Positions 1-64,000 of a DNA stretch of 64,000 nt are shown here, one piece after another. The stretch is from Candidatus Uhrbacteria bacterium (GTDB taxonomy: Bacteria > Patescibacteriota > Patescibacteriia > JACQRZ01). Numbering within the stretch: the stretch's first letter is position 1; every line of letters starts with the position of its first letter. The notes beneath the pieces were generated by a model. That model was not told the origin of the DNA. It saw only the letters and a list, made by a program, of their open reading frames with translations, and did no database searches. The DNA lies in the NCBI GenBank assembly GCA_016188385.1, contig JACPHV010000032.1, positions 5,174-69,173 of the forward strand, in the 5' to 3' direction. The position numbers and the translations under genes are program-made.

Positions 1-55
1 GGCTTACACCCTGTCATTTGACAGTGCGCCATGCGGCTTTGAAGGCGCAGGTGAT

Positions 56-2185
56 GTGGTGAAAGAAAATGGTTTTGTTGTCGATAACAGAGTGCCTCGC
101 ATTGTATTCGACAAAATAATCAAATCTCTTCCAGAAGAGAAGAAAAGATACTTGCCATTTCGCTATCATCTAAAGATTAACAAGGTTCAACAAAAGGGCT
201 GGAATCTGTGCGTATTGGAAGTGTATGATCCTTGGGGCGTGAGAAACTACAAACATTTTTTTCTGGAACCAAAAAAACCGGAACCACCAAAGGTTGACAT
301 TTGGATGGAGGGGCAGGAAACCAAGAAAGAGAAAGAAGAAATCCGTGTCGGTCCAGACTCTACGGTAAAAGTTAGGTGGCAGACACAGAATGCAGAGAGG
401 ATTGAATTCCGATTTGGTTCACCAGAAATGCGTTTAAAGTGGTTTCCATATGAAGATGAGTGTAGTATTGGTGCGGGTTTTGTTATGGAAAAAACTGCAT
501 ATTGCTCGGAATTTAGTAAAGACCGTGAACGCAACCGTGAACAGAGGCTCCGTGAATTTTTAAAAGCAGCACAGGAATGGGAAGATGAGACAATGAAGAA
601 TGCCCAAGAAAAATTTGGCGTTAGATATGATGATCCATTAGTGAGACGAGGCCTCTGGTTTCAGAGGTCGGCGCTTTTACAACAGTTTCCTCCACAGGTC
701 ATTGATGATATAGAGAAACGTTTCGTTGACAGGGGTTCAATAGAAATTAACAGCGGCATGTCAGGCAGGGAAGTGTCGATTTATGCGTATAACAATGTAT
801 CATCGAAAGATCCTAAGGATATACAAGAGGCATCAAATAGGATAGAGATCAAAGTTGTTCCGCTTAGAAATATAGTTCTCATTTCAAAAGTGGTTGGCCC
901 AAGCGATCTTCAGATACAAGCTTCTGGCGAAGGTATTTATGAATCAACTATGTTATGCGCCACATCATGGCCAAGGAGCGGATGTGACTTCACAGCCGAA
1001 AGTACAAAGAAATACTGGCATGGAAAAGATAGTATTTCATGGACCATTAGCGATGTAGATATGGGCGATACTTTGGTAGATTTTTGGTTTAAAGGTGTTG
1101 ACGAGGCGGGACATGTAAAAGAAGAGTATCGGCGAGCAACCATTAAAGGAGGTGATCTCGTTCAGTGTGTTGTAAGTGGTTTTGATGAACATTTTAGTAA
1201 ATTAACGATCGGTTATAATGAAAGTCTTTATGCAGTTGGAGACTATACTCCCACTGATGTTAGCAAAGGAGTAGACGAAGCCAAGAAACTCGTCGGAAAT
1301 TCTTCTACATCACAGAATCTTGGAATGTGTTTATATAGGTTAAATGGACAAGGTTTAGAATCAGTATCATGTTTCATAAAAGAAATAATGACAGCTATAG
1401 AGAAGGGCGCAAAAAAATGTAAAGGCGATACGGCAAACGCGATTGCATTTGGAGTGAGTATAGGCGGGATATTTTCTGAACCTATTCCTGGTATTAGAAT
1501 ATCATTAGCTGGACTTATCGTGGGGAGTCTTTCAAAAAAGACCGACGAGCCAGATTTTTTTTGGACATGGATTTTTACCGCCGGGATCGTCATAGTATCT
1601 GGTATAATGTATAAAATATTAAAGTTAGATTTCCTTATTAATGAATTTAAAAAAATGATAATAGACGCGTTACAAATATTAAGTGTTTCTTTTGATATAG
1701 AAAAAAAGTTAAAAAAAGGTGTAATAAATACAATAATAGAGCAAGCCAATGGGATTCCTGCAACTGGCGGTCCTAATCCAAAAACAATACTCCCAGAGCT
1801 AATTCCTAACTATAGCCTTGTTCGCTGTACGGAAAAAGGAACATGTGATCAAGGTTTGATGGATTTTCAAAAAAAAGGGATGGGTGATGTGAGTAATTTA
1901 GTCACTTCAGCGGGGAAACTTTCAGTAGGGCTGGGATGGCCATGTGATACTTTCGAAAAGTGCTCCTCCAACGCATTACAAATAGCTTGCGCTATTAAAG
2001 GAAAAACGATTACGAGAGACAATGCGTTAGCCAAAATAAAGAGTAGTAGCGTCGGCAGCATAGGGAATGTCAAAACCCCTGCCTGGAAAATTATTCATTT
2101 TAGTGCGCTAGTGGTAAAGGATACGAGATATATGACAGAATCACAAGCAGGCACAATCGTGTCTGAAGCAGGTGGCTGTCCTTAG
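56..2185 (+). CDS. Hypothetical 709-aa Cys-rich protein with two central TM helices (GTG start); AT-rich island
   Basis: Long ORF with no recognisable family motifs. Hydrophobic stretches AIAFGVSIGGIF...LAGLIVGSL and FFWTWIFTAGIVIVSGIMY, followed by a Cys-rich C-terminal ~160 aa. Base composition is clearly more AT-rich than the housekeeping regions. Confidence 0.5.
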   Translation: MVKENGFVVDNRVPRIVFDKIIKSLPEEKKRYLPFRYHLKINKVQQKGWNLCVLEVYDPWGVRNYKHFFLEPKKPEPPKVDIWMEGQETKKEKEEIRVGPDSTVKVRWQTQNAERIEFRFGSPEMRLKWFPYEDECSIGAGFVMEKTAYCSEFSKDRERNREQRLREFLKAAQEWEDETMKNAQEKFGVRYDDPLVRRGLWFQRSALLQQFPPQVIDDIEKRFVDRGSIEINSGMSGREVSIYAYNNVSSKDPKDIQEASNRIEIKVVPLRNIVLISKVVGPSDLQIQASGEGIYESTMLCATSWPRSGCDFTAESTKKYWHGKDSISWTISDVDMGDTLVDFWFKGVDEAGHVKEEYRRATIKGGDLVQCVVSGFDEHFSKLTIGYNESLYAVGDYTPTDVSKGVDEAKKLVGNSSTSQNLGMCLYRLNGQGLESVSCFIKEIMTAIEKGAKKCKGDTANAIAFGVSIGGIFSEPIPGIRISLAGLIVGSLSKKTDEPDFFWTWIFTAGIVIVSGIMYKILKLDFLINEFKKMIIDALQILSVSFDIEKKLKKGVINTIIEQANGIPATGGPNPKTILPELIPNYSLVRCTEKGTCDQGLMDFQKKGMGDVSNLVTSAGKLSVGLGWPCDTFEKCSSNALQIACAIKGKTITRDNALAKIKSSSVGSIGNVKTPAWKIIHFSALVVKDTRYMTESQAGTIVSEAGGCP

Positions 2186-2193
2186 AAAACACT

Positions 2194-2799
2194 ATGTTCA
2201 AGTCGTTAGAATCAAAAAAAATCGTAACCGGTATTCTAATCCTTTTTTTTGTTTTAATCATATTTGTAGTATTTGTTCGCCTGAGGATTGGCATACTTTT
2301 TACCAAAGAAGCTACAACACATAAGACAATTGTTAATTTATCAGGTTGGAAAAAGACTTATATTAATTTTAATGCCGGGATAAAAGTCAACTTACCGAAG
2401 GAAATGATTGTTGAAGATTCGTTCTATTCGGAATCGTTACCTTATGTTGATTTTATTACACCGGATTATTCATCTCACATAGAAATGACGCGATGGAGTA
2501 AAGAAGATTTTTTAGAAGACGATTTTTTAAATCTCGAAGAATATTTTACATTTCGCAAAGACTTCAACCAGTCAGCAGGTTTTTGGATCACCGGAGAAAA
2601 GCTAAAGGTAGATGGCAATACTGCCTATTTCATGCAAACGCAAATCGCAAAAAATACGCAAAAGGAATCACAATTACTCATCGAAAAAGAACCTTATATT
2701 TATCGTTTCCGGCTTATTGAGTTTCAGGGAGATACGCCTAATAGCAAAATCTTACAACAAGCGCTCCGATCAATAAAACTTACGGATCCGCCAAAGTAA
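2194..2799 (+). CDS. Hypothetical N-terminally membrane-anchored protein (201 aa)
   Basis: N-terminal TM segment ILILFFVLIIFVVFV followed by a soluble domain. AT-rich. Tightly follows ORF 56..2185 after an 8-nt gap. Confidence 0.45.
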   Translation: MFKSLESKKIVTGILILFFVLIIFVVFVRLRIGILFTKEATTHKTIVNLSGWKKTYINFNAGIKVNLPKEMIVEDSFYSESLPYVDFITPDYSSHIEMTRWSKEDFLEDDFLNLEEYFTFRKDFNQSAGFWITGEKLKVDGNTAYFMQTQIAKNTQKESQLLIEKEPYIYRFRLIEFQGDTPNSKILQQALRSIKLTDPPK

Positions 2800-2822
2800 T
2801 AATAACTATCAACAATGTCTTT

Positions 2823-3131
2823 ATGTTAACCACTACTCTCTCGATTCTGCTTATCTTTACTATGATTCTGTGGTCGTGGGTGCAAGCGAGGATCTATAAG
2901 ACAATTAAGGAGAGGCACCCGGCTGAATATGAAAAGTTGGAACATCCTCGATTCTGGAAAATGTGGAATCCTGGATATACGGCAATTCTCTATGGGACCA
3001 TAAAATTTCCCGATGACCCTGCTCTTAGAGGGGTCATCATAGGCTTCAGGATTTTATCTGTCATTCTCGTCATCATGATGCTTACTTTTGCGGGCATAAA
3101 TTTCTTTGAAGCTTCGATAAATCTCAAATAA
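2823..3131 (+). CDS. Small two-TM membrane protein (102 aa)
   Basis: Two hydrophobic helices (LSILLIFTMILWSWV; IIGFRILSVILVIMMLTFAGI); same AT-rich block. Confidence 0.4.
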   Translation: MLTTTLSILLIFTMILWSWVQARIYKTIKERHPAEYEKLEHPRFWKMWNPGYTAILYGTIKFPDDPALRGVIIGFRILSVILVIMMLTFAGINFFEASINLK

Positions 3132-3149
3132 CATGAGCCAGTACTTACT

Positions 3150-5387
3150 ATGACCACACACAAAAATTATATCGGCGCTGTAAAAATAATGTTGGCAGGA
3201 TTTGTGCTGGCAATAATGGGAGCTCCACTTTCTATTGTTCATGCACAAAAAGAAAAAATTGATGATTGGCAATTCACCCCGCAGTCATATACCAGTGTTT
3301 TCACATTGAATCTCCCGCCCTTTCCTGAATACTGGTATGCGTATGTTGTTCTTGTGTTAGCCTTTGTTTTGTGTCTGATCCCAATTGGAATCTTTTTTCA
3401 TGGCTTGTATCTCTTTTTTAGCAGCATTCGCGATAAAGAATACCGTTCAAGAGGGACGCATAAAATCGCGCTTGGTATATCTCCAGTCGTTGCTATATCC
3501 GCGCTCATCCTTTTTATTTTTCTCCTTACTGGAGGATCTCTGAACGCGCGAATGCTGTTTGTAGCGCTGAATCTCTTTTTTCTAACCTCGTTTATTGGCA
3601 GTATCGTGCTCTTGATAAGAGGCATCTATGTATGGATCAGATATCGAGCATTGGTTGATTGGAAAAAATGCGGGAGGATGAAAACATTTTTTGCCGTATA
3701 CAGCATTATCATTATTCTTGCCTTATGGAATGTTGTTTATTATTCGGCAAAAAGCGTGGTGTCATTTCCCGCAAACAGAACAGGATCCGTATCATTTGAT
3801 TCATCAGTTGGAAACGTACAATATTTTAATACTAGCCAGGCGCCACCGCCAGCAGCAGATACCTCCATCGGTCTATCCGTAGGAGGAGCAAAGGACATAG
3901 ATAATTTTCGAAAAAATATCAAAAATAATTATCTTCCGATTCCAACCGATGTGACGCATGAAGGATTGTTCTATGACTACTTGTTTGACACGGGTATCCA
4001 AAAACCCTGCGAAAAACTTTTCTGCCCATCATATTCGACTGCCGTATCCAAAGATCCCTTTTCCGGTGAGCAGAAGTATTTCCTTTCCATTGGCTTGAAT
4101 TCCGGCGTCCAACAAAAAGATTTTGCGCGGCGAAAGACCAATTTTCTTGTTGTCTTAGATATTTCAGGTTCCATGGGTGAGCAGTTTAACCGTTATTATT
4201 ACGACCGTTTCGGGCAGAAACAATCTGTTTTCGATAATCAACAGGATGAAGGAAAAACGAAAATGGAAATAGCGGCCGAGTCTATCAATGACATGCTTGG
4301 GCATCTCACGGGCGATGACAGCTTCGGCATGGCACTTTTTGATGACATATCGTATGTCGCAAAACCATTGCGCAAAGTTTCTGAAACAGATATGGAACGC
4401 ATCAAAAAACATATCAGCGAACTCAAGCCACAAGGGGGGACGAATATGTCAGCTGGCATGCAAGAGGCGCTCTGGCAATTTGAGGCATATAGAGGCACAG
4501 AAGATCCTGATTTTGAAAACCGCGTTATCTTTCTAACCGATGCGATGCCGAATACGGGCGATACTACTGAAGAAGGCATGTTTGGCATCGCAAAAAGGCT
4601 GGCAGAACAGAAGATTTATACAACATTTGTCGGAGTTGACTTTAACACCGAGTTGATTGAGTCAATTTCCAAGATTCGCGGCGCAAATTATTACTCCGTG
4701 CATTCTGCGAAAGAATTCAAGAAGCGCATGGATGAGGGATTTGACTCTATGGTTACACCACTCGTGTTTAATCTCAATCTTGAAATCATCGCCCCCGGCT
4801 TTCAGATAGAAAAAGTCTACGGTTCGCCAGAAGCAGACGAAACAACCGGTGAGATCATGAAAGTAAATACGCTATTCCCTTCAGAGCAGACCGAGGGGGA
4901 GACACGCGGCGGATTGGTGCTTCTCCAGCTGAAACGATTTGCTGATGACGCTACTGCCATAATGCTCAGGGCAAAGTATGAAAGTAGGCAAGGAGATATT
5001 CAGCAGTCAGATGAAATGGCATTCTTCAAGGAAGTGGAAGAGTATTATGATAATTTCGGCATTCGAAAAGGGATTGTGCTCGCGCGGTATGCAAATATCT
5101 TGCGTGATTGGATGTTTTATGAACGCGCACAAGGCACAGAGGAAGAACGCAAAATAGTGCGACCAGCCTCGCCAGTTGAGTATTATGATGTTGAGGGAAT
5201 ACCCATTGTATCTCCAGAGTTTACACTTGGAAAATGGGAACGGCAGTCGCAGGTTCTCCGCGTATCGGATACTTACAAAAATATTTTTACGGATTTTATC
5301 CCTTACATGATTACGGAGACGGAGGCTATTGGCGATCAAGCACTCCAGAAAGAGCTTGATGTCTTGGGGACGATCTTGAGTAAATAA
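3150..5387 (+). CDS. Multi-TM membrane protein with a von Willebrand factor A (VWA) domain
   Basis: Signal/TM helices in the first ~200 aa. MIDAS motif: DISGSMGEQ (DxSxS) plus downstream GGTNMSAGM and FLTDAMPNTGDT. Confidence 0.7.
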   Translation: MTTHKNYIGAVKIMLAGFVLAIMGAPLSIVHAQKEKIDDWQFTPQSYTSVFTLNLPPFPEYWYAYVVLVLAFVLCLIPIGIFFHGLYLFFSSIRDKEYRSRGTHKIALGISPVVAISALILFIFLLTGGSLNARMLFVALNLFFLTSFIGSIVLLIRGIYVWIRYRALVDWKKCGRMKTFFAVYSIIIILALWNVVYYSAKSVVSFPANRTGSVSFDSSVGNVQYFNTSQAPPPAADTSIGLSVGGAKDIDNFRKNIKNNYLPIPTDVTHEGLFYDYLFDTGIQKPCEKLFCPSYSTAVSKDPFSGEQKYFLSIGLNSGVQQKDFARRKTNFLVVLDISGSMGEQFNRYYYDRFGQKQSVFDNQQDEGKTKMEIAAESINDMLGHLTGDDSFGMALFDDISYVAKPLRKVSETDMERIKKHISELKPQGGTNMSAGMQEALWQFEAYRGTEDPDFENRVIFLTDAMPNTGDTTEEGMFGIAKRLAEQKIYTTFVGVDFNTELIESISKIRGANYYSVHSAKEFKKRMDEGFDSMVTPLVFNLNLEIIAPGFQIEKVYGSPEADETTGEIMKVNTLFPSEQTEGETRGGLVLLQLKRFADDATAIMLRAKYESRQGDIQQSDEMAFFKEVEEYYDNFGIRKGIVLARYANILRDWMFYERAQGTEEERKIVRPASPVEYYDVEGIPIVSPEFTLGKWERQSQVLRVSDTYKNIFTDFIPYMITETEAIGDQALQKELDVLGTILSK

Positions 5388-5521
5388 TATAAAATAAATA
5401 TGATCAAATACAAATAAATGGAAATAAATGGAGTCAGCCACCATTTCTACTATTTTTCTGCATTTGTTTTAATTCATAAGGGTTTGGGGCGTGAAAATTC
5501 TCTGACCCCTCAAGTAATCGT

Positions 5522-6388
5522 ATGATTTATTCCATTGTTCGTCTTTTTCTCATCGCGTTTTTCATGGCAGGCGTTTTCTCTGCGTCAATGGTCTCCGCGG
5601 CGTCGCTTTCAAGCCGCCTTTCAGGACGCATTCTGCTTCAGGTGGAAGACAAGGGGAAAGCATGGTATGTTGATCCATCAACCAAAGATCGCGCATATCT
5701 TGGCAGGCCCGCAGATGCGTTCCGCGCGATGAGAGAGTTGGGCCTCGGCATTACGAATGCGGACCTTGACCGCATCGTGGTATCGGATGACGGGAAATCC
5801 GGAGACACAAAATTTGCGCGGAAACTCGCGGGAAAAATTGTTCTGCAAGTTCAGTCAAAAGGCGAGGCATGGTATGTCAATCCCGTAGATCTGAAACGTT
5901 ATTATCTCGGCCGCCCCGCGGACGCGTTTTCCATTATGCGCGAGCTTGGTCTTGGCGTCTCAAACAAAGATATTGAGAAGATATCCGTAAAATCAGGATA
6001 TCAAGATCTTGGACAAATATCTTCTGGAATTCAAACGCAAGTTCAAGCACAGCCACCATCACCGTCATTGCCATCCGATCAAATACAGGATCAAACACCT
6101 GCGGTTGTTTTGGAAGATACAAAAGAAGGCCCGACAGAACCTCAAACAGAATCGACTCCAACATCAAAGCCTGAAGTAGAATCTGTTACACAGGAGACTC
6201 AAATACAGGGGCAGGAAAGTACATCATCAACATCGACTTCAGATCAGATACATGAACAAGTAGAGGAAGCCGCGCCAACAAAGTCGGAGGCTGAAACAGA
6301 AAAAGATCGATATAACAAGGCGATTGAAGACCGTTATAAAAACGAAGCGATATTCAGGTCACTTGATTTTGGAACAGGTATTTGGTAG
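5522..6388 (+). CDS. Secreted protein with two tandem ~55-aa repeats (G+IxLQVxxKGEAWYVxP...R.YLGRPADAF..MRELGLGI.N.DL..I) and a Q/P/T/S/E-rich tail
   Basis: N-terminal signal peptide MIYSIVRLFLIAFFMAGVFSASMVSAAS. Two near-identical repeats are visible in the translation. Low-complexity C-terminus. Confidence 0.6.
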   Translation: MIYSIVRLFLIAFFMAGVFSASMVSAASLSSRLSGRILLQVEDKGKAWYVDPSTKDRAYLGRPADAFRAMRELGLGITNADLDRIVVSDDGKSGDTKFARKLAGKIVLQVQSKGEAWYVNPVDLKRYYLGRPADAFSIMRELGLGVSNKDIEKISVKSGYQDLGQISSGIQTQVQAQPPSPSLPSDQIQDQTPAVVLEDTKEGPTEPQTESTPTSKPEVESVTQETQIQGQESTSSTSTSDQIHEQVEEAAPTKSEAETEKDRYNKAIEDRYKNEAIFRSLDFGTGIW

Positions 6389-6576
6389 CTCTGAATTACG
6401 AAATTCCTAAAATCACACAAAATTGTTAAAAAATGGTAGAATTCAAACAGTACCTGATTAAGGTGCTGTTTGCTTGATTCAGTAAAAAATGAAAGAGATT
6501 TTTGGGAATGTTGAAATAGAAAATAATAAAGCCTGCAAATTCAATATTTCAAAAGTAATAACAAACTTCTTCAAGT

Positions 6577-7005
6577 ATGCACCATGCCACTATTCAAGGA
6601 CATCAAGTAATTTGTTCCGCTTTTATTGAAAAGAGGGGTTTGTTTCTTGTAGTATTTGATCCGGGTTTTCATGTATGGCGTGTCCCCGGAGGCAGAGCCG
6701 AATGGGGGGAAACAGTCGAGGAAACGTTATTGAGAGAAATGAAAGAGGAGACGGGTGTTCTATTTGACCAACCACGCTTTCTTGGTTTCGGACAAGATCA
6801 GCAATTTCATATTGCTGACAACAAGGAAACTTCCCGTTTCGTGCTGTATTTTTATGTAAAAACAGATCAAGAAATACATCTTGACCCCCTCGAGGCATCT
6901 GATCATCGATGGGTTTCGTTTGAAGAACTCGGGAGATTGGATAACGCTGAAGGCGCGCTTGCTGACTTATTCCGGCGATTTCCGAACTGTAAGACTGTTG
7001 AATAG
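6577..7005 (+). CDS. NUDIX hydrolase
   Basis: Nudix box GGRAEWGETVEETLLREMKEETGV (GX5EX7REUXEEXGU). Confidence 0.75.
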   Translation: MHHATIQGHQVICSAFIEKRGLFLVVFDPGFHVWRVPGGRAEWGETVEETLLREMKEETGVLFDQPRFLGFGQDQQFHIADNKETSRFVLYFYVKTDQEIHLDPLEASDHRWVSFEELGRLDNAEGALADLFRRFPNCKTVE

Positions 7006-7086
7006 CGCTCGTTTTTCCACAGTGGCAAAATTGACATACGTTGGTCAGAACTTTATGCTATCCTTTTATGAATATACGAAATATCA

Positions 7087-7476
7087 ATGAAGCGCATTCA
7101 GCAAATCGCCAAGGAGAATTTTTTAATTTGGAACCAGTCGTTGTCATCGGGAGATCCTAAGAACGTGGCAGCTCTTTATTCTCGTGACTGTACTTTTCTG
7201 CCGACTTTGTCAGAGGATTTTAAAATAGGCAGAGCGGCGGCACAGCAATATTTCAGCCGCTTTCTAAAAATGCATCCCAACGGAACTATCAGTAATGATC
7301 GGGTCGAACAGCTTGGTGATGGCAGTTATCTGCATTGCGGGTTTTATGATTTTGAGCTCGACGGTAAAAAGGGGAGAGAGGTCGCGCACGCAAGGTTCAC
7401 CTTTATCTGGAAGCTCAACGACAATCATGAGTGGAGGATATTCCACCATCATTCATCAATGCATCCTCACGAATAA
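7087..7476 (+). CDS. NTF2-like/SnoaL-like (DUF4440-type) small protein
   Basis: Size and N-terminal pattern (IWNQSLSSGDPKNVAALYSRDCTFLP) are typical of the NTF2-fold family; weak. Confidence 0.35.
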   Translation: MKRIQQIAKENFLIWNQSLSSGDPKNVAALYSRDCTFLPTLSEDFKIGRAAAQQYFSRFLKMHPNGTISNDRVEQLGDGSYLHCGFYDFELDGKKGREVAHARFTFIWKLNDNHEWRIFHHHSSMHPHE

Positions 7477-7551
7477 AAAAGATATCATTCAATCAGTGAA
7501 ACAAAATGGAAACTTTGTTTTCTCTAATGTTTTTTTGCGAGCTTATACTCT

Positions 7552-8274
7552 ATGCCAGAACAACCAAAACCGCGGGAAATGCGATATGATCCGGAAACGG
7601 AACGAAAAATGTACCTTGTTGCAATGTTTGAAAAAGGTTTGTCTGATACACAAGGTACGATCGGATATCACGCAACCAGCATTGAATCAATCCAATACCT
7701 TATCAGGACAGGTCATTTGCCTGGCTCGCAATCAGAGGAATTGCCTGGTGCGCACAATGCATGGCGTATGCAAAAAGGAGACTTGTATTTTTATCCTCGG
7801 AAATCCAAATTTCCCGACTATGACCCTAATGTGAGCAAATACTTTCTTGATGAGGGCGGTGTCATCGTTGCTGTATCAGATTATGCTCATCGAATCGCAA
7901 GCGTACATTATCTTTTGACGAAATTGAATCTTGGTTTGGAAAATCAAGACTACAACAACGGTGCTCGTGAATTGTTGAGCGGTATGTTTATCAGCGAAAT
8001 TCGAGAATTCCGTGAAACACTTTATTCCCTTGACATCAGCGATGCGCAGATAGGTCAAGCTCTCAAAGAGGCGAAGGAACGCAAAGGAATCATATTAGGT
8101 CTTGGCGTTTCGCTGCTAAAAACACATCAGGTAAGAGATGGCGACAGGAACGCCGGTGATCTCCGCATTAATTTTCCTTCAGGGATGGACTACACGTACA
8201 TTTCGGGCGTTGAATCGTTTGGAAAGCACGAGCGGGAATTTTTTTCTGACATTAAAAAAAGTTTGTCTCGGTGA
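7552..8274 (+). CDS. Hypothetical protein (240 aa)
   Basis: Long ORF with no recognised motifs. Confidence 0.4.
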   Translation: MPEQPKPREMRYDPETERKMYLVAMFEKGLSDTQGTIGYHATSIESIQYLIRTGHLPGSQSEELPGAHNAWRMQKGDLYFYPRKSKFPDYDPNVSKYFLDEGGVIVAVSDYAHRIASVHYLLTKLNLGLENQDYNNGARELLSGMFISEIREFRETLYSLDISDAQIGQALKEAKERKGIILGLGVSLLKTHQVRDGDRNAGDLRINFPSGMDYTYISGVESFGKHEREFFSDIKKSLSR

Positions 8275-8303
8275 CACGCACCATCCGCGCATAAGCTGCA
8301 GAC

Positions 8304-8801
8304 TCAAAGCGCAGTCACTTTATAAAGGCGGGTGGACTTGTCTATAAATAACGTCCCATTGAGGTGATCAGTCTCGTGCTGAAGCACGCGCGCGAGCAGC
8401 CCTGTGCCCTTTATCGTGTGCGTTTGGCCATTTCTATCCTGGTATTCCGCCGTAACTGACATATATCGTCTCACAGGACCAAAAATGCCGGGGACGGAAA
8501 GACACCCCTCTTCATGCGCCTCTTTTCGGAATGAATGGCGAATGATTCTGGGGTTGATTAACACCGTACCTTCACGACTTTCTTTCTTGTATTCTTCGTA
8601 GCGGTCGGGATCCGGTACGATAACCGCAAGACGCAAAGAGTAATTTACTTGTGGCGCAGCAAGTCCGATACCGTCGCGCTCATACATAGTCGGGATCATG
8701 TCATCTATCAATTTTTGCAGCGCCGGATCATCGAATCGCGTAATCATGTCCGCGCCTCGACGCAATACCGGGTGGTCTGTGCGCACAAGCGGAAGAATCA
8801 T
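8304..8801 (-). CDS. def: Peptide deformylase
   Basis: Motifs GIGLAAPQV, EGCLSVPG and HETDHLNG (the HExxH metal site). Confidence 0.9.
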   Translation of the reverse strand: MILPLVRTDHPVLRRGADMITRFDDPALQKLIDDMIPTMYERDGIGLAAPQVNYSLRLAVIVPDPDRYEEYKKESREGTVLINPRIIRHSFRKEAHEEGCLSVPGIFGPVRRYMSVTAEYQDRNGQTHTIKGTGLLARVLQHETDHLNGTLFIDKSTRLYKVTAL

Positions 8802-10675
8802 AGCGGATCAATATCATGCATAAAGCCATTCGGAAGCGAACGGAGAGTCTTGAGAAGCTCATCCGGCAAAAGATGCGATGGATGATAACTCATCTCAACC
8901 GTTATGACAAGCTCTTTGACATCTCTATTCTTTCTTTTCACTGCTATCTCGTTGATAGATATGCGCGGGCTCGTTGATTTTTGTACAATTGCCTCAAGCC
9001 GCGATTTTACTTCAGCGAACATTTCTTTCGTTACTTGTGCCCTGGAGGATTGAAATACGCGGATAATTCTTACATACGGCGGCTGCTTGCACTCTTTGCG
9101 CGCGACAAGCTCGTCTCGCGCGAATGTTTCAAAATCCATCTTTGCCAGTGTTTGAATAAACCGTGAATGCGGACGGAATGATTGAATAACGATATCCGCC
9201 TCCAAAGAAGCGGCAAGGCTCATGCAAGCAGCCGATGCTTGCCATTGACGTTCACACGCTCGTACGTCTTCCATCGATAGTACGGGGTCAGCGGCAACGA
9301 ACGCGAGCAAGCCAAAAGGAGAATGTGTTTGAACAGTATCGAGAAAGGAATACGCAGTTCCAATGGTAATGGAAAAAACTTCCCGTGACTGTTTGTTCAA
9401 CTTTGATGCCTCTCCGACTGATGAACGCGGAAACTGTTTTTTTATATAGGAGATAATCTTTTCTCTGCCAATGCCAGGGAATTTGTATTCGGATCCTTTG
9501 CACTGCGGGCATACCGCAGGCAGCTGTTGTGAAACGGAACAGGCGGAACATTCAAGGCAGGCGGTAGTCTGTGAATATCTCGGAAGGCGATCGCATGATA
9601 CGCAAGGGAACAGATAGGAACAGCTCGCGCACATAACTAAGCGGCTGTAGCCGCTGCCACGTACTACGAGATACGTTTTTTTTTGTTCTCGAATCGTTTG
9701 TTCTATCCGCGCGATAAGATGGTCGCTGATAAATGAATAATTTTCATTTCTCAATTCGTCGGTGAGGTTTACGACTGACGCATGGATCTGCGCGGGAATT
9801 TCTTGGCTTAAAAAAAATTGATTTCGCTGATGCCATTCCTCGAGGCGAGGCGCCGTGCTCGAAAAGCAGATTTGTGCGTTTTCGATAGATGCTTTTGCAA
9901 CCGCGACGATGCGGCCATCCACGCGAGGGTTGGAGTCATATTGTTTATGCTCGATACGTTCGGAATCATGCATGATCACATATCCCAGTGATGAACACGG
10001 CGCAAACACAAGCATTCTCGTCCCGATGCCTACGAGCGCGGTTCCATCCCGAAGCGCTTGCGCGTTTTTGCGGAATGCGGGCTTTCCAAGAGCGCTATGC
10101 ACAATCGCGAGACGCTCTCGAGTAATGCTTTGTGATAATTCGCGCGCGAGCTGATACACACTCGCAATCGTTGGACATAGGATGAGCGTTTGCATTCCTG
10201 CGATCGTATATTCTTGTATCGTCCGCCGATAATATTCGATGCGCTCGTCGCGGGAAGGCGAGTACGACAACACGGGTTGGAGGTTATTCGATCGTTTGTA
10301 ATCCGATTCCGCAGAACGCAACGAGTGAACATGCTCATCTTTGGCAATCCCGTATGTTCCGTACAGAAAAGGCGCCATCTGCAGCGCAGCCGCGTTCGGA
10401 GAAACCGCGTACCACGACGAGAGCCATTTGATCAGTTGCAGATCTTGGTATGAAATCGCGCATTTCGGTGGCATTACTTGTGTAATAGGCTTGAGCGCGC
10501 GCTGATCGCTCTCATGTATGTAATATACAATTCCCATCGTCTTTCTGTTGCGCAGCAATACCTCAACGATACCGCCTTCGCGTATTGTATTCTCGGCATC
10601 CGAAGGAATTGAATAATCAAAACCCTCCAGATGGGAGGGAAGACGTGTCAGAGGGATGATATACGCAGCTTTCAT
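8798..10675 (-). CDS. priA: Primosomal protein N' (PriA) homolog with degenerate Walker A/DExH motifs
   Basis: PriA-like N-terminus. HDSERIEHKQYDSNPRVDGRIVAV aligns to the PriA DEEHDSSYKQ...RDLAV block. The Cys-rich zinc region is CASCSY...CVSC...CLECSAC...CPQC. The canonical GSGKT position reads SRDER. Confidence 0.7.
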   Translation of the reverse strand: MKAAYIIPLTRLPSHLEGFDYSIPSDAENTIREGGIVEVLLRNRKTMGIVYYIHESDQRALKPITQVMPPKCAISYQDLQLIKWLSSWYAVSPNAAALQMAPFLYGTYGIAKDEHVHSLRSAESDYKRSNNLQPVLSYSPSRDERIEYYRRTIQEYTIAGMQTLILCPTIASVYQLARELSQSITRERLAIVHSALGKPAFRKNAQALRDGTALVGIGTRMLVFAPCSSLGYVIMHDSERIEHKQYDSNPRVDGRIVAVAKASIENAQICFSSTAPRLEEWHQRNQFFLSQEIPAQIHASVVNLTDELRNENYSFISDHLIARIEQTIREQKKTYLVVRGSGYSRLVMCASCSYLFPCVSCDRLPRYSQTTACLECSACSVSQQLPAVCPQCKGSEYKFPGIGREKIISYIKKQFPRSSVGEASKLNKQSREVFSITIGTAYSFLDTVQTHSPFGLLAFVAADPVLSMEDVRACERQWQASAACMSLAASLEADIVIQSFRPHSRFIQTLAKMDFETFARDELVARKECKQPPYVRIIRVFQSSRAQVTKEMFAEVKSRLEAIVQKSTSPRISINEIAVKRKNRDVKELVITVEMSYHPSHLLPDELLKTLRSLPNGFMHDIDPL

Positions 10676-10687
10676 TCCGTAATTACT

Positions 10688-11485
10688 TTATTCGAGGGAA
10701 TAATCCATGATGATATGCCCGACGCCGAACGGATTTTCATAAGATATGAATTTCGTCCGGTGTTGCATCGGCGTGATAATGCCCCAAAATAGGGCAAATG
10801 AAGGAAGTCCGCAGGCTCCGATTTCGTTGTAGCTTTCTGCCGGAAGATCTACCACCTTTTTTTCTCGTTTGCCCTTTATCCATTTTACGATTTGCTGTTC
10901 AAGCTCTACTCCTGTCGGATTGAATGGCAGAGGAGCATCGTGGGATAGGCAGTGTGCAAGGTCTCCTGACGCAAGACAGATGATTCGCTTTTCCGACTCT
11001 TGTAGTATTTTTTGGAACTGTTTACCATCCTCAAACAGAGCTGATAGTTGTTTTGTAGCAGGATGCACGACAAGTATTTTGCATCCGAGCCCTTTGGCTA
11101 GATATTCCAATGGTACTCCAACGCTGTATTCGAGCTTTTCGGAACCGGAATATGTGACCGCGATCCCTTCCTGAACCAGTTTGTCCTTGAGGCGGTCCGC
11201 CAAAATGGGATCAGGAGTGTACTCCGATCGCGCGGTAAGCTCGCCGAATTGTTCAAATGTCGCGCGATAGACAGGAGGGATATGAAATAGATATGAACTT
11301 TCATTGCGAGCCGTCTCATCGTGCGGGGCGATGACGATAAGAGTGTCGGGCTTGTATTCAAGTATTCTGCCGCGAATTTTTCCAAGGGCGGCAATGGTGC
11401 CATCCAGCTTGCCAACCGTCTTTTCTTTTACATGCGGGAGGAGTACGGGTGAATGCGGCACAATGCTTCCGTATACGAGCGTCAT
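10688..11485 (-). CDS. LigB-type (class III) extradiol dioxygenase / DODA-Memo-like family protein
   Basis: N-terminal VYGSIVPHSPVLLP and LIVIAPHD resemble the YgiD/LigB family HGSP...VVVSAHW pattern. Confidence 0.45.
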   Translation of the reverse strand: MTLVYGSIVPHSPVLLPHVKEKTVGKLDGTIAALGKIRGRILEYKPDTLIVIAPHDETARNESSYLFHIPPVYRATFEQFGELTARSEYTPDPILADRLKDKLVQEGIAVTYSGSEKLEYSVGVPLEYLAKGLGCKILVVHPATKQLSALFEDGKQFQKILQESEKRIICLASGDLAHCLSHDAPLPFNPTGVELEQQIVKWIKGKREKKVVDLPAESYNEIGACGLPSFALFWGIITPMQHRTKFISYENPFGVGHIIMDYSLE

Positions 11486-12918
11486 AGAGTTGCGTTTTTT
11501 CTTACTCCTAATACTGTCGTTGTCACCGGAGGCGTATATTCCTGATCGACAATGGTGCCAAGATCAACGGGGTTTCCTTCTTCATGCAAATCAAGCGTTC
11601 TGCCATTGGATCGTACGATCTGTCCCCATTGAAATCCAAGCGAGATAAATGCGTCCGCTGATAAGAATGGCCGCTTTTGCCCGTTTGAGATAATATAGAC
11701 CGTATGCGTCGCGGGGGTCGTGACGAGCGTGCCGTCATCGAATAGTACCGGAGCCCCATCAGGGAGTTTCTTCAACTCATGATCTTCCATGGGTGTAATG
11801 GAACGGTGTGCGAAATTCGCTTTGAGAACCGCTTTTTCCAGAATTGGCCTTTTTTTGCCGTTCTGCACATAGTATACCGCGCCTGTTCCGCGATGCTGTA
11901 TGAGATTTCCCATTGGATTGTCATCCGGCGCTTTGATATATCCGGCAAGAGGGATATCGATAAGATCGGCATCAGCGGCTTGTATGAGCTCTTCTGCTCG
12001 AAAACCGATTTTGCGAAAGATATCTTTCGATGCAATGCCATACCGTGTGTCATCGACATGGAGGAACACGGCGCCATTTGTTGCTTGCAACAGCGCATAC
12101 TGCGGGAATTTTACGGGAGCGCCCATGTCATAAGCATCAAGGGACGTTTGGTCTACATTCACAATGTTTTGTTCATCATACCTCGAGCGAAATACGCCGA
12201 TAGAGGAGAACAGGCGTCGTTTTCCGTTTTGAATGAGCCATACGTCAGGGTTGCTGGTTGATTTTACAATCATGCCGTCAGGAAATACTTTCGCGAAGTA
12301 TCGATTCCAGATTTTCCAAAAGCTGAAATTTCCGCGAAGATGAGGAGTGTAATTATAGAGCACTGCGGTTGCCCAATTGTTTGGAGTAATCGGATAGCCG
12401 TCAACCATCTGCATCTCGCCCGGATGAAAACGAAATTTCTGCGGTTCAAGCGTGTAATATTTTTTTCTCCACGCGGCTTTCTCAATTTGCGAGACGAATC
12501 CCTTATACGCGGCAACGATTGGGTCTGTTGCGGAGCATGAATCGCATCGAGCATACCCGGTTGCCCAATCAAAACTGTATTGACTCGGTTTTTTATTTTC
12601 GATAAGGCTTTGTTCCTTTTGAAGCAGTACGAGCAGTACTTTCGGGCTTATTCCGTGAGTCTTGGAGGCGCGCCAAATAATATCCGCAGCTCGTTTTGTG
12701 ACTCCGTCAATATCACGCGCAGTGTATGTCGCCAGCGCTGATTCTCGGCGTTCTAAAAATCGCTGGATGCTATCCGCGTCCATCGAGTTTGCATCAAAGA
12801 ATTCCTCATCAGAGAGAATCGCATTGGGTTGAAACGTAAGCGCAAAAGTCGTCTGCGCAGGAAGCAGAAACGAAAAAATGAGGATACCGATAATAATATG
12901 TCGTGCGATACGTTTCAT
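11482..12918 (-). CDS. Secreted protein with four degenerate ~50-aa repeats (aromatic-V-x-NGxKRxF...F..GF)
   Basis: Signal peptide MKRIARHIIIGILIFSFLLPAQTTFA. Repeats are DVWLIQNGKRRLF, GAVFLHVDDTRYGIA, GAVYYVQNGKKRPIL and HTVYIISNGQKRPFL. Confidence 0.55.
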   Translation of the reverse strand: MKRIARHIIIGILIFSFLLPAQTTFALTFQPNAILSDEEFFDANSMDADSIQRFLERRESALATYTARDIDGVTKRAADIIWRASKTHGISPKVLLVLLQKEQSLIENKKPSQYSFDWATGYARCDSCSATDPIVAAYKGFVSQIEKAAWRKKYYTLEPQKFRFHPGEMQMVDGYPITPNNWATAVLYNYTPHLRGNFSFWKIWNRYFAKVFPDGMIVKSTSNPDVWLIQNGKRRLFSSIGVFRSRYDEQNIVNVDQTSLDAYDMGAPVKFPQYALLQATNGAVFLHVDDTRYGIASKDIFRKIGFRAEELIQAADADLIDIPLAGYIKAPDDNPMGNLIQHRGTGAVYYVQNGKKRPILEKAVLKANFAHRSITPMEDHELKKLPDGAPVLFDDGTLVTTPATHTVYIISNGQKRPFLSADAFISLGFQWGQIVRSNGRTLDLHEEGNPVDLGTIVDQEYTPPVTTTVLGVRKNATL

Positions 12919-12933
12919 TGTACGGGTAGTATT

Positions 12934-12990
12934 TGAGACTGGATTACATTGAATCGGACATGACCGGGAAGCTATGTTCCACCAGCCTCA
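12934..12990. repeat. MITE-like element, compact copy (motif B only)
   Basis: TGAGACTGG...GACATGACCGGGAAGCTATG...CCAGCCTCA. It shares TIR ends and the TGACCGGGAAGCT core with the other copies. Lies in the 93-bp gap between two minus-strand genes. Confidence 0.5.
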
Positions 12991-13011
12991 ATTAAAACGC
13001 GGCTCACAAGC

Positions 13012-15657
13012 TTATACTGCTGATACAGCTTCGGATAGTTCTTGCGTTTGTATTCTGACATGTTCGCCGTCCGCGTCAATCGTTACGGTATCGCCCTCTT
13101 TGACAGATTTATTGATAAGCTGAAGCGAGAGCGGATTGAGAATAAGGCGCTGGATCGTACGTCGCAAGGGCCTTGCTCCATAGAGCTGGTCAAAACCGCG
13201 TTTTGCAAGCAGCTCGATTAACGACCGCGTAAACGCAATGGTTATCTCGCTTTGCGCGAGCCGTTGTTTCACTTGCTCAAGCTGGATGTCGATGATTTGG
13301 CAGATGTCGCTTTGCGATAGCGGGTGAAAGACAATGATTTCGCTGATGCGGTTTAAAAATTCCGGCTTAAAATGCTTCTTTAGCTGGTCATGGATCTTTT
13401 CCGACATCTCCTTTTCGTTGATAAGCGTCCGATCTTTGTCATCTTCCGAAAATCCGATACTGCCTTCTCGAATCATATCGCCACCCAGATTTGATGTCAT
13501 AATGATGATCGTATTTTTGAAATTCACCTTTCGTCCTTTGGCATCCGTCACGTTTCCGTCATCAAGGATTTGCAGAAGAGTGTTAAAAATCTCCGGATGG
13601 GCTTTCTCAATTTCATCAAACAATATGACACTGTAAGGTTTACGCCGCACTTTTTCCGTGAGTTGACCCCCTTCATCATACCCGACGTACCCCGGGGGAG
13701 AGCCGATCAAGCGAGAGACAGCGTGTTTTTCGCCGTATTCGCTCATATCAATTCTGACCAGCGCGTTTTCATCATTAAACATGAAACTCGCAAGACTCTT
13801 TGCAAGTTCAGTTTTTCCCACGCCCGTCGGGCCGATAAAAAGAAACGTTCCGATCGGCTGTCTTTCATCCGACAAGCCCGCGCGTGATCGACGCAATGCA
13901 TCCGCGACCGCCTGCACCGCTTCGTGCTGTCCGATCACTCGCTTCTGCAACACAGTTTCCGCTTTTTGCAATTTTTCCGCTTCGCTTTCCAAAATTTTTG
14001 ATGCCTGAATACCGGTCCAGCGCGCTATGACTCCGGCAATATCTTCTTCCGTCACCTCTTCTTTCAAGAATCGGTGTTTTTTTTGGAGGTTCGCAAGTTT
14101 CGAAGCTGTTTTTTTGAGCTCCTTTTCAAGCTCGGGTATTTTACCATAGCGGATTTCCGCTACGCGCGAGAGATCTACGCGGCGTTCCGCGATATCCGCT
14201 TCCTGCTTGAGGCGTTCAACCTGTTCTCGAATGGATCGAATCTGGGAGATCAATTCTTTTTCATTTTTCCAATCCATTTCCAATTTTCGCGCATCTTCCT
14301 GCAGCTCCGCTAATTCCTTTTCCAGCGCTTTAAGGCGAGCCTTTGATTTTTTGTCACCCTCTTTTTGCAGCGCCTGCTTTTCGATCTCAAGCGTAAGCAC
14401 GCGCCGTTTAAGATTATCAAGCTCTACCGGCTGGCTGTCGATCTGCAGACGTATCGCGCTTGTTGCTTCATCGATGAGGTCGATGGCCTTATCCGGAAGA
14501 AATCGATCAGAGATATAACGATGTGAAAGGTGCGCGGCAGCGACAATCGCCGCGTCAGTAATGCGCACTCCATGATGCACTTCGTACTTTTCTTTAATCC
14601 CGCGCAAGATCGCAATGGTGTTTTCCACGGTAGGTTCATTGACCAGGACAGGCTGGAATCGACGTTCGAACGCAGGGTCGCGTTCAATGTGTTTTTGGTA
14701 TTCTTTGAGCGTTGTTGCACCGATCGTTCGCAGCTCGCCTCGCGCCAATGCCGGTTTGAGCATATTGGAGGCGTCAATCGCTCCCTCGGCGCCACCCGCA
14801 CCGATCACGGTATGGAGTTCGTCGATGAATAGGATGATGTGTCCCGCTGACTGCGTGATTTCTTTAAGTACCGCTTTAAGGCGGTCTTCGAAATCGCCGC
14901 GGAATTTTGTGCCCGCTATGATCGATCCAAGGTCAAGCGACAGGATCTCTTTATCCTTAAGCGATTCAGGCACGTCACCGGACACTATGCGTTGCGCCAA
15001 CCCTTCTACGATTGCCGTCTTGCCGACACCGGCTTCGCCGATGAGTACCGGGTTATTTTTCGTCCTTCGTGAAAGCACTTGCATAACGCGCCGTATCTCC
15101 TCGTCGCGGCCGATGATCGGATCGAGTTTTTCTTGGCGCGCTTGATCCGTCAGATTAACAGCGTATTTGCTTAGCGCCTGATACTTGCTTTCCGGATCAG
15201 GGTCGGTGACGCGATGCGAGCCGCGAAGCTGCGCGAGGATTTTTAACACGATATCATAATTCACCTTGAATTCCGTCAGGACATCTTGTGCCATGGACGG
15301 AGTTTGAATCAATGAAAGGAAAAGGTGCTCGGTGCTGATATATTCATCACCGATTTTTTTTGCCTCTTTGCTCGCACTGTTGAGTACGAGCGCAAGTTCT
15401 TTTGAAATATAAATCTGACCAATTTGGCCGCCGGTAATACGCGGAAGGAATTGCAGCTCTTCCTCGACTCGCTGCTCAAGAAGATTTGCCGGTATTTCCA
15501 ATTTGTGCAGCAAACCCGACACTACGCTCTCCGGTTGGCGGATAAGCGACAAGAGTAAATGAAGAGGGGAGAGTTCCTGATGGTTGCGCTCGGCGGTGAG
15601 CATATGTGCCGCTTGGAGAGCTTCTTGCGCGCGAGTGGTGAAGTTATTATTGAGCAT
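13012..15657 (-). CDS. clpB: ATP-dependent chaperone ClpB
   Basis: Clp N-domain and two AAA modules ([18 protein letters not shown]; [15 protein letters not shown]) separated by a long coiled-coil middle domain. Confidence 0.92.
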
Positions 15658-15731
15658 ACGTTAAGGTGATATTACATACATAGTATAGCATAGTGAGTCC
15701 GATCTCGCGAGTACTTGCTACGTCTGATAAT

Positions 15732-15806
15732 TGAGACCGTAGCAAAATATCAGGCGTTACGAGTCTTCCGACTCCTTTCTCGGGAAGCTATTTTTTACAG
15801 TTTCAG
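15732..15806. repeat. MITE-like element, compact copy (motif A + motif B, internally deleted)
   Basis: TGAGACCGTAGCAAAATATCAGGCGTTAC-GAGTCTTCCGACTCCTTTC-TCGGGAAGCTATTTTTTACAGTTTCA. It matches the ends of the full element at 15909-16091 in opposite orientation. Confidence 0.55.
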
Positions 15807-15908
15807 TTTGTTTCTGTCTCAATTGGCAATCCGGATCATTGATTGCTAACATACCTTATCCTGATTGAATGTCAAGCCACGCGGAATTTCTTTTCAAATC
15901 AATCAATG

Positions 15909-16091
15909 TTGTCTAGAATGAGACTATAGAAAAATAGCTTCCCGGTCATTTCCGATTCAATTTCGTTCCAAAAAGGATGATGGACGCGAAGGAATACTGG
16001 AGTATTCCGACAAGTTCAGCGCCTTTTGGGGATGAAATTGGGCGGAAAGGAGCCGGAAGAAAGTAACGTCTGATATTTTGCTACAGTCTCA
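15909..16091. repeat. MITE-like element, full-length copy (reverse orientation)
   Basis: TIRs ATGAGACTATAGAAAAATA / TATTTTGCTACAGTCTCAT. The interior is near-identical to the reverse complement of the copy at 58844-59023 (AGCTTCCCGGTCATTTCCGATTCAATTTCGTTCCAAAAAGGATGAT...GGCGGAAAGGAGCCGGAAGAAA). Confidence 0.75.
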
Positions 16092-16101
16092 TACTACATC
16101 C

Positions 16102-16848
16102 ATGGATCACATACCTACTGTCACCATAGCAGGAGTGCGCGTAGATGATATTGAATTGGCGAGTCTTTATGATGTGCTCGAGAGCTGGCTGCAGGGTACC
16201 GGCAGAGTGCGTCATATCGTCACGGTGAATCCGGAATATATAATGGAAGCTCGGAAGAATAAGGCGTTCCGAAAGTGTCTCGAAAGATCCGCGCTTGCTC
16301 TTGCCGATGGGGTTGGAATCGTATACGCTGCTCGATATCTATACGGACAGAAGATTCAGCGCATCACCGGCGTGGACGCCGTTCTCACTCTTGCTGATCT
16401 TTGCGCGCGCGCAAGCAAAGGCATCTATCTTCTCGGCGCGGATACAGGAGTTGCGAAGCGAGCGGCCGACGAGCTGGAAAAAAGATTTCCGGGATTGCGC
16501 GTCTCCGGGTCCGAAGCGGGGCCGTTCAATCAGCCGGCGATTCTCGATCGAGATATATGTGAACGCATTACCACATCAGGAGCACATGTGTTGTTAGTGG
16601 CATTCGGTTCTCCAAAGCAGGACCTTTGGATCGCGCGTCACATGGATTTTTTGCCAGGTGTCAGGATCGCGATAGGCGTGGGCGGTACGTTTGACTACCT
16701 CGCGGGTGTGGTGCGGCGAGCGCCCGGCATCATCCGAACACTCGGATTTGAGTGGCTCTATCGGCTTATGCGACAACCGCACAGATGGCGCAGGATTTTT
16801 ACTGCCATCGCTCGTTTTCCCCTCACCGTTATTTTTTCTAAAAAATGA
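16102..16848 (+). CDS. WecB/TagA/CpsF-family glycosyltransferase
   Basis: VTVNPEYIMEARKNKAFRKCLERSALALADGVGIVYAARYL is typical of WecG/TagA. The ATG at 16102 is preferred over the TTG at 16078, which lies inside the repeat TIR. Confidence 0.75.
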   Translation: MDHIPTVTIAGVRVDDIELASLYDVLESWLQGTGRVRHIVTVNPEYIMEARKNKAFRKCLERSALALADGVGIVYAARYLYGQKIQRITGVDAVLTLADLCARASKGIYLLGADTGVAKRAADELEKRFPGLRVSGSEAGPFNQPAILDRDICERITTSGAHVLLVAFGSPKQDLWIARHMDFLPGVRIAIGVGGTFDYLAGVVRRAPGIIRTLGFEWLYRLMRQPHRWRRIFTAIARFPLTVIFSKK

Positions 16849-17252
16849 TTCTTTTTATCGATACGGCCCTGCGTGATGCATCCCTCATCATCTTGAAGGA
16901 TGGAGAAGATGAGTATATTCGGAAATTAACATCTGTGAATGTCCATCAGCCTGATGCCTTGCGCGAGATCGATCGTGTGTTCAAAAAAGCGCAATCGAAT
17001 CCGAAACGGCTTACCGGTATCGCCGTCGTGGTTGGCCCCGGGCAATTTTCTTCCTTGCGTACCGGTATCGCGATTGCCAATGCGTTTGGGTACGCATTGC
17101 GGATCCCCGTGGTGGGCATAGCAAAGGAAGATGCGGGTACAAGAAGCGAGTTTATCGCGGCCGGGCGATCAAAATTAAGAAGAAAAAAAACATTTTTTCC
17201 CATAATGCCTGAATATGGAAAAGAACCAAACATTACATCTCCAAAAAAATGA
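16845..17252 (+). CDS. tsaB: TsaB (YeaZ)-like t6A biosynthesis protein, short form (135 aa)
   Basis: MILFIDTA...AVVVGPGQFSSLRTGIAIANAFGYALRIPVVGI matches the TsaB GPGSFTGLRIG core. Only the N-terminal half is present. Confidence 0.6.
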   Translation: MILFIDTALRDASLIILKDGEDEYIRKLTSVNVHQPDALREIDRVFKKAQSNPKRLTGIAVVVGPGQFSSLRTGIAIANAFGYALRIPVVGIAKEDAGTRSEFIAAGRSKLRRKKTFFPIMPEYGKEPNITSPKK

Positions 17253-18508
17253 AAGACTTATTTGACACTGCGAAATCATTCAATGTACACGCGCCACTCG
17301 CAGATCGCATGCGCCCGCAGACGCTGGATGATATTGTCGGACAAGAGCATATTCTCGGTGAGGGCAAGGTGCTGCGTTCGTTAATCGAGAATGACGCGTT
17401 GCATTCGATCATATTATGGGGTCCGCCTGGAGTCGGTAAAACTACGATTGCGTCTGTCATCGCGCGTGTCACCGGCGCGCGATTCGTTTCAATCAGCGCG
17501 GTGAACACTGGATTGAAGGAGGCGCGGGAAATAATCGAGAGAGCGCGCGATACGCTCAAGCTCAACAAGAAGCGCACCATTTTGTTTATTGATGAGATAC
17601 ATCGTTTTAATAAGGCGCAGCAAGATGCGTTTCTGCCCGCGGTGGAAAACGGGACAATAGTGTTAATCGGCGCTACTACAGAAAATCCATCGTTTGAAGT
17701 GAACTCCGCGCTTCTTTCCCGATCACGCGTGTTTGTGCTTGAAGCGCATACCATGAAGTCGCTTTCAAACATTATTGACCGCGCGTTGTCGGATGCCGAG
17801 AATGGTCTCGGCGCGCAATCTATCCAAATCAGCGAAGATGAGCGCGCCACGCTTACCGCGCTTGCCAATGGTGACGCGCGTTCGCTTCTCAACATTTTTG
17901 ATATTGCTGTGCAGATCACGCCTATGGTGGAAGGCTTCAAACGTATTACAAAGGAGATACTTGAGCAAGCCGCGCATACCAAGCTGTTGCGATATGACGC
18001 GAAAGGGGAGGAACACTACAATGTGATTTCAGCATTGATAAAAAGTATGCGCAATTCTGATCCTGATGCTGCTCTTTATTGGCTTGCGCGCATGATAGAC
18101 GCGGGCGAGGACCCGCTCTTTATCGCTCGCCGCATGGTGATTTTCGCGTCTGAAGATGTAGGCCTGGCAGACGCGCAGGCATTGACATTGGCCGTATCCG
18201 CATTTCAGGCAGTACATGCTATCGGCATGCCGGAAGGCCGTATTATTCTTGGTCATACCGCGGCATATCTTGCTCGGGCGGCAAAAAACAATTCGGCATA
18301 TCGCGGCATCGAATCTGCGCTCGCTGACGCGAAGGAGTACGGAAATCTTTCCGTTCCGTTGCATCTTCGCAATGCCGTTACGGGCTTGATGAAGGATCTT
18401 GGTTACGGCAAAGGGTATCAGTACGCGCATGATCATGAAGATGCCCAAACAGATATGCAATGCCTGCCTGACGAACTTGCTGGCAAGAAATATCTCAAGA
18501 ATGATTGA
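17249..18508 (+). CDS. rarA: Replication-associated recombination protein A (AAA+ ATPase)
   Basis: DDIVGQEHILGEG...ILWGPPGVGKTTIASVIA; MgsA/RarA C-terminal domain. Confidence 0.9.
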   Translation: MKDLFDTAKSFNVHAPLADRMRPQTLDDIVGQEHILGEGKVLRSLIENDALHSIILWGPPGVGKTTIASVIARVTGARFVSISAVNTGLKEAREIIERARDTLKLNKKRTILFIDEIHRFNKAQQDAFLPAVENGTIVLIGATTENPSFEVNSALLSRSRVFVLEAHTMKSLSNIIDRALSDAENGLGAQSIQISEDERATLTALANGDARSLLNIFDIAVQITPMVEGFKRITKEILEQAAHTKLLRYDAKGEEHYNVISALIKSMRNSDPDAALYWLARMIDAGEDPLFIARRMVIFASEDVGLADAQALTLAVSAFQAVHAIGMPEGRIILGHTAAYLARAAKNNSAYRGIESALADAKEYGNLSVPLHLRNAVTGLMKDLGYGKGYQYAHDHEDAQTDMQCLPDELAGKKYLKND

Positions 18509-18552
18509 TCTGAAACAAATTGACACCTTTCCGCACAAGCCCTGTTTCATAA

Positions 18553-18650
18553 TGAGACTGTAGAAAAATAGCTTCCCGGTCATATTTGATCTCAAACGGC
18601 GCCAAAATGAGCCGGAAGAAAGTATCGCCTGATATTTTTCTATAGTCTCA
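18553..18650. repeat. MITE-like element, medium copy with perfect TIRs
   Basis: ATGAGACTGTAGAAAAATAGCTTCCCGGTCA...GAGCCGGAAGAAAG...TATTTTTCTATAGTCTCAAT. The terminal inverted repeat is a perfect 18 bp. Confidence 0.7.
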
Positions 18651-18669
18651 ATATATGCGGATTGTTTCC

Positions 18670-18712
18670 TTAATATAAAGACCGTTCACGGTAGTGACGG
18701 TCTTTATATTAA
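18670..18712 (+). terminator. 16-bp perfect stem-loop downstream of rarA
   Basis: TTAATATAAAGACCGT-tcacggtagtg-ACGGTCTTTATATTAA; no clear U-tract follows. Confidence 0.35.
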
Positions 18713-18731
18713 GTTATTCACAGAATAATGG

Positions 18732-18760
18732 TTGCCGAGAACATAAAAGTGGAGTATAAT
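18732..18760 (+). promoter_or_regulatory. Sigma-70-type promoter of the dcw cluster (TTGCCG-N17-TATAAT)
   Basis: TTGCCG at 18732-18737, a 17-nt spacer and a perfect TATAAT at 18755-18760, lying ~280 nt upstream of mraZ. Confidence 0.5.
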
Positions 18761-18769
18761 GGTCTATAC

Positions 18770-18794
18770 GTGGTGAAAAGTGGGAAAAAGTGGG
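18770..18794 (+). promoter_or_regulatory. MraZ operator: three GTGG(G/T) boxes with 10-bp phasing
   Basis: GTGGTgaaaaGTGGGaaaaaGTGGGgataa directly downstream of the -10 box, with a further GTGGA at 18749-18753. This matches the known MraZ-box architecture of direct GTGGG repeats with 5-nt spacers. Confidence 0.55.
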
Positions 18795-19035
18795 GATAAC
18801 TCGGGTTTTTTGTGCATAACCTGAAATCCCACAAAAAGTAATACAAATTCCACTCATAAGGCCACTTTTTAAAAAGCATCCCCATGCTTGTCGTGTCCTT
18901 CATTGTCCTCACGTATGGTGAGGTACTGGCAACCTTTGTCCGCTCCTCGCTCTTTCGAGCGAATGCACAGGAGCGGACAAATTGGTTTGCCGCACGTAAA
19001 GATTGATACGAAACAGGGAGTAGGATTTCTTACCA

Positions 19036-19467
19036 ATGTTTATCGGAGAATACTACCATTCACTTGATACCAAAGGCCGTCTCGCGATACCGGTAAAATT
19101 TCGAGTTGAGCTGGAGAAAGGAGCAGTGGTGACCCGCGGGTTTGACCATTGTCTTTTTCTTTATCCGATGAAAGGATGGAATGCTTTAGCTGAAAAAATT
19201 GCCGCCTTGCCATTTAGTCAAGCAAATAGCCGTGCCTTCAGCCGCTTGCTGTTGGCCGGGGCAATGGATGTCCAGATTGATAAACAAGGGAGGGTTATTC
19301 TTCCTGATTATCTGCGCCAGTATGGCGGTTTATCTAAGAAAGTCGTTGTTGCCGGATTATATACTCGGCTGGAAATCTGGGACGAAGCATCATGGAAATC
19401 ATATAAAGCATGCGCGGAAAGCGACAGCAACGAAATCGCAGAAACACTGGGAGAGCTCGGCGTATGA
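19036..19467 (+). CDS. mraZ: Transcriptional regulator MraZ
   Basis: MFIGEYYHSLDTKGRLAIPVKFR...; duplicated MraZ domain (the second copy reads DKQGRVILP). Confidence 0.9.
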   Translation: MFIGEYYHSLDTKGRLAIPVKFRVELEKGAVVTRGFDHCLFLYPMKGWNALAEKIAALPFSQANSRAFSRLLLAGAMDVQIDKQGRVILPDYLRQYGGLSKKVVVAGLYTRLEIWDEASWKSYKACAESDSNEIAETLGELGV

Positions 19468-19476
19468 AGAGCTCCT

Positions 19477-20364
19477 ATGATTTTACATAAGACGGTTCTT
19501 TTACAAGAAGCGCTTCACTATCTTGATGTCAGAAGCAATGAGCATTATATCGACGCGACATTGGGGGGTGGAGGGCATACAGAATCAATTTTGGATCGCA
19601 ACGGCCCGAATGGAAAAGTGATCGCGTTTGATCTTGACGAGGATACTATCATTCGGACGCAAGAAAGACTCAAACGTTTTGGCGATCGGCTCGCAATCAT
19701 ACATGATAATTTTCGGCATATTGCGGCGGCATCCGACTACGATCTGCGCATTTCCGGGATTCTGTACGACCTCGGCCTCTCGACTGATCTGATCAAGAGC
19801 AGCGGACGAGGCTTCAGTTTTTTACGTGACGAGCCGCTTGACATGCGGTTTTCCATCGAGCAGCGACAGACTGCGGCGCATATCGTCAATACCCTCTCGG
19901 AGCAAAAATTAGCAGATTTGATCTATCGTTTCGGAGAGGAAAGGTATTCGAGACGTATCGCGCGAGCGATCGTAGCGCAGCGGCGGAAACAAAAGTTTTC
20001 CACCACCGCGGAGCTTGTGTCTATCATCGAACGGTCGGTCCCTCCGCCGTATCGACGCGGAAGAATTCATTGCGCCACACGTACGTTCCAAGCTTTGCGC
20101 GTGGCAGTCAACGATGAATTGGGTGCGCTTGAGAAATCACTCTCGGATGCCGCTGGATTGCTCAAGGCGGGCGGGACACTTGTGGTGATATCATTTCATT
20201 CTTTGGAAGATCGTATCGTGAAGTTATTTTTCCGAGTCCTCAAACAGCAGGGTAGTGCTGAGATTTTGACCAAAAAACCGGTCATTGCCCAAGAAGATGA
20301 AGTTTCCTTAAATCCGAATGCCCGCAGCGCAAAACTACGCGCAATAAAAATTTTGACTCTTTAA
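19477..20364 (+). CDS. rsmH: 16S rRNA (cytosine1402-N4)-methyltransferase RsmH/MraW
   Basis: HYIDATLGGGGHTESIL SAM-binding motif; dcw context. Confidence 0.9.
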   Translation: MILHKTVLLQEALHYLDVRSNEHYIDATLGGGGHTESILDRNGPNGKVIAFDLDEDTIIRTQERLKRFGDRLAIIHDNFRHIAAASDYDLRISGILYDLGLSTDLIKSSGRGFSFLRDEPLDMRFSIEQRQTAAHIVNTLSEQKLADLIYRFGEERYSRRIARAIVAQRRKQKFSTTAELVSIIERSVPPPYRRGRIHCATRTFQALRVAVNDELGALEKSLSDAAGLLKAGGTLVVISFHSLEDRIVKLFFRVLKQQGSAEILTKKPVIAQEDEVSLNPNARSAKLRAIKILTL

Positions 20365-20374
20365 CCACTCAATT

Positions 20375-20737
20375 GTGTCACCTTCATTTGGAAAAATATC
20401 ATATCGGTTCCAAACTCCTCGATGCGTCAAGGAGAAAAAGGCTGATTTTTCGTCTCAAAAGCTCCAACGTATCAATGGAGTTCTCTGCTTGACTATTTGT
20501 GCGATTGGGGTATGGTATTTGGCACAAATCAACAGTTTGGCTACCAAGGGGTATGCGATCAGGAATCTCGAAAAAGCGATTGCCGAACAGGTGAAGGCGC
20601 GAGAGCAGCTTGAAGTAACCATCGCTAAGGACAGCAGCATATTCGCGCTCAAGCAACGTATGGATGCGTTGCATCTTGTACGATCTGATCGAATCGAATA
20701 TATTAAGCCGCGGCAACCGGTCGCTGTCGCCCCCTGA
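20375..20737 (+). CDS. ftsL: Cell division protein FtsL-like (single TM + coiled coil)
   Basis: TM segment VLCLTICAIGVWYLAQI followed by a coiled-coil segment. Positioned between rsmH and ftsI. Confidence 0.55.
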   Translation: MSPSFGKISYRFQTPRCVKEKKADFSSQKLQRINGVLCLTICAIGVWYLAQINSLATKGYAIRNLEKAIAEQVKAREQLEVTIAKDSSIFALKQRMDALHLVRSDRIEYIKPRQPVAVAP

Positions 20738-20783
20738 CAGCGCCGCCGAGTTGTGAGAGTATCCGTGAAAAGTCAGTGGGGGG

Positions 20784-20826
20784 ATAAAGGCAACCAGCGT
20801 CTTTTCTGTTCGCTGGTTGCCTTTAT
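20784..20826 (+). other. 16-bp perfect hairpin between ftsL and ftsI
   Basis: ATAAAGGCAACCAGCG-tcttttctgtt-CGCTGGTTGCCTTTAT. Confidence 0.35.
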
Positions 20827-20859
20827 GTAATCACTGAACATGTCCGCGCTTGATGACAA

Positions 20860-22791
20860 GTGCTGATATACCATGGTATGCGCATACTGCCGATATCACG
20901 AAATCACCGCCGTAGAGAGTCGCGTCAAAAATCGCCGTACCCCCATGCTCGACTTACTCTATTTCAAGGCTTGATTGTCATGATCGCTTTGTTGTTTGGC
21001 TATCGACTTTTTGATCTTCAGATAATAAGCCACGCGGATTACCGTGCCGCAGCAGATGGTGGATATCTTTATTCAAAAAAACTCATCCCAAAACGCGGTG
21101 AAATTTTTGTGCGAGACTTAAAAGGAAGTCTGACGATCTCTGAAGGCGCTATCAAGCTCGAAGACGGCTCGAAATTGTTTCCCGCCGTTACTAATCGTGA
21201 ATATGCGACAGTATACGCGATTCCAAAACACATCGCAGATCCGGCAAAAACTGCGGAATTGCTCGCCCCATTGCTCGGGTATGTGAATAGTGAGACAGAT
21301 CAGCAACCCACAGAAACGCCGGATGATGACGGCACGAGTCCCAAGCAGGAACATAACAATGAAATGCCAAAGGAAGAAATTGTCGATCAATTGGAGCTTC
21401 TGAAGTCAAAGTTATCAAAACCCGAAGATTTGTATGAGGTTTTGAGGCGAAAAGTTGATTTTGAGACAGTTGAGAAAATTCGAGAACTATCCATCGGCGG
21501 GATTGGTTTTTCCCCGGAATGGTATCGCACATATCCGGAGAAGGGACTGGGCGGACAGCTCTTTGGATATGTCGGTTATCGCGGCGAGGAGCTGCGCGGG
21601 CTGTATGGGCTGGAAGGATACTATAATGAGATTCTGAAAGGCAAAGAAGGATCTCTCCGTCTCGAGACGGATGCGCGAGGCGCTTTGATCCCCATCGGTG
21701 ACAAGCGTGTCGTCGATGCAATCGACGGAGATGATTTGGTATTGACGATTGATCGAACTGTCCAAATAGTGGCATGCGATCGTTTGATGTCTTGGGTCGC
21801 GAAGCATGAGGCCGATGGCGGAACGGTCATAATCCTTAACCCAAAGACAGGCGCCCTACTCGCTATGTGTTCCGTACCTGATTTCGATCCGGAAAATTAT
21901 CGAGAGCATACTTTACGTTCATACAACAATCCTGCGATTTTTTCGCCTTATGAGCCTGGTTCCATCTTTAAACCTATCACCATGGCTATAGGCATTGAGC
22001 TTGGACTCGTTGACCCAAATACAGTTTATACGGATACGGGATCCGTCACATTGAATTCATTTACCATCAAGAATTCAGATTATAAAGCTCACGGTAAACA
22101 GACAATGACCGACGTACTAAACAAGTCGTTAAATACCGGAGTTATCTTTGTCGCAAAAAAAATCGGAATCGAACGGTTCCGAAGCTATGTCAGGGATTTT
22201 GGGTTTGGAAGCCTCACTGGAATTGAGATGGATACGGAGGTTCCAGGCACGATCTCCTCTTTACAAGAGAAACGGGAGATCTATCTCGCCACCGCTTCCT
22301 TTGGGCAAGGGATCACGGTGACGCCGCTGCAGATAGCAAGCGCCTTTGGAGCGCTGGCAAATGGCGGCAATCTAATGCAGCCCTATATTGTAGATGAGAT
22401 TATCAAACCGGACGGCAAGAGGAAGAAAACACAACCCAAAATCATTCGACGCGTTATCTCCGAGCGCACCGCCACATTGGTTGGAGGAATGCTCGTCACC
22501 GTCGTACGTAAGGGCCACGGCAAGCGCGCGGGAGTGGATGGGTACTTTATCGCCGGCAAGACAGGCACTGCTCAAGTGCCGAAAAAAGACGGGCGCGGGT
22601 ATGACCCTCATATTACCATCGGTTCGTTTGTCGGATTTGCTCCCGTGGATGATCCGCAATTCGTCATGCTCGTGAAAATTGATCGGCCCCGATCCGTTCA
22701 GTGGGCAGAGAGCTCCGCGGCTCCGTTATTTGGCGAATTGGCGGAGTTTTTGCTACACTATCTTGAGATTCCGCCCGGGGAAACAGAGTAA
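20860..22791 (+). CDS. ftsI: Penicillin-binding protein (peptidoglycan D,D-transpeptidase FtsI/PBP2-like)
   Basis: N-terminal TM. SxxK (GSIFKP) and KTGTA motifs. dcw context. Confidence 0.85.
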   Translation: MLIYHGMRILPISRNHRRRESRQKSPYPHARLTLFQGLIVMIALLFGYRLFDLQIISHADYRAAADGGYLYSKKLIPKRGEIFVRDLKGSLTISEGAIKLEDGSKLFPAVTNREYATVYAIPKHIADPAKTAELLAPLLGYVNSETDQQPTETPDDDGTSPKQEHNNEMPKEEIVDQLELLKSKLSKPEDLYEVLRRKVDFETVEKIRELSIGGIGFSPEWYRTYPEKGLGGQLFGYVGYRGEELRGLYGLEGYYNEILKGKEGSLRLETDARGALIPIGDKRVVDAIDGDDLVLTIDRTVQIVACDRLMSWVAKHEADGGTVIILNPKTGALLAMCSVPDFDPENYREHTLRSYNNPAIFSPYEPGSIFKPITMAIGIELGLVDPNTVYTDTGSVTLNSFTIKNSDYKAHGKQTMTDVLNKSLNTGVIFVAKKIGIERFRSYVRDFGFGSLTGIEMDTEVPGTISSLQEKREIYLATASFGQGITVTPLQIASAFGALANGGNLMQPYIVDEIIKPDGKRKKTQPKIIRRVISERTATLVGGMLVTVVRKGHGKRAGVDGYFIAGKTGTAQVPKKDGRGYDPHITIGSFVGFAPVDDPQFVMLVKIDRPRSVQWAESSAAPLFGELAEFLLHYLEIPPGETE

Positions 22792-22808
22792 GATTAATTC
22801 ATGAGTCT

Positions 22809-24113
22809 GTGAGTATGAGAAAAAAATTGCTTCAGAACATATTGGCATTTTTTTCAAAAAAAATTCTTGCAAAGTATCACCCGGATGTGATCGGTATTAC
22901 CGGTTCAATCGGGAAGACCTCTACGAAAGACGCGATAGCGCTTGTGCTTTCCGCGCACTTTCGAAGTCGCGCAAGTGAAAAAAATTACAACACGGAAGTC
23001 GGCGTGCCGCTTACCATTATAGGTGTGCGCCATCCGGGACATTCCATTGCAGGCTGGATTATGTTATGTGCGAAGGCGGCGCGTCTTTGCCTGTATACAG
23101 ACGCGGCATATCCTCAAGTTCTCGTATTGGAAATGGGCGCCGATCGGCCGGGTGATATCGCGTATCTCACAGGTCTTGCGCCTTGCAATGTAGGAGTGCT
23201 CACCGCGATTAGCGAAGCGCATCTGGAGAATTTCGGATCACCGGAACAGTTGCTTGCCGAAAAGAGGATCATCTACGAACATCTTGCGCCTGATGCTACT
23301 GCTGTCTTGAATTCCGATGATCCCTATGTATACCCGCCCACAGCTTACCTGCACGCTAAGATGATTACGTTTGGGATGAGCGAAGACGCGGATGTGCGTG
23401 CGGATAGCGTTTTACGCCCCCTTAGATTTATTGAGGGTTCAGAAGAATACGGCGGCATCCGTTGTGTGATCCATCTGAACAGAGAAAGTCAGCAAGCTTC
23501 CTTCCCGCGGATATTTCGGCAGGAGCATCTCTCGTGCGTATTGGCCGCGATCGCTGTCGGATACAGATTTCACATTCCTTTGGACGTGATGCTTGAGCGT
23601 CTGCGTGAGTATGAGGCGCCCCCAGGCCGTTCGCGGTTACTGCCAGGCATCAAACATACGCTACTTATCGATGATACCTACAACGCATCGCCCAAAGCCA
23701 CTCGTGCCGCTCTTGATGCTTTGTTAGGATTTGATATCGGGCCAGACGCGCGCAGGATCGCAGTGCTTGGCGATATGAAAGAACTCGGTTCCTATGCTCA
23801 TGAAGAACACCGCAAGATGGGGGAATACTGCGCTCGCGCCGGCATTGATTTGCTCATTACGGTCGGACCGCTTGCAAAAACCATTGCGCAAGCTGCGATA
23901 GAGCATGGTATGGATACGGAATCGATTGAATCTTTTGACCTTGCGGCGTCTGCTGGGAGATACTTGCAGAATAAGATGAAACGTGGTGATGTAGTGCTCA
24001 TCAAAGGTTCGCAGGATGTACGGCTTGAGCGGGTAGTAGAAGAAGTAATGGCTGATCCGGAACAAGCCGCGAAACTTCTTGTGCGTCAGGAGCCATTTTG
24101 GAGATCATGTTAA
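22809..24113 (+). CDS. murF: UDP-N-acetylmuramoyl-tripeptide--D-alanyl-D-alanine ligase MurF (lacks the N-terminal domain)
   Basis: Mur ligase P-loop GITGSIGKTSTKD. DDTYNASPKATRAAL is MurF-type (DDxYNANP). IAVLGDMKELG. Confidence 0.8.
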   Translation: MSMRKKLLQNILAFFSKKILAKYHPDVIGITGSIGKTSTKDAIALVLSAHFRSRASEKNYNTEVGVPLTIIGVRHPGHSIAGWIMLCAKAARLCLYTDAAYPQVLVLEMGADRPGDIAYLTGLAPCNVGVLTAISEAHLENFGSPEQLLAEKRIIYEHLAPDATAVLNSDDPYVYPPTAYLHAKMITFGMSEDADVRADSVLRPLRFIEGSEEYGGIRCVIHLNRESQQASFPRIFRQEHLSCVLAAIAVGYRFHIPLDVMLERLREYEAPPGRSRLLPGIKHTLLIDDTYNASPKATRAALDALLGFDIGPDARRIAVLGDMKELGSYAHEEHRKMGEYCARAGIDLLITVGPLAKTIAQAAIEHGMDTESIESFDLAASAGRYLQNKMKRGDVVLIKGSQDVRLERVVEEVMADPEQAAKLLVRQEPFWRSC

Positions 24114-24118
24114 TGTAT

Positions 24119-24193
24119 GGCCTCATCGTCTAGTGGTTAGGACGACAGGTTCTCATCCTGTAAACCGGGGTTCGATTCCCCGTGGGGCTACCA
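24119..24193 (+). tRNA. tRNA-Glu (anticodon CUC), CCA encoded
   Basis: Cloverleaf folded by hand. Acceptor stem GGCCTCA/TGGGGCT, anticodon stem ACAGG/CCTGT with loop TTCTCAT, T-arm CGGGGTTCGATTCCCCG, then discriminator A + CCA. Confidence 0.8.
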
Positions 24194-24218
24194 GTACAAA
24201 GAGTATGTTCTTGATGGC

Positions 24219-24884
24219 ATGAAACAACTCATAACAATTTTTTTACTCTTTATTGCGGGAGGAGCTCTTCTGTTTTCAAATAATATGTTCGGATTTTTTG
24301 ACAAAAACTCACAGTCGGCTGAAGAAAAATTTTGGAAGTGGTTTGTGGCAAATGAACAGATGCTATTTTCATTTCAAGAAAATCAGGATCAGGTTTTTGA
24401 TATGCTCACCAGTGAATTATCCAAAGTGAACAAAAATCTCACGTTTGAATTCGGTCCGGTCCGTGAGCAGAAGCGAGAATTTGTCATCAGCGCTGGAGGT
24501 ATTCGTGACACGTTTCCTTTTGTTGAACGTCTGGCTACACAAGCTCCGCCATTGGAAAAGTGGAAAATCACAAAATTTCGACCGCGGAGACCCCTTTCTG
24601 ATACCGTGATTGATTTTAAGGGGAAAACTTTTTCTCCGGACGATATATTCTTCAAGCTACACGATAGAGACGGGAAGATTGGCATTCAACTTTTTATCAA
24701 AGGGTACAATGAAGATAAAGATGTATTTGACGAACTCGTTTTTATTTTTTTGGACGCGGCGCTTGGAGAATATGACGTGGAGACAAAAGTCGCTTCCATT
24801 GATTTTTTTGACACCGATACCAGCGATTTTGCCAATGCAAAGCCCATGACTGAACTTGCAACCGACTTTGACGCAATGCAGTAA
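24219..24884 (+). CDS. Hypothetical secreted/membrane-anchored protein (221 aa)
   Basis: N-terminal hydrophobic segment LITIFLLFIAGGALLF; no family motif recognised. Confidence 0.45.
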   Translation: MKQLITIFLLFIAGGALLFSNNMFGFFDKNSQSAEEKFWKWFVANEQMLFSFQENQDQVFDMLTSELSKVNKNLTFEFGPVREQKREFVISAGGIRDTFPFVERLATQAPPLEKWKITKFRPRRPLSDTVIDFKGKTFSPDDIFFKLHDRDGKIGIQLFIKGYNEDKDVFDELVFIFLDAALGEYDVETKVASIDFFDTDTSDFANAKPMTELATDFDAMQ

Positions 24885-25040
24885 GTTAGGAGGCGACGTC
24901 AGGAAGAATGGGTACTTGACAGACTGCCACCGCCCTCATCGCTCTCAAGAGAGAGTTGCAGCGTTCATAGAGCTATGACGCATTGGATAACAAAAATAGG
25001 TTCGGATTTGGTTGTATAACCATAGCAAAATATTATATAG

Positions 25041-25080
25041 GGGCTTTATAAAACAAGACCGCCGGACAGGAATGGCGGTC
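25041..25080 (-). terminator. Rho-independent terminator (minus strand)
   Basis: On the minus strand, stem GACCGCC-attcctgtcc-GGCGGTC is followed by TTGTTTTAT, ~40 nt downstream of the minus-strand ORF ending at 25119. Confidence 0.55.
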
Positions 25081-25118
25081 AAAACGCGGGATCGAGGAAC
25101 AATCGAGGGAAAACAGAA

Positions 25119-25800
25119 CTAGCGGCAATGAGGGTGGCCTCTTTGCTGGCGGTAGATGCCAATCCACTCGCGGTAGAGCTCTTGCAGCTCCTGCAAGTGG
25201 CGACAATTCTTGAGGAGTGTCTCGGTATGATTCGAATTAATCAGAATCAGCACTTCCTCCGCGAGCACCTCCGCTCTCGCGAATTTGGAGAGAAATCGCT
25301 CAACGATGTCGCCGAGCCCTTTGTCCAATGCGCAGTGCAGCGCAGGGTTTCCAGGTAATGCCTCTTTAACCCTCTGCACAAAATGTACCGGATAGGATTC
25401 CGGTTGAACGTTCATCTTTTTCCTCCACTTTTTTGAGGCAGTCAACAGGGACCGCCATACTCACCCCATCTGCTGTTACTATCTCCGGTCCTCGACCGAT
25501 ACGGACAGAATACCCTTCAAGTCGACTGTATAAGCCGATCTCGCCCGTGGTATGTCCGATCGCACATTTTATCAAGGAACGCCGTTGTACGTGGTCAGTG
25601 TATCTTTCTTTAAGCACAACTTTGGTATTGCGCGGAAATTCTCGCGCAATTGCTTCTTCCACTATATTCATTGAGCCAACGCCTCCTTGGCCGACACTAT
25701 AGCATATGAATGTTGGCAGTCCAGTTTTCATGCAAACTATCTTGATGCAAACATCATAAAAACCTCGTTGACCCGCAATAGGTAAAGTGGTATTCTGCAT
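25119..25800 (-). pseudogene. Possible frameshifted gene (two ORFs, 25366..25800 and 25119..25445, overlapping by 80 nt in different frames)
   Basis: The two minus-strand ORFs (144 and 108 aa) overlap by 80 nt. Family unknown. Confidence 0.35.
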
Positions 25801-25803
25801 ACT

Positions 25804-26745
25804 ATGCGATCCGCTATTTTATTTATCGCGTTTGTATGCATGTTCGTTTTTTCACTGCCTGCATACGCGCAGCAGAAGTTTGAATTTGATGTTGCCGCCT
25901 CGGTGGGAAGCATTACTTTCGTGCCTCCGCAGATTAAAGCAGGTGAGTCGTTGCGAATTTATGGTACGATTGTAAACGTCGGCGAAAAAGATCTTACGGG
26001 TCACGTCGGCTTTTATCAAGGAACATTTCTGATTGGCGAACCGCAGCCTTTTTCCCTGAAAGCAAATGGAGTGCCTGAAGAAGTATGGGTAGATTGGATA
26101 CCGCCGGAAGGTACTTATAATATCATGATGACGATCCTGCAGACAAAACCGGAAGATCAAAATCCCTCCAATAACGTTTCCTTAACCCCCCTGCTTACCG
26201 TCAGAAAACCCATCGCGCCGCCGGTAGCGCCGTTGAAGCAAGTACCATTGCCCTCCACGATCAGTGCTGTTGAACCTGTCCCGTCTTCGGTATCTGAACC
26301 GTCTGTTCCGACCGTAAAGATCGAAAAAGTTCAACCGACTACAGTATCAACGCCGCCAATACGGCAATCATCGCCCATCAAGGCACCTACAAATGCATCA
26401 TCAACGATCAAAGAGCCAACCGATACGAAGCAGGAGCAATTATCAAAAACACAGGCAATTCGGGAAGTCCCGATAGCGGAGGCAACGAGTACAAACAGCA
26501 TGGCAACGACCACTGAACCGACTCAACTGCTCGTACAACAGTATTCAGAGCAGCTAAAAAAATCAGCGCAAGAACGTATCGAATCTTTTGCAGATGAGAA
26601 TCCCGCGGAAGAAGTCGCTCCACAGAATAACGGCACAGTGTCGGATGAGGGACTGTCAAGCGGCTTTATCATGATTGGGTCAAGCGCGGCGGTGGCGTTT
26701 CTATTGATAGGACTACTCTTTTTTAAGCGGAGCGGGATATTGTGA
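25804..26745 (+). CDS. Cell-surface protein: signal peptide, P/T/S-rich linker, C-terminal TM anchor
   Basis: Signal peptide AILFIAFVCMFVFSLPAYAQQ. The low-complexity middle is Pro/Ser/Thr-rich. The C-terminus is GFIMIGSSAAVAFLLIGLLFFKRSGIL. Confidence 0.55.
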   Translation: MRSAILFIAFVCMFVFSLPAYAQQKFEFDVAASVGSITFVPPQIKAGESLRIYGTIVNVGEKDLTGHVGFYQGTFLIGEPQPFSLKANGVPEEVWVDWIPPEGTYNIMMTILQTKPEDQNPSNNVSLTPLLTVRKPIAPPVAPLKQVPLPSTISAVEPVPSSVSEPSVPTVKIEKVQPTTVSTPPIRQSSPIKAPTNASSTIKEPTDTKQEQLSKTQAIREVPIAEATSTNSMATTTEPTQLLVQQYSEQLKKSAQERIESFADENPAEEVAPQNNGTVSDEGLSSGFIMIGSSAAVAFLLIGLLFFKRSGIL

Positions 26746-26758
26746 TAAGTATCATTGT

Positions 26759-28186
26759 ATGAAGAAACAAGCAGATATCGGAATGATCGGTTTGGCAGTC
26801 ATGGGGCAGAATCTCGTCTTAAACATGGCTGATCATGGCTACACGGTTGCCGTATATAATCGCACAGTGGAAATAACGGATGAGTTTCTAGATCATGAAG
26901 CGTCCGGCAAGCCAATCCTTGGAGCGCGTTCCGTCCAAGAACTCGTTTCACAGGTGCAAAAACCTCGCAAGATCATGCTCATGGTTAAGGCGGGTGCGCC
27001 GGTTGATGCGGTGATTGAACAGCTTCTCCCCTTTCTTGATAACGGCGATATCATCATTGATGGCGGAAATTCCTTTTTCAAAGATACGATACGCAGGCAG
27101 AAGTATCTCGAAGGGAAGGGATTACGTTTTATCGGAACAGGCGTCTCGGGAGGGGAAGAAGGAGCACGGCACGGCCCATCCATCATGCCCGGCGGATCGG
27201 CATCCGCATGGCCGGAGATAAAAAAAATCTTTCAGGATATATCCGCGAAAGTAGGACCGAATAATGACGTGCCATGTTGTGACTGGATCGGACAGGACGG
27301 CGCGGGGCATTTTGTAAAAATGGTGCACAACGGGATCGAGTACGGCGACATGGAATTGATCAGCGAAGCATATTTTGTATTAAAGACGATCCTCAACAAA
27401 TCTCCTGATGAAATGGGAGCGCTCTTTGAACGATGGAACGAAGGAGTGCTCGATTCCTATCTCGTTGAAATCACCGCCGCCATTTTACAAAAACGCGATG
27501 ATATGTCCGGCAATTACTTGATTGATATGATTCTTGACAAGGCCGGACAAAAGGGCACAGGAGTATGGACATCGATCACAGCGCTTGAGTTGGGGGTGCC
27601 GATACCTACGTTAATGGAAGCTACTGTCGCGCGCGCGGTCAGTGCCGCAAAAAAAGAAAGACTTGAGATCGTGAAGAGTCTCGGAGCTCCGAACGGGAAA
27701 AAGGAAGTTCATGATCCAAACGCGCTCATTCGTTCGCTGCATGACGCCCTCTATGCAGCGAAGATTCTTTCGTACACGCAGGGCTTTCAGCTGATGAGAG
27801 CAGCTTCGGATGAATACGCATGGAATCTTGACTACGGGCGCATCGCCTATCTCTGGCGCGGCGGTTGCATTATTCGCGCCCGCTTTCTCGAACAAATAAA
27901 ACAGGCATTTGATGATCATCGCGATCTTAAGAATCTCATGCTTGCTCCGTATTTTTCCCAGACTCTTTTAGCCGCGGAAAAGCAGTTGCGGGACATCGTA
28001 TGCACGGCAACACAGTCCGGTGTTCCCGTTCCGGCATTTTCATCCGCACTTGCATACTTTGACGCGTTTCGCACAGAAGTGCTGCCCGCACATATGATTC
28101 AAGCCCAGCGAGATTATTTCGGAGCGCATACGTATGAGAGGATCGATCGAGCGGGAACCTTCCATACCGAATGGACGAAACCGTAA
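26759..28186 (+). CDS. gnd: 6-phosphogluconate dehydrogenase (decarboxylating)
   Basis: N-terminal Rossmann motif IGMIGLAVMGQNLVLNMADHGYTVAVYNRT; full-length 6PGDH. Confidence 0.9.
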   Translation: MKKQADIGMIGLAVMGQNLVLNMADHGYTVAVYNRTVEITDEFLDHEASGKPILGARSVQELVSQVQKPRKIMLMVKAGAPVDAVIEQLLPFLDNGDIIIDGGNSFFKDTIRRQKYLEGKGLRFIGTGVSGGEEGARHGPSIMPGGSASAWPEIKKIFQDISAKVGPNNDVPCCDWIGQDGAGHFVKMVHNGIEYGDMELISEAYFVLKTILNKSPDEMGALFERWNEGVLDSYLVEITAAILQKRDDMSGNYLIDMILDKAGQKGTGVWTSITALELGVPIPTLMEATVARAVSAAKKERLEIVKSLGAPNGKKEVHDPNALIRSLHDALYAAKILSYTQGFQLMRAASDEYAWNLDYGRIAYLWRGGCIIRARFLEQIKQAFDDHRDLKNLMLAPYFSQTLLAAEKQLRDIVCTATQSGVPVPAFSSALAYFDAFRTEVLPAHMIQAQRDYFGAHTYERIDRAGTFHTEWTKP

Positions 28187-30870
28187 TGCAAAGATTTCCG
28201 GAACAACATGTGAGCGTCCGAGGAACTCATTCCGAAGGGAAAACGGCAAGGCAAGAATGGCGTGCGACGAGGTTTTATCAAGTACCGGCTGCCTTTGCTC
28301 TGTGTGCGTTAGCCATTGGCATGGCGCCGGTCCAGGCAGATGCCGCGACACTATCGCGCGATGAACTTTTTGCCGGTGAATATATTACAGTCACAGGCGA
28401 GAACTTCGGCCCGCCCAATCTCTCCACAAGCTATCTGTGCTTTTTTGATAACACTCACTGCGTGAGCGCCACGAGTTTTGGCGAACGCGCCGGATGGGAG
28501 TGGAGCGATACCGCCATTACGGGACAAGTGCCCAATGAAGTACCCATCAGCGGCGATATTATTGTATACGTTCAAGCAAAAAAAGAAGAATGTTTTCCGA
28601 ATCTTGGGTACTGCGAAGTCTCTACATTTCTTGAAGCGCGCGCGCGAGCATCCTATACCATCCTCCCGAAAATTTTGGATGTAAATCCGAAGCCTTCGGC
28701 AACGCGAAATCAGACGATTACGATAACCGGCACAGGATTCGGGGACCAGATCGGTGAAGTCCGCCTCGACTCATATCTCGCGGCAATCACCAGCTGGACT
28801 GACGGCAGCATTACTGTTACGCCTCCGGCACAACTTGTCGGGAGCACAAAACAAATCCGTATCACGACCGGAAACGCAAAAAGCGCGACGAGCGATTATC
28901 GGGTCGCTGTCGGCATATCCAACGATGAGTATTCCTACTTGCAGGAATATCTTGAACAAGTCTACGTCAAAGAAGCGTGGGCGCTTGCCGGAACAAACGA
29001 AGTGATCGTTGCCGTCATTGATGACGGCGTGCTGTTGTCGCACCCTGATCTGCAGGGACAGTTTTGGCGCAATACCAAGGAGATTCCCGGCAATGGCATC
29101 GATGATGATTTCAATGGATTCATAGACGACGTGCAAGGGTATAACTTCTTGGATGGAAATACCGACTTGTCTCCTAAAGGCCTTCACGGCACCGCGGTAG
29201 CCGGCATCATAGGCGCCGTGCGCGACAATGCGATCGGTATCGGCGGTATCGTGAAACATGTTAACATCATGCCGCTCTTGGTTGCGGATAGCGACGGCGT
29301 GACGAATTCGCAGATTGTCGACCGCGCGATCAAATACGCGGCGGACCATGGCGCATCGATCATAAATCTAAGCTTTAGCACAAGCGGGGAGGATCAATTC
29401 TTTCCACAACTGGATGCGTCGATCGATTACGCATTCAGCAAAGGAGCCGTGGTTGTCGCCGCGGCAGGCAACGGAGATGTCAAAACGGGAGCGGGGTTGC
29501 ATGTGAATAATTTCCCGCAGAGTCCGGTGTGCAATACGCGACGCGGTACTACAGGGCTCGGTATCGCAGCGCTCGATAATACTGACCGCCCGACCGGAGG
29601 CAACAAAATAGCAACCTGGTCGAATTATGGAAGCAATTGCATTTCTCTCTCCGCTCCAGGCACCCGCCTTTATACCACTACGGCCGATGCATATCAAAAA
29701 GAAGGCAAACTGTATGGCGCGGAAAGCGGAACATCATTCGCAACGCCACTGGTGGCAGGTATCGCTGCGCTTCTGAAAGCAACGTACCCGACTATGACGG
29801 CGACTAATATCATTGACCGTCTGCTTGCCACAGCCGATCCGATTGATGAATATAACCCCGAAAAAGCGGGACACATTGGCAAGCGAATCAATGCTTTTAA
29901 GGCATTGGCGGCCGGCAAACCTATCCCCGCGCTCGTCTCATTTTCACCGCATGAGTTCAATGCGGGAAGTAGGCTTCTCGTGTCACTATCACTCTATGAT
30001 CCTCTCTACTCACTTGTCTTAACTCCGGTGTCAGGAGGCTCTGATATCAGATTTTCTTCCGGAGAAATTACTGTCGTAAATACAACGGAGATTTCGATAG
30101 CTCTTCCGACATCCCTATTACCGGGTTCGTATCGGCTTCGTCTCCTTTCGCCCACCGGGGAAGAAATCAGTTTTCTCTCTGAATCTTTCGTAGTGCCGAT
30201 ACAACTTGTAAGCGATGAATCGACACAATCGAAACAAGAGCCATCGGAACACAGAGCGCAGATCGATGAACCATCCTCGGATATACAGGAACAAAGCGGC
30301 GATCAGCAATCAATGACCGAGAGTCCGATTATCATTGAGAAGGGGGAGACAGTCAGGCCAACATCAGAGATTAAATCGGAGCTCCTGCCGGAAGCCGTCC
30401 CGAATGAAAAAGTCGCCGGTAGCGGATCGCGGTCGGTCGTTACAGACCCAAAAGCAATTTCGCTGATCAATACATTAAAAGGCAGGATTCTTCTCCAGGT
30501 TGAGAGTAAAGGCGAGGCGTGGTATGTACGCCCCGATACCGGTGAACGCGTATTCATGGGGCGGCCGGCTGACGCGTTTCAGCTCATGCGCACGCTCGGC
30601 AAAGGAATCGCAAACGTTGATCTCGAACGTATCCCGGTCATTGGAAGTTCCAAGGCTCCAAGCGTTTCAGAGCTTGCTTTTACAAAAAAGCACGCGGGCA
30701 AGATTTTTATCCAGGTACAAGAAAAAGGCCGCGCGTGGTATGTGCATCCGAAAGAGTTCCGCAGATATTTTCTTGGCCGTCCCGCGGATGCGTTTGAAAT
30801 CATGCGGCGAACCGGACTTGGGATTACAACAAAAGACCTATCGTTGATTCCTATTCAGACTTTTCGTTGA
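28171..30870 (+). CDS. Secreted subtilisin-like (S8) serine protease with two C-terminal copies of the ~55-aa GEAWYV...GRPADAF repeat
   Basis: Catalytic triad context: VAVIDDGV (Asp), HGTAVAGIIG (His), GTSFATPLVAGIAALL (Ser). The C-terminal repeats GRILLQVESKGEAWYVRPDTGERVFMGRPADAFQLMRTLGKGIANVDLERI and GKIFIQVQEKGRAWYVHPKEFRRYFLGRPADAFEIMRRTGLGITTKDLSLI match the repeats of ORF 5522..6388. Confidence 0.85.
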   Translation: MDETVMQRFPEQHVSVRGTHSEGKTARQEWRATRFYQVPAAFALCALAIGMAPVQADAATLSRDELFAGEYITVTGENFGPPNLSTSYLCFFDNTHCVSATSFGERAGWEWSDTAITGQVPNEVPISGDIIVYVQAKKEECFPNLGYCEVSTFLEARARASYTILPKILDVNPKPSATRNQTITITGTGFGDQIGEVRLDSYLAAITSWTDGSITVTPPAQLVGSTKQIRITTGNAKSATSDYRVAVGISNDEYSYLQEYLEQVYVKEAWALAGTNEVIVAVIDDGVLLSHPDLQGQFWRNTKEIPGNGIDDDFNGFIDDVQGYNFLDGNTDLSPKGLHGTAVAGIIGAVRDNAIGIGGIVKHVNIMPLLVADSDGVTNSQIVDRAIKYAADHGASIINLSFSTSGEDQFFPQLDASIDYAFSKGAVVVAAAGNGDVKTGAGLHVNNFPQSPVCNTRRGTTGLGIAALDNTDRPTGGNKIATWSNYGSNCISLSAPGTRLYTTTADAYQKEGKLYGAESGTSFATPLVAGIAALLKATYPTMTATNIIDRLLATADPIDEYNPEKAGHIGKRINAFKALAAGKPIPALVSFSPHEFNAGSRLLVSLSLYDPLYSLVLTPVSGGSDIRFSSGEITVVNTTEISIALPTSLLPGSYRLRLLSPTGEEISFLSESFVVPIQLVSDESTQSKQEPSEHRAQIDEPSSDIQEQSGDQQSMTESPIIIEKGETVRPTSEIKSELLPEAVPNEKVAGSGSRSVVTDPKAISLINTLKGRILLQVESKGEAWYVRPDTGERVFMGRPADAFQLMRTLGKGIANVDLERIPVIGSSKAPSVSELAFTKKHAGKIFIQVQEKGRAWYVHPKEFRRYFLGRPADAFEIMRRTGLGITTKDLSLIPIQTFR

Positions 30871-30923
30871 CACCGATGTCGGCGCGCCATACAATGGAAT
30901 AGTCACGCTGATACTACCAAACT

Positions 30924-31406
30924 ATGCTTCTCGATTATCTTAAAACAAAATACCGCGAATTGCTTGATGAAGGCTGGGCAGCGTACGAAATGGGCAATCT
31001 TCGAAAAGCGGAAAAACATTTTTCAGAAATAGTCGCGAATGAAGATGATCAGGATAATTCTCCCTCTACGATCCTAGAAGCGCATGCCGCCCTTGGCATT
31101 GTGAATCTGCGCCACAGGGATTTGTTTGAAGCGAATCGGTGGCTTCAAGAGTGCATGTATATGATCGAGCGTCGTTATCCCGACGGCATGCCAAAAACTC
31201 TCAACTGGAAGCAGCATGATGACCGCGCTCTCATGCGCGTCATGGTCGGTCTTGGGCATCTTGCGTATGAAAAACATGATCTGCACCGCGCTCGGTCATA
31301 CTATGAAACGCTGATCAAGGCCGATAAAAAGGATGAACTCGGCATGCGGCGTTATCTTGACGCGATCGAGCAAGGGATCCCATTCGCGGATATGGAATTT
31401 TTTTAG
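30924..31406 (+). CDS. Hypothetical TPR-like helical repeat protein
   Basis: Ala/Leu-rich helical repeats (e.g. AHAALGIVNLRHRDLFEANRWL; GLGHLAYEKHDLHRARSYYETLI). Confidence 0.4.
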   Translation: MLLDYLKTKYRELLDEGWAAYEMGNLRKAEKHFSEIVANEDDQDNSPSTILEAHAALGIVNLRHRDLFEANRWLQECMYMIERRYPDGMPKTLNWKQHDDRALMRVMVGLGHLAYEKHDLHRARSYYETLIKADKKDELGMRRYLDAIEQGIPFADMEFF

Positions 31407-31412
31407 AATGAA

Positions 31413-32120
31413 ATGCGAGGTACGCTTATCGCAATCGAAGGGACTGACGGCAGCGGCAAAGGCACGCAGATAGCGTTGCTCGCCGAACGTCTGCGGACAG
31501 AAGGGCGGACAGTCGCTGTCCACTCGTTTCCGCAATACGGTAAGAAATCGGCAGGTTTGGTCGAAGAGTATCTCAATGGCGCGTACGGCCACGCGGATAG
31601 CGTTGATCCCCATGCCGCATCGCTATTTTTTGCCCTTGATCGATTCGACGCATCGCGCGCCATTAACGATGAGCTCGCCGAGGGAGCCATAGTTCTTCTT
31701 GACCGCTATATTGACTCGAATGTCGGGCATCAGGGAGGTAAAATTCGTAATGAAGATGAACGCGCGCGTTATGTCGCATGGCTCTATGACCTTGAATTTC
31801 GCATTTTGAAAAATCCACGGCCCGACTTTACGCTTGTCATCCATGTGCCGCCCTCCATCGGACAAGAGATGGTAAAGAAAAAGGCCCAACGCAGCTATCT
31901 TGAAGGGGGTAAAACACATGATATGCATGAAGGTGATTTGCAGCACTTGCAGCACGCTGAAGAAGCATTTTTATGGCTCGTTCAGACCTCGCCGAACACG
32001 CATGAGCTCATTGAATCATATACCGACAGGCTCTTGACACCTCAAGAAGTGCATGAAAAGGTCTGGTCAAAAGTGCATGCGATTTCATTTAGTACAGAAA
32101 ACAATGCCGAATCAGATTGA
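31413..32120 (+). CDS. tmk: Thymidylate kinase
   Basis: P-loop IAIEGTDGSGKGTQ and the DRY motif LLDRYIDSN. Confidence 0.9.
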   Translation: MRGTLIAIEGTDGSGKGTQIALLAERLRTEGRTVAVHSFPQYGKKSAGLVEEYLNGAYGHADSVDPHAASLFFALDRFDASRAINDELAEGAIVLLDRYIDSNVGHQGGKIRNEDERARYVAWLYDLEFRILKNPRPDFTLVIHVPPSIGQEMVKKKAQRSYLEGGKTHDMHEGDLQHLQHAEEAFLWLVQTSPNTHELIESYTDRLLTPQEVHEKVWSKVHAISFSTENNAESD

Positions 32121-33300
32121 AAAAATTATACGAGACTTGGCGGCAGGCGAACCTGTCATCATTACCGACGACGAGTCGCGCGAGAATGAAGGGGATTTGA
32201 TTTTTGCGGCAGAATTCGCCACTCCCGAATTGGTGAATTTTATGATCAAAGAATGCCGTGGCTTGATCTGCGTACCGCTTTCGGATGACAGGATCACGCA
32301 GCTCGGATTGCATAACATGGTGAGCGAATCTCGTGATACCATGAATACCTCCTTTACGGTTTCCGTAGATGCCGCGACAGGTATCAGCACCGGAATTTCG
32401 GCCGCTGATCGCTCGCGTACCATACAACTTTTGGCCGACAGCGCCACGCGTCCATCCGATCTGGTTGCTCCCGGGCATATATTCCCGCTTCGTGGAAGAA
32501 AAGGAGGTGTGCTCGTTCGCGCGGGACATACTGAAGCCGCTCTCGATCTCATGCGTCTTTCCGCGTTGCAGCCCGCGGCGGTGATTTGCGAGATCATGAA
32601 TGATGACGGGACAATGGCTCGGCGCGATGATCTTGATCGTTTCTCAAAAATTCATGGATACAACATCGCTTCTGTTCGGGACTTGATCGCATATCGTCGG
32701 AGCACCGAGGTCCTCGTCGAATACATCTCGGAAGCGCCGATCCCGACGAATACCGGTGAATGGACGCTGAAATTGTTTCGTTCCAAGATTGACGGACTCG
32801 AGCACTGCGCGCTCGTAAAGGGTGATATTACGGAAGCGCCCGTACTCGTAAGAGTCCATTCAGAGTGTTTTACAAGCGAAGTATTGGGATCTCGCCGATG
32901 CGATTGTCGTGAACAGCTCTCAAGCGCGATGAGCCAGATTGAGAAAAAGGGTAACGGGGTGATCCTCTATATGCGTCAAGAAGGAAGAGGGATCGGCCTT
33001 GCCAATAAGCTGAAGGCATATCAACTTCAAGACCTGGGCATGGATACGGTGCAAGCGAATGAGCGGCTTGGGTTCAAGGCTGATTTGCGCGAATACGGCA
33101 TAGGAGCGCAAATACTCAAGGCGCTTGGCATCACAAAGATAAGGCTCCTTACCAACAATCCGAGAAAGATCGTCGGACTTGCCGGTCATGATCTTGAGAT
33201 TGTAGCACGCGTACCTATTGAAATGACCGCGCATGACGGCAATCGCTCATATCTTAAGGCAAAAAAATCAAGGCTTGGACACCTTCTTTCCCATGTCTGA
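32104..33300 (+). CDS. ribBA: Bifunctional 3,4-dihydroxy-2-butanone-4-phosphate synthase / GTP cyclohydrolase II
   Basis: DHBP synthase region (RENEGDLIFAAEFATPELVNFM) and GCH-II zinc motif (VHSECFTSEVLGSRRCDCREQL). Start taken at the internal ATG at 32104 rather than the upstream ORF start at 32053. Confidence 0.88.
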   Translation: MPNQIEKIIRDLAAGEPVIITDDESRENEGDLIFAAEFATPELVNFMIKECRGLICVPLSDDRITQLGLHNMVSESRDTMNTSFTVSVDAATGISTGISAADRSRTIQLLADSATRPSDLVAPGHIFPLRGRKGGVLVRAGHTEAALDLMRLSALQPAAVICEIMNDDGTMARRDDLDRFSKIHGYNIASVRDLIAYRRSTEVLVEYISEAPIPTNTGEWTLKLFRSKIDGLEHCALVKGDITEAPVLVRVHSECFTSEVLGSRRCDCREQLSSAMSQIEKKGNGVILYMRQEGRGIGLANKLKAYQLQDLGMDTVQANERLGFKADLREYGIGAQILKALGITKIRLLTNNPRKIVGLAGHDLEIVARVPIEMTAHDGNRSYLKAKKSRLGHLLSHV

Positions 33301-34366
33301 TGAACAGTTCATGCGCCAAGCTCTCGGACTCGCCGAGCACGGTTTAGGGTTCGCAAGCCCGAATCCGTGCGTCGGCGCTTTGATTGTAAAAAACGGCCGT
33401 GTCATCGGAAGGGGGTACCATCGGCAAGAAGGCGGGCCGCACGCGGAGATTGAGGCATTGCGTTCATGCAAAGAGGATCCCGCAGGTGCCGCGATGTATG
33501 TCACATTGGAGCCATGCACTCATTGGGGCAAAACACCGCCCTGTGTTCCTGCCATCAAGGAAGCAGGCATCCTGCGCGTGGTGATCGGAACTCGCGATCC
33601 GAATCCGAATGTTGAGGGCAATGGGGCTCGCTGCCTTCAAGATGCAGGTATCGAGGTATCGTTCGGGATAGAGGAATATGCCTGCAAGCATCTCATACGC
33701 TACTTCGCGCACTGGGTATCGACAGGTATTCCCGCTGTCATCGGTAAAGTCGCGATAAGCGCAGATTACAAAATAGCCGCCGCCCCCGGAGTGCGGACTC
33801 GCGTGACGGGTGAAGAAGCATATCAGTATGTTCACGCGCTGCGCCATAGCGTTGATGCGATTCTCGTTGGTTCGCATACAGTTGCCGTAGACGATCCGTA
33901 CCTTACCGATCGGAGCGGGTCCATGAAATCGGATCCATTGCGCGTTATTCTCGATCGTTCTCTTTCTACACCGCTTGCGTCGAATGTATATGCGGATACA
34001 CATGTAATAGCGGTTCATTCGATAAGCGCAACGGAAGAACGGCGAGCCGCATTTGAGAGTGCAGGCATTCCAATCGTTCTCTTTCCCGAAGAGGATGGCG
34101 GTATTTCGCTTGATGCGCTGCTTGCGTATCTCGGCAAACGCGGGATTACCAGTCTGCTTGTTGAAGGAGGGAAGCGTACGATCGATGCGTTTATGAGATC
34201 GAGCAAGATCAATGAATGGCATATTTTTCAAAGCGCGGACCGTATCGGTCCTGATGGCCTTGACGCGTGCGGTGATATCCCATTCCTACAATCCGTGATA
34301 AGAGCAGCCGAGGCTTTATCATGCGGTCCCGATACTTATTATTTCTTATCAGCCCTTGACAGGTAA
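33293..34366 (+). CDS. ribD: Bifunctional riboflavin biosynthesis deaminase/reductase RibD
   Basis: CMP/dCMP deaminase zinc motifs HAEIEAL...TLEPCTHWGKTPPC plus a C-terminal RibD reductase domain. The start at 33293 overlaps the ribBA stop by 8 nt. Confidence 0.85.
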   Translation: MSDEQFMRQALGLAEHGLGFASPNPCVGALIVKNGRVIGRGYHRQEGGPHAEIEALRSCKEDPAGAAMYVTLEPCTHWGKTPPCVPAIKEAGILRVVIGTRDPNPNVEGNGARCLQDAGIEVSFGIEEYACKHLIRYFAHWVSTGIPAVIGKVAISADYKIAAAPGVRTRVTGEEAYQYVHALRHSVDAILVGSHTVAVDDPYLTDRSGSMKSDPLRVILDRSLSTPLASNVYADTHVIAVHSISATEERRAAFESAGIPIVLFPEEDGGISLDALLAYLGKRGITSLLVEGGKRTIDAFMRSSKINEWHIFQSADRIGPDGLDACGDIPFLQSVIRAAEALSCGPDTYYFLSALDR

Positions 34367-34384
34367 TAGGCTGTTCGCTATCAT
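34356..34384 (+). promoter_or_regulatory. Sigma-70-type promoter TTGACA-N17-TATCAT for hrcA operon
   Basis: TTGACA at 34356-34361 and TATCAT at 34379-34384, immediately upstream of CIRCE. Confidence 0.5.
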
Positions 34385-34411
34385 TTAGCAATCAAGAGAT
34401 CAGATTGCTAA
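34385..34411 (+). promoter_or_regulatory. CIRCE-like HrcA operator (TTAGCAATC-N9-GATTGCTAA)
   Basis: Perfect 9-bp inverted repeat with a 9-nt spacer, ending 1 nt before the hrcA start codon. It resembles the CIRCE consensus TTAGCACTC-N9-GAGTGCTAA. Confidence 0.75.
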
Positions 34412-34412
34412 T

Positions 34413-35129
34413 ATGCTCGATGAACGCAAGATTACCTTAGTTCAGTATATGGTTGAATGCTATATCGCGTCTGCCCAGCCGGTGGCCTCGATTATGCTTG
34501 TCAGGAAATATCAGCTATCATACAGTCCTGCCACCGTACGAAACGAATTCGCGTCTTTGGAAGACGAAGGATATGTACGGCAGCCCCACGCGTCATCCGG
34601 TCGCATACCGACAGAACGGGCATATCAGCTCTACCTTGAACAGGTGCAGCCAAAGCGTATTCCCCGTTCGGTTGCCCAACGGCTCGAAAGCGCTTGGGCG
34701 CGACAGACATCCCATCAATTTGACCGTTATTGCCAACTTGGCAGAGTACTTTCCGATGAAGCGGAGGAATTCGTTTTTGTGTCGCTTCAAACAGGCGAAC
34801 TTTCTTGCACGGGCTTTGCCTACCTGTCACAAAAACCTGAATTTCTTGACCAGAAGTTTGCATCCGTGGTCACCGAAGCGATCGACCATCTTCATGAATT
34901 AGTGGAACGGCTTTATACCGCGGCAACCGGCGAAGCGCAGATATTGATCGGAAGAAATGATGTTTTTTCAGGAGCGTGCGGCAGTATATTCAGTACATTT
35001 GATCTGGAAGACAACTCCCGCGGCATGATCGGAATCATCGGTCCTATGAGAATGAATTACGGATACAATATCGGATTAATAAAAACCGCGTGCGAACTCG
35101 TCTCGACATCATCTGCGAATAATTTATAA
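34413..35129 (+). CDS. hrcA: Heat-inducible transcription repressor HrcA (short, 238 aa)
   Basis: The N-terminal winged helix (VQYMVECYIASAQPVASIMLVRKY...SPATVRNEFASLEDEGYVRQPHASSGRIPTERAYQLYL) matches HrcA. Lies upstream of grpE-dnaK-dnaJ. Confidence 0.8.
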   Translation: MLDERKITLVQYMVECYIASAQPVASIMLVRKYQLSYSPATVRNEFASLEDEGYVRQPHASSGRIPTERAYQLYLEQVQPKRIPRSVAQRLESAWARQTSHQFDRYCQLGRVLSDEAEEFVFVSLQTGELSCTGFAYLSQKPEFLDQKFASVVTEAIDHLHELVERLYTAATGEAQILIGRNDVFSGACGSIFSTFDLEDNSRGMIGIIGPMRMNYGYNIGLIKTACELVSTSSANNL

Positions 35130-35140
35130 CATATCGCATT

Positions 35141-35698
35141 ATGACCACACCTACGGATCAAGAGGAACACAAACAGGAGCCGTCGGCGGTAAGTGAACAA
35201 ACACAATCAGCTCCCGACCACAGTGATTTGCAAGAGCAGATCAATCGGCTCACCATAGCATGCGAGGAAAACCTCAACGGCTGGAAGCGAGCAAAAGCGG
35301 ATTATATCAATTATAAAAACGCGCAGGAAACGCATGCGAAAGAATTAGCGCAAGTCGCGAATATGGGCGCGCTACTGCGCATAATTCCAATCTACGAACA
35401 GCTGCGAAATGCAATTGTGCAACTCTCGGATGACCTCAAAGGATCGAGTTGGGTGCAGGGGGTAGAACAAATCAGCAAGCAGTTCAAGGATGCGCTGAAA
35501 ACTCTCGGAGTGGAAGAATACGGAGAATTGCAGGGGAAACGGTTTGATCCGGCGTTGCATCAAGCGCTTGGCCACGAATATGTCGAGGGAGTCAAAGAGG
35601 ATCATATTACGCAGCAGATTAGCGCGGGATATGCGTTTCATGGCAACGTATTGCTCCCGGCGCGCGTGATCGTAAATAAAAAACCGTTACAAACTTAA
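35141..35698 (+). CDS. grpE: Nucleotide exchange factor GrpE
   Basis: Coiled-coil N-terminus and C-terminal beta domain (FDPALHQALGHEYVEGVKEDHITQQISAGYAFHGNVLLPARVIV). Confidence 0.88.
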   Translation: MTTPTDQEEHKQEPSAVSEQTQSAPDHSDLQEQINRLTIACEENLNGWKRAKADYINYKNAQETHAKELAQVANMGALLRIIPIYEQLRNAIVQLSDDLKGSSWVQGVEQISKQFKDALKTLGVEEYGELQGKRFDPALHQALGHEYVEGVKEDHITQQISAGYAFHGNVLLPARVIVNKKPLQT

Positions 35699-35793
35699 AA
35701 GCAATCATAATAGTTTCATGACTCGCAATAATATCCAAGTATCATAATATTATCAATTAAGCTTACAATTATTCATTACAAATATATCAGGGT

Positions 35794-37704
35794 ATGTCAA
35801 AAATTCTCGGAATTGATTTAGGAACAACGAATTCATGCATGGCGATCATCGAAGCAGGTACGCCAAAGGTATTGGAAAATAAGGAGGGCAACCGTACTAC
35901 GCCATCTGTCGTAGCGACCACAAGCGGCGGCGAGCGTCTTGTCGGCCTTTTGGCGAAACGGCAAGCGGTGACGAATGCGCTCAACACGGTATTCTCGGTT
36001 AAGCGTTTCATCGGGCGCAGATATGATGACGCCGCGGTGCAGCGTGATGTTTCACTTATGCCCTATAAGGTTGTGAAATCAGGAGATAGCGTAAAAGTAG
36101 TGATGCAGGGCAAAGAATACGCGGCCGAAGAAGTATCCGCAATGATTCTGCAGAAGATGAAAGCCGATGCGGAAAGCCGAATCGGTGAAAAAATCACAGA
36201 AGCGGTCATTACGGTTCCGGCATATTTTGACGACGCGCAACGGCAGGCGACTAAAAATGCGGGAAAGATTGCGGGGCTCGAAGTAAAGCGCATTATCAAT
36301 GAACCGACAGCGGCCGCGCTCGCATACGGATTTAACAAGAAGAAAGACGAGAAAATAGTCGTGTATGATCTCGGTGGCGGTACGTTTGACGTGTCGGTGT
36401 TAGAAGTTGGCGACGATACGGTGGAAGTGAAAGCGACGAATGGAGATACGCATCTCGGCGGCGATGACTTTGATCAAAGGATCATCGAGTGGCTCGTACA
36501 AGAGTTCAAGAAGGATCAGGGAGTCGATCTTTCGGCGGATCAGCTCGCGCTGCAGCGCCTTAAGGAAGCGGCGGAAAAAGCAAAACATGAATTGTCGTCA
36601 GCCACAGAGACGGAAGTCAATCAGCCGTTTATCACTGCTGATTCAAGCGGACCGAAACATCTTGTCATCAAGCTCACGCGCGCCAAGCTTGAAGAATTGA
36701 TTTCCGATCTTGCGGACAAAACGCTTGAGCCGTGCCGTAAAGCGCTCGCGGATGCCGGCATGAACGCCAGTAATATCAACGAAATAATCCTTGTTGGCGG
36801 AATGACGCGAATGCCGCTTATTCAGCAAACAGTGGAAAAATTTTTTGGCAAGACGCCGAATGTTTCGGTAAACCCCGATGAGGTGGTTGCTCTGGGCGCG
36901 GCCGTGCAGGCCGGAGTGTTGCAAGGTGAAGTGAAAGACGTGCTCCTTCTCGATGTAACGCCGCTTTCACTCGGTATTGAGACATTGGGAGGGGTTATGA
37001 CTAAGCTCATCGATCGCAATACCACGATCCCTACCTCCAAGAGTCAAATATTTTCCACTGCCGCGGACAATCAGCCGTCCGTCGATGTCCATGTCCTTCA
37101 GGGGGAGCGTGAGATGGCGCAGGATAATAAAACTCTCGGAAGGTTTATGCTTGATGGCATCCCGCCAAGCCCTCGCGGCGTGCCGCAGGTGGAGGTGACG
37201 TTTGACTTAGACGCAAACGGGATTCTCAATGTTTCCGCAAAAGATAAGGCTACGGGCAAGGAACAGAACATAACGATTACCGCCTCGACAAATCTATCTC
37301 AAGACGAGGTTGCCCGCATGACAAAAGAAGCCGAATTGCACGCTGAAGAAGACAAAAAGAAGCGAGAAAAGATCGATGTTAAAAATATGGCGGAAAGCAC
37401 GATCTACCAGACAGAGAAGGTGCTGAAAGAACACGGCGAGAAAGCGCCTGCCGATGTAAAGAAGGAAATAGAAGATCAACTTGAAGCGTTGAAAAAGGTA
37501 AAAGATGGCGATGATATAAACGCCGTGAAACAAGCGCTGGAGACAGTAAACCAAACTGTCTCAAAGATAGGAGCGTCACTCTATCAACAATCCGGCGAAC
37601 AAGCACCAGGAGCCGAGCCGCAGCAAGGAGACTCATCCGGTGAAAGCGATCAGGAAAAGAAAGACGAGAAGCCGATTGATGCCGATTTCGAGAAAAAGGA
37701 TTAA
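35794..37704 (+). CDS. dnaK: Molecular chaperone DnaK (Hsp70)
   Basis: [27 protein letters not shown] and the EEVD-less acidic C-terminus. Confidence 0.95.
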
Positions 37705-37718
37705 TTCATTCTATTGTA

Positions 37719-38801
37719 ATGAAAAAGGATTATTATTCAGATTTGGGCATTGCGAACAATGCGAGCCAAGATGACATAAAAAAAGCATTCCGCAAACTCG
37801 CGCATCAACATCATCCTGATAAGCAGGGCGGAGATGAAAAGCGATTTAAGGAAATCAACGAGGCGTATCAAGTGCTCTCTGATCCGCAAAAACGCCAGCA
37901 GTATGATCAGTATGGTCATGCGAATCATCAGGCAGGAGCTGGATTTTCATGGGAGGATATGGCGCGACAGGGAGGAAATGGCGGGGGGGTGCAATTTGAT
38001 TTTGGAGATCTCGGCGACGTATTTGGAGATATGTTCGGTTTTGGCGGCTCGAAGAAAGGCGCGCGGCGCGATACCCGCGGCAGCGACCTTCAAATTGATA
38101 TTGATATCGAGCTGAAAGAAGCTATCACGGGCTTGAAAAAAGAGCTTCGGATTCCGAAGTCAGTGAAATGCGACGCGTGCGCAGGATCAGGAGCGGAGCC
38201 TGGATCGAAAGTAATCACATGCCCCACGTGCGCGGGTAGCGGACAAGTCGCCACAACACAGCGGACGATACTCGGTGTGTTTCAGAGCGCGGCGCCGTGT
38301 TCCGCATGCAAAGCGACCGGAAAAAAGATCGAAAAAAAATGCAAGGCATGCTCCGGAGATGGCCGTGTCAGAAAGGAAGGAAAGATCAGCGTGTCAGTGC
38401 CCGCGGGCATTGACGACGGTCAGACATTGCGGCTATCCGGAGAGGGAGAAGCGGGCTCCCAGGGCGCGCCTGCGGGAGATCTGTATGTGCGTATCCATGT
38501 GCGGAGCGATAAACGCTTCGCGAGAAAAGGCGATGATCTTTATTCGGATCTCGAAGTTTCTTATTCCCAAGCCGCGCTTGGCGACAAGATAAAATTTCTC
38601 ACGCATGACGGCATGATGGAGGTCAAAGTGCCTGCAGCTATCCAGACGGGGCAGTTGATACGGCTTTCCAATCTTGGTTTGCCGCACCTGCAAAAAAAAG
38701 GGAGAGGCGACTTATACATACGCATAGTTGTCGCCACTCCAAAATCATTGAATAGAAAACAGAAGGAACTTTTCGAGCAATTGAAAAGAGAGGGGCTCTA
38801 A
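37719..38801 (+). CDS. dnaJ: Molecular chaperone DnaJ
   Basis: J domain with HPD (HQHHPDKQ), G/F-rich region, and four CxxCxGxG zinc-finger repeats. Confidence 0.93.
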   Translation: MKKDYYSDLGIANNASQDDIKKAFRKLAHQHHPDKQGGDEKRFKEINEAYQVLSDPQKRQQYDQYGHANHQAGAGFSWEDMARQGGNGGGVQFDFGDLGDVFGDMFGFGGSKKGARRDTRGSDLQIDIDIELKEAITGLKKELRIPKSVKCDACAGSGAEPGSKVITCPTCAGSGQVATTQRTILGVFQSAAPCSACKATGKKIEKKCKACSGDGRVRKEGKISVSVPAGIDDGQTLRLSGEGEAGSQGAPAGDLYVRIHVRSDKRFARKGDDLYSDLEVSYSQAALGDKIKFLTHDGMMEVKVPAAIQTGQLIRLSNLGLPHLQKKGRGDLYIRIVVATPKSLNRKQKELFEQLKREGL

Positions 38802-38865
38802 TCTGCGTTGGAAAAAGCTGCGTTTGTTTTGACATTCAATAGGATCTTTGAGAACATAGATATCA

Positions 38866-38930
38866 TGAGACCGTAGCACCATAGCTATTAAATCGGGAAT
38901 GACCGAGAAGCTCTGTCGCACCAGTCTCAT
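38866..38930. repeat. MITE-like element, compact copy (motif B only)
   Basis: ATGAGACCGTAGCACC...GGAATGACCGAGAAGCTCTGTCGCACCAGTCTCAT. Lies immediately upstream of the T4CP-like operon. Confidence 0.5.
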
Positions 38931-38963
38931 AATGGGTGTGTGTTTTTGTAGGATTTTAACGAT

Positions 38964-39491
38964 ATGTCTCTTCTCTCAATAAACGTATCAGTGCCAACAC
39001 CTGACATAAACATCACTAATCCCACATGGGATACGTTTATTATCCTCGCGTTTATCGGCGCGTCCCTTATGTACGCGTTTTTTGTGAGCAGGGAACGTCT
39101 CGCTATCGTTTTATTGAGCGTGTATTCAGCGCTCGCGGTCGTACTGACCACTCCACTCATCGTCAACGCGCTGTCCATCATGGGCACAGATGATTTTTTC
39201 AAATATCGACTCGCCGCTTTTTTGGGAATGTTTCTCCTTCTCTTCGTGCTTTATTCTCATAATTTGTCGCTCAAAGCCGACGTAGGCCATGTGTGGTGGC
39301 AAGCGATTCTGTTAAGCATACTGCAAGTCGGATTATTAATGAGCAGCATGCTCTATTTCATACCGCATCAATATTATACGAGCCCCATTGCGGATATTTT
39401 TTTTACGAGCGACGTGTCTCGTTCCGTATGGATTTTAGCGCCGATCGCCGCTATGGTCCTGATGCATCCGCGTAAAGCTCAAGTATCGTAA
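38964..39491 (+). CDS. Hypothetical 4-TM membrane protein (175 aa)
   Basis: Four hydrophobic helices. First gene of a tightly spaced four-gene operon. Confidence 0.5.
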   Translation: MSLLSINVSVPTPDINITNPTWDTFIILAFIGASLMYAFFVSRERLAIVLLSVYSALAVVLTTPLIVNALSIMGTDDFFKYRLAAFLGMFLLLFVLYSHNLSLKADVGHVWWQAILLSILQVGLLMSSMLYFIPHQYYTSPIADIFFTSDVSRSVWILAPIAAMVLMHPRKAQVS

Positions 39492-39502
39492 GATATATCA
39501 GT

Positions 39503-39997
39503 ATGCCCGATGGCAAGACAAAACGACCAGGACGAGAAATTCCCTTAAGTGAGGAACGGGAAAAGGCGACAGAAGGAAAAGAGGCGCATGGCGCCCCCGA
39601 GCGTGCCATCCGGCATCGGGAACAGAAAAAAGAGCAGAAGCCGCAGCTATCACGCATCCTGCAAGGTCGGAAGAAAAAGGCGATTCCTCCGCCCGGCGCC
39701 AAATCAAAGTTGTTGGCTGACATTGAAGATGTGCTTGCTGACGGGCTTGACGCGTATTATCAATCGTTGACGCCAGGTCAGCGCAAGGCTTTCAAGTCCG
39801 AAGGCGAACGCGCGGCATCCGCCATCGAGACGTTATTAAAAAAGGCGCAGGTCAAAGTCGTTGAAATTGTGCGAGTGATAAAGCGTTGGCTTTCTCTGAT
39901 TCCGGGCATCAACCAATTTTTCATAGAGCAAGAATCAAAGATCAAAGCGGATAAAATGATGCTGATGCACGAACAGCAAAAAAAAGAAGAGGAGTGA
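39503..39997 (+). CDS. Hypothetical protein with a basic, disordered N-terminus (164 aa)
   Basis: K/R/E-rich N-terminal 70 aa followed by a helical C-terminal half. Separated from the upstream gene by 11 nt. Confidence 0.45.
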   Translation: MPDGKTKRPGREIPLSEEREKATEGKEAHGAPERAIRHREQKKEQKPQLSRILQGRKKKAIPPPGAKSKLLADIEDVLADGLDAYYQSLTPGQRKAFKSEGERAASAIETLLKKAQVKVVEIVRVIKRWLSLIPGINQFFIEQESKIKADKMMLMHEQQKKEEE

Positions 39998-40019
39998 TTG
40001 CGGTCTCATAACCCACCCC

Positions 40020-42578
40020 ATGCCATTTTTTGAAGAACTCAACGAGGTCAATGCCATCATTGCGATCAGTGTCGCTCTTTTGTTTTGGAGTTTGCTCGGA
40101 TGGGGGGTCATTTCATTGTTCCGTTTTATCTTGCATAGGATTTTTGCGATCCCGATCGCGATGAGAAAGAAAGTTCTCCAAGTGCTTGTGCCGAAAGAAC
40201 CGGCAAAGAAGGAGGAAGAAGATAAATCATCAAAAAAAGATTATAAAGAGCTGATCGCAGTCGCGGAGAGTTTTTATGCGGCGCTGGGACATATCAGTTC
40301 ACGGTGGAAGCCGACAGCGTATTTTATTGGAAGGGAAGATCAAATCTCGCTTGAAATTGTCTCAAGCGGGGGAATCATCAAATTTTTTATCGTTGTTCCC
40401 GACTACTTGCAGCGTTATGTGGAAGAACAGTTTCACGCGCAGTATCCTTCAGCGCAGATTCTTGAAGTGACTGACTATAATATCTTCCGCGCGCAAGGGT
40501 ATATTCTCGCCGCGCCCGTCGTAATGACGAAGGATAGTTTTTTTCAGTTGCGAACGTATAAAAAGATGGATTCAGATCCGCTCAATTCCATCACCAACGC
40601 ATTAAGCAAGGTGGACAAATCACAAGGAGCGGCCATCCAGATCATGATTCGGACGGCAAAAAAGAAGTGGGCGCATAAAGGACCGAGTATCGCTCGAAAA
40701 ATGCAAAAGGGAAAGAGTCTTGGAGAAGCAATGAGCGGAAATCTGGCAGAGCGATTCATCAAGGGGTTTAATTCCGTGATGGGGTATGCGCTCGAACAGA
40801 TTCTTACCGGCGGCAAATCAAAGGATGCGCCGATCCCTAAAGACGATCAAAATATCATGCCGCGGCATACTCCGATGGAGCAGGAGTTGATTAAGTCATT
40901 GGAAGAGAAAGCGTCGAAAGTCGCTTTTGAGGCAAACGTGCGTGTTGTCACCTCCGCGGACACCGAAAAGATTTCCAAGATGCATCTGATCAACATCACC
41001 AACGCATTTGCGCAATATCTTGGCCCGGAATCCGGCATACAGCTCAAGAAACAAAAACGTCATCAGTTTTTCCGCAAGCCGCTCATTCGAAGCTTTATTT
41101 TCCGCAGATTTGATTATCGGAGGAAACTCATCCTTAACACCGAGGAGCTCGCGAGCTTGTTCCATCCTCCATTGAGTATCACCGAGACTCCGAATATCGA
41201 ATGGCTCAAGGCCCGCGTTGCCCCTCCGCCGTCTAATCTGCCGCAAGAAGGCATAGTCCTTGGCGAGAGCGATTACCGCGGACGCAAGCAATTGATCCAT
41301 ATGTTGCCGGAAGATCGCCGTCGTCATATGTATGTCATCGGTATGACCGGAACGGGGAAAACCACAATTATGACAAACATGATGGTGCAAGACGTAATCA
41401 ATGGAAACGGATGCGCGTTTATCGATCCGCACGGCGATGCCATTCAAGCGATCCTTGAGAACGTGCCGCCGGAGCGGGCTGATGACGTCATTCTGTTTGA
41501 GCCGGCCGATATGGAGCGACCCATCGGGCTTAATATGCTCGAGGCATCCGAAGCGCAAAAAGATTTTGCCGTGCAGGAGATGATCTCGATTTTTTATAAG
41601 TTATTCCCTCCGGAGATGATCGGACCGATGTTTGAGCACAACATGCGCAATGTCATGCTTACGCTCATGTCGGACGAGGATAATCCCGGCACCTTAGCGG
41701 AAATTCCTCGAATGTTTTCCGACAACGACTTTGCGCAAGAGTGGGTTGATAAACTCAAGGATCCGGTTGTGCGCGCGTTTTGGGAAAAAGAGATGGCGAA
41801 GACATCTGATTTTCACAAGTCAGAAATGCTTGGGTATTTGATTTCAAAGGTAGGTCGTTTTGTAGAGAACACCATGATGCGCAATATCATCGGACAGACA
41901 CATTCCGGTTTTGATTTCCGCGAGGTGATGGATCAGAAAAAGATTCTCCTGGTAAATCTTTCAAAAGGCCAGGTAGGGGAAGTGAACAGCAATCTGCTCG
42001 GTTTGATCGTCGTATCAAAGCTGCAGATGGCCGCGATGACGCGCGTGGATATCCCTGAAGAGCAGCGCCATGATTTTTTTCTCTATATCGATGAGTTTCA
42101 AAATTTTATTACCGACAGCATCGCAACCATATTGGCGGAAGCTCGCAAATACCGGCTTAATTTAATAATCGGGCATCAGTATATCGGCCAGCTCGTTCCG
42201 AAACAGGGAGATACGAAAGTGAGAGATGCCATATTCGGGAATGTTGGCAGCGTTGTCAATTATCGTGTTGGCGTAGACGACGCGGAAACAATGGCAAAGC
42301 AAATGGCGCCCGTATTTAATGAATTCGATGTAATGAATATCGAACGTTATACCGCCTATATCAGGCTCATGGTGCATCAAGCGGCCGCGCGCCCCTTTAA
42401 CATGAGAGTTTTTCCGCCGCCAAAGGGCGATAAGAAAGTCGCTGATGCGATCCGCCAATTGTCTCGACTGAAACATGGCCGAGACAGAGAAATCGTTGAG
42501 GCTGAAATCCTCGATAGATCTCAACTCGGCTCCGCTCTGTTGGATGAATTTTCTGACAGCGTTGAGCGGAGCTTGTAG
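40020..42578 (+). CDS. VirD4/TraG/TraD-type coupling-protein-like (HerA/FtsK superfamily) ATPase with N-terminal TM anchor
   Basis: N-terminal TM helix. The ~400-aa N-terminal region is unassigned. Walker A GMTGTGKTT is followed ~20 aa later by FIDPHGD (the T4CP-like DPKGE motif). Walker B FFLYIDEFQNF and ARKYRLNLIIGHQ are present. Confidence 0.7.
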   Translation: MPFFEELNEVNAIIAISVALLFWSLLGWGVISLFRFILHRIFAIPIAMRKKVLQVLVPKEPAKKEEEDKSSKKDYKELIAVAESFYAALGHISSRWKPTAYFIGREDQISLEIVSSGGIIKFFIVVPDYLQRYVEEQFHAQYPSAQILEVTDYNIFRAQGYILAAPVVMTKDSFFQLRTYKKMDSDPLNSITNALSKVDKSQGAAIQIMIRTAKKKWAHKGPSIARKMQKGKSLGEAMSGNLAERFIKGFNSVMGYALEQILTGGKSKDAPIPKDDQNIMPRHTPMEQELIKSLEEKASKVAFEANVRVVTSADTEKISKMHLINITNAFAQYLGPESGIQLKKQKRHQFFRKPLIRSFIFRRFDYRRKLILNTEELASLFHPPLSITETPNIEWLKARVAPPPSNLPQEGIVLGESDYRGRKQLIHMLPEDRRRHMYVIGMTGTGKTTIMTNMMVQDVINGNGCAFIDPHGDAIQAILENVPPERADDVILFEPADMERPIGLNMLEASEAQKDFAVQEMISIFYKLFPPEMIGPMFEHNMRNVMLTLMSDEDNPGTLAEIPRMFSDNDFAQEWVDKLKDPVVRAFWEKEMAKTSDFHKSEMLGYLISKVGRFVENTMMRNIIGQTHSGFDFREVMDQKKILLVNLSKGQVGEVNSNLLGLIVVSKLQMAAMTRVDIPEEQRHDFFLYIDEFQNFITDSIATILAEARKYRLNLIIGHQYIGQLVPKQGDTKVRDAIFGNVGSVVNYRVGVDDAETMAKQMAPVFNEFDVMNIERYTAYIRLMVHQAAARPFNMRVFPPPKGDKKVADAIRQLSRLKHGRDREIVEAEILDRSQLGSALLDEFSDSVERSL

Positions 42579-42656
42579 AGCAAATGGAAACGCGCGTAGG
42601 TTGACAATTTTTAGCGCTTCGGTAGGGTGGGAAAGAAAGAAAAATAAAAATCAAAT

Positions 42657-43505
42657 ATGGCATACCCTACGTTTTCTTATGATGAAGACACCACGAATGA
42701 CCCGGAGCTTTCGTTTGATGAGATCTTGGGCCAAGAGATGGCGCTTCCGGATGAATATTCCGCGGAAGATATTACTGTTGAGTCGGAGCCGGAAAGCGAA
42801 TTCCCGATCACTGACGAACCCCTATTATATGGCTCGCAATTATCAGCGACGGATGAAAACACGACAGCGGAGACGCATTCTGATCTCGTCTCCGAGAACA
42901 TCACCGGCCAAGACGCAGAGCAGATGAGCAGATCACGCCTTCTGTTGCTCAAGAAGGAGTTAGGCGAGATACGCGAAAGGATCGACCGCGCGCTTGAGCT
43001 TGTTGAAGCGCAGATACCGGTGAAGGCCGGGAAGGATGAAGATGATCAGGACGAATTCATACGAAAGATAGATTCACTGCTTGCACGTCAGGAAAAGAAA
43101 GGCGACAGCGCCGCCGCACCCGAAGAAAGCCGGATTATTGAAGGCGTGTTTGATGGCCAGCATATGATCGGTTCGGACGGCAGTCAGTATGCAGTGCCCC
43201 AAAATTACGCGTCAAAGTCAAAGCTTGTGGAAGGTGATGCTCTCAAACTCACCATCACTGAATCAGGTTCTTTTCTTTATAAGCAGATTGGTCCGATAGA
43301 GAGAGTCCGTCTTGTCGGCACGCTTGAGGCAGATGTTCATCATGAATCATATTCAGTCAAATTCGAGGATCGTTCATGGCGTATTCTTGCCGCATGCGCA
43401 ACATTCTTTCGAGGCGCGCAGGGCGATGAAGTAGTATTCCTTGTGCCAAAAGATCGAGCCAGCACATGGGCGGCTGTGGAGAATATCATTAAGAGGGTAT
43501 CGTAA
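42657..43505 (+). CDS. Hypothetical protein: acidic disordered N-terminus, coiled coil, C-terminal beta-rich (possibly OB-like) domain
   Basis: D/E-rich first ~90 aa. Coiled coil LLLLKKELGEIRERIDRALELVEAQ. The C-terminal ~110 aa is beta-rich (VEGDALKLTITESGSFLY...YSVKFEDRSWRIL...GDEVVFLVP). Confidence 0.45.
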   Translation: MAYPTFSYDEDTTNDPELSFDEILGQEMALPDEYSAEDITVESEPESEFPITDEPLLYGSQLSATDENTTAETHSDLVSENITGQDAEQMSRSRLLLLKKELGEIRERIDRALELVEAQIPVKAGKDEDDQDEFIRKIDSLLARQEKKGDSAAAPEESRIIEGVFDGQHMIGSDGSQYAVPQNYASKSKLVEGDALKLTITESGSFLYKQIGPIERVRLVGTLEADVHHESYSVKFEDRSWRILAACATFFRGAQGDEVVFLVPKDRASTWAAVENIIKRVS

Positions 43506-43676
43506 AGACTTTGCGCAATAACAGTATGTATTTCTTCCGGCTCCTTTCTGCCCAATTTCCCCCAGAAATTGCGCTGAACTCCTCAAAATATCTCGATATT
43601 CTTACTCATTCATCATCAATTTCTGGACGAAATTTGATCAGAAATGACCAGGAAGCTATTTTGCAAAAGGTCTTAT
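43505..43676. repeat. MITE-like element, full-length diverged copy (forward orientation)
   Basis: GTATTTCTTCCGGCTCCTTTCTGCCCAATTTCC...AGAAATGACCAGGAAGCTATTTTGCAAAAGGTCTTAT. The right end overlaps the dnaX ATG and the left end abuts the stop of ORF 42657..43505. Confidence 0.7.
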
Positions 43677-44760
43677 GAGTTTATATCGCAAGTATCGGCC
43701 CCTTACATTTGCGGCTATCGCGGGTCAAGGACATATCAAGCGTACGCTTGAAAATGAAATTATCCGAGACGAATTAGCGCATGCTTATATCTTTTCCGGT
43801 CCCCGCGCGGTTGGCAAGACGTCAACGGCGCGAGTCTTTGCGCGCGCGCTCAATTGCTCCACGCGCGTTGCCGAGCAGAGCGAACCATGCAACAGCTGTG
43901 ACCGGTGTACGGCAATTTTACAGAACCGTACACTTGATATCATCGAGATTGATGCCGCGTCTCATACGGGAGTTGATAATGTGCGCGAAAACATCATTGC
44001 CGCGGCGCGCGTGGCAAAGACAATGCTTCCTTACAAGGTCTTTATCATTGATGAAGTGCATATGCTCTCAACAAGCGCTTTTAACGCGCTCTTGAAATTG
44101 CTTGAAGAGCCTCCTTCATCTGTTATTTTTATTCTTGCCACCACCGAGATTCAAAAAGTGCCGGCCACGATCATATCGCGATGCCAGCGTTTTGATTTTA
44201 TGCGAATTACCCCCGCGGACATGAAAGCGCGACTGATGATGATCGTGAAACAAGAGGAAAAAACCCTTGATGAATCCGTGTATGATGATATTATTCGATT
44301 ATCAGACGGGTGCCAAAGAGATGCGGAAAGTTTGCTTGGACAGATTCTCGCGTTGCACGACACGAAGATTGATGCCCAGCTCGCGTCACTGGTGTTGCCA
44401 CATTCAAACCGCCAGCTCATTGCGAAACTTTTGGATGCGATCGCTGCTCGAAAAACTGATGAAGCAATCTCGCTCATAGATGCTATGATTGCGGATGGAG
44501 TGGACATTGAAACAGTTGTCAACGATACTATCGAAGACTTACGATCCTTGCTGCGTATTCAGAGCGGAGCAGGTGATACGGTACAGGAAGCAAAAAGCGT
44601 GCGAGAATCCCTTGAGGAATTAAGTAAAAAACTTTCTTCTTTGGAAGTACTCATGATCGCTGATTACTTTGCGCAGTGTTTGCAGGATATTCGTTTGTTC
44701 GCGCATATTCAGCTTCCGTTTGAAATCGCTGTGGTAAAATCATGCCTTCGAGCACAATGA
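43675..44760 (+). CDS. dnaX: DNA polymerase III gamma/tau-family subunit (short form)
   Basis: [21 protein letters not shown]...[23 protein letters not shown], a zinc module (CNSCDRC) and a DEVHML Walker B. Confidence 0.88.
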
Positions 44761-44834
44761 TGCGGGATCGTCTAACGGCAGGACCCGTGACTCTGAATCA
44801 CGTTATCCAGGTTCGAATCCTGGTCCCGCAGCCA
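44761..44834 (+). tRNA. tRNA-Gln (anticodon CUG), CCA encoded; U1:A72 first pair
   Basis: Acceptor TGCGGGA/TCCCGCA; anticodon stem CGTGA/TCACG with loop CTCTGAA; T-arm CCAGGTTCGAATCCTGG; discriminator G + CCA. Starts 1 nt after the dnaX TGA stop. Confidence 0.8.
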
Positions 44835-44946
44835 ACAAGGATAAAATTGAAAGGTTGCCTCGCGGCTTCGCCGCTCGGCATTGAATTCAGCGAGGATATG
44901 CCATGTTAATTTTTCAGTTTTACTCAATCTTTCCGAAAAAATTGAT

Positions 44947-45537
44947 ATGAGCATACTATGTATCCGCCACGGCAAGACGACTGGTGATATCGAAGATCGA
45001 TATGGTGGTGAATACGATGATCATCTGACGCCTGAAGGATTCAAGCAAGCAGAAAAACTCGCGGATGAGCTGAAAGATAAACATATTGAAACGCTCATAA
45101 CGAGCCCAATGCTACGTACCTGTGAGACAGCCGGAGTATTGCGCGAGAAGAACGGTACAGAAATCACATTTGAGCCGTGCTTCAAGGAGCGAAATCAGTA
45201 TGGAATCTTAACAGGGAAAATAAAGAGCGAAGCAAAAGCAGAATACCCTGATCTCGTTGAAAAGTTGAATAACAGACTCAACACGATTGAGGGGGCGGAA
45301 TCCTATGAAGATTTTCGGGACAGAGTTCAACAAGCCTTTTATCGCGTTGTAGAGACTTATCCATCCAGCTGCGTCGCCATTCTTTGGCACGGAGGCCCAA
45401 TGCGAGTGCTATTTCGCGATATCCTTAAGAAAGGAGAGTTGGATAAAGTGATCGGTGATTGCGCTTGGGTTGAGATCGAAAAAGAAAGGGACGAATTTGT
45501 GATAATGGACTCGCGAAGAATTAAGTTTCTTTTCTGA
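44947..45537 (+). CDS. Histidine phosphatase (phosphoglycerate mutase-like) family protein
   Basis: N-terminal LCIRHGKT (RHG catalytic motif). Start placed at the internal ATG at 44947. Confidence 0.7.
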   Translation: MSILCIRHGKTTGDIEDRYGGEYDDHLTPEGFKQAEKLADELKDKHIETLITSPMLRTCETAGVLREKNGTEITFEPCFKERNQYGILTGKIKSEAKAEYPDLVEKLNNRLNTIEGAESYEDFRDRVQQAFYRVVETYPSSCVAILWHGGPMRVLFRDILKKGELDKVIGDCAWVEIEKERDEFVIMDSRRIKFLF

Positions 45538-45652
45538 CGTGCATAACTCTTCCATATGAGCTTTGCATGAACAAGAGAAAAGACACCTGACCCATTTCTC
45601 CAGGTTGAAGGGAAGGAGAATGAACAAGAAAAAAACTTAGTAAAATATCATA

Positions 45653-46675
45653 ATGACGAATGTAATTTCAACTGGATTGGGGGATTTTAGCAAAGAAAAG
45701 TTTAACTCCCTTTTGAATGTGCGTAGCACAGCTTTGTCTGCGTTGCGAAGTGCGCTTGTGAAAGACGGGTACACGGAAGTTTCTACGTCCTCTTTGGTAA
45801 ATATCGCCGGCTCATGTGAAAATCCATACGCTTCTTTTAGGCTGAATTATTACGGACACGAAGCACACTTATCGCAAAGTGCACAGCTCCAACTTGAAGC
45901 CTTGGTTATCCGATTAAAACGCGGAGTATTTACAGTCAATAATAGTTTCCGCGAAGAAAATTATGATGACCCAGAAGCGAAAGGCAGACGCCTTTCGGAG
46001 TTTACTTTGATTGAACCTGAAAAAACATATGAGGGTTCAGCCGAAGAAGTGTTGAATCAAATTATTACTACGGAAGAAAAAACTATTAAAAGTGCAATAA
46101 GGGAAGTTTTAGAAAATTGTGAAAATGATATTACACTTCTCGGCGGGAAAGTGGATTATCTCAAATCAGTTTTGGGAGAGAATTTTGCGCGTCTCACGTA
46201 TGACGTAGCTCTAGAAATACTAAATAAGGATGGCGGTACTTACAAATTTGGAGACGACTTGAATGTAAAAGAGGAGCGCAAAATTCTTGCTCATTTTGAT
46301 AACATCCCAACTTTTGTTACGCATTATCCGGCAAAAATTAAATTCTTCAATATGAAGCGCACGCCTGATGGCAAGCGAGTTTATAGCGTTGATTTGCTCA
46401 TGCCTCGTCTCGGAGAGACGATTGGTGGCGCGGTACGCGAAGAGGATGGAGAAAAAATCAAAAAGTATTTATTGGAGTCAAAAATTGCAAATTATATTCG
46501 CGAGCAAAACGGCGATCCGCTTGAACCGTTTCGAGAGTACTTTAATTTATTTGAGCAGGAAAAACCGACTGTGCGTGGTGGCTTCGGAATAGGCTTTGAA
46601 AGATTTGTCGGTTTTCTACTCAACAGTAACGATATTCTCGAAACTATTGCGTACCGCGCCATGCAGCCGGACTAG
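45653..46675 (+). CDS. Class II aminoacyl-tRNA-synthetase catalytic core of AsnRS/AspRS type without anticodon-binding domain (AsnRS-like asparagine synthetase candidate)
   Basis: Motif 2-like FREENYDD...RRLSEFTLIEPE. Motif 3 is GGFGIGFERFVGFLL. ILAHFDNIPTFVTHYPAKIKFFNM matches the AsnRS core block. Only 340 aa, with no N-terminal OB domain. AT-rich. Confidence 0.6.
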   Translation: MTNVISTGLGDFSKEKFNSLLNVRSTALSALRSALVKDGYTEVSTSSLVNIAGSCENPYASFRLNYYGHEAHLSQSAQLQLEALVIRLKRGVFTVNNSFREENYDDPEAKGRRLSEFTLIEPEKTYEGSAEEVLNQIITTEEKTIKSAIREVLENCENDITLLGGKVDYLKSVLGENFARLTYDVALEILNKDGGTYKFGDDLNVKEERKILAHFDNIPTFVTHYPAKIKFFNMKRTPDGKRVYSVDLLMPRLGETIGGAVREEDGEKIKKYLLESKIANYIREQNGDPLEPFREYFNLFEQEKPTVRGGFGIGFERFVGFLLNSNDILETIAYRAMQPD

Positions 46676-46682
46676 ACATGAT

Positions 46683-46985
46683 ATGGAGCTGTATGATGAA
46701 AAAATTGAGAAAGAAATTTTTGATTCAAAAATACCAGTGCTCGTAGAATTTTACGCGGAATGGTGCGAACCTTGCAACGTAATGAAGTCAATGATTGAAG
46801 AGTTGAAAAAGGAGCTAGAAGGGAAAGTAAAAGTTATCGCTCTCAACATTGAAACAAATCCAAAACTAGCGGACAAGTTTATCGTGTTAAGTTTGCCGAC
46901 ATTTACAGTTTATAGGGACGGCAAACGAGAAAAAACTTTGGTTGGTATCCAGAAGAAGGAAACCTTGCTATCCCTCTTGAGCTAG
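46683..46985 (+). CDS. trxA: Thioredoxin
   Basis: Active site FYAEWCEPCNVM (a WCxPC variant of WCGPC) in a thioredoxin fold of ~100 aa. Start at ATG 46683. Confidence 0.75.
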   Translation: MELYDEKIEKEIFDSKIPVLVEFYAEWCEPCNVMKSMIEELKKELEGKVKVIALNIETNPKLADKFIVLSLPTFTVYRDGKREKTLVGIQKKETLLSLLS

Positions 46986-47180
46986 TTTTGGATTCTGCCA
47001 CCGAATTTACGACAAATTCCAGCCCGAAACCTGCCAGCATTCCTCCGCAGAGCCCCAGTATGCATAGAAGAAGTGTTCTATACCAATTATGACCCAAGTA
47101 AAATTAGTCCCAACGTGCAAAAATCTATTGCGGAATATAAAGATCGCGATGGGAGTTGGCAGTTGATAGGAAAATAAATT

Positions 47181-47711
47181 ATGTTATACGATGAGATTGG
47201 GAAAATTATAGACCCAACAATTTGTGATAGCGAACACACTCGCGCAAATTTCTTGAAAAGATTAGAAGAGGGTTCGCTCACAAGAGACGAACATCCTCAA
47301 TCGCATTATTGCGTATATTTCCTCCCATACAATCAAAGAGATAAAAAAGTTCTTATTGCCCATCACAAAAAGTCCGGCCTTTGGATTTCTCCGGGCGGCC
47401 ATATTGATAAAGGCGAGGGACTATTTGAAACTCTCAACAGAGAAATTGACGAGGAACTTGGCGTAACACATTTTTTCCAAGAGCTGCAATCTCCATTTCT
47501 GCTAACGATTACTCCGATTGAAAATAAAGTTCAGCCGTGTAAGACACATTATGATATTTGGTATCTTGTTCTCTCTGACGGCTCAAATTTCAATGTTGAT
47601 CCGAAAGAATTTCACGAAACGAGATGGCTAACAATAGCGGAGGCAGAAAAAATTGTTACTGATGGACCAAACAGAAAAGCACTGGAAACAATCAAACAAT
47701 ATGATACATAA
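47181..47711 (+). CDS. NUDIX hydrolase
   Basis: Nudix box GGHIDKGEGLFETLNREIDEELGV. Confidence 0.7.
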   Translation: MLYDEIGKIIDPTICDSEHTRANFLKRLEEGSLTRDEHPQSHYCVYFLPYNQRDKKVLIAHHKKSGLWISPGGHIDKGEGLFETLNREIDEELGVTHFFQELQSPFLLTITPIENKVQPCKTHYDIWYLVLSDGSNFNVDPKEFHETRWLTIAEAEKIVTDGPNRKALETIKQYDT

Positions 47712-47989
47712 ACGCACCTCCACAATCCATGGCTGGGATGGTTATCTTTTGATGGTTTGACCTCGTGGCTAAAAAAAGAACTTGTGTAATGTAAATGCGG
47801 TCAAAATGTACGTAAATCGGGTCAGCCATCATTTTTCCTGTAAGTATGCAATTTCATCCGCGGAAAATAGGAGTGGAAGAATTTTATAACCGTGAAAGTA
47901 AGCGAAAAAATTCATCTTTTCACGATTATTAAGATTTTTAGTGAGTCACTTGCCGCAGAAAAGATTTTTCAGTATCGTTAGGAGCGAAT

Positions 47990-49630
47990 GTGAATCAAAT
48001 GACCCAAGCTCAAGCACTCGACATTTTGAAGACCGGCTCAAGCGTGTTTCTCACCGGCGAGCCGGGAAGCGGCAAGACGCACACGGTAAACGCGTATATT
48101 TCATGGCTGCGCTCACACGACATATCGGTTGCCGTCACCGCGTCTACCGGCATTGCGGCAACCCACATTGGTGGGCGTACGGTGCACTCGTTTGCCGGTA
48201 TCGGGATCAAAACAGCATTGACCGCGCAAGATGTTTTGCGTATCGCGAAAAATGATCGTGTCGCAAAACGGATTCGCGCGATTTCCGTGTTGGTGATTGA
48301 CGAGATATCCATGCTGTCGGCTCGCACTCTTGGCATGATTGAGCAAGTATGCCGCGCCGTGCGGCAAAGCGATCTGCCGTTCGGCGGGTTGCAGGCGGTG
48401 CTGGTCGGAGATTTCTTCCAGCTTCCGCCCGTTGTACGGCAGGACACCGGCGCTGTTCGGCAAAGCACGTTTTTACAAGATCGTACTGACTCGCTGTTTT
48501 GTTTTTATTCATCTGCGTGGGAGCGTCTCGACCCGGTCGTATGCTATATAGCCGAGCAGCATCGGCAGGAAGACGCCGCATTTTTGGACGTTCTTTCCGC
48601 GTTGCGCAGGGGCGCGGTACTCGACACGCATCACGCGCTTTTGCGTACGCGGTTTGCTAATGTTGCAAAGCCAGGCATGACGCAGTTGTTTCCTCACAAC
48701 GCGCAGGTGGATGCGATCAACGAAATGGAGCTTAACCGTCTTCCCGGGGATGTCCGTAGATTCGAGATGGCAAGCAGCGGACCGAAAGAACTTGTCGATC
48801 AACTCAAAAAAGGATGCCTTTCGCCGGATGTGCTTTCCTTAAAAATCGGCGCGCGCGTGATGTTTACCAAAAACGATGTCGCCGGCAGGTTCGTGAACGG
48901 GTCACTTGGAGTCGTGGAGGGATTTGCTGACGGCGAGGATGACGGAGGATACCCGATCGTGCGGTTAGGCAACGGCCGTCGAGTCAACGCAGAACCGCTC
49001 GAGTGGGCGGTCGATGAGGGGTTTATCACAAGCGCGAGGATCATCCAAATCCCTCTGCGGCTTGCGTGGGCGATCACCGTGCACAAAAGCCAAGGCATGT
49101 CTCTCGATGCCGCGCATATGGATCTTTCGCGCGTGTTTGAATTCGGACAGGGGTATGTCGCGCTTTCGCGTGTTCGTACATTGGCAGGACTTTCGCTTGC
49201 GGGGATCAATGAGCGGGCATGTGAAGTGCATCCTGACATTTTGAAAAAAGACGGCGAATTCCGTGAACTCTCAAACAACATACGCGAATACGCGAGCGGG
49301 CTTAGGGTTGAAGAATTGTCTCGAAAGCATCATGAATTTATTGTTCGGTGCGGCGGGAAAGCGAAACAGATGCCAAAGGCTGATGAATCTAATACGAAAT
49401 GGAAGCAGGTTGATCCGCAGGATGCATCAAAAGCATACTCCGTGAACACAATCCGTGAACAGCATAGCAACGCTTATCGTCCATGGAGCGAGGAAGAGGA
49501 AAAGATTCTCCGTGAGCTGTTTGAGTCCGGTGAAAAAATTAAAAACATCGCCAAAAAGCTCGGCCGCCAACACGGAGCGATCTCTTCTCGGCTTAAGAAG
49601 CTTAGGGAACGCGAGGAAGCAACCGCATGA
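47990..49630 (+). CDS. Pif1/RecD-like superfamily 1 DNA helicase with C-terminal HTH-like tail
   Basis: Walker A FLTGEPGSGKTHTV; Walker B VLVIDEISM; Pif1-family arrangement. C-terminal EEEEKILRELFESGEKIKNIAKKLGRQHGAISSRLKKL. Confidence 0.8.
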   Translation: MNQMTQAQALDILKTGSSVFLTGEPGSGKTHTVNAYISWLRSHDISVAVTASTGIAATHIGGRTVHSFAGIGIKTALTAQDVLRIAKNDRVAKRIRAISVLVIDEISMLSARTLGMIEQVCRAVRQSDLPFGGLQAVLVGDFFQLPPVVRQDTGAVRQSTFLQDRTDSLFCFYSSAWERLDPVVCYIAEQHRQEDAAFLDVLSALRRGAVLDTHHALLRTRFANVAKPGMTQLFPHNAQVDAINEMELNRLPGDVRRFEMASSGPKELVDQLKKGCLSPDVLSLKIGARVMFTKNDVAGRFVNGSLGVVEGFADGEDDGGYPIVRLGNGRRVNAEPLEWAVDEGFITSARIIQIPLRLAWAITVHKSQGMSLDAAHMDLSRVFEFGQGYVALSRVRTLAGLSLAGINERACEVHPDILKKDGEFRELSNNIREYASGLRVEELSRKHHEFIVRCGGKAKQMPKADESNTKWKQVDPQDASKAYSVNTIREQHSNAYRPWSEEEEKILRELFESGEKIKNIAKKLGRQHGAISSRLKKLREREEATA

Positions 49631-49687
49631 GGAATTTAAAAAGCGAGTTATGGCGGAAAGGTAGATATATACAGGAACTTATTTAAT

Positions 49688-50839
49688 ATGAAATTGAAAA
49701 CGATCGTTATTCTGTTAGCTGTCGTTGTGATTGTGGGCGGTAGTATGCTTGCCGTGAAGTTTTCATTTTTAGAACCCGAACAAGATCCGCTGCCAATGGT
49801 AATCGAGTCACCGTCTGCCGAAATCAATACCGATGAACAAGTTGTTGATGATCTAGCCACAGAGCCGCGAGCATACACAGCTGGAAAGCAGATTCACTTT
49901 TCACAGAATGATGCTCTATTTCGATTCGACGGAACTATTCCGGATGGCTGGAAGGTAGAATACGTGCCAGAAATCCAAGCGTTGAACATCTATGATCCCG
50001 AAGCGGCAGATACGGATCGCGAAGCTTCGCAGATTTTCATTCGCCAGTTTACCGCCTCAACATTTCTTACACTCTCTACGGTAGCGATCCACTCACGCGA
50101 AGAAACACAGCTTCACGGCAAAGATGCGGTGCGCTATGAAATTGAGAAAAAGCCGGGTATTCCCTCGTTCCCTCATCAACCGCAGTGGCGCAGCGAGCGG
50201 CATCGCCTGATTGACGTTCGCTATTCCAAACAATCGCCAAGCGTATTTTATGTCATCGCGTTTAATCCCTTGCTTGAAAAACGCATCGAGGAAGAGTTTC
50301 TCGCATCGCTTTCGTTTCACAATGATCCATCATCCTTTGTCGCGCCGATCGATCGAGCAAGCGAGCGAATCACGAAAAAACCGTTTGGGATTCGCGTGTC
50401 GTCAGACGACTCGCCGGTGCAGCCCGAACGGTTTGCCGGCTATCATACCGGTGTTGACTTTGAAACATTCAGCGAGGAGGCGGATAGCGAAGTTGAAGCG
50501 CGTTCGATCTGCGGCGGCATTGTTCGGTCGGTGCGCTCCGCGCAAGGCTACGGCGGCGTGGTTGTACAGGAATGCGCACTCTACGACGGTCCAATTTACG
50601 TAGTGTACGGCCACCTAAAACCCGCGGACATTACGGCAAAAACTGGAGACTACTTATCAGCAGATACTCGCATCGGCGTATTGGGATCAAGCGGGACGCA
50701 AGAAACGGGAGGCGAACGTAAGCATCTGCATCTCGGCATCGTTCGCGGCGGGAAAGCGGACATTAGCGGATACGTTAAATCCCAAAAAGAGCTTTCCGCA
50801 TGGATTGATCCGTGTTCACTTGATCACGTGTGCGAATGA
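49688..50839 (+). CDS. M23-family (LytM-like) metallopeptidase, membrane-anchored
   Basis: N-terminal TM. HxxxD motif (YHTGVDF) and HxH motif (KHLHLGIV). Confidence 0.75.
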   Translation: MKLKTIVILLAVVVIVGGSMLAVKFSFLEPEQDPLPMVIESPSAEINTDEQVVDDLATEPRAYTAGKQIHFSQNDALFRFDGTIPDGWKVEYVPEIQALNIYDPEAADTDREASQIFIRQFTASTFLTLSTVAIHSREETQLHGKDAVRYEIEKKPGIPSFPHQPQWRSERHRLIDVRYSKQSPSVFYVIAFNPLLEKRIEEEFLASLSFHNDPSSFVAPIDRASERITKKPFGIRVSSDDSPVQPERFAGYHTGVDFETFSEEADSEVEARSICGGIVRSVRSAQGYGGVVVQECALYDGPIYVVYGHLKPADITAKTGDYLSADTRIGVLGSSGTQETGGERKHLHLGIVRGGKADISGYVKSQKELSAWIDPCSLDHVCE

Positions 50840-50842
50840 CAG

Positions 50843-53683
50843 ATGCGGGTGAATAACAGTTCGGTTGACCGCTGCTTATTTTCGTGCAACACTCAAATCA
50901 TGAAGATATCAACATTCCTTACACGCGTGGTACTTGTCGCCATCTTTGTAATTTTTGTTTTTTTTCCCGGTATCATCTCCTTGATTAGCGATTGGTGGTG
51001 GTTTCACACGGTCAATTTTGAAAACGTATTTCGTACATCCTTGCTCGCGCAGCTTGGAGTCGGTATCGGTGTTGGCGCGTTTGTTGCTGTGTTTCTCGCA
51101 GGAAACATCCTCATCGCCATAACATCCCGCACCGGCTGGCATGCAACGATTTCAGAACAGATTGCCGGACGAACACTTACGGTCGGGCAGGCCGTATTTT
51201 ATAAAATCGGGATCATTGCCAGCCTTATTGTGGGAACACTCGCGGGACTTACCGCGAGCGCGTTTTGGCGGGAAATACTGTTATTTCTCAACGCCACACC
51301 CTTTAGCGTCAGCGATCCGATATTTTCCAAAGATATTTCGTTCTACGTCTTCTCACTTCCGGTGTATTCTGCAGCGTTGATTTTTACTAATTTTCTCATC
51401 GTCACATCCGCGATCGCGTGTGGCGCCGTGTATTTTCTGCAAGGCGGATTTAATCTCGCATCGCTTGCGTCAGGCATACTTTCTCGCTTCGGCTCTCGGC
51501 GGAGGGTACTGGTTGATACTGGGTACGGAGTTTTTAGAAAAGCGCGATTGCATGTCGGTATTCTAGTGGCGTTGTTTTTCGTGGCGGTTTCTGCCGGTAC
51601 ATTGATTAGAGTATATGAACTTGTGATCATGAATAACGGGATTGCCTTTGGAGCGACAGCCACTGATGTGACAGTCGTCCTTCCTCTTTTACGGGCATCT
51701 GCCGTTGTCTTTGCGGCAGCGGCGATTTTGACCCTACTCTACTCGTTTACCGGCCGGATCGGTCCATTAGCTATCGCGCTGCTCGTATCCGCGCTTATGA
51801 GCGGTATTACCGCGGGTGTCCCGCCACTCTATCAGCGACTGATCGTAGCTCCAAATGAACTCGTAAAGGAAACCCCCTTTATCGCACACGCGATTTCTTT
51901 CACGCGCGCGGCATACGGGCTTGATAACATCGAGGAGCGCGAGATAGACGCTTCGCAAAAACTCACTGCCTCCGATATCGCTTCAAACAGCGCGACGATC
52001 AAGAATGTGCGGCTTTGGGATCGCTCTCCGCTATTATCCACTTTCTCGCAGATTCAGGAGATACGCACCTATTACGAATTTAATTCCGTTGATAACGATC
52101 GATATGATATCGATGGGGAACTTCGACAAATCATGCTGTCCCCGCGCGAACTTTCTTCGGAGAGTCTGCCGAATAAGACATGGATCAACGAACGGCTGAC
52201 GTTCACTCATGGGTATGGCGCAGCGGCGGGCCCTGTTAATCAAGTGACTCCCGAAGGGTTGCCCGTGCTGTATGTAAAGGATCTGCCCCCGCGATCTGAA
52301 AAAAAGGAGTTGCGGATTGATCGTCCTGAAATCTACTTTGGCGAGCTCGCAAACGACTACGTCATCGTAAAAACAAAATCCCGCGAATTTGATTACCCGC
52401 AAGGCGAAGATAACGTGTTCACCGAATACTCCGGACAGGATGGCGTATCGATCGGATCTCTGTTTCGACGGCTTGTCTACGCTGTCCGATTTCAGTCATT
52501 GAAATTTCTTCTCTCAACCGATATCACGCAGGATAGTAAAATCATGTTGCATAGAAATATCATTGAGCGCGTATCGAGGATCGCTCCTTTCTTATCATTT
52601 GACAACGATCCATACCTTGTCATGGCGGACGGGCGGCTCACATGGATCATGGACGCGTATACATCAACTGATCGTTACCCGTATTCGCAGCCGATGATAG
52701 TGAATAATCAGAGACTGAATTATATAAGAAATTCCGTCAAAGCGACTGTGGACGCGTATGATGGCACAGTCAAGATATATAAAGCCGATCCTGTTGATCC
52801 GATCATTCAGACGTACGAGCGGATATTCCCTTCATTATTTCTGCCGCTTTCTGATATGCCGGATTCGCTTCGGCGGCATGTCCGCTACCCGGAAGATATG
52901 TTCAGCGCGCAGACCGCAATCTATACGACGTACCACATGGATGACCCGCAGATTTTCTATAACAAGGAGGATCTATGGGAAATACCGACATACGCGTTTG
53001 ACGCAACGCAACAGCCCGATCGAGCTTCATCAATGGCGCCTCGCCACATGATCATGAAGCTACCGGAAGAGAGAGGTGCAGAGTACATACTCATGTTGCC
53101 CTTTACACCGCGCGCGAAGGATAATCTGTCGGCTTGGATGGTGGCGCGTAGCGATGGTGATGCGTATGGACAGATCGTAGTCTATCGTTTTCCAAAGGAT
53201 AAGCTGATATTCGGTCCTAAGCAAATCATCGGCAGGATCAATCAAGACGCGGATGTCAGCCGGCAAATTTCTCTCTGGGATCAGCGTGGATCTCAAGTAA
53301 TCCAGGGGCCCTTGCTGGTGATCCCGATCGAGGCATCGCTTGTCTATGTCCGTCCGCTCTATCTCAAGGCTCAATCGGGAAAGATCCCCGAATTAAAACG
53401 AGTGATTGTCGCGTATGAAAATAAAATCGCCATGGAAGAGACACTTGAACAAGGGCTCGCAAAGATTTTTGGTATCGATGTTGATAGGAAAGCCGCGTTG
53501 ACCCCCAAAGTCAATAAAGATGCCGCGGTACCCGAAAAAGACGCGAGTATCGGGGATACGTTCAGAAAGGCTCAAGGAGCGTTTGACGCAGCCCAAGCCG
53601 CGTTGCGAGAGGGGAACTGGTCAGAGTATGGATCACAGATCCGTGCGTTGGGCGAGATACTCAAGCAGGGGATCATTCCATGA
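50843..53683 (+). CDS. UPF0182-family large membrane protein (N-terminal multi-TM, large extracytoplasmic domain)
   Basis: ~7 N-terminal TM helices followed by a ~650-aa soluble region containing LTWIMDAYTSTDRYPYSQP, characteristic of UPF0182 from memory. Confidence 0.5.
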   Translation: MRVNNSSVDRCLFSCNTQIMKISTFLTRVVLVAIFVIFVFFPGIISLISDWWWFHTVNFENVFRTSLLAQLGVGIGVGAFVAVFLAGNILIAITSRTGWHATISEQIAGRTLTVGQAVFYKIGIIASLIVGTLAGLTASAFWREILLFLNATPFSVSDPIFSKDISFYVFSLPVYSAALIFTNFLIVTSAIACGAVYFLQGGFNLASLASGILSRFGSRRRVLVDTGYGVFRKARLHVGILVALFFVAVSAGTLIRVYELVIMNNGIAFGATATDVTVVLPLLRASAVVFAAAAILTLLYSFTGRIGPLAIALLVSALMSGITAGVPPLYQRLIVAPNELVKETPFIAHAISFTRAAYGLDNIEEREIDASQKLTASDIASNSATIKNVRLWDRSPLLSTFSQIQEIRTYYEFNSVDNDRYDIDGELRQIMLSPRELSSESLPNKTWINERLTFTHGYGAAAGPVNQVTPEGLPVLYVKDLPPRSEKKELRIDRPEIYFGELANDYVIVKTKSREFDYPQGEDNVFTEYSGQDGVSIGSLFRRLVYAVRFQSLKFLLSTDITQDSKIMLHRNIIERVSRIAPFLSFDNDPYLVMADGRLTWIMDAYTSTDRYPYSQPMIVNNQRLNYIRNSVKATVDAYDGTVKIYKADPVDPIIQTYERIFPSLFLPLSDMPDSLRRHVRYPEDMFSAQTAIYTTYHMDDPQIFYNKEDLWEIPTYAFDATQQPDRASSMAPRHMIMKLPEERGAEYILMLPFTPRAKDNLSAWMVARSDGDAYGQIVVYRFPKDKLIFGPKQIIGRINQDADVSRQISLWDQRGSQVIQGPLLVIPIEASLVYVRPLYLKAQSGKIPELKRVIVAYENKIAMEETLEQGLAKIFGIDVDRKAALTPKVNKDAAVPEKDASIGDTFRKAQGAFDAAQAALREGNWSEYGSQIRALGEILKQGIIP

Positions 53684-55377
53684 ATCTTTTTTTTGAACTG
53701 ACAATCATAGTCGGCGTCGCAGCCGTGATCTCCGTGATCATGCGCTTGCTTCGTCAGCCGCTCATCATCGGGTATATCTTCACCGGTTTGCTCATAGGTC
53801 CGTTTGTATGGAATATATTGCAATCCGTAGAAGTTTTTTCTTTGTTCAGCGAGATCGGCATCGCGATTTTACTCTTTACCGTAGGATTGAATCTTAATCC
53901 GCGCGTCATCAAAGAATTTGGGCGCGTGTCATTGGTGACCGGCATCGGGCAGGTACTCATTACATCTGTCGTTGGATATGCGATTTGCATTGCTCTGGGC
54001 TTCGATCCGGCAACATCATTTTATCTCGGAGTAGCGCTTGCATTCAGCAGCACGATCATTATCTTGAAATTGATTTCCGACAAGGGTGATCTTGAAAAGC
54101 TCTACGCGAAAATCTCGATAGGATTTCTGCTCGTGCAGGATTTTATTGTCATTCTTCTGCTGTTTTTCATCCCCCTGTTTTCACGAGATACCGCGGATTT
54201 CAGAGCGATTGCCCCCTTGATTGGCATGGGATTAGGCTTGTTTGCCGCAATCATTATCATCACCCGTTACATCTTGCCTCGGATTGCCGCTTTTTTGTCC
54301 TCTTCGCTTGAATTGTTGTTTCTATTCGCGGTCGCGTGGGGATTTGGGATCGCTTCGCTTTTTAAGGGCGCGGGCTTTTCTCTGGAGAGCGGGGCACTCA
54401 TTGCCGGTGTCGCGCTTTCAACTCTGGGATTTCGGCATGAGGTGAGCGCGCGCATGATGCCGCTTCGAGATTTTTTCATCGTTCTGTTTTTTGTCATGCT
54501 GGGCGCGCAGATGCATCTGGGAGAGCTGATACCATTAGCGAGCGCCGCTCTTTTGCTTTCGGCTTTTGTGCTCATCGGCAATCCCATTATCCTTATGGCA
54601 ATCATGGGGATGTTCGGGTATCGTAAGCGCACCAGCCTCCAGACAGGCTTCACCGTGGCCCAGATCAGCGAATTCTCTCTTATATTCGTAGCTATGGGAG
54701 TCGCGTATCAGCATATTGGCATTCAAGCTCTTTCGCTCATTACGTTAGTCGGTTTGATTACCATCTTCGGCTCCTCCTATCTTGTCACCTATTCTGACGC
54801 GATATACCGTCTGCTTGAACCTTATCTAGGGATTTTTGAACGAAAGAACGCGAAAGAAACTCAAGTTCAAGCACATCCGTATCAGGCGATATTGTTCGGA
54901 TGCAATAGGATTGGAACTGATTTCTTAAACGCCTTTCGGGTTATGGGCAAAGATTTTCTCGTCATCGACCATAATCCCGAGATCATCACGCAATTACAGA
55001 GTAAACATGCGAATCACACGTACGGTGATGCTTCCAATCTTGATTTTTTGTCTGAACTCGATTATTCAGCTCTTGATATCGCAGTGTCTACCATACCGGA
55101 TGACCAGACCAATCAGCTTATCAATCGCATGATTCGCGCCCGTAAGCCGGAAGCAATTTTCATCTGTATCGCGCATCAGATCGATCACGCGCTTTCGGAT
55201 TATGAGCAAGGAGTGGATTATGTGATTATGCCTCACTTTCTTGGCGGACACTACGCGGCGCAATTGGTGATTGATCTTGACGGGAGACGCTCTGAATATG
55301 AAAATCTCAAGAATGATCATATCCGACAGCTCAACTTTCGTATCAATGAGGGACATGAGCATCCGGTCAATGGCTAA
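53680..55377 (+). CDS. Cation:proton antiporter (CPA2/Kef-type) with C-terminal RCK/TrkA-N domain
   Basis: Na+/H+ exchanger-type TM core (12 helices). Rossmann-like ILFGCNRIGTDFLNAF...FLVIDHNPE. Confidence 0.8.
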   Translation: MNLFFELTIIVGVAAVISVIMRLLRQPLIIGYIFTGLLIGPFVWNILQSVEVFSLFSEIGIAILLFTVGLNLNPRVIKEFGRVSLVTGIGQVLITSVVGYAICIALGFDPATSFYLGVALAFSSTIIILKLISDKGDLEKLYAKISIGFLLVQDFIVILLLFFIPLFSRDTADFRAIAPLIGMGLGLFAAIIIITRYILPRIAAFLSSSLELLFLFAVAWGFGIASLFKGAGFSLESGALIAGVALSTLGFRHEVSARMMPLRDFFIVLFFVMLGAQMHLGELIPLASAALLLSAFVLIGNPIILMAIMGMFGYRKRTSLQTGFTVAQISEFSLIFVAMGVAYQHIGIQALSLITLVGLITIFGSSYLVTYSDAIYRLLEPYLGIFERKNAKETQVQAHPYQAILFGCNRIGTDFLNAFRVMGKDFLVIDHNPEIITQLQSKHANHTYGDASNLDFLSELDYSALDIAVSTIPDDQTNQLINRMIRARKPEAIFICIAHQIDHALSDYEQGVDYVIMPHFLGGHYAAQLVIDLDGRRSEYENLKNDHIRQLNFRINEGHEHPVNG

Positions 55378-55440
55378 ACCGGTTTAGCCATTGAATTCGA
55401 CACGAAAAATATCAAAGGAGATATTTAAACATTCCAAGTA

Positions 55441-56970
55441 ATGAGTACATCATACCGCAAGCCTGTTGTTCTCGTCGTGCTCGACGGATGGGGCTATCGC
55501 GCAGAGACTGAACACAACGCAATCGCACAGGCAATAACCCCGAATCTTGACGCATTGTTTGCCCGATATCCTCACTCTTTGCTGGATGCCAGCGGCCCTG
55601 CCATAGGATTGCCGCAAGGACAAGCGGGGACAAGCGAGATCGGCCATCTTACGATTGGCGCAGGCACGCTTATTGATACGGATTTGGTGCGTATCACCAA
55701 AGCAATGCATGATGGTCATTTTGAGACGAACGATGCGTTTTGTACGGTATTTGCGCATGTTAAGACTCATGATTCCACGCTCCATATTCTTGGACTTGTG
55801 AGTCCCGGCGGGATTCATAGCCACAGCTCGCACCTTAACGGGATATTGCGCGCGGCAAAAAAAGCGGGTATTTCCAAAATCGCCATTCATGCGTTTATCG
55901 ATGGCAGAGATACTCCGCCGCAAAGCGCGAAAGGGTATCTCGCGGAGCTCGAGCACCTGCTTGAGGAATTAGAAATAGGTTTTATTGCTACCGTATCCGG
56001 CCGGTTTTATGCCATGGACCGCGACCACAATTGGCATCGAATAAAAAAGGCGGAAGATGCTATTTTTTACGGCACCTCGGATACTACGCATACTGCTCGA
56101 CCGTCTGAAGTCATTGACGCGATGTATCGGCAAGGTCATGTTGATGAGCATATTGAGCCGATCGTGTTTGTCGATGATAACGGCAAGGCCTACATGATGG
56201 AACACAGCGACGGCATTATTTTTATGAATTTTCGTTCGGATCGCGCGCGTATGCTTTCCAGCAGGATCGTGGACTGCCATGAAGATAAGAACTTGTGCTT
56301 CGTCACGATGACTTCTCATGGCAAGAACGTAAAATCATTGGTCGCATTTTCAGGCGCAGGCGTGCATACAACGCTCGCGACCGAATTATCCCGAGCAGGT
56401 TTACGACAGGTGCATATCGCGGAGACTGAAAAATACGCTCACGCGACATATTTTTTGAATGGAGGAAATGAAGAGCCTCATGAAGGCGAGGAACATATCC
56501 TTGTAGAAAGCAGAAAAGATATCCGCACTCACGATCAAGCGCCGGAGATGAGAGCCTCGGAGATTACTGATAAGGCGATAGAGCAAATCAATCAGGGAAT
56601 CGATTTCGTATTTATTAATTACGCGAACGCGGACATGGTGGCTCATACCGCGAATTTTGCCGCAACGATCCGCGCGGTGGAAGTAATCGATGCGGAGATC
56701 GGAAGGCTCTCATCATGCATAGCGGACTCGGGTGGTATATTCATTCTTACCGCGGACCATGGAAACGCGGAGGTTGGAGTTGATCCACAGAGCGGAGTTC
56801 TCCATACTGCTCATACGATAAACCCTGTTCCGTTTCTTATAGCTGCCGATGGGTATGGGGTGAGACGCGATGGTACGCTTGCCGATGTTGCCCCAACTGT
56901 GTTAACAGTACTTGGAGTGCCGATCCCGCCATCCATGACAGGGATTTCACTGCTAAGTAATCCACAGTAG
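55441..56970 (+). CDS. gpmI: 2,3-bisphosphoglycerate-independent phosphoglycerate mutase
   Basis: N-terminal VVLVVLDGWGYR and metal-binding regions typical of iPGM. Confidence 0.9.
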   Translation: MSTSYRKPVVLVVLDGWGYRAETEHNAIAQAITPNLDALFARYPHSLLDASGPAIGLPQGQAGTSEIGHLTIGAGTLIDTDLVRITKAMHDGHFETNDAFCTVFAHVKTHDSTLHILGLVSPGGIHSHSSHLNGILRAAKKAGISKIAIHAFIDGRDTPPQSAKGYLAELEHLLEELEIGFIATVSGRFYAMDRDHNWHRIKKAEDAIFYGTSDTTHTARPSEVIDAMYRQGHVDEHIEPIVFVDDNGKAYMMEHSDGIIFMNFRSDRARMLSSRIVDCHEDKNLCFVTMTSHGKNVKSLVAFSGAGVHTTLATELSRAGLRQVHIAETEKYAHATYFLNGGNEEPHEGEEHILVESRKDIRTHDQAPEMRASEITDKAIEQINQGIDFVFINYANADMVAHTANFAATIRAVEVIDAEIGRLSSCIADSGGIFILTADHGNAEVGVDPQSGVLHTAHTINPVPFLIAADGYGVRRDGTLADVAPTVLTVLGVPIPPSMTGISLLSNPQ

Positions 56971-57029
56971 TATTTTTTTTATCGTGATATAATCTCTCTG
57001 AATTCACAATCTGTGGGTAACCTATAATT

Positions 57030-58532
57030 ATGAGACACCGAGCTCTATCACTCAAAAAACCGATTACAGATCAGAAGGCGGCTTTCGTCTTGTGCCTTTT
57101 TGAAGGTGCGGCTTGCGACAAGCATCCATTGTTTCAATTCCTTGCCCCAAGGGACAGAGAATATTTGTCATCTGCCTCAAAGGAATGGAAGTCGGAATTG
57201 TATGCGTCAGATCTGTTTCGCATGCCTTCATCAGGGCGATCCGTGCTGATGTTCGGGTTGGGGACGAAAGAAAAGTGGAATGCCCGTTTCGCGGAACGAA
57301 GCATGAGATCGGTGGTCATGTCTGCGAAAAAGAGGCGTTTGTCAAAGCTCGTGGTAGTGGCGAATGATTTTGCTCTTTCTGGAGAAGGGGAATCAACGAG
57401 GGCAGAGCATTGCGCGGCAAATGCGGAAATAGGCGCCTATGAATTCAATACTTTTCTCACAGCGCCGGATGGGGGGTGGCCTTCGATCAAAGAAATTCTG
57501 TATGCCGCTCATGAGATGGAGGGAATGAATCACGCTTTATCAGTGGGTTCATTGATCGGTGAGCGGGTGAACGAGGTACGAGAGTTGGCAAATACTCCCG
57601 GAGGGCGCATGACGCCAAAATTGCTCGCGGCTCACGCAAAGAAAAACGGGAAGAAATACGGATTTTTAGTTAAAGCGCTCGGTGAGCAGCACATGAAAAA
57701 GCTCGGTATGGGCGGAGTGCTTGGGGTATCGAGCGGGAGCGCGGAAGAAGCGCAGTTTATTATCATGGAATACCATGGGACTAAGAAAAAAGGAAACCCT
57801 TTGGTGTTCATAGGCAAGGGTATTACATTTGATAGCGGGGGACTGCAGATCAAGCCCGACAGGTATATGGATGAGATGCATATGGATATGAGCGGCGGAG
57901 CAAGTGTTATTGGCGCGTTGAGCGCGATAGCAGCATTGAAGCTGCCACTGAATTGCGTAGGCATAGTTCCGGCGGCGGAAAATATGCCATCAGGATCGAG
58001 CTATCGGCCCGGGGATGTACTTAAGACTCTATCGGGAAAAACAGTAGAAGTCGGACACACAGACGCGGAAGGCCGAGTGGTGCTTACTGATGCGTTAACG
58101 TATGCCGAGAGATACGAGCCGTCTCTCGTTGTTGATGTCGCGACATTGACCGGCGCGGCGACAGTTGTTATGGGACGCTATGCATCACTCGTTATGTCTC
58201 CACAAAAGAAATGCGCTGATTTTATGCTTTCCTGCGGAGATACGAGCGGAGATACGCTGTGGCAGTTGCCGCTCTGGGATGACTATGAATCTCACATCAA
58301 GGGATATACGGGAGACGTGACGAACAACAGCCGGCACAGAGAGGCCGGGACAATCATCGGCGGCATGTTCTTATATCAGTTTGCAAAAAAATTTCCAGCC
58401 TGGGCTCATGTTGATATTGCTGCAACCATGACGGGGAAAGACGACCTGTTCTTGTCGCGAGGCGCGAGCGGTATTGGTACGAGGCTTCTTATTCAGATTG
58501 CCAGAAGTTATCACAATTTTACTAATTCATAA
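57030..58532 (+). CDS. pepA: Leucyl aminopeptidase (M17)
   Basis: M17 signature (VEVGHTDAEGRVVLTDAL) and the metal-binding block ITFDSGG. Confidence 0.88.
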   Translation: MRHRALSLKKPITDQKAAFVLCLFEGAACDKHPLFQFLAPRDREYLSSASKEWKSELYASDLFRMPSSGRSVLMFGLGTKEKWNARFAERSMRSVVMSAKKRRLSKLVVVANDFALSGEGESTRAEHCAANAEIGAYEFNTFLTAPDGGWPSIKEILYAAHEMEGMNHALSVGSLIGERVNEVRELANTPGGRMTPKLLAAHAKKNGKKYGFLVKALGEQHMKKLGMGGVLGVSSGSAEEAQFIIMEYHGTKKKGNPLVFIGKGITFDSGGLQIKPDRYMDEMHMDMSGGASVIGALSAIAALKLPLNCVGIVPAAENMPSGSSYRPGDVLKTLSGKTVEVGHTDAEGRVVLTDALTYAERYEPSLVVDVATLTGAATVVMGRYASLVMSPQKKCADFMLSCGDTSGDTLWQLPLWDDYESHIKGYTGDVTNNSRHREAGTIIGGMFLYQFAKKFPAWAHVDIAATMTGKDDLFLSRGASGIGTRLLIQIARSYHNFTNS

Positions 58533-58555
58533 CGCGATACGTTCGCGGGAATTCT

Positions 58556-58750
58556 ATGGACTCCACTTATGTCTGTCCGGAATGTGGCCAGGAATACGAT
58601 GAGCCTGGCGTGTGTGATTCTTGTCAGGTAGATCTTATCGAAGACGGCGGTGATAAAGATCTTGAATTCGATGGCACGGACGAACTTCAGGAGGATCAAG
58701 GCACCGGAGATTCGTTCGACGCCGGCAATGACGAGGAAGATTTTTCGTGA
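58556..58750 (+). CDS. Small zinc-ribbon protein with acidic tail (64 aa)
   Basis: CPECGQ...CDSCQ (CxxC-N14-CxxC); D/E-rich C-terminus. Confidence 0.5.
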   Translation: MDSTYVCPECGQEYDEPGVCDSCQVDLIEDGGDKDLEFDGTDELQEDQGTGDSFDAGNDEEDFS

Positions 58751-58778
58751 GGATAAACGGTCGGTATAAAGTGAGACC

Positions 58779-58815
58779 AAAGAACTCTTGAGTCATTCAG
58801 GAGTTCTTTGATATT
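58779..58815 (+). terminator. Rho-independent terminator candidate
   Basis: AAGAACTC-ttgagtcattcag-GAGTTCTT followed by a T-rich TGATATT. Confidence 0.4.
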
Positions 58816-58843
58816 GCGCTCATGATTATTGAATGGTATAGTA

Positions 58844-59023
58844 TAGAGACCTCTGCAAAAGTCCATTTATGTATTTCTTCCGGCTCCTTTCCGCCCAATT
58901 TCGCCCCAATAAGATCCTAAACTTGTCGGAATACTCCAGTATTCCTTCGCGTTTATCATCCTTTTTGGAACGAAATTGAATCGGAAATGACCGGGAAGCT
59001 CTTTTTCAGAAGTCTCTATAGAC
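58844..59023. repeat. MITE-like element, full-length copy (forward orientation)
   Basis: GTATTTCTTCCGGCTCCTTTCCGCCCAATTTCG...GGAAATGACCGGGAAGCTCTTTTTCAGAAGTCTCTATAGAC. Near-identical to the reverse complement of 15909-16091. Confidence 0.75.
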
Positions 59024-59049
59024 AATTAATTCATCAACACTAGTATATT

Positions 59050-59367
59050 ATGAACGCCAAACAATTTATGAAAGGAGCAACGTTCGGAGCAGTGCTTGCT
59101 TCAGTCATGACACTATTGCTTGCCCCGCAGACAGGCAAACGTACCAGGAAGGAAGTTACGTCATTAATTACAACGCTTGCAAAACAGGTCCATGTACGGG
59201 CGGCGAAAGTAAAAAAATTATCGCAAAGCGCCTATAATGATGTAGTGCGGCAAGCGGTACAGGATTACGCAAAAAACAAAAAGGTTGCTGCCGGTTCGTA
59301 TGAAGACATCGTAAAAATCCTGCAAAGCAACTGGAAGGAAATTAAAAAAGCGCTCACCCATGAGTGA
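59050..59367 (+). CDS. YtxH-like (DUF948) membrane-associated protein
   Basis: The N-terminus FMKGATFGAVLASVMTLLLAPQTGKRTRKE matches the YtxH GAxxGxxxGxxxxLLxAPKSGKExR pattern. Confidence 0.65.
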   Translation: MNAKQFMKGATFGAVLASVMTLLLAPQTGKRTRKEVTSLITTLAKQVHVRAAKVKKLSQSAYNDVVRQAVQDYAKNKKVAAGSYEDIVKILQSNWKEIKKALTHE

Positions 59368-59374
59368 ATGAGGT

Positions 59375-59818
59375 ATGCCGTATCGAATAAGACAAGAAAA
59401 CGATGAATACATAGTCAGTAGTGAGGGTCTGAAGGATCGAGATGCTTTTGTCGATGCGGCTCGAGGGGCATTTTCTTTGATCTATGATATTGAATCTGCC
59501 AGAGGTACGGATGAACGTGTCAAGATTGTTGTGGAGGCTAAAAGCATCGAGGAGCTGCTCGCTCACTGGATTGCCGAACTCATTGAGCGGCAGATGATCC
59601 ATGAAATCGTATACGCGGACTTTTCGATTGTCTCAATCCAGAAGATCAGCGCGCATCAATATCTGCTGACAGGCGCTGCCCATGGCGAAGCATACGATCG
59701 AAAAAAACACGTCTTTTCAAGGCCGGGGATCGAAGTGAAGACAAAAGGCCTGTCTTGCGCTCCGAATGGCAAGAATCATTATCTTTGCGAATTTCGTATA
59801 AAAAAACTCGAGTCATAG
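59375..59818 (+). CDS. Archease-like (DUF101) small protein, tentative
   Basis: Size and loosely similar C-terminal pattern (GAAHGEAYDRKKHVFSRPGIEVK). Weak. Confidence 0.3.
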   Translation: MPYRIRQENDEYIVSSEGLKDRDAFVDAARGAFSLIYDIESARGTDERVKIVVEAKSIEELLAHWIAELIERQMIHEIVYADFSIVSIQKISAHQYLLTGAAHGEAYDRKKHVFSRPGIEVKTKGLSCAPNGKNHYLCEFRIKKLES

Positions 59819-61315
59819 ATGAAACATGAGCATTTGATACAGCGGACACTGGAGGTAATTCCAGCGCTATTGGTATGGATTACATTTATCTTAGCGATCG
59901 GATTATCATTTCTACGGCCCGTATGGGTCATGTATTTTATCATTATTTTCGACCTGTACTGGTTGTTCCGCGTACTTTATTTCATCATGTATCTTGCAGT
60001 CGCGTGGCGTCGATACAGACGTTCGCTTCGGCAGGACTGGTATTCTGATCTCAAAGCAACATTCCCCAATTGGCGGGATTACTACCATCTCGTGTTTTTG
60101 CCGATGTATCGCGAGCCGTATGAGATTGTTTCGTCAACCCTTGATGCGCTGCTTGGTTCCGAATATCCCAATGATCGGTTTATCGTAGTCCTCGCGGGAG
60201 AAGAGAGGGCTCATGACTATTTTTCAGAGATCGCAGAACGGGTACGAACGGCATATGGAAATTCATTTTATCGTTTACTGGTGACCGAGCATCCTTCGGA
60301 TCTGCCCGATGAGATTCCTGCGAAGGGAGCAAATATCAATTATGCCGGTCACCAGGTAAAGCGGCTGATCGATGATCTTGGCATCGATTACGATAAAGTA
60401 ATCGTTTCGACCTTCGATATTGATACGATTGCTCACCAACAGTACTTCGCATGCCTTACCTACGCGTATGTATCGTCCGACAAACCAACCCGCTCAAGTT
60501 ATCAACCTGTTGTTTTATATAATAATACAATATGGCAGGCGTCAGCTCCAATGCGGCTTGCTGCGTTCAGCACGACGTTTTGGCTGATGACCGAGTTAGT
60601 GAGACCGGACCGACTTTTTACTTTTTCATCGCATAGCATGAGTTTTCGAGCTCTTGTGGATGTCGGTTTTTGGCAAAAAGACATTGTCAGTGAGGATTCT
60701 CGAATTTTTTTTCAGGGCTTTTTCCGCTACAACGGAGATTACCGTGTCACGCCTCTTTATATCCCCGTATCTATGGATACGGTTGCCGGGAAAACCGCTT
60801 GGGATGGCTTGAAGAACCTATACAAACAGCAGAGACGTTGGGCATGGGGAGTCGAGCATTTTCCGTATCTTGTTCGAACTATGTCACGAAACAACCGAAT
60901 TTCTTTTCGAAAGAAATTAAAGCTGCTCTGGATACAGATTGAAGGGATGTATACGTGGGCGACAGCGCCCATTGTTATTTTCGTTTTGGGCCGTCTCCCG
61001 TTAGCGGTTGCTGATTCACACGTCCAACAAAGCGTGCTTGCGCAGAATACGCCGATACTTCTCGAGATCCTATTGAATTTGAGCATGCTTGGCATATTGG
61101 TCATCGGCAGCATGTCATTTTTTCTTTTGCCTCCACGAGGAGCACATGTTTCTCGAAAGCGCTATATCTCAATGTTTTTTCAATGGGCTTTGCTCCCGTT
61201 TAGTTTGATTTTTTTTAGCTCCTTGCCCGCGATCGACGCGCAGACACGACTGATGCTTGGAAAGCACCTTGGCTTCAGCGTCACGGAAAAAGTGAGAGGA
61301 ACCAACCGACCGTGA
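59819..61315 (+). CDS. Membrane-integrated processive family-2 glycosyltransferase (polysaccharide synthase-like; QxxRW)
   Basis: N-terminal TMs. Cytosolic GT-A domain with DxD-type FDIDT. Q(Q/R)xRW signature QQRRW. C-terminal TM bundle. Confidence 0.7.
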   Translation: MKHEHLIQRTLEVIPALLVWITFILAIGLSFLRPVWVMYFIIIFDLYWLFRVLYFIMYLAVAWRRYRRSLRQDWYSDLKATFPNWRDYYHLVFLPMYREPYEIVSSTLDALLGSEYPNDRFIVVLAGEERAHDYFSEIAERVRTAYGNSFYRLLVTEHPSDLPDEIPAKGANINYAGHQVKRLIDDLGIDYDKVIVSTFDIDTIAHQQYFACLTYAYVSSDKPTRSSYQPVVLYNNTIWQASAPMRLAAFSTTFWLMTELVRPDRLFTFSSHSMSFRALVDVGFWQKDIVSEDSRIFFQGFFRYNGDYRVTPLYIPVSMDTVAGKTAWDGLKNLYKQQRRWAWGVEHFPYLVRTMSRNNRISFRKKLKLLWIQIEGMYTWATAPIVIFVLGRLPLAVADSHVQQSVLAQNTPILLEILLNLSMLGILVIGSMSFFLLPPRGAHVSRKRYISMFFQWALLPFSLIFFSSLPAIDAQTRLMLGKHLGFSVTEKVRGTNRP

Positions 61316-61402
61316 TTTGCCAGAGCGGTTAGATTCGGTCAGAATACAGTTGAGACCTCTGTAAAAGCATAATCCTCTATTCAGAGGCCACAAACGACAT
61401 TC

Positions 61403-62401
61403 TTGCCTATGAGAGCCACAGTAACCATCAGTCTCGTCACATATAACAGCGCGGATCGAATCATTAATTGTCTGCGAAGCATACGATCCCAGACCTACTC
61501 GAATTGTAATCTGGTGGTGCTTGATAATGCCTCTTCGGATGATACCGCTGCAATCGTAGAGAAGCATGCGCCCGATGCTGAAGTCATCCGAGAAACCCGC
61601 AATACGGGCTTTGCCGCTGCGCATAACAGAATCATCGGGAGAGTAAGCAGTGATTACATCCTGGTGCTTAATGATGATTGTGCGCTTGAGCCTGACTATG
61701 TTGCCGCGCTCGTAGAACAGATGGAACAGTACCGAGACGCCGGTTCCGCGACTGGTGTATTGTATCGTATTGGATCCTTGACCGGCGGCTTTACTCGTGA
61801 TATTATTGATACCCTTGGTTTATGCATCAACCATTCATTTTATACGGGAAATATCGGATCAGGGGCACGTAAAAGTCTCGCTACGCGAGACCCGTTCATT
61901 GTGTTTGGAGTATCAGCGACAGCGGCATTGTATCGCAGAGAAGCGCTTGAGCAGTGCGCAAGTCTTTCCGGGGCAGATGCTAACGTAAAACAATATTTCG
62001 ACGAACAATTTTTTATCTATAAAGAAGATGCGGATCTCGCGGCTCGACTCTACCGATCGGGATGGAATGCGTATTGTGTTCCGAAGGCGGAAGGATACCA
62101 TGTGCGTTCCACGAAGTCGATGAGATTCAGCCGCAATGTTTCATGGATTAATCAGATATCGTATCGCAATCATCTGTGGTTCGTTTTCAAAAACATAGCG
62201 GCAGTTGATAGCATCCGCACCCATCTGACTGTGTGCGCCTATGAGGCGGTAAAAGTATTCTATCTTCTCATATGTGAGCCGCGCACTCTACGCGTACTGC
62301 CGGATTTTTTTAAGGGATTGCCGCTCATCATTAAAAAGCGAAAGAAAATTTTCTCAAGCGGGATTTCCTATCGAGCACTTCCGTTTTCCCGATGGATATA
62401 A
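61403..62401 (+). CDS. Family 2 glycosyltransferase
   Basis: ISLVTYNSADRIINCLRSIRSQTY...VVLDNASSDDT...GFAAAHNRII, a WbbL/rhamnosyltransferase-like GT2. Confidence 0.8.
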   Translation: MPMRATVTISLVTYNSADRIINCLRSIRSQTYSNCNLVVLDNASSDDTAAIVEKHAPDAEVIRETRNTGFAAAHNRIIGRVSSDYILVLNDDCALEPDYVAALVEQMEQYRDAGSATGVLYRIGSLTGGFTRDIIDTLGLCINHSFYTGNIGSGARKSLATRDPFIVFGVSATAALYRREALEQCASLSGADANVKQYFDEQFFIYKEDADLAARLYRSGWNAYCVPKAEGYHVRSTKSMRFSRNVSWINQISYRNHLWFVFKNIAAVDSIRTHLTVCAYEAVKVFYLLICEPRTLRVLPDFFKGLPLIIKKRKKIFSSGISYRALPFSRWI

Positions 62402-63213
62402 CAAGTATGATCGACTTATCAATTATCATCGTCAACTATAACGCGAGCGGATTAGTGCGTGAGTGCATAAAAGGTATCAAGCAATTGAATTCCAAGCTTA
62501 GCATTGAAATTCTTGTTGTCGATAACAGTCCGCGAGATGGGCTGCGCGATATGCTTATTGAACGGTTTCCCGATGCGCGATATATTCCGCAGAAGAGCAA
62601 TTGCGGTTTTGCGGCAGGAAACAATGCCGGTATCAGGCTTGCGCAAGGAAAATACGTGTTGCTTCTGAACTACGATATAACGCCTCTGGCGTATTCCATA
62701 GATTATCTATACGAATATCTTGAGAAGAACCCGAAGGTAGGTATGGTGGGGCCGCGGCTCATCAATCCGAATGGAACGATTCAGCAATCATTCTACCGCT
62801 TTCATTCATTATTGACTCCTCTCTATCGCAGACTCTGGATCGGAAGACTCGGTTTCGGAAGACGCCATCTTAATCGCTTTTTAATGGCGGATGCCGATAC
62901 ACAGGCGCCTTTTGATGTAGATTGGCTGTTGGGCGCCTGTCTCATGGTCCGCACTTCGTCAATCAAGTCGGTGGGCATGATGGATGAGAGATTTTTTCTT
63001 TATTTCGAAGATACTGATTGGTGTCGGCGGTTTTGGAAAGCCGGATTACCCGTGAGATATGTGCCGGAAGCGCGCATGGTTCATCTTCATCGGCGCGAGT
63101 CTGCGAAAGGGAACGGTATTCTCTCGCTCGCAAGAAAGACAACACGAATACATGTAGCAAGTTGGATGAAATATACTCTTAAGTGGCACACACATGGAAG
63201 ACGAGCTGTTTGA
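62392..63213 (+). CDS. Family 2 glycosyltransferase
   Basis: LSIIIVNYNASGLVRECIKGI...LVVDNSPRDG...GFAAGNNAGIR. Confidence 0.8.
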   Translation: MDITSMIDLSIIIVNYNASGLVRECIKGIKQLNSKLSIEILVVDNSPRDGLRDMLIERFPDARYIPQKSNCGFAAGNNAGIRLAQGKYVLLLNYDITPLAYSIDYLYEYLEKNPKVGMVGPRLINPNGTIQQSFYRFHSLLTPLYRRLWIGRLGFGRRHLNRFLMADADTQAPFDVDWLLGACLMVRTSSIKSVGMMDERFFLYFEDTDWCRRFWKAGLPVRYVPEARMVHLHRRESAKGNGILSLARKTTRIHVASWMKYTLKWHTHGRRAV

Positions 63214-63229
63214 TTCACGAAGCGGCATT

Positions 63230-64000
63230 ATGCGAGGAGTGCTTGTGATCATACTATTGATCGTGATTGCTGCAGGCGTGCTCTATGGATATCGAACATG
63301 GAAACGTTTTGGTCTTGTCAATAAGATGGTCATTGACGTTCAGACTCATCTAACGAACGCGTCGCAAGATTTTTTGCCAGAAAATTTTTTCAACGCAAAA
63401 ATGGAGCTTCAGTCAGCCGCAAAGATACTCGATGACACGCGAGACATACTCGCATCGATCTCGGTATTGGGCGCTGTGCCGTTTACCGAGGATCGCTATC
63501 ATATCGCAGTTCAATTCAGCGAAGCAGCACATTCTTACATTGATACAGGCATCCAACTCGCAGAGCTTGTCGAGCACATTTCGGAATCTGCAATCACGCA
63601 AGACGGAACCATTTCATTCGCCGAAGTGACACCGGCGCAACGGGCAATTATTCTTGAGCGCACAGTACAATCGATACCGGCGTTTAATGGCATTAGGGCA
63701 AAACTTGCTTTACTCGCCCGCCAGCTTTCTTCGATCAACGATGAATCACTTGATGAACCTTATCGATTGATGAAGTACGACCTGTTGAAAAAAAGCGGAT
63801 TTATCGAGTATTCACTGGGACAGATCATTCCTTTTTTGGAAGTAGTCCCTCGATTTTTAGGATATGCGGATGATAAGACATATCTTATACTCTTTCAAGA
63901 CGTACGCCGTGTACGCGGTACGGGCGGATTGATAACGCTTTATGGCATTATGCGCGTTAAGGACGGAAGCATATCAGACTTCAAAGTTTCGAACCCTGAT
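63230..64000 (+). CDS. DUF4012-like membrane protein, 3'-truncated by window end
   Basis: N-terminal TM (VLVIILLIVIAAGVLYGY). YLILFQDVRRVRGTGGLITLYG matches the DUF4012 hallmark (LLLFQNNAELRxTGGFIGSY). The ORF is open to the window end. Confidence 0.6.
   Translation, partial: MRGVLVIILLIVIAAGVLYGYRTWKRFGLVNKMVIDVQTHLTNASQDFLPENFFNAKMELQSAAKILDDTRDILASISVLGAVPFTEDRYHIAVQFSEAAHSYIDTGIQLAELVEHISESAITQDGTISFAEVTPAQRAIILERTVQSIPAFNGIRAKLALLARQLSSINDESLDEPYRLMKYDLLKKSGFIEYSLGQIIPFLEVVPRFLGYADDKTYLILFQDVRRVRGTGGLITLYGIMRVKDGSISDFKVSNPD

What the first reader, a model, noticed from the sequence alone, without database searches (positions are those of the whole stretch)
1..3131. AT-rich compositional island at the window edge encoding a 709-aa Cys-rich two-TM protein and two small membrane proteins
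Nucleotide composition over 56-3131 is visibly AT-richer; sampled 60-nt lines give roughly 20-40% GC against 45-57% in the housekeeping regions. The three ORFs are packed with 8- and 23-nt gaps and none shows a recognisable family motif. ORF1 has a large soluble N-terminal region, a two-helix membrane hairpin and a Cys-rich C-terminal domain (CTEKGTCDQG...GWPCDTFEKCSS...CAIKG). ORF2 is a single-pass membrane protein and ORF3 a 2-TM peptide. This architecture is reminiscent of toxin/effector plus immunity-type or membrane-sensor cassettes. It is directly followed by a multi-TM VWA protein. It is likely horizontally acquired and may extend upstream of the window.
Basis: partly seen in the sequence, partly recalled or inferred. 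Interest (0 to 1): 0.6.

Follow-up and report, generated by a model that had tools for sequence, protein, structure and literature searches.

The report
Orphan exported surface-protein island, Uhrbacteria
The AT-rich block at the window edge is a real, probably laterally acquired cluster of cell-envelope genes in a Candidatus Uhrbacteria genome; its main gene is cut by the window edge and belongs to a very rare, uncharacterised family of exported, cysteine-rich membrane-anchored proteins that elsewhere always sit just downstream of a secreted tail-fibre-like protein.

Summary
The compositional anomaly is real. Bases 1-3131 have 38.9% GC against 47.4% for the window. This is the strongest tetranucleotide outlier in 64 kb (L1 distance 0.41 against 0.18±0.03). 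The anomaly fades gradually to about 8.3 kb and does not stop at 3131.

"ORF1, 709 aa" is an edge artefact. The frame is open to base 2. The real product is a 907-aa protein (NCBI HYV71_03630, Candidatus Uhrbacteria) with an N-terminal signal peptide.

An exhaustive HMMER scan of 1.84 billion cluster representatives found only three relatives. Context searches added three more. No Pfam, NCBIfam, PHROG, PADLOC or PDB match exists.

All members share:
- a signal peptide;
- a conserved, Cys-bearing, β-rich N-terminal region of about 300 aa;
- a Gly/Ala-rich hydrophobic hairpin;
- one of three mutually unalignable C-terminal tails.

In all five relatives where the upstream gene is visible, that gene is a tail-fibre-like protein; the two whose N-terminus is visible carry signal peptides. 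Downstream genes change with tail type; ORF2 and ORF3 follow the tail type found in the window.

My best reading is a membrane-anchored partner of a surface fibre, used for cell attachment. A polymorphic effector plus immunity reading is not excluded. The gene upstream of the window could not be retrieved, and both structure predictions failed.

The parts
1..2185 (+). 3' 80% (residues 181-907) of a 907-aa exported, Cys-rich protein (P0001, NCBI HYV71_03630). The 5' 540 nt, which encode the signal peptide and the start of the conserved N-domain, lie upstream of the window.
   Evidence: The frame is open to base 2. There is a 100% match to the 907-aa P0001. Only three relatives exist among 1.84e9 cluster representatives. 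No Pfam, NCBIfam, PHROG, PADLOC or PDB hit.
2..421 (+). End of the family-defining N-terminal β-rich region (residues 181-320). It includes invariant Cys191 and Cys250 and an Ig-like module.
   Evidence: Alignments A1, A4 and A5 give invariant columns C37, C50, C95, C100, C191 and C250. Secondary structure is β-rich, but the AF2 models are of low confidence.
524..736 (+). Charged helical insert (residues about 355-425), present only in this family member.
   Evidence: This stretch is a gap in all other members in alignment A1. AF2 predicts helices, at low confidence.
1424..1627 (+). Gly/Ala-rich hydrophobic hairpin (residues 655-722). The first arm is weak. A Pro-Ile-Pro-Gly turn follows, then a strong second arm, FFWTWIFTAGIVIVSGIMY.
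   Evidence: Translation and Kyte-Doolittle scan. An equivalent low-charge Gly/Ala stretch occurs in all members.
1799..2185 (+). Type-A C-terminal tail with 6 Cys (Cx5C, Cx5C, Cx8C, terminal GGCP). It is shared only with P0002.
   Evidence: Translation. A7 alignment with P0002. No similarity to type B or type C tails.
2194..2799 (+). ORF2 (HYV71_03635), 201 aa. It has an N-terminal membrane anchor and an extracytoplasmic domain with weak PsbP-like similarity.
   Evidence: One hydrophobic segment at residues 10-28. PsbP_2 PF18933 E=1.3e-5, 25.8 bits against a cut-off of 27, covering 3-164 of 184 profile positions. It is a singleton 90% cluster. It is unrelated to the ~165-aa partners in other loci.
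2823..3131 (+). ORF3 (HYV71_03640), 102 aa, with two hydrophobic segments.
   Evidence: Hydropathy. No family match in any library. Singleton cluster.
3150..5387 (+). Multi-pass membrane protein with an extracytoplasmic VWA domain (HYV71 VWA domain-containing protein, 745 aa). It starts 18 nt after ORF3.
   Evidence: VWA_2 at 36.8 bits and VWA at 31.3 bits, both above their cut-offs. TM segments. A DISGS MIDAS-type motif is visible in the translation.
5522..6388 (+). Secreted 288-aa protein with a signal peptide, two ~60-aa repeats and a low-complexity tail. It still lies inside the compositionally atypical block.
   Evidence: Translation, hydropathy, no Pfam hit, composition.
6577..8274 (+). 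Remainder of the atypical-composition block: a NUDIX hydrolase (6577-7005), a SnoaL/CaMKII_AD-like protein (7087-7476) and an unknown 240-aa protein (7552-8274). The block ends at the convergent junction with def (8304-8801, minus strand).
   Evidence: Pfam. GC 0.436-0.451 against about 0.49 in the core genes. The tetranucleotide signal returns to normal in the 7001-10000 bin.

Best explanation
Bases 1 to about 8274 are the visible part of an accessory, laterally acquired cell-envelope gene cluster in a Candidatus Uhrbacteria (CPR/Patescibacteria) genome.

Its lead gene is cut by the window edge and encodes a 907-aa protein. That protein is exported by a Sec-type signal peptide. It carries disulfide-bonded β-sandwich-rich ectodomains and is held in the membrane by a Gly/Ala-rich hydrophobic hairpin. 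After the hairpin it displays a second, Cys-rich α-helical tail on the outside.

The protein belongs to a very rare family. Elsewhere, that family's gene always lies directly downstream of a secreted collagen/tail-fibre-like protein. I therefore infer that it is the membrane-embedded partner (anchor or co-adhesin) of a surface fibre used for cell-to-cell attachment. I also infer that the variable tail contacts tail-type-specific exported or membrane partners encoded just downstream. Here those are ORF2 and ORF3, possibly together with the VWA membrane protein.

Shown: export signal, family rarity, domain layout, conserved gene linkage, atypical composition.
Inferred: topology, the fibre-anchor role, partner binding, and that a fibre gene lies upstream in this genome.
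For: Composition:
- GC 0.389 against 0.474, GC3 0.33-0.34 against about 0.50, and the strongest tetranucleotide outlier in the window.

Gene identity and rarity:
- The product is the 907-aa HYV71_03630 with N-terminus MRNKRTKTIFVLALLSAHIVVFVFPL.
- There are three relatives among 1.84e9 cluster representatives, plus L005, L007 and a paralogue in L003.

Extracytoplasmic location:
- Cys content is 2.0-2.75% against 0.87% in the other window proteins.
- All six complete members have an even number of Cys. In this protein and its closest relative P0002, Cys residues lie on both sides of the hairpin in even numbers.
- In type B members a Pro-rich linker (PPIPPPSWTPPSCPSC) follows the hairpin, as expected for an external wall-spanning segment.

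Linkage to a fibre gene:
- In L002, L003, L004, L005 and L007 the gene directly upstream is a tail-fibre-like protein. These proteins share one conserved C-terminal domain at 41-62% identity.
- L005's fibre protein hits PHROG tail-fibre families and Pfam Collagen.
- The two fibre proteins whose N-termini are visible both begin with signal peptides.

Surroundings:
- The gene products from ORF1 through the 288-aa protein (to 6388) are membrane or secreted proteins, tightly spaced on one strand.
- Downstream genes differ with tail type.
Against: - The gene upstream of the window could not be retrieved.
- A search with the fibre C-terminal domain returned no Uhrbacteria HYV71 protein. That search scores only 8000 word-sharing candidates and listed only proteins of 574 aa or fewer, so the absence is weak evidence.
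- No fibre gene or ~500/~165-aa partner homologue occurs in the 64-kb window.
- Both AlphaFold models were of low confidence (pLDDT 38 and 45). The fold search gave nothing at E<=1e-3, so no structural support exists.
- The first hairpin arm is only weakly hydrophobic here. The closest relative, P0002, has no segment reaching KD 1.4 in this region. Constitutive membrane anchoring is therefore not certain.
- Gene adjacency does not prove physical interaction.
Confidence: 0.42

Rival explanations
1. Sec-exported polymorphic effector with cognate immunity or partner genes. In this reading the conserved N-terminal scaffold positions the protein, perhaps with the fibre. The hydrophobic helical hairpin, embedded in an α-helical C-terminal region, inserts into a target membrane in the manner of colicin or diphtheria-T-domain hairpins. 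The variable tail is the active module. ORF2 and ORF3 would be membrane-located immunity proteins.
For: - The N-terminal region (~300 aa in all members, ~500 aa within the P0003/P0004/L005/L007 subfamily) is conserved, but there are three tail types that BLAST and hhalign cannot align. P0004 and P0003 are 50% identical over about 500 aa and then diverge completely.
- Downstream genes co-vary with tail type.
- Residues 563-907 are predicted all-α around a Gly/Ala-rich hairpin. That hairpin is only moderately hydrophobic in P0002.
- ORF2 and ORF3 are small membrane proteins starting 8 and 23 nt after the preceding stop codons.
- Sec-dependent polymorphic toxins with signal peptides, and tail-fibre repeats as the filamentous part, are described in PMC3482391.
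Against: - No known toxin, pre-toxin, HINT or protease, or immunity domain was found in Pfam, NCBIfam or PADLOC.
- No orphan tail cassettes or further copies occur in the window.
- In type B loci the downstream genes are exported proteins of about 500 aa and about 165 aa, unlike typical immunity proteins.
- The secondary-structure argument rests on a pLDDT-38 model.
- Only three tail types have been sampled, and the profiles are very shallow.
Confidence: 0.22
2. Remnant of a prophage or phage-tail-derived module. In this reading the family protein is a tail-associated structural or receptor-binding accessory protein encoded next to the tail fibre, and the AT-rich block is a decayed prophage end.
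For: - The upstream neighbours in related loci match PHROG tail-fibre families. Some homologues of their C-terminal domain carry Peptidase_S74 (PF13884).
- The L005 family member matches phrog_2155, 'virion structural protein', over one Ig-like module at E=3.6e-8.
- In L005 the cassette sits next to a tRNA-Leu, a LAGLIDADG gene and an AbiEii gene.
- The composition in the window is atypical.
Against: - Both the family proteins and the fibre proteins have signal peptides, which virion proteins normally lack.
- No capsid, terminase, portal, tape-measure or integrase gene was seen in the ORFs of L003, L004, L005 and L007 or window 1-24 kb that were scanned; the L005 housekeeping flank was judged from its translations only.
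- No relative of the family or of the fibre C-terminal domain was found in IMG/VR or in INPHARED phage genomes.
Confidence: 0.08
3. Nothing functionally coherent. In this reading the cluster is a set of unrelated, fast-evolving lineage-specific envelope genes. Their low GC reflects relaxed selection or AT-biased mutation and biased amino-acid content, not transfer, and the linkage with fibre genes elsewhere is incidental.
For: - CPR genomes carry many orphan membrane proteins (general knowledge).
- The GC deficit decays gradually and has no sharp edge.
- No mobility genes, tRNA or flanking repeats occur at the block inside the window.
- In L005 the cassette has the same GC as its housekeeping flank.
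Against: - Five of five independent loci show the same fibre-then-family gene order, even though sequences have diverged to 21-25% identity.
- The GC3 drop of about 0.17 and a GC-normalised tetranucleotide correlation about 10 SD below the norm are hard to explain by amino-acid content alone.
Confidence: 0.2

Closest known systems
Polymorphic toxin systems exported by the Sec pathway (Zhang, Aravind et al. 2012, PMC3482391)
   Same: Both have a signal peptide and a conserved N-terminal part with interchangeable C-terminal tails. Both have tightly linked downstream genes that change with the tail. Both are associated with tail-fibre-type filamentous elements.
   Different: No recognised toxin, pre-toxin, processing-protease or immunity domain is present. 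The fibre is a separate protein and not part of the same polypeptide. No orphan cassettes occur. Partners in other loci are large exported proteins. Membership was tested and not established.
Pore-forming colicin or diphtheria-toxin T-domain type hydrophobic helical hairpins, with small membrane immunity proteins
   Same: Both have an α-helical region surrounding a Gly/Ala-rich hydrophobic hairpin of about 40-70 residues. Small membrane proteins are encoded next to the gene.
   Different: No sequence match to the Pfam Colicin family or any related family was found. The helical prediction is of low confidence. In type B members the hairpin follows β-domains directly and is followed by a Pro-rich linker, which resembles a permanent anchor more than an insertion domain.
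Phage tail-fibre/collagen-like fibre proteins (PHROG tail-fibre families; Pfam Collagen PF01391; Peptidase_S74 PF13884 in some homologues)
   Same: The invariant upstream neighbour of the family in related loci has collagen repeats, GNVGIGTT-type repeats and PHROG tail-fibre matches.
   Different: This comparison concerns the neighbour, not the window's protein. The fibres whose N-termini are visible carry signal peptides and lie among cellular genes. No such fibre gene is visible inside this window.
VWA-domain membrane and surface proteins (Pfam VWA_2 PF13519, VWA PF00092)
   Same: The gene at 3150-5387 passes both Pfam thresholds and has a DxSxS MIDAS-type motif. VWA domains commonly mediate metal-dependent adhesion.
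   Different: This applies only to the fourth gene. It has no homologue in the related loci, so it is not part of the conserved cassette.
PsbP/Mog1-like fold proteins (Pfam PsbP_2 PF18933)
   Same: ORF2 aligns to almost the whole profile, positions 3-164 of 184.
   Different: The score of 25.8 bits is below the gathering cut-off of 27. There is no PDB sequence match. The assignment is tentative.

Membership tests
Genomic island (laterally acquired block) | Nucleotide composition and codon usage differ from the host genome. | tested here: met
   GC 0.389 against 0.474. GC3 0.33-0.34 against about 0.50. Tetranucleotide L1 distance 0.41 against 0.18±0.03.
Genomic island (laterally acquired block) | Sporadic distribution; absent from related genomes. 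| tested here: inconclusive
   ORF1 has three relatives among 1.84e9 cluster representatives, and no relative was found in the scans of GTDB species genomes. ORF2 and ORF3 were tested only at the 90% cluster level and against family libraries. Synteny with close Uhrbacteria could not be examined.
Genomic island (laterally acquired block) | Integrase, tRNA target or flanking direct repeats. | tested here: inconclusive
   None lies at the block inside the window. The upstream border is outside the window and could not be retrieved.
Polymorphic toxin system | Conserved N-terminal part with diverse, recombining C-terminal domains. | tested here: met
   The N-terminal ~300 aa aligns across all members; P0003 and P0004 align over ~500 aa at 50% identity. 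There are three tail types that BLAST and hhalign cannot align. The profiles are shallow.
Polymorphic toxin system | C-terminal domain belongs to a recognised toxin family or has demonstrable toxicity. | tested here: not met
   No hit in Pfam, NCBIfam, PADLOC, PHROGs or PDB sequences. Toxicity itself is not testable here.
Polymorphic toxin system | Cognate immunity gene immediately downstream, co-varying with the toxin domain. | tested here: inconclusive
   Downstream genes do co-vary with tail type, with three types sampled. None matches a known immunity family. Type B partners are exported proteins of about 500 aa and about 165 aa.
Polymorphic toxin system | Orphan toxin/immunity cassettes nearby. 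| tested here: not met
   tblastn of all family members against the window finds only ORF1 itself.
   In P0001, residues 699-722 reach KD 1.77, while residues 655-688 stay below 1.4. P0002 has no segment reaching 1.4. P0003, L005 and L007 have 65-80 almost uncharged Gly/Ala-rich residues.
Prophage or phage tail module | Neighbouring hallmark phage genes (capsid, terminase, portal, integrase). | tested here: not met
   None was found in the ORFs of window 1-24 kb or L003-L007 that were scanned with Pfam or PHROGs.
Prophage or phage tail module | Homologues in phage genomes or viral contigs. | tested here: not met
   No relatives were found in IMG/VR for the family or for the fibre C-terminal domain, nor in INPHARED.
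VWA domain family (gene 3150-5387) | Pfam score above the gathering threshold, and a MIDAS motif. | tested here: met
   VWA_2 36.8 bits against 27. VWA 31.3 bits against 23.8. DISGS is visible in the translation.
PsbP_2 (PF18933), for ORF2 | Pfam score above the gathering threshold. | tested here: not met
   25.8 bits against 27, although the alignment is near full length.
Fibre-linked exported Cys-rich family (defined here: P0001-P0004, L005, L007) | Signal peptide, conserved N-domain with six invariant Cys, hydrophobic hairpin, and a fibre-like gene directly upstream. | tested here: inconclusive
   The first three features are met for the window's protein.

The most novel reading that the evidence does not exclude
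The family is the effector of a previously undescribed, Sec-dependent, fibre-guided contact system of ultrasmall (CPR-type) bacteria. In this reading a secreted tail-fibre-like protein binds the partner cell. The adjacent Cys-rich protein then inserts its Gly/Ala-rich hairpin into the partner's membrane and presents one of several interchangeable C-terminal modules. The co-varying downstream membrane or exported proteins act as self-protection or as docking factors. That would be a new kind of host-manipulation or antagonism device for episymbionts.
Probability: 0.12. Interest if true: 0.75.

Novelty: new variant of a known kind. Interest (0 to 1): 0.38.

Why it matters
CPR/Patescibacteria are thought to live attached to other cells, yet apart from type IV pili their attachment machinery is largely unknown. 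A conserved pair made of a secreted tail-fibre-like protein and a membrane-anchored, disulfide-rich partner with swappable C-terminal modules is a concrete candidate for a host-recognition or host-manipulation device, and it can be tested.

On present evidence, though, this is an orphan family of seven sequences (six complete plus one partial paralogue) with no structural or experimental support. In this genome only the partner gene is visible. The immediate value is therefore modest. It consists of a corrected gene model, a confirmed compositional island, and a newly noticed gene linkage.

Tried and rejected
**Retrieving the DNA upstream of the window**
- An exact look-up of P0001 found no gene on record.
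- Two scans of GTDB species genomes found no relatives.
- ORF3 and the 240-aa protein are not on record.
- ORF2 occurs only on a 1.6-kb Logan contig. That contig equals window 1580-3201 and differs only in its last 30 nt.
- Searching 5.8e9 proteins with the fibre C-terminal domain, to catch the upstream HYV71 gene, gave 111 hits and none from this genome.

**Structure prediction**
- Full-length AF2 with 4 sequences gave pLDDT 38.
- The N-domain alone gave pLDDT 45.
- Foldseek against the PDB gave only generic Ig-like noise, with nothing at E<=1e-3.

**Family and sequence libraries**
- Pfam, NCBIfam, PHROGs, PADLOC and PDB sequences gave nothing for ORF1 or ORF3.
- PDB hits for ORF2 were artefacts of its TM segment matching RecA fusion chains.

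**Other tests**
- ORF2 is not a homologue of the ~165-aa partners (hhalign probability 0.5%).
- Type A, B and C tails show no detectable homology.
- Promoter and terminator scans did not exceed shuffled controls.
- The repeat search found no plausible att-like repeats.
- Phage origin was tested and no support was found.
- I considered a T4SS/VirB2-like reading of the small protein after P0004. It rests only on weak matches to Inovirus coat protein B and DUF3852, so I dropped it.

Full report
**1. Observation**

The window averages 47.4% GC. Bases 1-3131 have 38.9%, the lowest of all windows of that size and about 3 SD below the mean. In 300-nt bins the region runs at 0.31-0.43, against about 0.46-0.50 from about 8.1 kb onward within the 10 kb profiled.

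The deficit is strongest at third codon positions. GC3 is 0.34 for ORF1 and 0.33 for ORF2, against about 0.50 for the core genes. It is not only a GC effect. The tetranucleotide L1 distance to the rest of the window is 0.41 against 0.18±0.03. The GC-normalised tetranucleotide correlation is 0.53 against 0.89±0.03. The compositional island is therefore real.

Its right edge is not at 3131. The signal fades gradually through the VWA gene, a secreted repeat protein, a NUDIX gene, a SnoaL-like gene and an unknown 240-aa gene. It reaches background by about 8.3 kb. There the plus-strand block meets the minus-strand core genes: def, priA, a LigB-family gene, an unassigned 477-aa gene and ClpB. Further core genes (WecG, MgsA, MraW, a PBP and a Mur ligase) follow on the plus strand from about 16 kb.

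The gaps of 8 and 23 nt, the single hydrophobic segment of ORF2, the two of ORF3 and the multi-pass VWA protein are all as described.

**2. Correction of the gene model**

The frame of ORF1 has no stop codon back to base 2. The tool's '709 aa from GTG 56' is just the first start-like codon in the window.

The 727 in-window codons are 100% identical to residues 181-907 of a 907-aa NCBI protein. That protein is 'hypothetical protein HYV71_03630 [Candidatus Uhrbacteria bacterium]', on an 82,427-bp contig. ORF2, ORF3 and the VWA gene are the next genes on that contig: MBI2484248.1 to MBI2484250.1, with ORF2 and ORF3 tagged HYV71_03635 and HYV71_03640.

The missing N-terminus, MRNKRTKTIFVLALLSAHIVVFVFPL..., is a typical signal peptide or anchor.

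**3. How rare the protein is**

- A word-indexed search of 5.8e9 proteins found only the protein itself.
- An exhaustive HMMER scan of 1.84e9 cluster representatives found three relatives. They are P0002 (799 aa, E=1e-87, 35% identity, full length), P0003 (689 aa) and P0004 (758 aa).
- Pattern scans added L005 (691 aa, JGI contig).
- Following the neighbouring gene added L007 (699 aa).
- A truncated paralogue sits in L003.
- No relative was found in the scans of GTDB species-representative genomes, IMG/VR or INPHARED phages.
- Pfam, NCBIfam, PHROGs, PADLOC and PDB sequence searches gave nothing for the window's protein.

**4. Anatomy of the family**

The following comes from alignments A1, A4 and A5.

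- **N-terminus.** All members have a signal peptide ending in an Ala-x-Ala-like site. A β-rich region of about 270-300 aa follows, with six invariant Cys (C37, C50, C95, C100, C191, C250 in P0001). It ends in an Ig-like module.
- **Middle.** The number of further β modules varies. P0001 alone has a charged helical insert at about residues 355-425.
- **Hairpin.** A Gly/Ala-rich, nearly uncharged hydrophobic stretch follows, broken by a Pro/Gly turn.
  - In P0001 this is residues 655-722 (window 1424-1627). Only the second arm is strongly hydrophobic (KD 1.77).
  - P0002 has no segment reaching 1.4.
  - P0003, L005 and L007 have 65-80 almost uncharged residues.
- **Tail.** After the hairpin come three kinds of C-terminal tail.
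  - Type A occurs in P0001 and P0002. It has Cx5C...Cx5C...Cx8C motifs and ends in GGCP (window 1799-2185).
  - Type B/B' occurs in P0003 and L005, and in L007 and the L003 paralogue. A Pro-rich linker precedes the tail.
  - Type C occurs in P0004.
  - BLAST and hhalign detect no similarity between the types. P0003 and P0004 are nonetheless 50% identical over their first ~500 residues. The profiles are shallow, so distant homology is not excluded.
- **Cysteines.** Cys content is 2.0-2.75%, against 0.87% in the other window proteins. All six complete members have an even number of Cys. This fits disulfide-bonded extracytoplasmic domains on both sides of the hairpin.
- **Structure prediction.** Both AlphaFold attempts failed (pLDDT 38 and 45). 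The fold search was uninformative. The secondary-structure statements (β-rich N-half, all-α residues 563-907) are therefore tentative.

**5. Context in related loci**

In every relative whose upstream DNA is visible (L002, L003, L004, L005, L007), the gene directly upstream encodes a tail-fibre-like protein.

- It is 2091 aa in L003, 1197 aa in L005, 329 aa in L007 (where a further fibre-like fragment precedes it), and a cut fragment in L002 and L004.
- The proteins carry GNVGIGTT-type repeats. L005 also has a collagen triple-helix stretch.
- All five share a C-terminal domain at 41-62% identity.
- L005's protein matches many PHROG tail-fibre families and Pfam Collagen.
- Both fibre proteins with a visible N-terminus have signal peptides.
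- The flanks contain cellular genes, and no phage hallmark genes were seen in the ORFs scanned.
- The fibre C-terminal domain has homologues in Patescibacteria, Omnitrophica and other groups, some with Peptidase_S74. None was found in IMG/VR.

The downstream genes depend on tail type.

| Tail type | Genes immediately downstream |
|---|---|
| A (this window) | ORF2 and ORF3 |
| B/B' | an exported ~500-aa protein, then (where the contig continues) a membrane-anchored ~165-aa protein |
| C | a small multi-TM protein |

ORF2 is not related to the ~165-aa proteins. The window contains no fibre gene, no second family member and no homologue of the ~500/~165-aa partners.

In L005 the cassette lies beside a tRNA-Leu, a LAGLIDADG gene and an AbiEii gene. 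There it has the same GC as its flank. The strong compositional deviation is therefore specific to the Uhrbacteria copy, which fits a more recent arrival.

**6. Interpretation**

*What is shown.* The block is compositionally foreign. Its lead gene is a truncated view of an exported, Cys-rich protein with a hydrophobic hairpin. That protein belongs to a very rare, undescribed family, and the family is tightly linked to secreted fibre-like proteins.

*What I infer.*
- The protein is held in the membrane by the hairpin, with both ends outside. The Cys pattern and the Pro-rich post-hairpin linker in type B members support this.
- Its conserved N-domain works with the conserved C-terminal domain of the fibre, as an anchor or co-adhesin.
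- Its variable tail works with the tail-type-specific exported or membrane proteins downstream.
- In an episymbiotic CPR lineage, the natural role for such a device is attachment to another cell.

Confidence is about 0.4. The upstream gene in this genome is unseen, and there is no structural support.

These can be Sec-exported and can use tail-fibre repeats (PMC3482391). A Gly/Ala-rich hairpin inside a helical region also recalls pore-forming colicins. Against this reading:
- no toxin or immunity domain was found;
- there are no orphan cassettes;
- the partners in type B loci are large exported proteins.

I give it about 0.2.

*Other readings.* A prophage-remnant reading is weak, at about 0.08. 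A 'no coherent system, just fast-evolving envelope genes' reading remains possible, at about 0.2.

**7. Novelty and interest**

The family is not covered by any library searched and has not been described, as far as these tools show. The fibre-family gene linkage appears to be a new observation.

The general kind is familiar: an accessory island of surface proteins in a CPR genome, with a hypothetical exported protein. The evidence is purely comparative and rests on seven sequences. I rate it a new variant of a known kind, with moderate-to-low interest (0.38). There is about a 12% chance that it represents a new fibre-guided contact system, which would be considerably more interesting.

Noticed in passing
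window 44761-47711: This is a second compositional outlier (GC 0.39-0.43; tetranucleotide L1 0.34 for 45001-48000). It starts right after tRNA-Gln (44761-44834). It encodes a His_Phos_1 phosphatase, a 340-aa stand-alone class II aaRS-core-like protein and a NUDIX hydrolase. A GC-rich (0.54) PIF1-like helicase follows at 47990-49630. It may be another small island at a tRNA.
   Followed up: partly
window 24119-24884: A low-GC (0.40) 221-aa ORF with no Pfam match lies directly after tRNA-Glu (24119-24193). It interrupts the otherwise GC-normal mraW-PBP-Mur ligase cell-wall cluster.
   Followed up: partly
window 5522-6388: A secreted 288-aa protein has two ~60-aa repeats (GRILLQVEDKGKAWYVDP...RPADAF..MRELGLG) and a Gln/Thr/Ser/Glu-rich tail. 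It has no Pfam hit. The repeat resembles motifs I have seen in other CPR secreted proteins; that is from memory and was not tested.
   Followed up: no
L003 1-12649 (JGI Ga0172375_10003840): This locus holds two family paralogues with different C-terminal tails: a partial type B' copy at 1-1506 and type C P0004 at 10001-12277. Each paralogue is followed by its own partner genes, and a 2091-aa fibre gene lies between the two sets. The arrangement looks like a duplicated cassette with tail replacement.
   Followed up: partly
L005 5416-6237 and 14167-14844 (JGI Ga0209515_10001614): Here the fibre-family cassette is bracketed by a tRNA-Leu, a LAGLIDADG-type ORF whose called start overlaps the tRNA 3' end, and an AbiEii toxin-type nucleotidyltransferase gene. 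That suggests an accessory or hot-spot location. Even so, the cassette's GC equals that of the flank.
   Followed up: partly
L003 12297-12647: The small protein after type C P0004 has a signal peptide plus two hydrophobic segments. It gives weak matches to Inovirus coat protein B and to DUF3852, which makes it pilin- or VirB2-like in layout. The matches are too weak to interpret.
   Followed up: no
L001 = window 1580-3201: An independent Logan assembly of run SRR12113422 is identical to the window up to base 3172. It then shows 7 differences in its last 30 nt, at the start of the VWA gene, where the contig ends. This suggests strain-level variation beginning at the VWA N-terminus.
   Followed up: yes
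one search hit list: The conserved C-terminal domain of the fibre proteins (GLDVAEIF...GDVLVV...ALAGRVPVKV...PGDFLT) has no Pfam model. It nevertheless occurs in over 100 proteins from Patescibacteria, Omnitrophica, Zixibacteria, Acidobacteria and a DPANN archaeon. It may be an undescribed, widespread fibre-terminal domain.
   Followed up: partly

What the first reader, a model, noticed from the sequence alone, without database searches (positions are those of the whole stretch)
5522..6388. Unrecognised, highly conserved ~55-aa module repeated within and between secreted proteins
Four copies of one module are visible: two in ORF 5522-6388 and two at the C-terminus of the S8 protease (approx. 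nt 30440-30860). The consensus is roughly L.G+I.LQV..KGEAWYV.P....R.YLGRPADAF..MR.LGLGI.N.DL..I.V. GEAWYV and GRPADAF are invariant across all four copies. I cannot assign it to LysM, PG_binding_1, SH3b, SPOR, PepSY or SLH from memory. It probably represents a lineage-specific cell-surface or cell-wall binding module that targets both a standalone protein and a protease to the same ligand.
Basis: seen in the sequence. Interest (0 to 1): 0.6.

Follow-up and report, generated by a model that had tools for sequence, protein, structure and literature searches.

The report
Uncatalogued paired surface-targeting module of Patescibacteria
Two secreted proteins of this Candidatus Uhrbacteria genome share a tandem pair of ~59-residue modules from a large protein-domain family that no database tested here catalogues and that I found only in Patescibacteria; it most likely tethers secreted enzymes to the cell envelope, but no binding has been shown.

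Summary
Four ungapped ~59-aa copies (49-63% identical) occur as one pair after the signal peptide of ORF 5522-6388 and one pair at the C-terminus of the TIG+S8 protease (28171-30870). There are no other copies in the window. One detail is wrong: GRPADAF is invariant, but "GEAWYV" is really G-x-AWYV (K/E/E/R).

The module matches nothing in Pfam, NCBIfam, PHROGs or PDB sequences. A confident AF2 model of the pair (pLDDT 89.6, pTM 0.83) has no Foldseek match in the PDB or BFVD.

The family is large: 3,573 clusters at 50% identity. Every named source is Patescibacteria.

The functional unit is the pair. 148 of 150 representatives and 83 of 83 genomic ORFs have exactly two copies, and first and second copies are distinguishable.

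The pair usually follows a signal peptide. It is fused to many extracytoplasmic cargoes (NAGPA, CAP, cupredoxin, proteases, nuclease, phosphatase), and carriers show no transmembrane, lipobox or LPxTG anchor.

The commonest carrier (pair+NAGPA) often precedes a cluster of three GT2 genes and a nucleotidyltransferase gene.

Best explanation: a non-covalent cell-envelope retention module with an unknown ligand. This is inferred, not shown. I rate it a new variant of a known kind, of moderate interest.

The parts
5522..6388 (+). Gene for a 288-aa secreted protein (MBI2484251.1, 'hypothetical protein', Candidatus Uhrbacteria). Layout: signal peptide, module pair, acidic low-complexity linker, conserved C-terminal motif.
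5522..5599 (+). Predicted Sec signal peptide (aa 1-26). It has R7, the hydrophobic run LFLIAFFMAGVF, and VSA|A as the likely cleavage site.
   Evidence: Read directly from the translation. No signal-peptide predictor was available. 136 of 150 family representatives have an equivalent N-terminal hydrophobic segment.
5609..5785 (+). Module copy 1 (aa 30-88), first-position type.
5816..5992 (+). Module copy 2 (aa 99-157), second-position type.
   Evidence: the AF2 pair model covers aa 28-160
5993..6301 (+). Q/S/T/E/P-rich acidic low-complexity linker. Its length and sequence vary between orthologs.
6302..6385 (+). C-terminal 28-aa motif (KDRYNKAIEDRYKNEAIFRSLDFGTGIW). It is conserved in the orthologs L001 and P0067. 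Its function is unknown.
28171..30870 (+). Gene for a secreted TIG + subtilase (S8) protease that ends in the module pair. The true start is more likely the ATG at 28186, which gives a TAATG overlap with the gnd stop codon.
   Evidence: an ortholog with the same architecture is in L023
28666..28893 (+). IPT/TIG domain (aa 166-241).
28996..29835 (+). Peptidase_S8 catalytic domain (aa 276-555). The DDG, HGTAVAG and GTSFATP motifs are present.
30466..30642 (+). Module copy 3 (aa 766-824 of the protease), first-position type.
30682..30858 (+). Module copy 4 (aa 838-896 of the protease), second-position type.

Best explanation
The four copies are two instances of one evolutionary and structural unit. 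That unit is a tandem pair of ~59-residue alpha/beta modules. Each module has a three-stranded beta-meander carrying G-x-AWYV-x-P and R-Y-Y-L, then a helix that begins at GRPxDAF, then an LGLGI strand and a short helix.

The pair is exported by the Sec pathway. I infer that it holds its cargo non-covalently on the producer's own cell envelope by binding a component that is conserved across these Patescibacteria. The most likely ligand is a wall-associated glycopolymer or peptidoglycan.

In this window the pair would tether (a) a TIG+S8 serine protease, making it a cell-envelope protease, and (b) a small protein consisting of an acidic disordered linker and a conserved C-terminal motif.

Shown: the repeat, the pair as the unit, the secreted context, the promiscuous cargo, the absence of other anchors, the restriction to Patescibacteria, and the lack of any catalogued relative.

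Inferred: retention on the cell's own envelope, and the nature of the ligand.
For: 1. Real and large family. A profile of the four copies finds 3,573 cluster representatives at 50% identity with E<=1e-3, and 2,340 with E<=1e-30.

2. The pair is the unit.
- 148 of 150 top representatives have two copies.
- 83 of 83 module-bearing ORFs in 80 GTDB loci have two copies.
- Held-out HMMs for first and second copies assign 129 of 148 copies correctly, and they assign all four window copies by position.
- AF2 models the pair at pLDDT 89.6 and pTM 0.83, against pLDDT 77 for a single module.

3. Extracytoplasmic location.
- In 133 of 150 representatives the pair lies within 60 residues of the N-terminus, directly after a hydrophobic signal segment (present in 136 of 150).
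- In 12 of 150 it is C-terminal, as in the window's protease.

4. Promiscuous cargo of secreted type: NAGPA, CAP, fn3, purple acid phosphatase N-domain, cupredoxin, YHYH, trypsin, SNase, transglutaminase, M23, Kazal and S8.

5. No alternative anchor. Among 150 representatives there is 1 extra TM-like segment, 0 LPxTG motifs and 1 lipobox. Cargo such as cupredoxins would need to be retained on a cell that has no enclosed periplasm (inference).

6. Link to glycans. 43 of 80 genomic loci encode signal peptide + pair + NAGPA phosphodiester glycosidase. In 20 of these the gene is followed on the same strand by GT2-GT2-GT2-sugar nucleotidyltransferase.

7. A conserved ligand is implied. Modules stay 40-83% identical to the window's pair across MAGs labelled Uhrbacteria, Falkowbacteria, Kerfeldbacteria, Doudnabacteria and Parcubacteria. 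The near-invariant positions are rich in aromatics: W/Y19, Y20, Y29, Y/F30, F38.
Against: - There is no binding experiment of any kind, and the ligand is unknown.
- The module shows no homology or fold similarity to any known wall-binding domain, so the functional class rests only on architecture and context.
- Classical peptidoglycan hydrolase cargo is rare in the sample (M23 in 1 of 109). That is weaker than expected for a peptidoglycan-binding domain.
- The GT2 cluster neighbourhood concerns one cargo (NAGPA) and may reflect that enzyme rather than the module.
- I could not inspect model coordinates, so I could not tell which conserved residues are exposed.
Confidence: 0.5

Rival explanations
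1. Protein-protein docking module. The pair would bind a scaffold or S-layer protein, like a dockerin on a cohesin, and so assemble a multi-enzyme surface complex rather than bind a wall polymer.
For: - The strict duplication recalls the duplicated dockerin segment (general knowledge).
- In about half of the representatives the two copies are about 120 aa apart. TSP3_bac calcium-binding repeats were found in 28 of 109 carriers and, where I looked (P0065, aa 99-116), they lie in the spacer between the copies.
- Many short proteins consist of little more than a signal peptide and the pair.
- The cargo set is broad, as in cellulosomal enzymes.
Against: - No candidate partner gene recurs next to module genes in the 80 loci. 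The only recurrent context is the GT2 / nucleotidyltransferase cluster.
- There is no sequence similarity to dockerins in Pfam.
- The AF2 pair is a compact alpha/beta body, not an EF-hand pair.
Confidence: 0.2
2. Host-adhesion module. The pair would bind the surface of the host organism of these presumed episymbionts and deliver enzymes onto the host.
For: - Cultivated Patescibacteria are episymbionts (abstract of PMC11623550, seen).
- Some cargo could attack or harvest from a host: proteases, nuclease, CAP, M23.
Against: - The module is highly conserved across distant Patescibacteria lineages that presumably have different hosts. Adhesin tips usually diverge quickly (general knowledge).
- Cargo such as cupredoxins, and the NAGPA protein encoded beside the cell's own glycosyltransferase cluster, point to the producer's own envelope.
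Confidence: 0.12
3. Export or folding helper. The pair would be an N-terminal pro-region or intramolecular chaperone that is removed after secretion, with no anchoring role.
For: - In 133 of 150 representatives the pair follows the signal peptide directly.
- There are weak, sub-threshold Pfam hits to the alpha-lytic protease prodomain (E 0.012-0.18, below the cut-off).
Against: - The pair is C-terminal in the window's S8 protease and in 12 of 150 representatives.
- Most cargo is not protease.
- Some proteins consist only of the pair.
- The strict two-copy rule and strong conservation are unusual for pro-regions.
Confidence: 0.08

Closest known systems
SLH domain triplets (PF00395) and CWB2 triplets (PF04122) of Gram-positive surface proteins
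   Same: They are short modules used in a fixed tandem number that together form one binding unit. They sit at either end of Sec-secreted proteins and are fused to very diverse cargo, which they hold non-covalently on a secondary cell-wall polymer (general knowledge). The number rule, placement and cargo diversity were observed here.
   Different: There is no sequence match. The pair has two copies, not three. The predicted beta-beta-beta-alpha-beta-alpha topology differs from helical SLH and from the alpha/beta CWB2 fold (plus general knowledge). The ligand is unknown. The family was found only in Patescibacteria.
LysM (PF01476), SPOR, PG_binding_1 and SH3b peptidoglycan-binding modules
   Same: They are small, promiscuous, often repeated modules that target secreted enzymes to the wall.
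   Different: None is matched by the window proteins at E<=1 or by 109 family members at E<=1e-3. Their topologies differ: LysM is beta-alpha-alpha-beta, SPOR is beta-alpha-beta-beta-alpha-beta, PG_binding_1 is all-alpha and SH3b is all-beta (general knowledge). Peptidoglycan hydrolase cargo, which is typical for these domains, is rare here.
Choline-binding / CW_binding_1 repeats and WW domains (aromatic beta-hairpins)
   Same: The first half of the module (G-E-A-W-Y-V-x-P-x-x-x-K-R-Y-Y-L-G) is an aromatic-rich beta-meander that resembles the G-W-x...G-x-x-Y-Y pattern. A few members give sub-threshold WW hits (E 0.02-0.12), and the single-module model gives weak Foldseek hits to WW structures (E>=3).
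   Different: All of these scores are below significance. The module has an additional helix-strand-helix half and works as a pair, not as a long solenoid of ~20-aa repeats.
Cell-envelope proteinases of lactic acid bacteria (PrtP-type S8 with a C-terminal anchor)
   Same: The window's protease has the same logic: a signal peptide, an S8 catalytic domain, spacer domains and a C-terminal surface-retention region (general knowledge, see PMC10535647 listed).
   Different: The anchor here is the novel pair, not an LPxTG/sortase signal or an S-layer-type anchor. No LPxTG was found in 150 family members.
Dockerin type I (duplicated calcium-binding segment)
   Same: It is a duplicated short segment that acts as one unit and targets many different secreted enzymes to one receptor.
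   Different: There is no sequence match. The predicted fold is alpha/beta, not an EF-hand pair. The pair is mostly N-terminal. No cohesin-like partner was identified.

Membership tests
LysM (PF01476) | Significant match to the family profile and a beta-alpha-alpha-beta fold | tested here: not met
   There is no hit at E<=1 for either window protein, and none among 109 family members at E<=1e-3. The predicted topology is beta-beta-beta-alpha-beta-alpha.
SLH (PF00395) / CW_binding_2 (PF04122) | Significant match to the family profile; three tandem copies | tested here: not met
   There are no Pfam hits. The copy number is two in 148 of 150 representatives and in 83 of 83 genomic ORFs.
   No such hit covers the module region. 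SH3_3 occurs in one of 109 members as a separate domain.
Ribosomal protein L30/L7E (the name JGI gives to several family members) | Sequence or profile similarity to uL30 | tested here: not met
The JGI-named members have no Ribosomal_L30 Pfam hit even at E<=10.
WW domain (PF00397) | Score above the Pfam gathering threshold (26.9 bits) | tested here: not met
   The best scores are 12.9-15.2 bits (E 0.02-0.12) in two members. Foldseek against WW structures gives E>=3.3.
Any solved structure (PDB) | Sequence or fold match | tested here: not met
Modular non-covalent cell-envelope anchoring repeats (functional class) | Extracytoplasmic location (export signal) | tested here: met
   136 of 150 representatives have an N-terminal hydrophobic segment. 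Both window proteins have one.
Modular non-covalent cell-envelope anchoring repeats (functional class) | Same module fused to many unrelated secreted cargo domains, at either terminus | tested here: met
   39 different Pfam families were found in 109 members. The pair is N-terminal in 133, C-terminal in 12 and internal in 5 of 150.
Modular non-covalent cell-envelope anchoring repeats (functional class) | Direct binding to a wall polymer or envelope component | not testable with these tools
   This needs a binding assay. The only support is indirect: no other anchor is present, and the NAGPA carrier lies next to a glycosyltransferase cluster.
Peptidase S8 (the protease that carries the second pair) | Profile match and the Asp/His/Ser catalytic motifs | tested here: met
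   PF00082 scores 2.2e-45. The motifs DDG, HGTAVAG and GTSFATP are visible in the translation.

The most novel reading that the evidence does not exclude
The pair would be a new protein fold that serves as the principal non-covalent surface-display device of a large part of the Patescibacteria. It would bind a lineage-specific wall glycopolymer, possibly the product of the conserved cluster of three GT2 genes and a nucleotidyltransferase gene that follows the pair-NAGPA gene. Its presence would then define the anchored surface proteome (proteases, nucleases, phosphatases, cupredoxins, CAP proteins) of these uncultivated, ultra-small bacteria.
Probability: 0.35. Interest if true: 0.7.

Novelty: new variant of a known kind. 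Interest (0 to 1): 0.5.

Why it matters
Patescibacteria (CPR) make up a large share of bacterial diversity. They are mostly uncultivated and live by scavenging, and many live attached to other cells, so their surface proteins are central to their biology. Most of those proteins are annotated as 'hypothetical'.

A single recognisable tag shared by thousands of secreted proteins would bring three benefits:
- It gives a direct way to list the envelope-retained proteome from genomes alone.
- It is a compact ~130-aa reagent for labelling or capturing these cells in enrichments, if it does bind the cell's own wall.
- It points to a conserved but unidentified envelope component.

There is also an annotation gain. 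The family deserves its own profile model. Several public names for its members are wrong ('ribosomal protein L30/L7E', 'Cas6').

Tried and rejected
- Known binding domains. Pfam, NCBIfam and PHROGs scans of the window proteins, and of 109+7 family members, gave nothing over the module.
- Solved structures by sequence, with a single sequence and with a 114-sequence profile: nothing.
- Fold search of the single-module model (pLDDT 77) and of the pair model (pLDDT 89.6) against PDB and BFVD with Foldseek: nothing significant. The top single-module hits are only generic 'three strands plus helix' resemblances at E>=1.7 (lambda integrase arm-binding domain, WW, MBD).
- The JGI label 'ribosomal protein L30/L7E' was tested and rejected.
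- An apparent presence in Gammaproteobacteria was rejected. In most of the 31 loci titled that way, flanking genes are 50-92% identical in protein to loci labelled Patescibacteria. 8 of the 31 had no flanking match and stay unverified.
- Exact-motif and topic searches of the literature found no description. A search on bacterial NAGPA was uninformative.
- GenBank phages and PLSDB plasmids gave no tblastn match.
- An exact look-up of ORF 5522 in the contig index found no record.
- Local gene context in the window gives no functional clue (VWA membrane protein, NUDIX, SnoaL-like, gnd, TPR, thymidylate kinase).

Full report
**1. The observation**

- ORF 5522-6388 (+) encodes a 288-aa protein. ORF 28171-30870 (+) encodes an 899-aa protein.
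- Searching both for the AWYV core gives four copies. They lie at aa 30-88 and 99-157 of the first protein and at aa 766-824 and 838-896 of the second.
- The copies align over 59 columns without a gap. Pairwise identity is 49-63% and 25 columns are invariant.
- An HMM built from the four copies and run against every six-frame segment of the window recovers only these four. Domain E-values are about 1e-35, and the next best hit has E 0.28. The repeat is real and there are no further copies in the 64 kb.
GRPADAF is invariant, but the other string reads GKAWYV / GEAWYV / GEAWYV / GRAWYV.
Its catalytic motifs are present.
- Its start is probably the ATG at 28186. That forms a TAATG overlap with the stop of the upstream gnd gene.

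**2. Source organism**

The 288-aa protein is identical to MBI2484251.1, a 'hypothetical protein' from a Candidatus Uhrbacteria MAG. The neighbouring gnd and VWA proteins come from the same 82-kb contig. The window is therefore Patescibacteria (CPR).

**3. Is the module catalogued?**

- Pfam (24,736 models) gives nothing over the module at E<=1. NCBIfam gives nothing, nor does PHROGs.
- Scanning 109 family members against Pfam one by one yields only cargo domains.
- The PDB has no sequence relative, either by phmmer or with a 114-sequence profile (best E 1.2).
- Full-text searches for the motif strings returned no papers. Topic searches found no description of the module.
- Some JGI records call members 'ribosomal protein L30/L7E', 'Cas6' or 'YvbJ'.
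- I tested the L30 label. hhalign gave probability 0.3%, and no Ribosomal_L30 hit appeared even at E<=10. These names are spurious.

**4. Size and range of the family**

- The exhaustive profile search over 1.84 billion cluster representatives found 3,573 proteins with E<=1e-3 and 2,340 with E<=1e-30.
- Every hit that carries an organism name is Patescibacteria: Uhrbacteria, Falkowbacteria, Parcubacteria or 'Patescibacteria group'. The only exceptions are unclassified 'bacterium' records and one 1.1-kb fragment binned as Elusimicrobiales.
- A scan of one genome per GTDB species found at least 579 loci. The best 80 add Kerfeldbacteria and Doudnabacteria.
- About 31 of those 80 are titled 'uncultured Gammaproteobacteria'. 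In most of them, flanking genes are 50-92% identical in protein to loci labelled Patescibacteria, so the titles are mislabels. 8 of the 31 had no flanking match and stay unverified.
- GenBank phages and PLSDB plasmids contain no copy.
- Several MAGs contribute three or four carrier genes within the top 80 loci alone.

**5. The unit is a pair**

- 148 of the 150 best representatives have exactly two copies and two have three.
- All 83 module-bearing ORFs in the 80 genomic loci have two.
- Spacing between copy starts is bimodal: about 60-72 aa (adjacent) or about 119-122 aa.
- TSP3_bac calcium-binding repeats occur in 28 of 109 carriers. In P0065 (aa 99-116) they lie in the spacer between the two copies.
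- First and second copies are distinguishable. HMMs trained on half the pairs classify 129 of 148 held-out copies correctly. They place all four window copies by position, with margins of 1.8-5.3 bits.
- The duplication is therefore old, and the pair is moved as a whole, including onto the C-terminus of the S8 protease.
- AF2 agrees. One module alone models at pLDDT 77 and pTM 0.53. The pair (aa 28-160) models at pLDDT 89.6 and pTM 0.83, which means one compact body.
- Each module has this layout:
  - a short N-terminal helix;
  - three strands (ILLQ / AWYV / RYY);
  - a helix starting at P-A-D-A-F;
  - a strand (LGI);
  - a short helix and a terminal bridge.
- Over 565 modules, these positions are at least 95% conserved: G6, I8, V12, G16, A18, Y20, P23, P34, A37, M41 and G47. 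W19 is 80% W and 20% Y.
- GRPxDAF is 91-95% conserved. A minority variant, Y[LM]KDGxxA[YF], also exists.

**6. Architecture and context**

- In 133 of 150 representatives the pair begins within 60 residues of the N-terminus, directly after a hydrophobic signal segment (present in 136 of 150). In 12 it is C-terminal.
- The rest of the protein is highly variable. Cargo domains found are CAP (12 of 109), fn3, purple acid phosphatase N-domain, cupredoxin/plastocyanin, YHYH, trypsin-like proteases, staphylococcal nuclease, NAGPA, transglutaminase, M23, Kazal, CARDB, beta-propellers and S8.
- No other anchoring device is present. Among 150 representatives there is one further TM-like segment, no LPxTG and one lipobox.
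- The commonest genomic carrier, at 43 of 80 loci, is a ~410-aa protein of signal peptide + pair + NAGPA phosphodiester glycosidase.
- In 20 of those loci it is followed on the same strand by three GT2 glycosyltransferases and a sugar-phosphate nucleotidyltransferase. This looks like a glycopolymer-synthesis cluster.
- The window's S8 protease has an ortholog with the same architecture in another Uhrbacteria MAG (L023). A 2,103-aa Uhrbacteria S8 peptidase also ends in the pair.
- Orthologs of ORF 5522 keep the pair and a 28-aa C-terminal motif, while the acidic linker varies. Close paralogs carry a small cupredoxin instead.
- The immediate neighbours in the window give no operon-level clue.

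**7. Mechanism**

The facts in sections 4-6 fit a retention module that keeps secreted proteins on the producer's envelope.

- The module is very conserved across deep Patescibacteria lineages, which argues for a conserved ligand belonging to the cell itself. The surfaces of diverse hosts would not be conserved in this way.
- Cargo such as cupredoxins is useful only if it stays at the cell.
- The aromatic-rich invariant positions and the NAGPA/glycosyltransferase neighbourhood make a wall glycopolymer or peptidoglycan the leading candidate. This step is inference only.

I put this reading at 0.5. The rivals are:
- a dockerin-like protein-protein docking unit (0.2);
- a host adhesin (0.12);
- a cleaved pro-region or chaperone (0.08), contradicted by C-terminal and stand-alone occurrences.

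**8. Comparison with known systems**

- In function the pair resembles SLH or CWB2 triplets, LysM repeats and choline-binding repeats. The protease resembles PrtP-type cell-envelope proteinases.
- It is a member of none of these families. All profile tests failed and the predicted topology differs.
- The first half of the module has a WW-like or choline-repeat-like aromatic hairpin pattern, but the scores are sub-threshold.

**9. Novelty and verdict**

- This is a large domain family found only in Patescibacteria, with no catalogued relative in any resource tested here. It has no detectable solved-structure relative and it follows a strict two-copy rule.
- The kind of thing it most probably is, a modular surface-targeting domain, is well known. 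Uncharacterised families are also common in CPR genomes.
- I therefore rate it a new variant of a known kind with moderate interest (0.5).

**10. Side observation**

Eight IMG/VR contigs carry relatives, and seven of them encode single-copy forms behind a signal peptide. One contig (L084) also encodes a tape-measure protein and an AAA_24 ATPase, so it is phage-like. A phage-borne form that targets the same envelope component would fit the main model, but I did not pursue this.

Noticed in passing
window 28171-28188: The mechanical ORF start at 28171 overlaps the gnd gene. The ATG at 28186 forms a TAATG stop/start overlap and is the likelier start of the S8 protease. The 899-aa product is not in the protein collection.
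   Followed up: partly
window 6302-6385: A 28-aa C-terminal motif (KDRYNKAIEDRYKNEAIFRSLDFGTGIW) of ORF 5522 is conserved in orthologs (L001, P0067), while the preceding acidic linker is not. Its function is unknown.
   Followed up: partly
L079 5923-11074 and 19 other loci (e.g. L059, L071, L075): The commonest carrier (signal peptide + pair + NAGPA phosphodiester glycosidase, ~410 aa) is followed on the same strand by GT2-GT2-GT2-sugar nucleotidyltransferase. Upstream on the opposite strand lies a thymidylate-metabolism cluster (dCMP deaminase, ThyA, DHFR, Tmk-dUTPase).
   Followed up: partly
L004, L006, L009-L011 and about 26 further loci: MAG records titled 'uncultured Gammaproteobacteria bacterium' (binchicken / SRP co-assembly TPA submissions) are Patescibacteria, judging by 50-92% protein identity of flanking genes to loci labelled Patescibacteria. 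8 of the 31 gave no flanking match. The titles are unreliable.
   Followed up: yes
proteins P0240, P0282, P0294, P0306, P0301, P0076, P0311: JGI names for family members ('ribosomal protein L30/L7E', 'CRISPR/Cas system endoribonuclease Cas6', 'YvbJ') are spurious. No profile support was found.
   Followed up: yes
L084 7920-8549 (also L082-L088): IMG/VR viral contigs encode signal-peptide proteins with a single module copy. L084 also carries a tape-measure protein (TMP_3) and an AAA_24 ATPase, so at least one phage-like element bears the module.
   Followed up: partly
family-wide (e.g. P0022, P0037, P0049, L081, L083): A minority sequence variant replaces YLGRPxDAF by Y[LM]KDGxxA[YF] (14 of 565 modules). 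The GRP-DAF motif is therefore not universal in the family.
   Followed up: partly
window 3150-5387: The gene directly upstream encodes a 745-aa protein with several N-terminal hydrophobic segments and a VWA domain. The gene before it (2194-2799) gives a weak PsbP_2 match, and 56-2185 has no Pfam match.
   Followed up: no
L063 244-6555 (P0334): A 2,103-aa Uhrbacteria 'S8 family serine peptidase' also ends in the module pair, here with a ~64-aa spacer between the copies.
   Followed up: no
window 24119-24190 and 44761-44831: Two tRNA genes are the only Rfam matches in the window.
   Followed up: no

Follow-up and report, generated by a model that had tools for sequence, protein, structure and literature searches.

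Among the closest described systems, the Correia (CREE), ERIC and RUP repeats target TA, REPINs consist of two short GC-rich REP palindromes and a spacer (about 70-110 bp in total), and Rickettsia palindromic elements (RPEs) are typically in-frame insertions inside coding genes. The whole REPIN forms a hairpin in ssDNA or RNA, in which compensatory changes are common on both sides (PMC3116915). For MITEs, the criteria are a length below 500 bp, no coding capacity, TIRs of about 4-30 bp, direct repeats on the flanks, at any rate of young copies, multiple copies scattered through AT-rich intergenic DNA with signs that they move, and a related autonomous IS or transposase acting in trans (PMC10969869, section 2.1). 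CPR bacteria have very small, gene-dense genomes, and we found no description of MITE-type repeats in CPR in the literature searched. Here, we describe a MITE-like foldback family of Candidatus Uhrbacteria for which no published description was found. It illustrates how densely a non-coding mobile element can populate part of a gene-dense CPR genome. Copies abut the signals of essential genes (the start of dnaX, the promoter of ytxH and the leader of clpB), and in several lineages compensatory evolution has kept the hairpin with its ~60-bp stem. In Uhrbacteria MAGs the repeats cause breaks in assemblies, and they can serve as strain-typing markers.

The window, that is, the whole 64-kb stretch of Candidatus Uhrbacteria DNA analysed, contains exactly seven copies of the family. 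Three are full (172-175 bp): c58 (58844..59018, forward strand, 175 bp), c15.9 (15919..16091, reverse, 173 bp) and c43 (43504..43675, forward, 172 bp). The other four (57-98 bp) have kept both ends and lost the middle, namely c18 (18553..18650, reverse, 98 bp), c15.7 (15732..15805, forward, 74 bp), c38.8 (38866..38929, forward, 64 bp) and c12.9 (12934..12990, forward, 57 bp). A sequence-only reading had grouped these seven intervals as one family, and alignment agrees: with full-copy queries BLASTN is significant for all of them, at E = 1e-53 for c58 against c15.9, 1e-24 to 1e-26 for c43 and 1e-4 to 1e-12 for the short copies. The same relations were recovered by a separate repeat search of the window, and an nhmmer profile built from 11 full copies finds the seven copies there and nothing else. 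The 18-nt terminus TGAGACTGTAGAAAAATA occurs five times at ≤3 mismatches (0.06 expected), and the shared internal cores CTTCCGGCTCCTTTC and TGACCGGGAAGCT that had been picked out by eye are real. The pair c58 and c15.9, described earlier as near-identical over ~150 bp, is similar at the level of 89% over 154 bp, and c43 is the most diverged copy, with 66-71% identity to the others. Four to five copies lie within ~6 kb around clpB (four by their coordinates, 12934..18650).

Eight further full copies were found outside the window, two in the Uhrbacteria MAG JACQSA01 and six on metagenome contigs. They are up to 193 bp long, show 66-93% mutual identity and form genome-specific subfamilies. Copy c15.9 is 92% identical to the JACQSA01 copy L001, and no two copies of the family exceed 93% identity; hence, there is no sign of very recent activity. 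The copies in L005 and L007 are candidates for a shared orthologous insertion: each follows closely on a VirD4-like gene, and their orientation agrees. However, they differ in the distance to the stop codon and in the gene downstream. BLASTN at a distant setting found nothing like the element in plasmid and phage collections, and pattern scans of viral contigs gave 0 matches in one case and 26 chance seed matches in the other, with nhmmer confirming none. The family had earlier been called unrecognised, and it still is, with nothing similar in Rfam or in the phage or plasmid collections.

The full unit is ~173 bp long, AT-rich (35-46% GC) and non-coding, and ends in TGAGAC...GTCTCA. Copy boundaries were read off the sequence, and orientation A was defined as TGAGAC, the ATATCAG bulge, CTTCCGGCTCC, GACCGGGAAGCT and GTCTCA, in this order. 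The inverted-repeat ends are TGAGACYRTAGMAAAATA and its complement, and the inverted repeat continues through the whole element, which is self-complementary from end to end except for a conserved one-sided bulge of ~14 nt (ATATCAGnnGTnnCTTT in orientation A) and a few small internal loops. The subterminal blocks CTTCCGGCTCC and GACCGGGAAGCT are strongly conserved, the extreme termini less so, and GTAG, close to the ends, is not a fixed motif but varies and covaries. Folded as single sequences, the full copies reach z = -4 to -8. Pairing is retained in 94% of pair cells over the 11 full copies, compared with 37-52% when the partners are slid, and both sides have changed in 20 of 62 pairs; none of 500 shuffles reaches the observed values. 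The hairpin is preserved by compensatory changes, and the structurally constrained foldback takes in the full length of the element, more than the pair of TIRs that the sequence-only reading had described.

The short copies have lost the hairpin tip and retained both ends, in agreement with their earlier interpretation as internal-deletion derivatives. Copy c18 keeps both termini, the bulge and the L- and R-blocks around a replaced centre, and still folds as a hairpin (-35.6 kcal/mol, z = -5.9); its TIRs, first taken for a perfect 18 bp, match at 17 of 18 positions, with a right end of ...GTCTCAA rather than ...GTCTCAT. The fold of c38.8 has z = -3.4, c12.9 consists of the left terminus and the right third, and c15.7 is the sole copy that folds no better than its shuffles (z = -0.9). 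A second partial right terminus, TTTGTTTCTGTCTCA, follows c15.7 at 15807-15821, which extends this copy to 15732..15821. The only recurrent candidate ORF in the alignment runs in orientation B from ATGATG (MMxxxEYWSIPTS...) and was rejected, as it stops early in c43, L003 and L007. The inverted-repeat termini and the lack of conserved coding capacity support the initial description of the family as non-autonomous and MITE-like. A K-turn or C/D box (UGAUGA and CUGA near the tip) was likewise rejected, the motifs being on opposite strands.

All seven window copies are intergenic, and several sit close to gene signals. Copy c43 spans the entire spacer that separates a 282-aa ORF (stop codon TAA, 43503-43505) from dnaX, up to the A of the ATG (43675), and so contains the ribosome-binding region (AAAGG) of dnaX. 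Two start codons had been thought to be overlapped. For dnaX this holds, but the second gene, a WecG-type glycosyltransferase (248 aa, NCBI protein MBI2484260.1, 100% identity and coverage), is untouched, since its ATG at 16102 lies 10 nt beyond c15.9. Copy c58, which ends in TAGAGAC...GTCTCTA with TA on both flanks, is located 3 nt downstream of a conserved -10 box (TATAGT), that of the ytxH promoter. The 5' leader of clpB holds c15.7, directly adjoined by a CIRCE-like operator (15823-15849), and c12.9 lies between the clpB stop and the next gene start. Copy c18 is located downstream of an mgsA-like gene and c38.8 between dnaJ and a 175-aa ORF. Elsewhere, in L001, a HAD-hydrolase ORF extends 75 nt into the element. 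Such host side effects are real but incidental: c43 supplies the ribosome-binding region of dnaX, c58 splits the ytxH -10 box from its gene, and the clpB leader now contains c15.7.

Comparison with syntenic relatives shows that the family is mobile, because six of the seven window sites (c12.9, c15.7, c15.9, c38.8, c43 and c58) are empty there and one relative carries a reciprocal copy. This relative, L007, is syntenic with the window from 30.9 to 44.8 kb. It is without c38.8, where the spacer from dnaJ to the next gene has 59 nt made up of a terminator and a promoter, and without c43, where a 17-nt spacer precedes the same dnaX N-terminus (MSLYRKYRP); it carries a copy where the window has an element-free spacer of 79 nt. 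Both L010 and L012 are without c12.9 (spacer about 20-30 nt, no element), c15.7 (spacers of 171 and 167 nt, compared with 445 nt in the window) and c15.9. At the last site, CTAGAATACGCCT and CTAGAATGCGACT directly precede the ATG in L010 and L012, respectively, whereas the filled site reads CTAGAA, the element (TGAGAC..GTCTCA), TACTACATCC and ATG. The c58 site is empty in L041, L042 and L043, in which the M17 peptidase is 79-83% identical. Copies were gained independently at different intergenic sites of related genomes.

Just outside TGAGAC..GTCTCA, the adjacent base is A or T in every case, and the bases of the two sides are complementary in 14 of 15 copies (three boundaries were corrected by eye for this tally). 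Flanks of the form TA..TA or AT..AT occur in 6 of the 15; they cannot demonstrate target duplication, because they are palindromic, merely extend the inverted repeat and are inseparable from a longer TIR. Alignment with empty sites gives an exact spacing match with the relatives for c58, which fits a 0-bp duplication, and fits a duplication of 0 or 2 bp for c15.9. Beyond the flanking A/T we see no consistent target motif, and some flanks resemble -10 boxes or TAGAC.

Taken together, it is likely that the family represents non-autonomous mobile DNA elements, MITE-like foldbacks of Candidatus Uhrbacteria. We searched ~130 kb of sequence carrying the element for a mobilising enzyme. The ~54 ORFs of the window and 20 copy-adjacent ORFs elsewhere include no transposase, reverse transcriptase or HUH gene, nor did we see a longer element bounded by the same termini or solo termini bracketing a larger one; hence, mobilisation in trans is something that we infer. 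The copies would be moved by an enzyme whose gene lies elsewhere in the genome. This enzyme may recognise the termini together with the conserved subterminal blocks and probably inserts the element into A/T-rich sites that are often palindromes, for example TA or AT. Loss of the tip could then reflect the instability of long palindromes during replication. As to the chemistry, we give slightly less than an even chance to a DDE enzyme that targets TA and works by cut-and-paste, as with Correia, RUP and ERIC, and termini that are less conserved than the internal blocks are unusual for a DDE enzyme that recognises TIRs. That one folded single strand is handled in a REPIN/IS200-like manner, without target duplication, seems rather unlikely to us, and other mechanisms share the remaining probability.

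The strand asymmetry of the fold bears on the second chemistry and is a handle for identifying the mobilising enzyme. Orientation B folds 9-21 kcal/mol better than A in every full copy, and the consensus fold has -55.9 kcal/mol and 62 pairs in B, compared with -25.7 kcal/mol and 48 pairs in A. Of 73 opposed positions read in B, 17 hold G·U (59 cells in all), whereas 6 hold A·C (11 cells; sign test on positions, about 0.017 one-sided). This would be expected if strand B folded as ssDNA and was moved without duplication by a single-copy HUH/Y1-type or other non-DDE enzyme, to which the conserved one-sided bulge and the mismatches would tell which strand is held. We regard this reading as unlikely, even though it accommodates the whole-length hairpin with its frequent compensatory changes, as in REPINs (PMC3116915), the conserved asymmetric bulge, the internal blocks that are better conserved than the termini, and empty-site alignments that are compatible with no duplication. 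The G·U excess stems mostly from a few positions that go back to the common ancestor, and private one-sided changes are unbiased (4 G·U compared with 3 A·C). Furthermore, single arms form no REP-like sub-hairpins, with arm-only energies equal to those of shuffles, the GTAG near the ends varies, no ORF scanned within the ~130 kb matches Y1_Tnp or another Y1/HUH gene, and the TA..TA or AT..AT flanks look more like the work of a TA-duplicating enzyme. The most specific version, in which the family is no classical DDE-type MITE but a strand-specific foldback transposon that a candidate enzyme propagates as the folded B strand and inserts at the centres of A/T palindromes without target duplication, is doubtful. 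If true, the CPR would have their own equivalent of REPIN-RAYT-like systems, differently built, which persists and diversifies in streamlined ~1-Mb genomes.

The same asymmetry could instead reflect selection on RNA. A host-useful hairpin in the B transcript would then act in cis on neighbouring mRNAs, possibly by attracting RNase III, stabilising 3' ends or insulating transcription, with spread of the DNA by transposition allowed. The strand-specific G·U pattern and the far better consensus fold in B point in this direction, as do the copies in leaders or 3' regions of clpB, dnaJ, mgsA, dnaX and ytxH and the precedent of Correia and ERIC, MITEs whose transcripts are substrates of RNase III and RNase E (PMC10969869). 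However, among copies between co-directional genes B is sense in four and antisense in four, so half of them would be transcribed as the weaker A strand, and we detect no orientation bias relative to genes or to the putative replication direction. The energy gap between B and A is the same in sense and antisense copies, and is therefore inherited rather than selected in place. Scans for a consensus promoter or an intrinsic terminator within the element give nothing that recurs, the full copies, which end in ...GTCTCA(T/A) without a T-tract, overlap no terminator-like site, and relatives with the same genes manage without the element. Selection as an RNA module is thus improbable in our view. 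A non-mobile origin as a conserved cis-regulatory RNA, riboswitch, sRNA gene family or set of integron attC sites, suggested by the stable and covarying fold, the intergenic location and nested hairpin sizes superficially similar to those of attC sites, is far less probable still and is effectively refuted by the presence/absence data, given that orthologous sites are empty in relatives, neighbouring genes and orientation are unrelated between copies, Rfam 15 reports only two tRNAs in the window at the gathering score and, for L001 and L007 at a permissive E-value, one tRNA and a 21-bit chance match (gathering score 86), and the copies lie in both orientations beside core housekeeping genes (clpB, dnaJ, dnaX, mraZ and similar) instead of cassettes, with no integrase and no RYYYAAC/GTTRRRY core sites. 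A match to a known structured RNA family had been named beforehand as an outcome that would explain the conservation differently, and it did not occur.

The non-autonomous mobile element that we favour can be placed among known systems as follows. With 57-175 bp in the window and up to 193 bp elsewhere, the Uhrbacteria repeat has the length of a MITE, is non-coding and carries TIRs, and its seven copies in 64 kb, six empty sites and one reciprocal case correspond to the dispersal and movement of MITEs. It resembles RPEs, which are palindromic repeats of about 100-150 bp, have multiplied within a small reduced genome and can be located at the ends of genes or inside them (in part PMC10969869): c43 touches a stop and a start codon, and a HAD-hydrolase ORF enters the element in L001. 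It differs from them in that the seven window copies are all intergenic and in having no sequence relationship. With REPINs (PMC3116915) it shares one whole-element hairpin with compensatory changes, as well as being non-autonomous, intergenic and persistent within lineages; in contrast to REPINs, it is AT-rich, about 173 bp long and built of arms without sub-hairpins of their own, with no GC-rich REP core and no two palindromic REP units, and no RAYT gene was seen in the ORFs scanned within ~130 kb. The repeat also resembles Correia/CREE of Neisseria, ERIC of Enterobacteria and Yersinia, and RUP of Streptococcus pneumoniae, MITEs that fold into long hairpins, which are ~100-200 bp long and non-coding, have inverted-repeat ends and many dispersed intergenic copies in both orientations, vary in size by internal deletion or insertion, and have transcripts predicted as stable stem-loops (PMC10969869), just as the Uhrbacteria repeat folds. 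A/T (TA-like) flanks and insertions beside promoters and start codons are further common traits. Sequence similarity to these families was not recognised (by recognition, not against a curated IS/MITE library). Unlike them, the Uhrbacteria repeat resides in a CPR/Patescibacteria host, is paired over its whole length with strong covariation, and has subterminal blocks that are more conserved than its extreme ends.

The short repeats of the window, which is part of a Candidatus Uhrbacteria (CPR/Patescibacteria) metagenome-assembled genome, belong to a real, mobile, non-coding foldback family, a new family of a familiar general type. All seven intervals that the sequence-only reading had grouped together were linked by repeat finding and by BLASTN of the three long copies, c58 (58844-59018, forward), c15.9 (15919-16091, reverse) and c43 (43504-43675, forward), against the window. 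Copies c58 and c15.9, which lie in opposite orientation, share 89% identity over 154 bp (E = 1e-53), c43 matches both at 78-79% identity (E = 1e-24 to 1e-26), and the four short copies, c12.9 (12934-12990, forward), c15.7 (15732-15805, forward), c18 (18553-18650, reverse) and c38.8 (38866-38929, forward), align to the long copies at both ends (E = 1e-4 to 1e-12). The family's 18-nt terminus occurs five times in the window at up to 3 mismatches versus 0.06 expected by chance, and a profile from 11 full copies recovered the same seven copies and no eighth member anywhere in the window. Internal deletion, as first proposed, is borne out by the multiple alignment (sizes 57, 64, 74 [90 including an extra partial right end], 98 and 172-175 bp), in which every short copy retains both termini and lacks the central block. 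The 18-bp TIRs of c18, read at first as perfect, agree at 17 of 18 positions, and the right end is GTCTCAA. Immediately after c15.7 lies a second partial right terminus (TTTGTTTCTGTCTCA, 15807-15821), either an end duplication or the leftover of another copy. A separate 47-nt coding repeat in four copies (5624-5670, 5831-5877, 30481-30527 and 30697-30743; 68-77% identical), in genes for a 288-aa ORF and an 899-aa subtilase/TIG protein, encodes the peptide motif GRILLQVESKGEAWYV and is a repeated protein module, not a DNA element.

Beyond the window, a search with one pattern derived from the right end of the element found two full copies in a second Uhrbacteria MAG, JACQSA01 (loci L001 and L003), plus one chance match, and six in metagenome contigs (L004-L009). 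Each of these 8-14-kb loci has one copy, beside core genes such as polA, rpsB, prfA, gap, trehalose-phosphate synthase, glycosyltransferases and a HAD hydrolase. Pairwise identity between full copies is 66-93%, with subfamilies formed by L004, L006, L007 and L009 (87-93% alike, from a single metagenome) and by c15.9, L001 and L003 (84-92%); c43 is the outlier (66-71%). The only length change across the 11 full copies is a 20-nt GC-rich mini-palindrome (CCTGCCTACCGGCAGGCAGG) inside the L009 copy (L009 5747-5766), at the CCGG of the conserved L-block, which may have arisen by local templated duplication or be another palindromic insertion of tiny size.

Mobility was assessed as presence or absence at orthologous sites in three sets of syntenic loci. 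L007, collinear with window 30.9-44.8 kb, is empty at the sites of c38.8 (a 59-nt spacer between dnaJ and the next gene) and c43 (a 17-nt spacer before a dnaX whose N-terminus is identical to the window's). Reciprocally, the spacer between a VirD4-like gene and the ORF that follows it contains a copy in L007, and is 79 nt long and element-free in the window. Two relatives collinear with window ~6-27 kb, L010 and L012 (WecG identity 66% and 63%), contain no element copy whatsoever: the spacer at clpB is about 20-30 nt versus 93 nt with c12.9 in the window, and the clpB-WecG spacer is 171 nt (L010) and 167 nt (L012) versus 445 nt with c15.7 and c15.9. Copy c58 is absent from L041, L042 and L043 (M17 peptidase 79-83% identical), whose intergenic region can be aligned to the window on either side of the insertion. 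In total, six of the seven window sites are empty in relatives and there is one reciprocal case, which is consistent with independent insertions and not with a conserved regulatory element. The full copies at L005 2459-2632 and L007 2545-2718, on distantly related contigs, share their orientation and their place just 3' of a gene for a VirD4/TrwB-like ATPase; they differ in how far they lie from the stop codon and in which gene comes next, and the pair is either a long-kept old shared insertion or a preferred site. Copies cluster within 6 kb (12934-18650), counted as five of the seven, with c12.9, c15.7, c15.9 and c18 having coordinates there, around clpB and the divergent clpB/WecG promoter region; elsewhere, there is one copy in the syntenic 14 kb of L007 and none in the 20 kb of L010. 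Local hopping, a permissive region or chance could explain this clustering.

All 30 flanks have A or T directly next to TGAGAC..GTCTCA, the two flanking bases are complementary in 14 of 15 copies, and six of 15 have a perfect TA..TA (c58, L001, L003, L005) or AT..AT (c15.7, L008), with three right boundaries in these counts corrected by eye. Both dinucleotides are palindromes, so a duplication of 2 bp is not separable from a longer inverted repeat. Empty sites could be aligned for c58 and c15.9. At the former, the sequence is -10 box + 3 nt + CATAG in relatives and -10 box + ATA + [GAGAC..GTCTC] + TATAG in the window, an exact spacing match with no duplication. At the latter, CTAGAAT/ACGCCT (empty) becomes CTAGAA[TGAGAC..GTCTCA]TACTAC (filled), compatible with 0 bp, or with an AT duplication provided that the element proper is GAGAC..GTCTC.

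About 54 window ORFs were scanned with Pfam models. None came out as a transposase, integrase, reverse transcriptase or HUH protein; the genes are ordinary housekeeping ones, among them clpB, a WecG-family transferase, mgsA, mraZ-rsmH-ftsI, hrcA-grpE-dnaK-dnaJ, dnaX, riboflavin genes and an M17 peptidase. Host effects of c43, c58, c15.7 and c15.9 were read from position alone. Copy c43 occupies the whole spacer from a stop codon to the dnaX ATG, so that the dnaX translation signals now lie inside it. Of two proposed start-codon overlaps, that with dnaX stands, by one base only, and that with the WecG-family glycosyltransferase does not: its ATG at 16102, a start confirmed by a 100%-identical NCBI protein of 248 aa, is 10 nt past c15.9. 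Insertion of c58 was 3 nt past the conserved -10 box of the ytxH promoter, and c15.7 sits in the clpB leader adjoining a CIRCE-like operator. Consensus scans found no promoter or terminator consensus recurring within the element. The L001 HAD-hydrolase ORF (L001 4864-5511) runs 75 nt into the element copy up to its stop, and the final ~25 residues of this HAD-family hydrolase are encoded by the repeat.

Several neighbouring features are separate from the family. The CIRCE-like inverted repeat (TTGGCAATCCGGATCATTGATTGCTAA / TTAGCAATCAAGAGATCAGATTGCTAA) occurs at 15823-15849, in the clpB leader just 3' of a promoter-like site, and at 34385-34412, directly 5' of the hrcA homologue (34413-35129) leading hrcA-grpE-dnaK-dnaJ; kept in L010 and L012 as TTAGCAA-N13-TTGCTAA, it is probably the HrcA operator of the lineage, with half-sites shorter than in classical CIRCE. 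Between the M17 peptidase and ytxH, a conserved 64-aa ORF (58556-58750, forward) with a CPxCG...CxxC zinc-ribbon motif and an acidic tail, readily overlooked at an 80-aa ORF cutoff, has the same position in L041, L042 and L043 and is followed by a conserved hairpin. The long c18-mraZ spacer holds perfect inverted repeats at 18669-18713 (17-nt arms, 11-nt loop) and 18935-18981 (13-nt arms, 21-nt loop), neither of them related to the family; they probably represent a terminator and a leader structure.

The full element is a single long imperfect hairpin. Single full copies fold at -43 to -78 kcal/mol (z = -4 to -8), and folding as DNA gives -37.6 kcal/mol (z = -6.2). With orientation A defined as the strand reading TGAGAC..ATATCAG..CTTCCGGCTCC and B as its complement, the consensus fold of 11 copies has 62 pairs at -55.9 kcal/mol in B versus 48 at -25.7 kcal/mol in A. 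Standard pairs fill 94.0% of the pair cells of the B structure versus 37-52% with partners slid 1-3 columns, 20 pairs changed on both sides versus 3-10 with partners slid, and none of 500 shuffles matched the observed pairing values. A conserved ~14-nt one-arm bulge and a few internal loops interrupt the symmetry. Conservation is highest in subterminal and internal blocks (TTTCTTCCGGCTC, CCAATTT/AAATT, the tip GGAATAC..GTATTCC, CATCATC and GACCGGGAAGCT), and the extreme termini are variable and covarying. Three of the four short copies fold as terminus-closed hairpins (z = -2.5 to -5.9); c15.7 does not (z = -0.9).

In every full copy B folds better than A, by 9-21 kcal/mol. Over all 73 geometrically opposed positions, B has G·U in 59 cells at 17 positions versus A·C in 11 cells at 6 positions (sign test on positions, about 0.017 one-sided); five positions are predominantly G·U family-wide, so much of the excess is inherited, and private one-sided changes show no bias (4 G·U versus 3 A·C). 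Private double changes number at least six and transversion flips are frequent (for example, UA<->AU and CG<->GC), which suggests selection in the lineages that propagate or DNA-level correction templated by the palindrome, and looks less like stepwise RNA-type evolution via G·U. The energy gap does not differ between copies with B sense and B antisense to neighbouring genes, and copies between co-directional genes show no orientation bias (B sense 4, antisense 4). We conclude that the hairpin, whether as single-stranded DNA, RNA or a cruciform, is important for the element's own propagation or maintenance, and the asymmetry is a moderate hint of one defined strand. Because a target duplication is not demonstrable, there is room for a non-classical, single-strand mechanism, which we consider rather unlikely.

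A known structured RNA had been named at the outset as another way to explain the conservation; the repeat matches no Rfam family. Identities as an attC site or a terminator were also rejected, and no account of MITE-type repeats from CPR bacteria was found in the literature searched. The streamlined CPR genomes that serve as host were unexpected, as were the local density, the very strong structural conservation with its strand bias, and the absence of a demonstrable target duplication. Measured against a working definition of prokaryotic MITEs (PMC10969869), the family has the size, TIRs, lack of coding capacity, AT-rich intergenic location, stable stem-loop and mobility of such elements. 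It resembles REPINs, which form a full-length hairpin with compensatory changes (PMC3116915), in both of these respects, but is not a REPIN by definition because its arms are without REP palindromes. The Uhrbacteria family works like the hairpin MITEs of the Correia, ERIC and RUP type.
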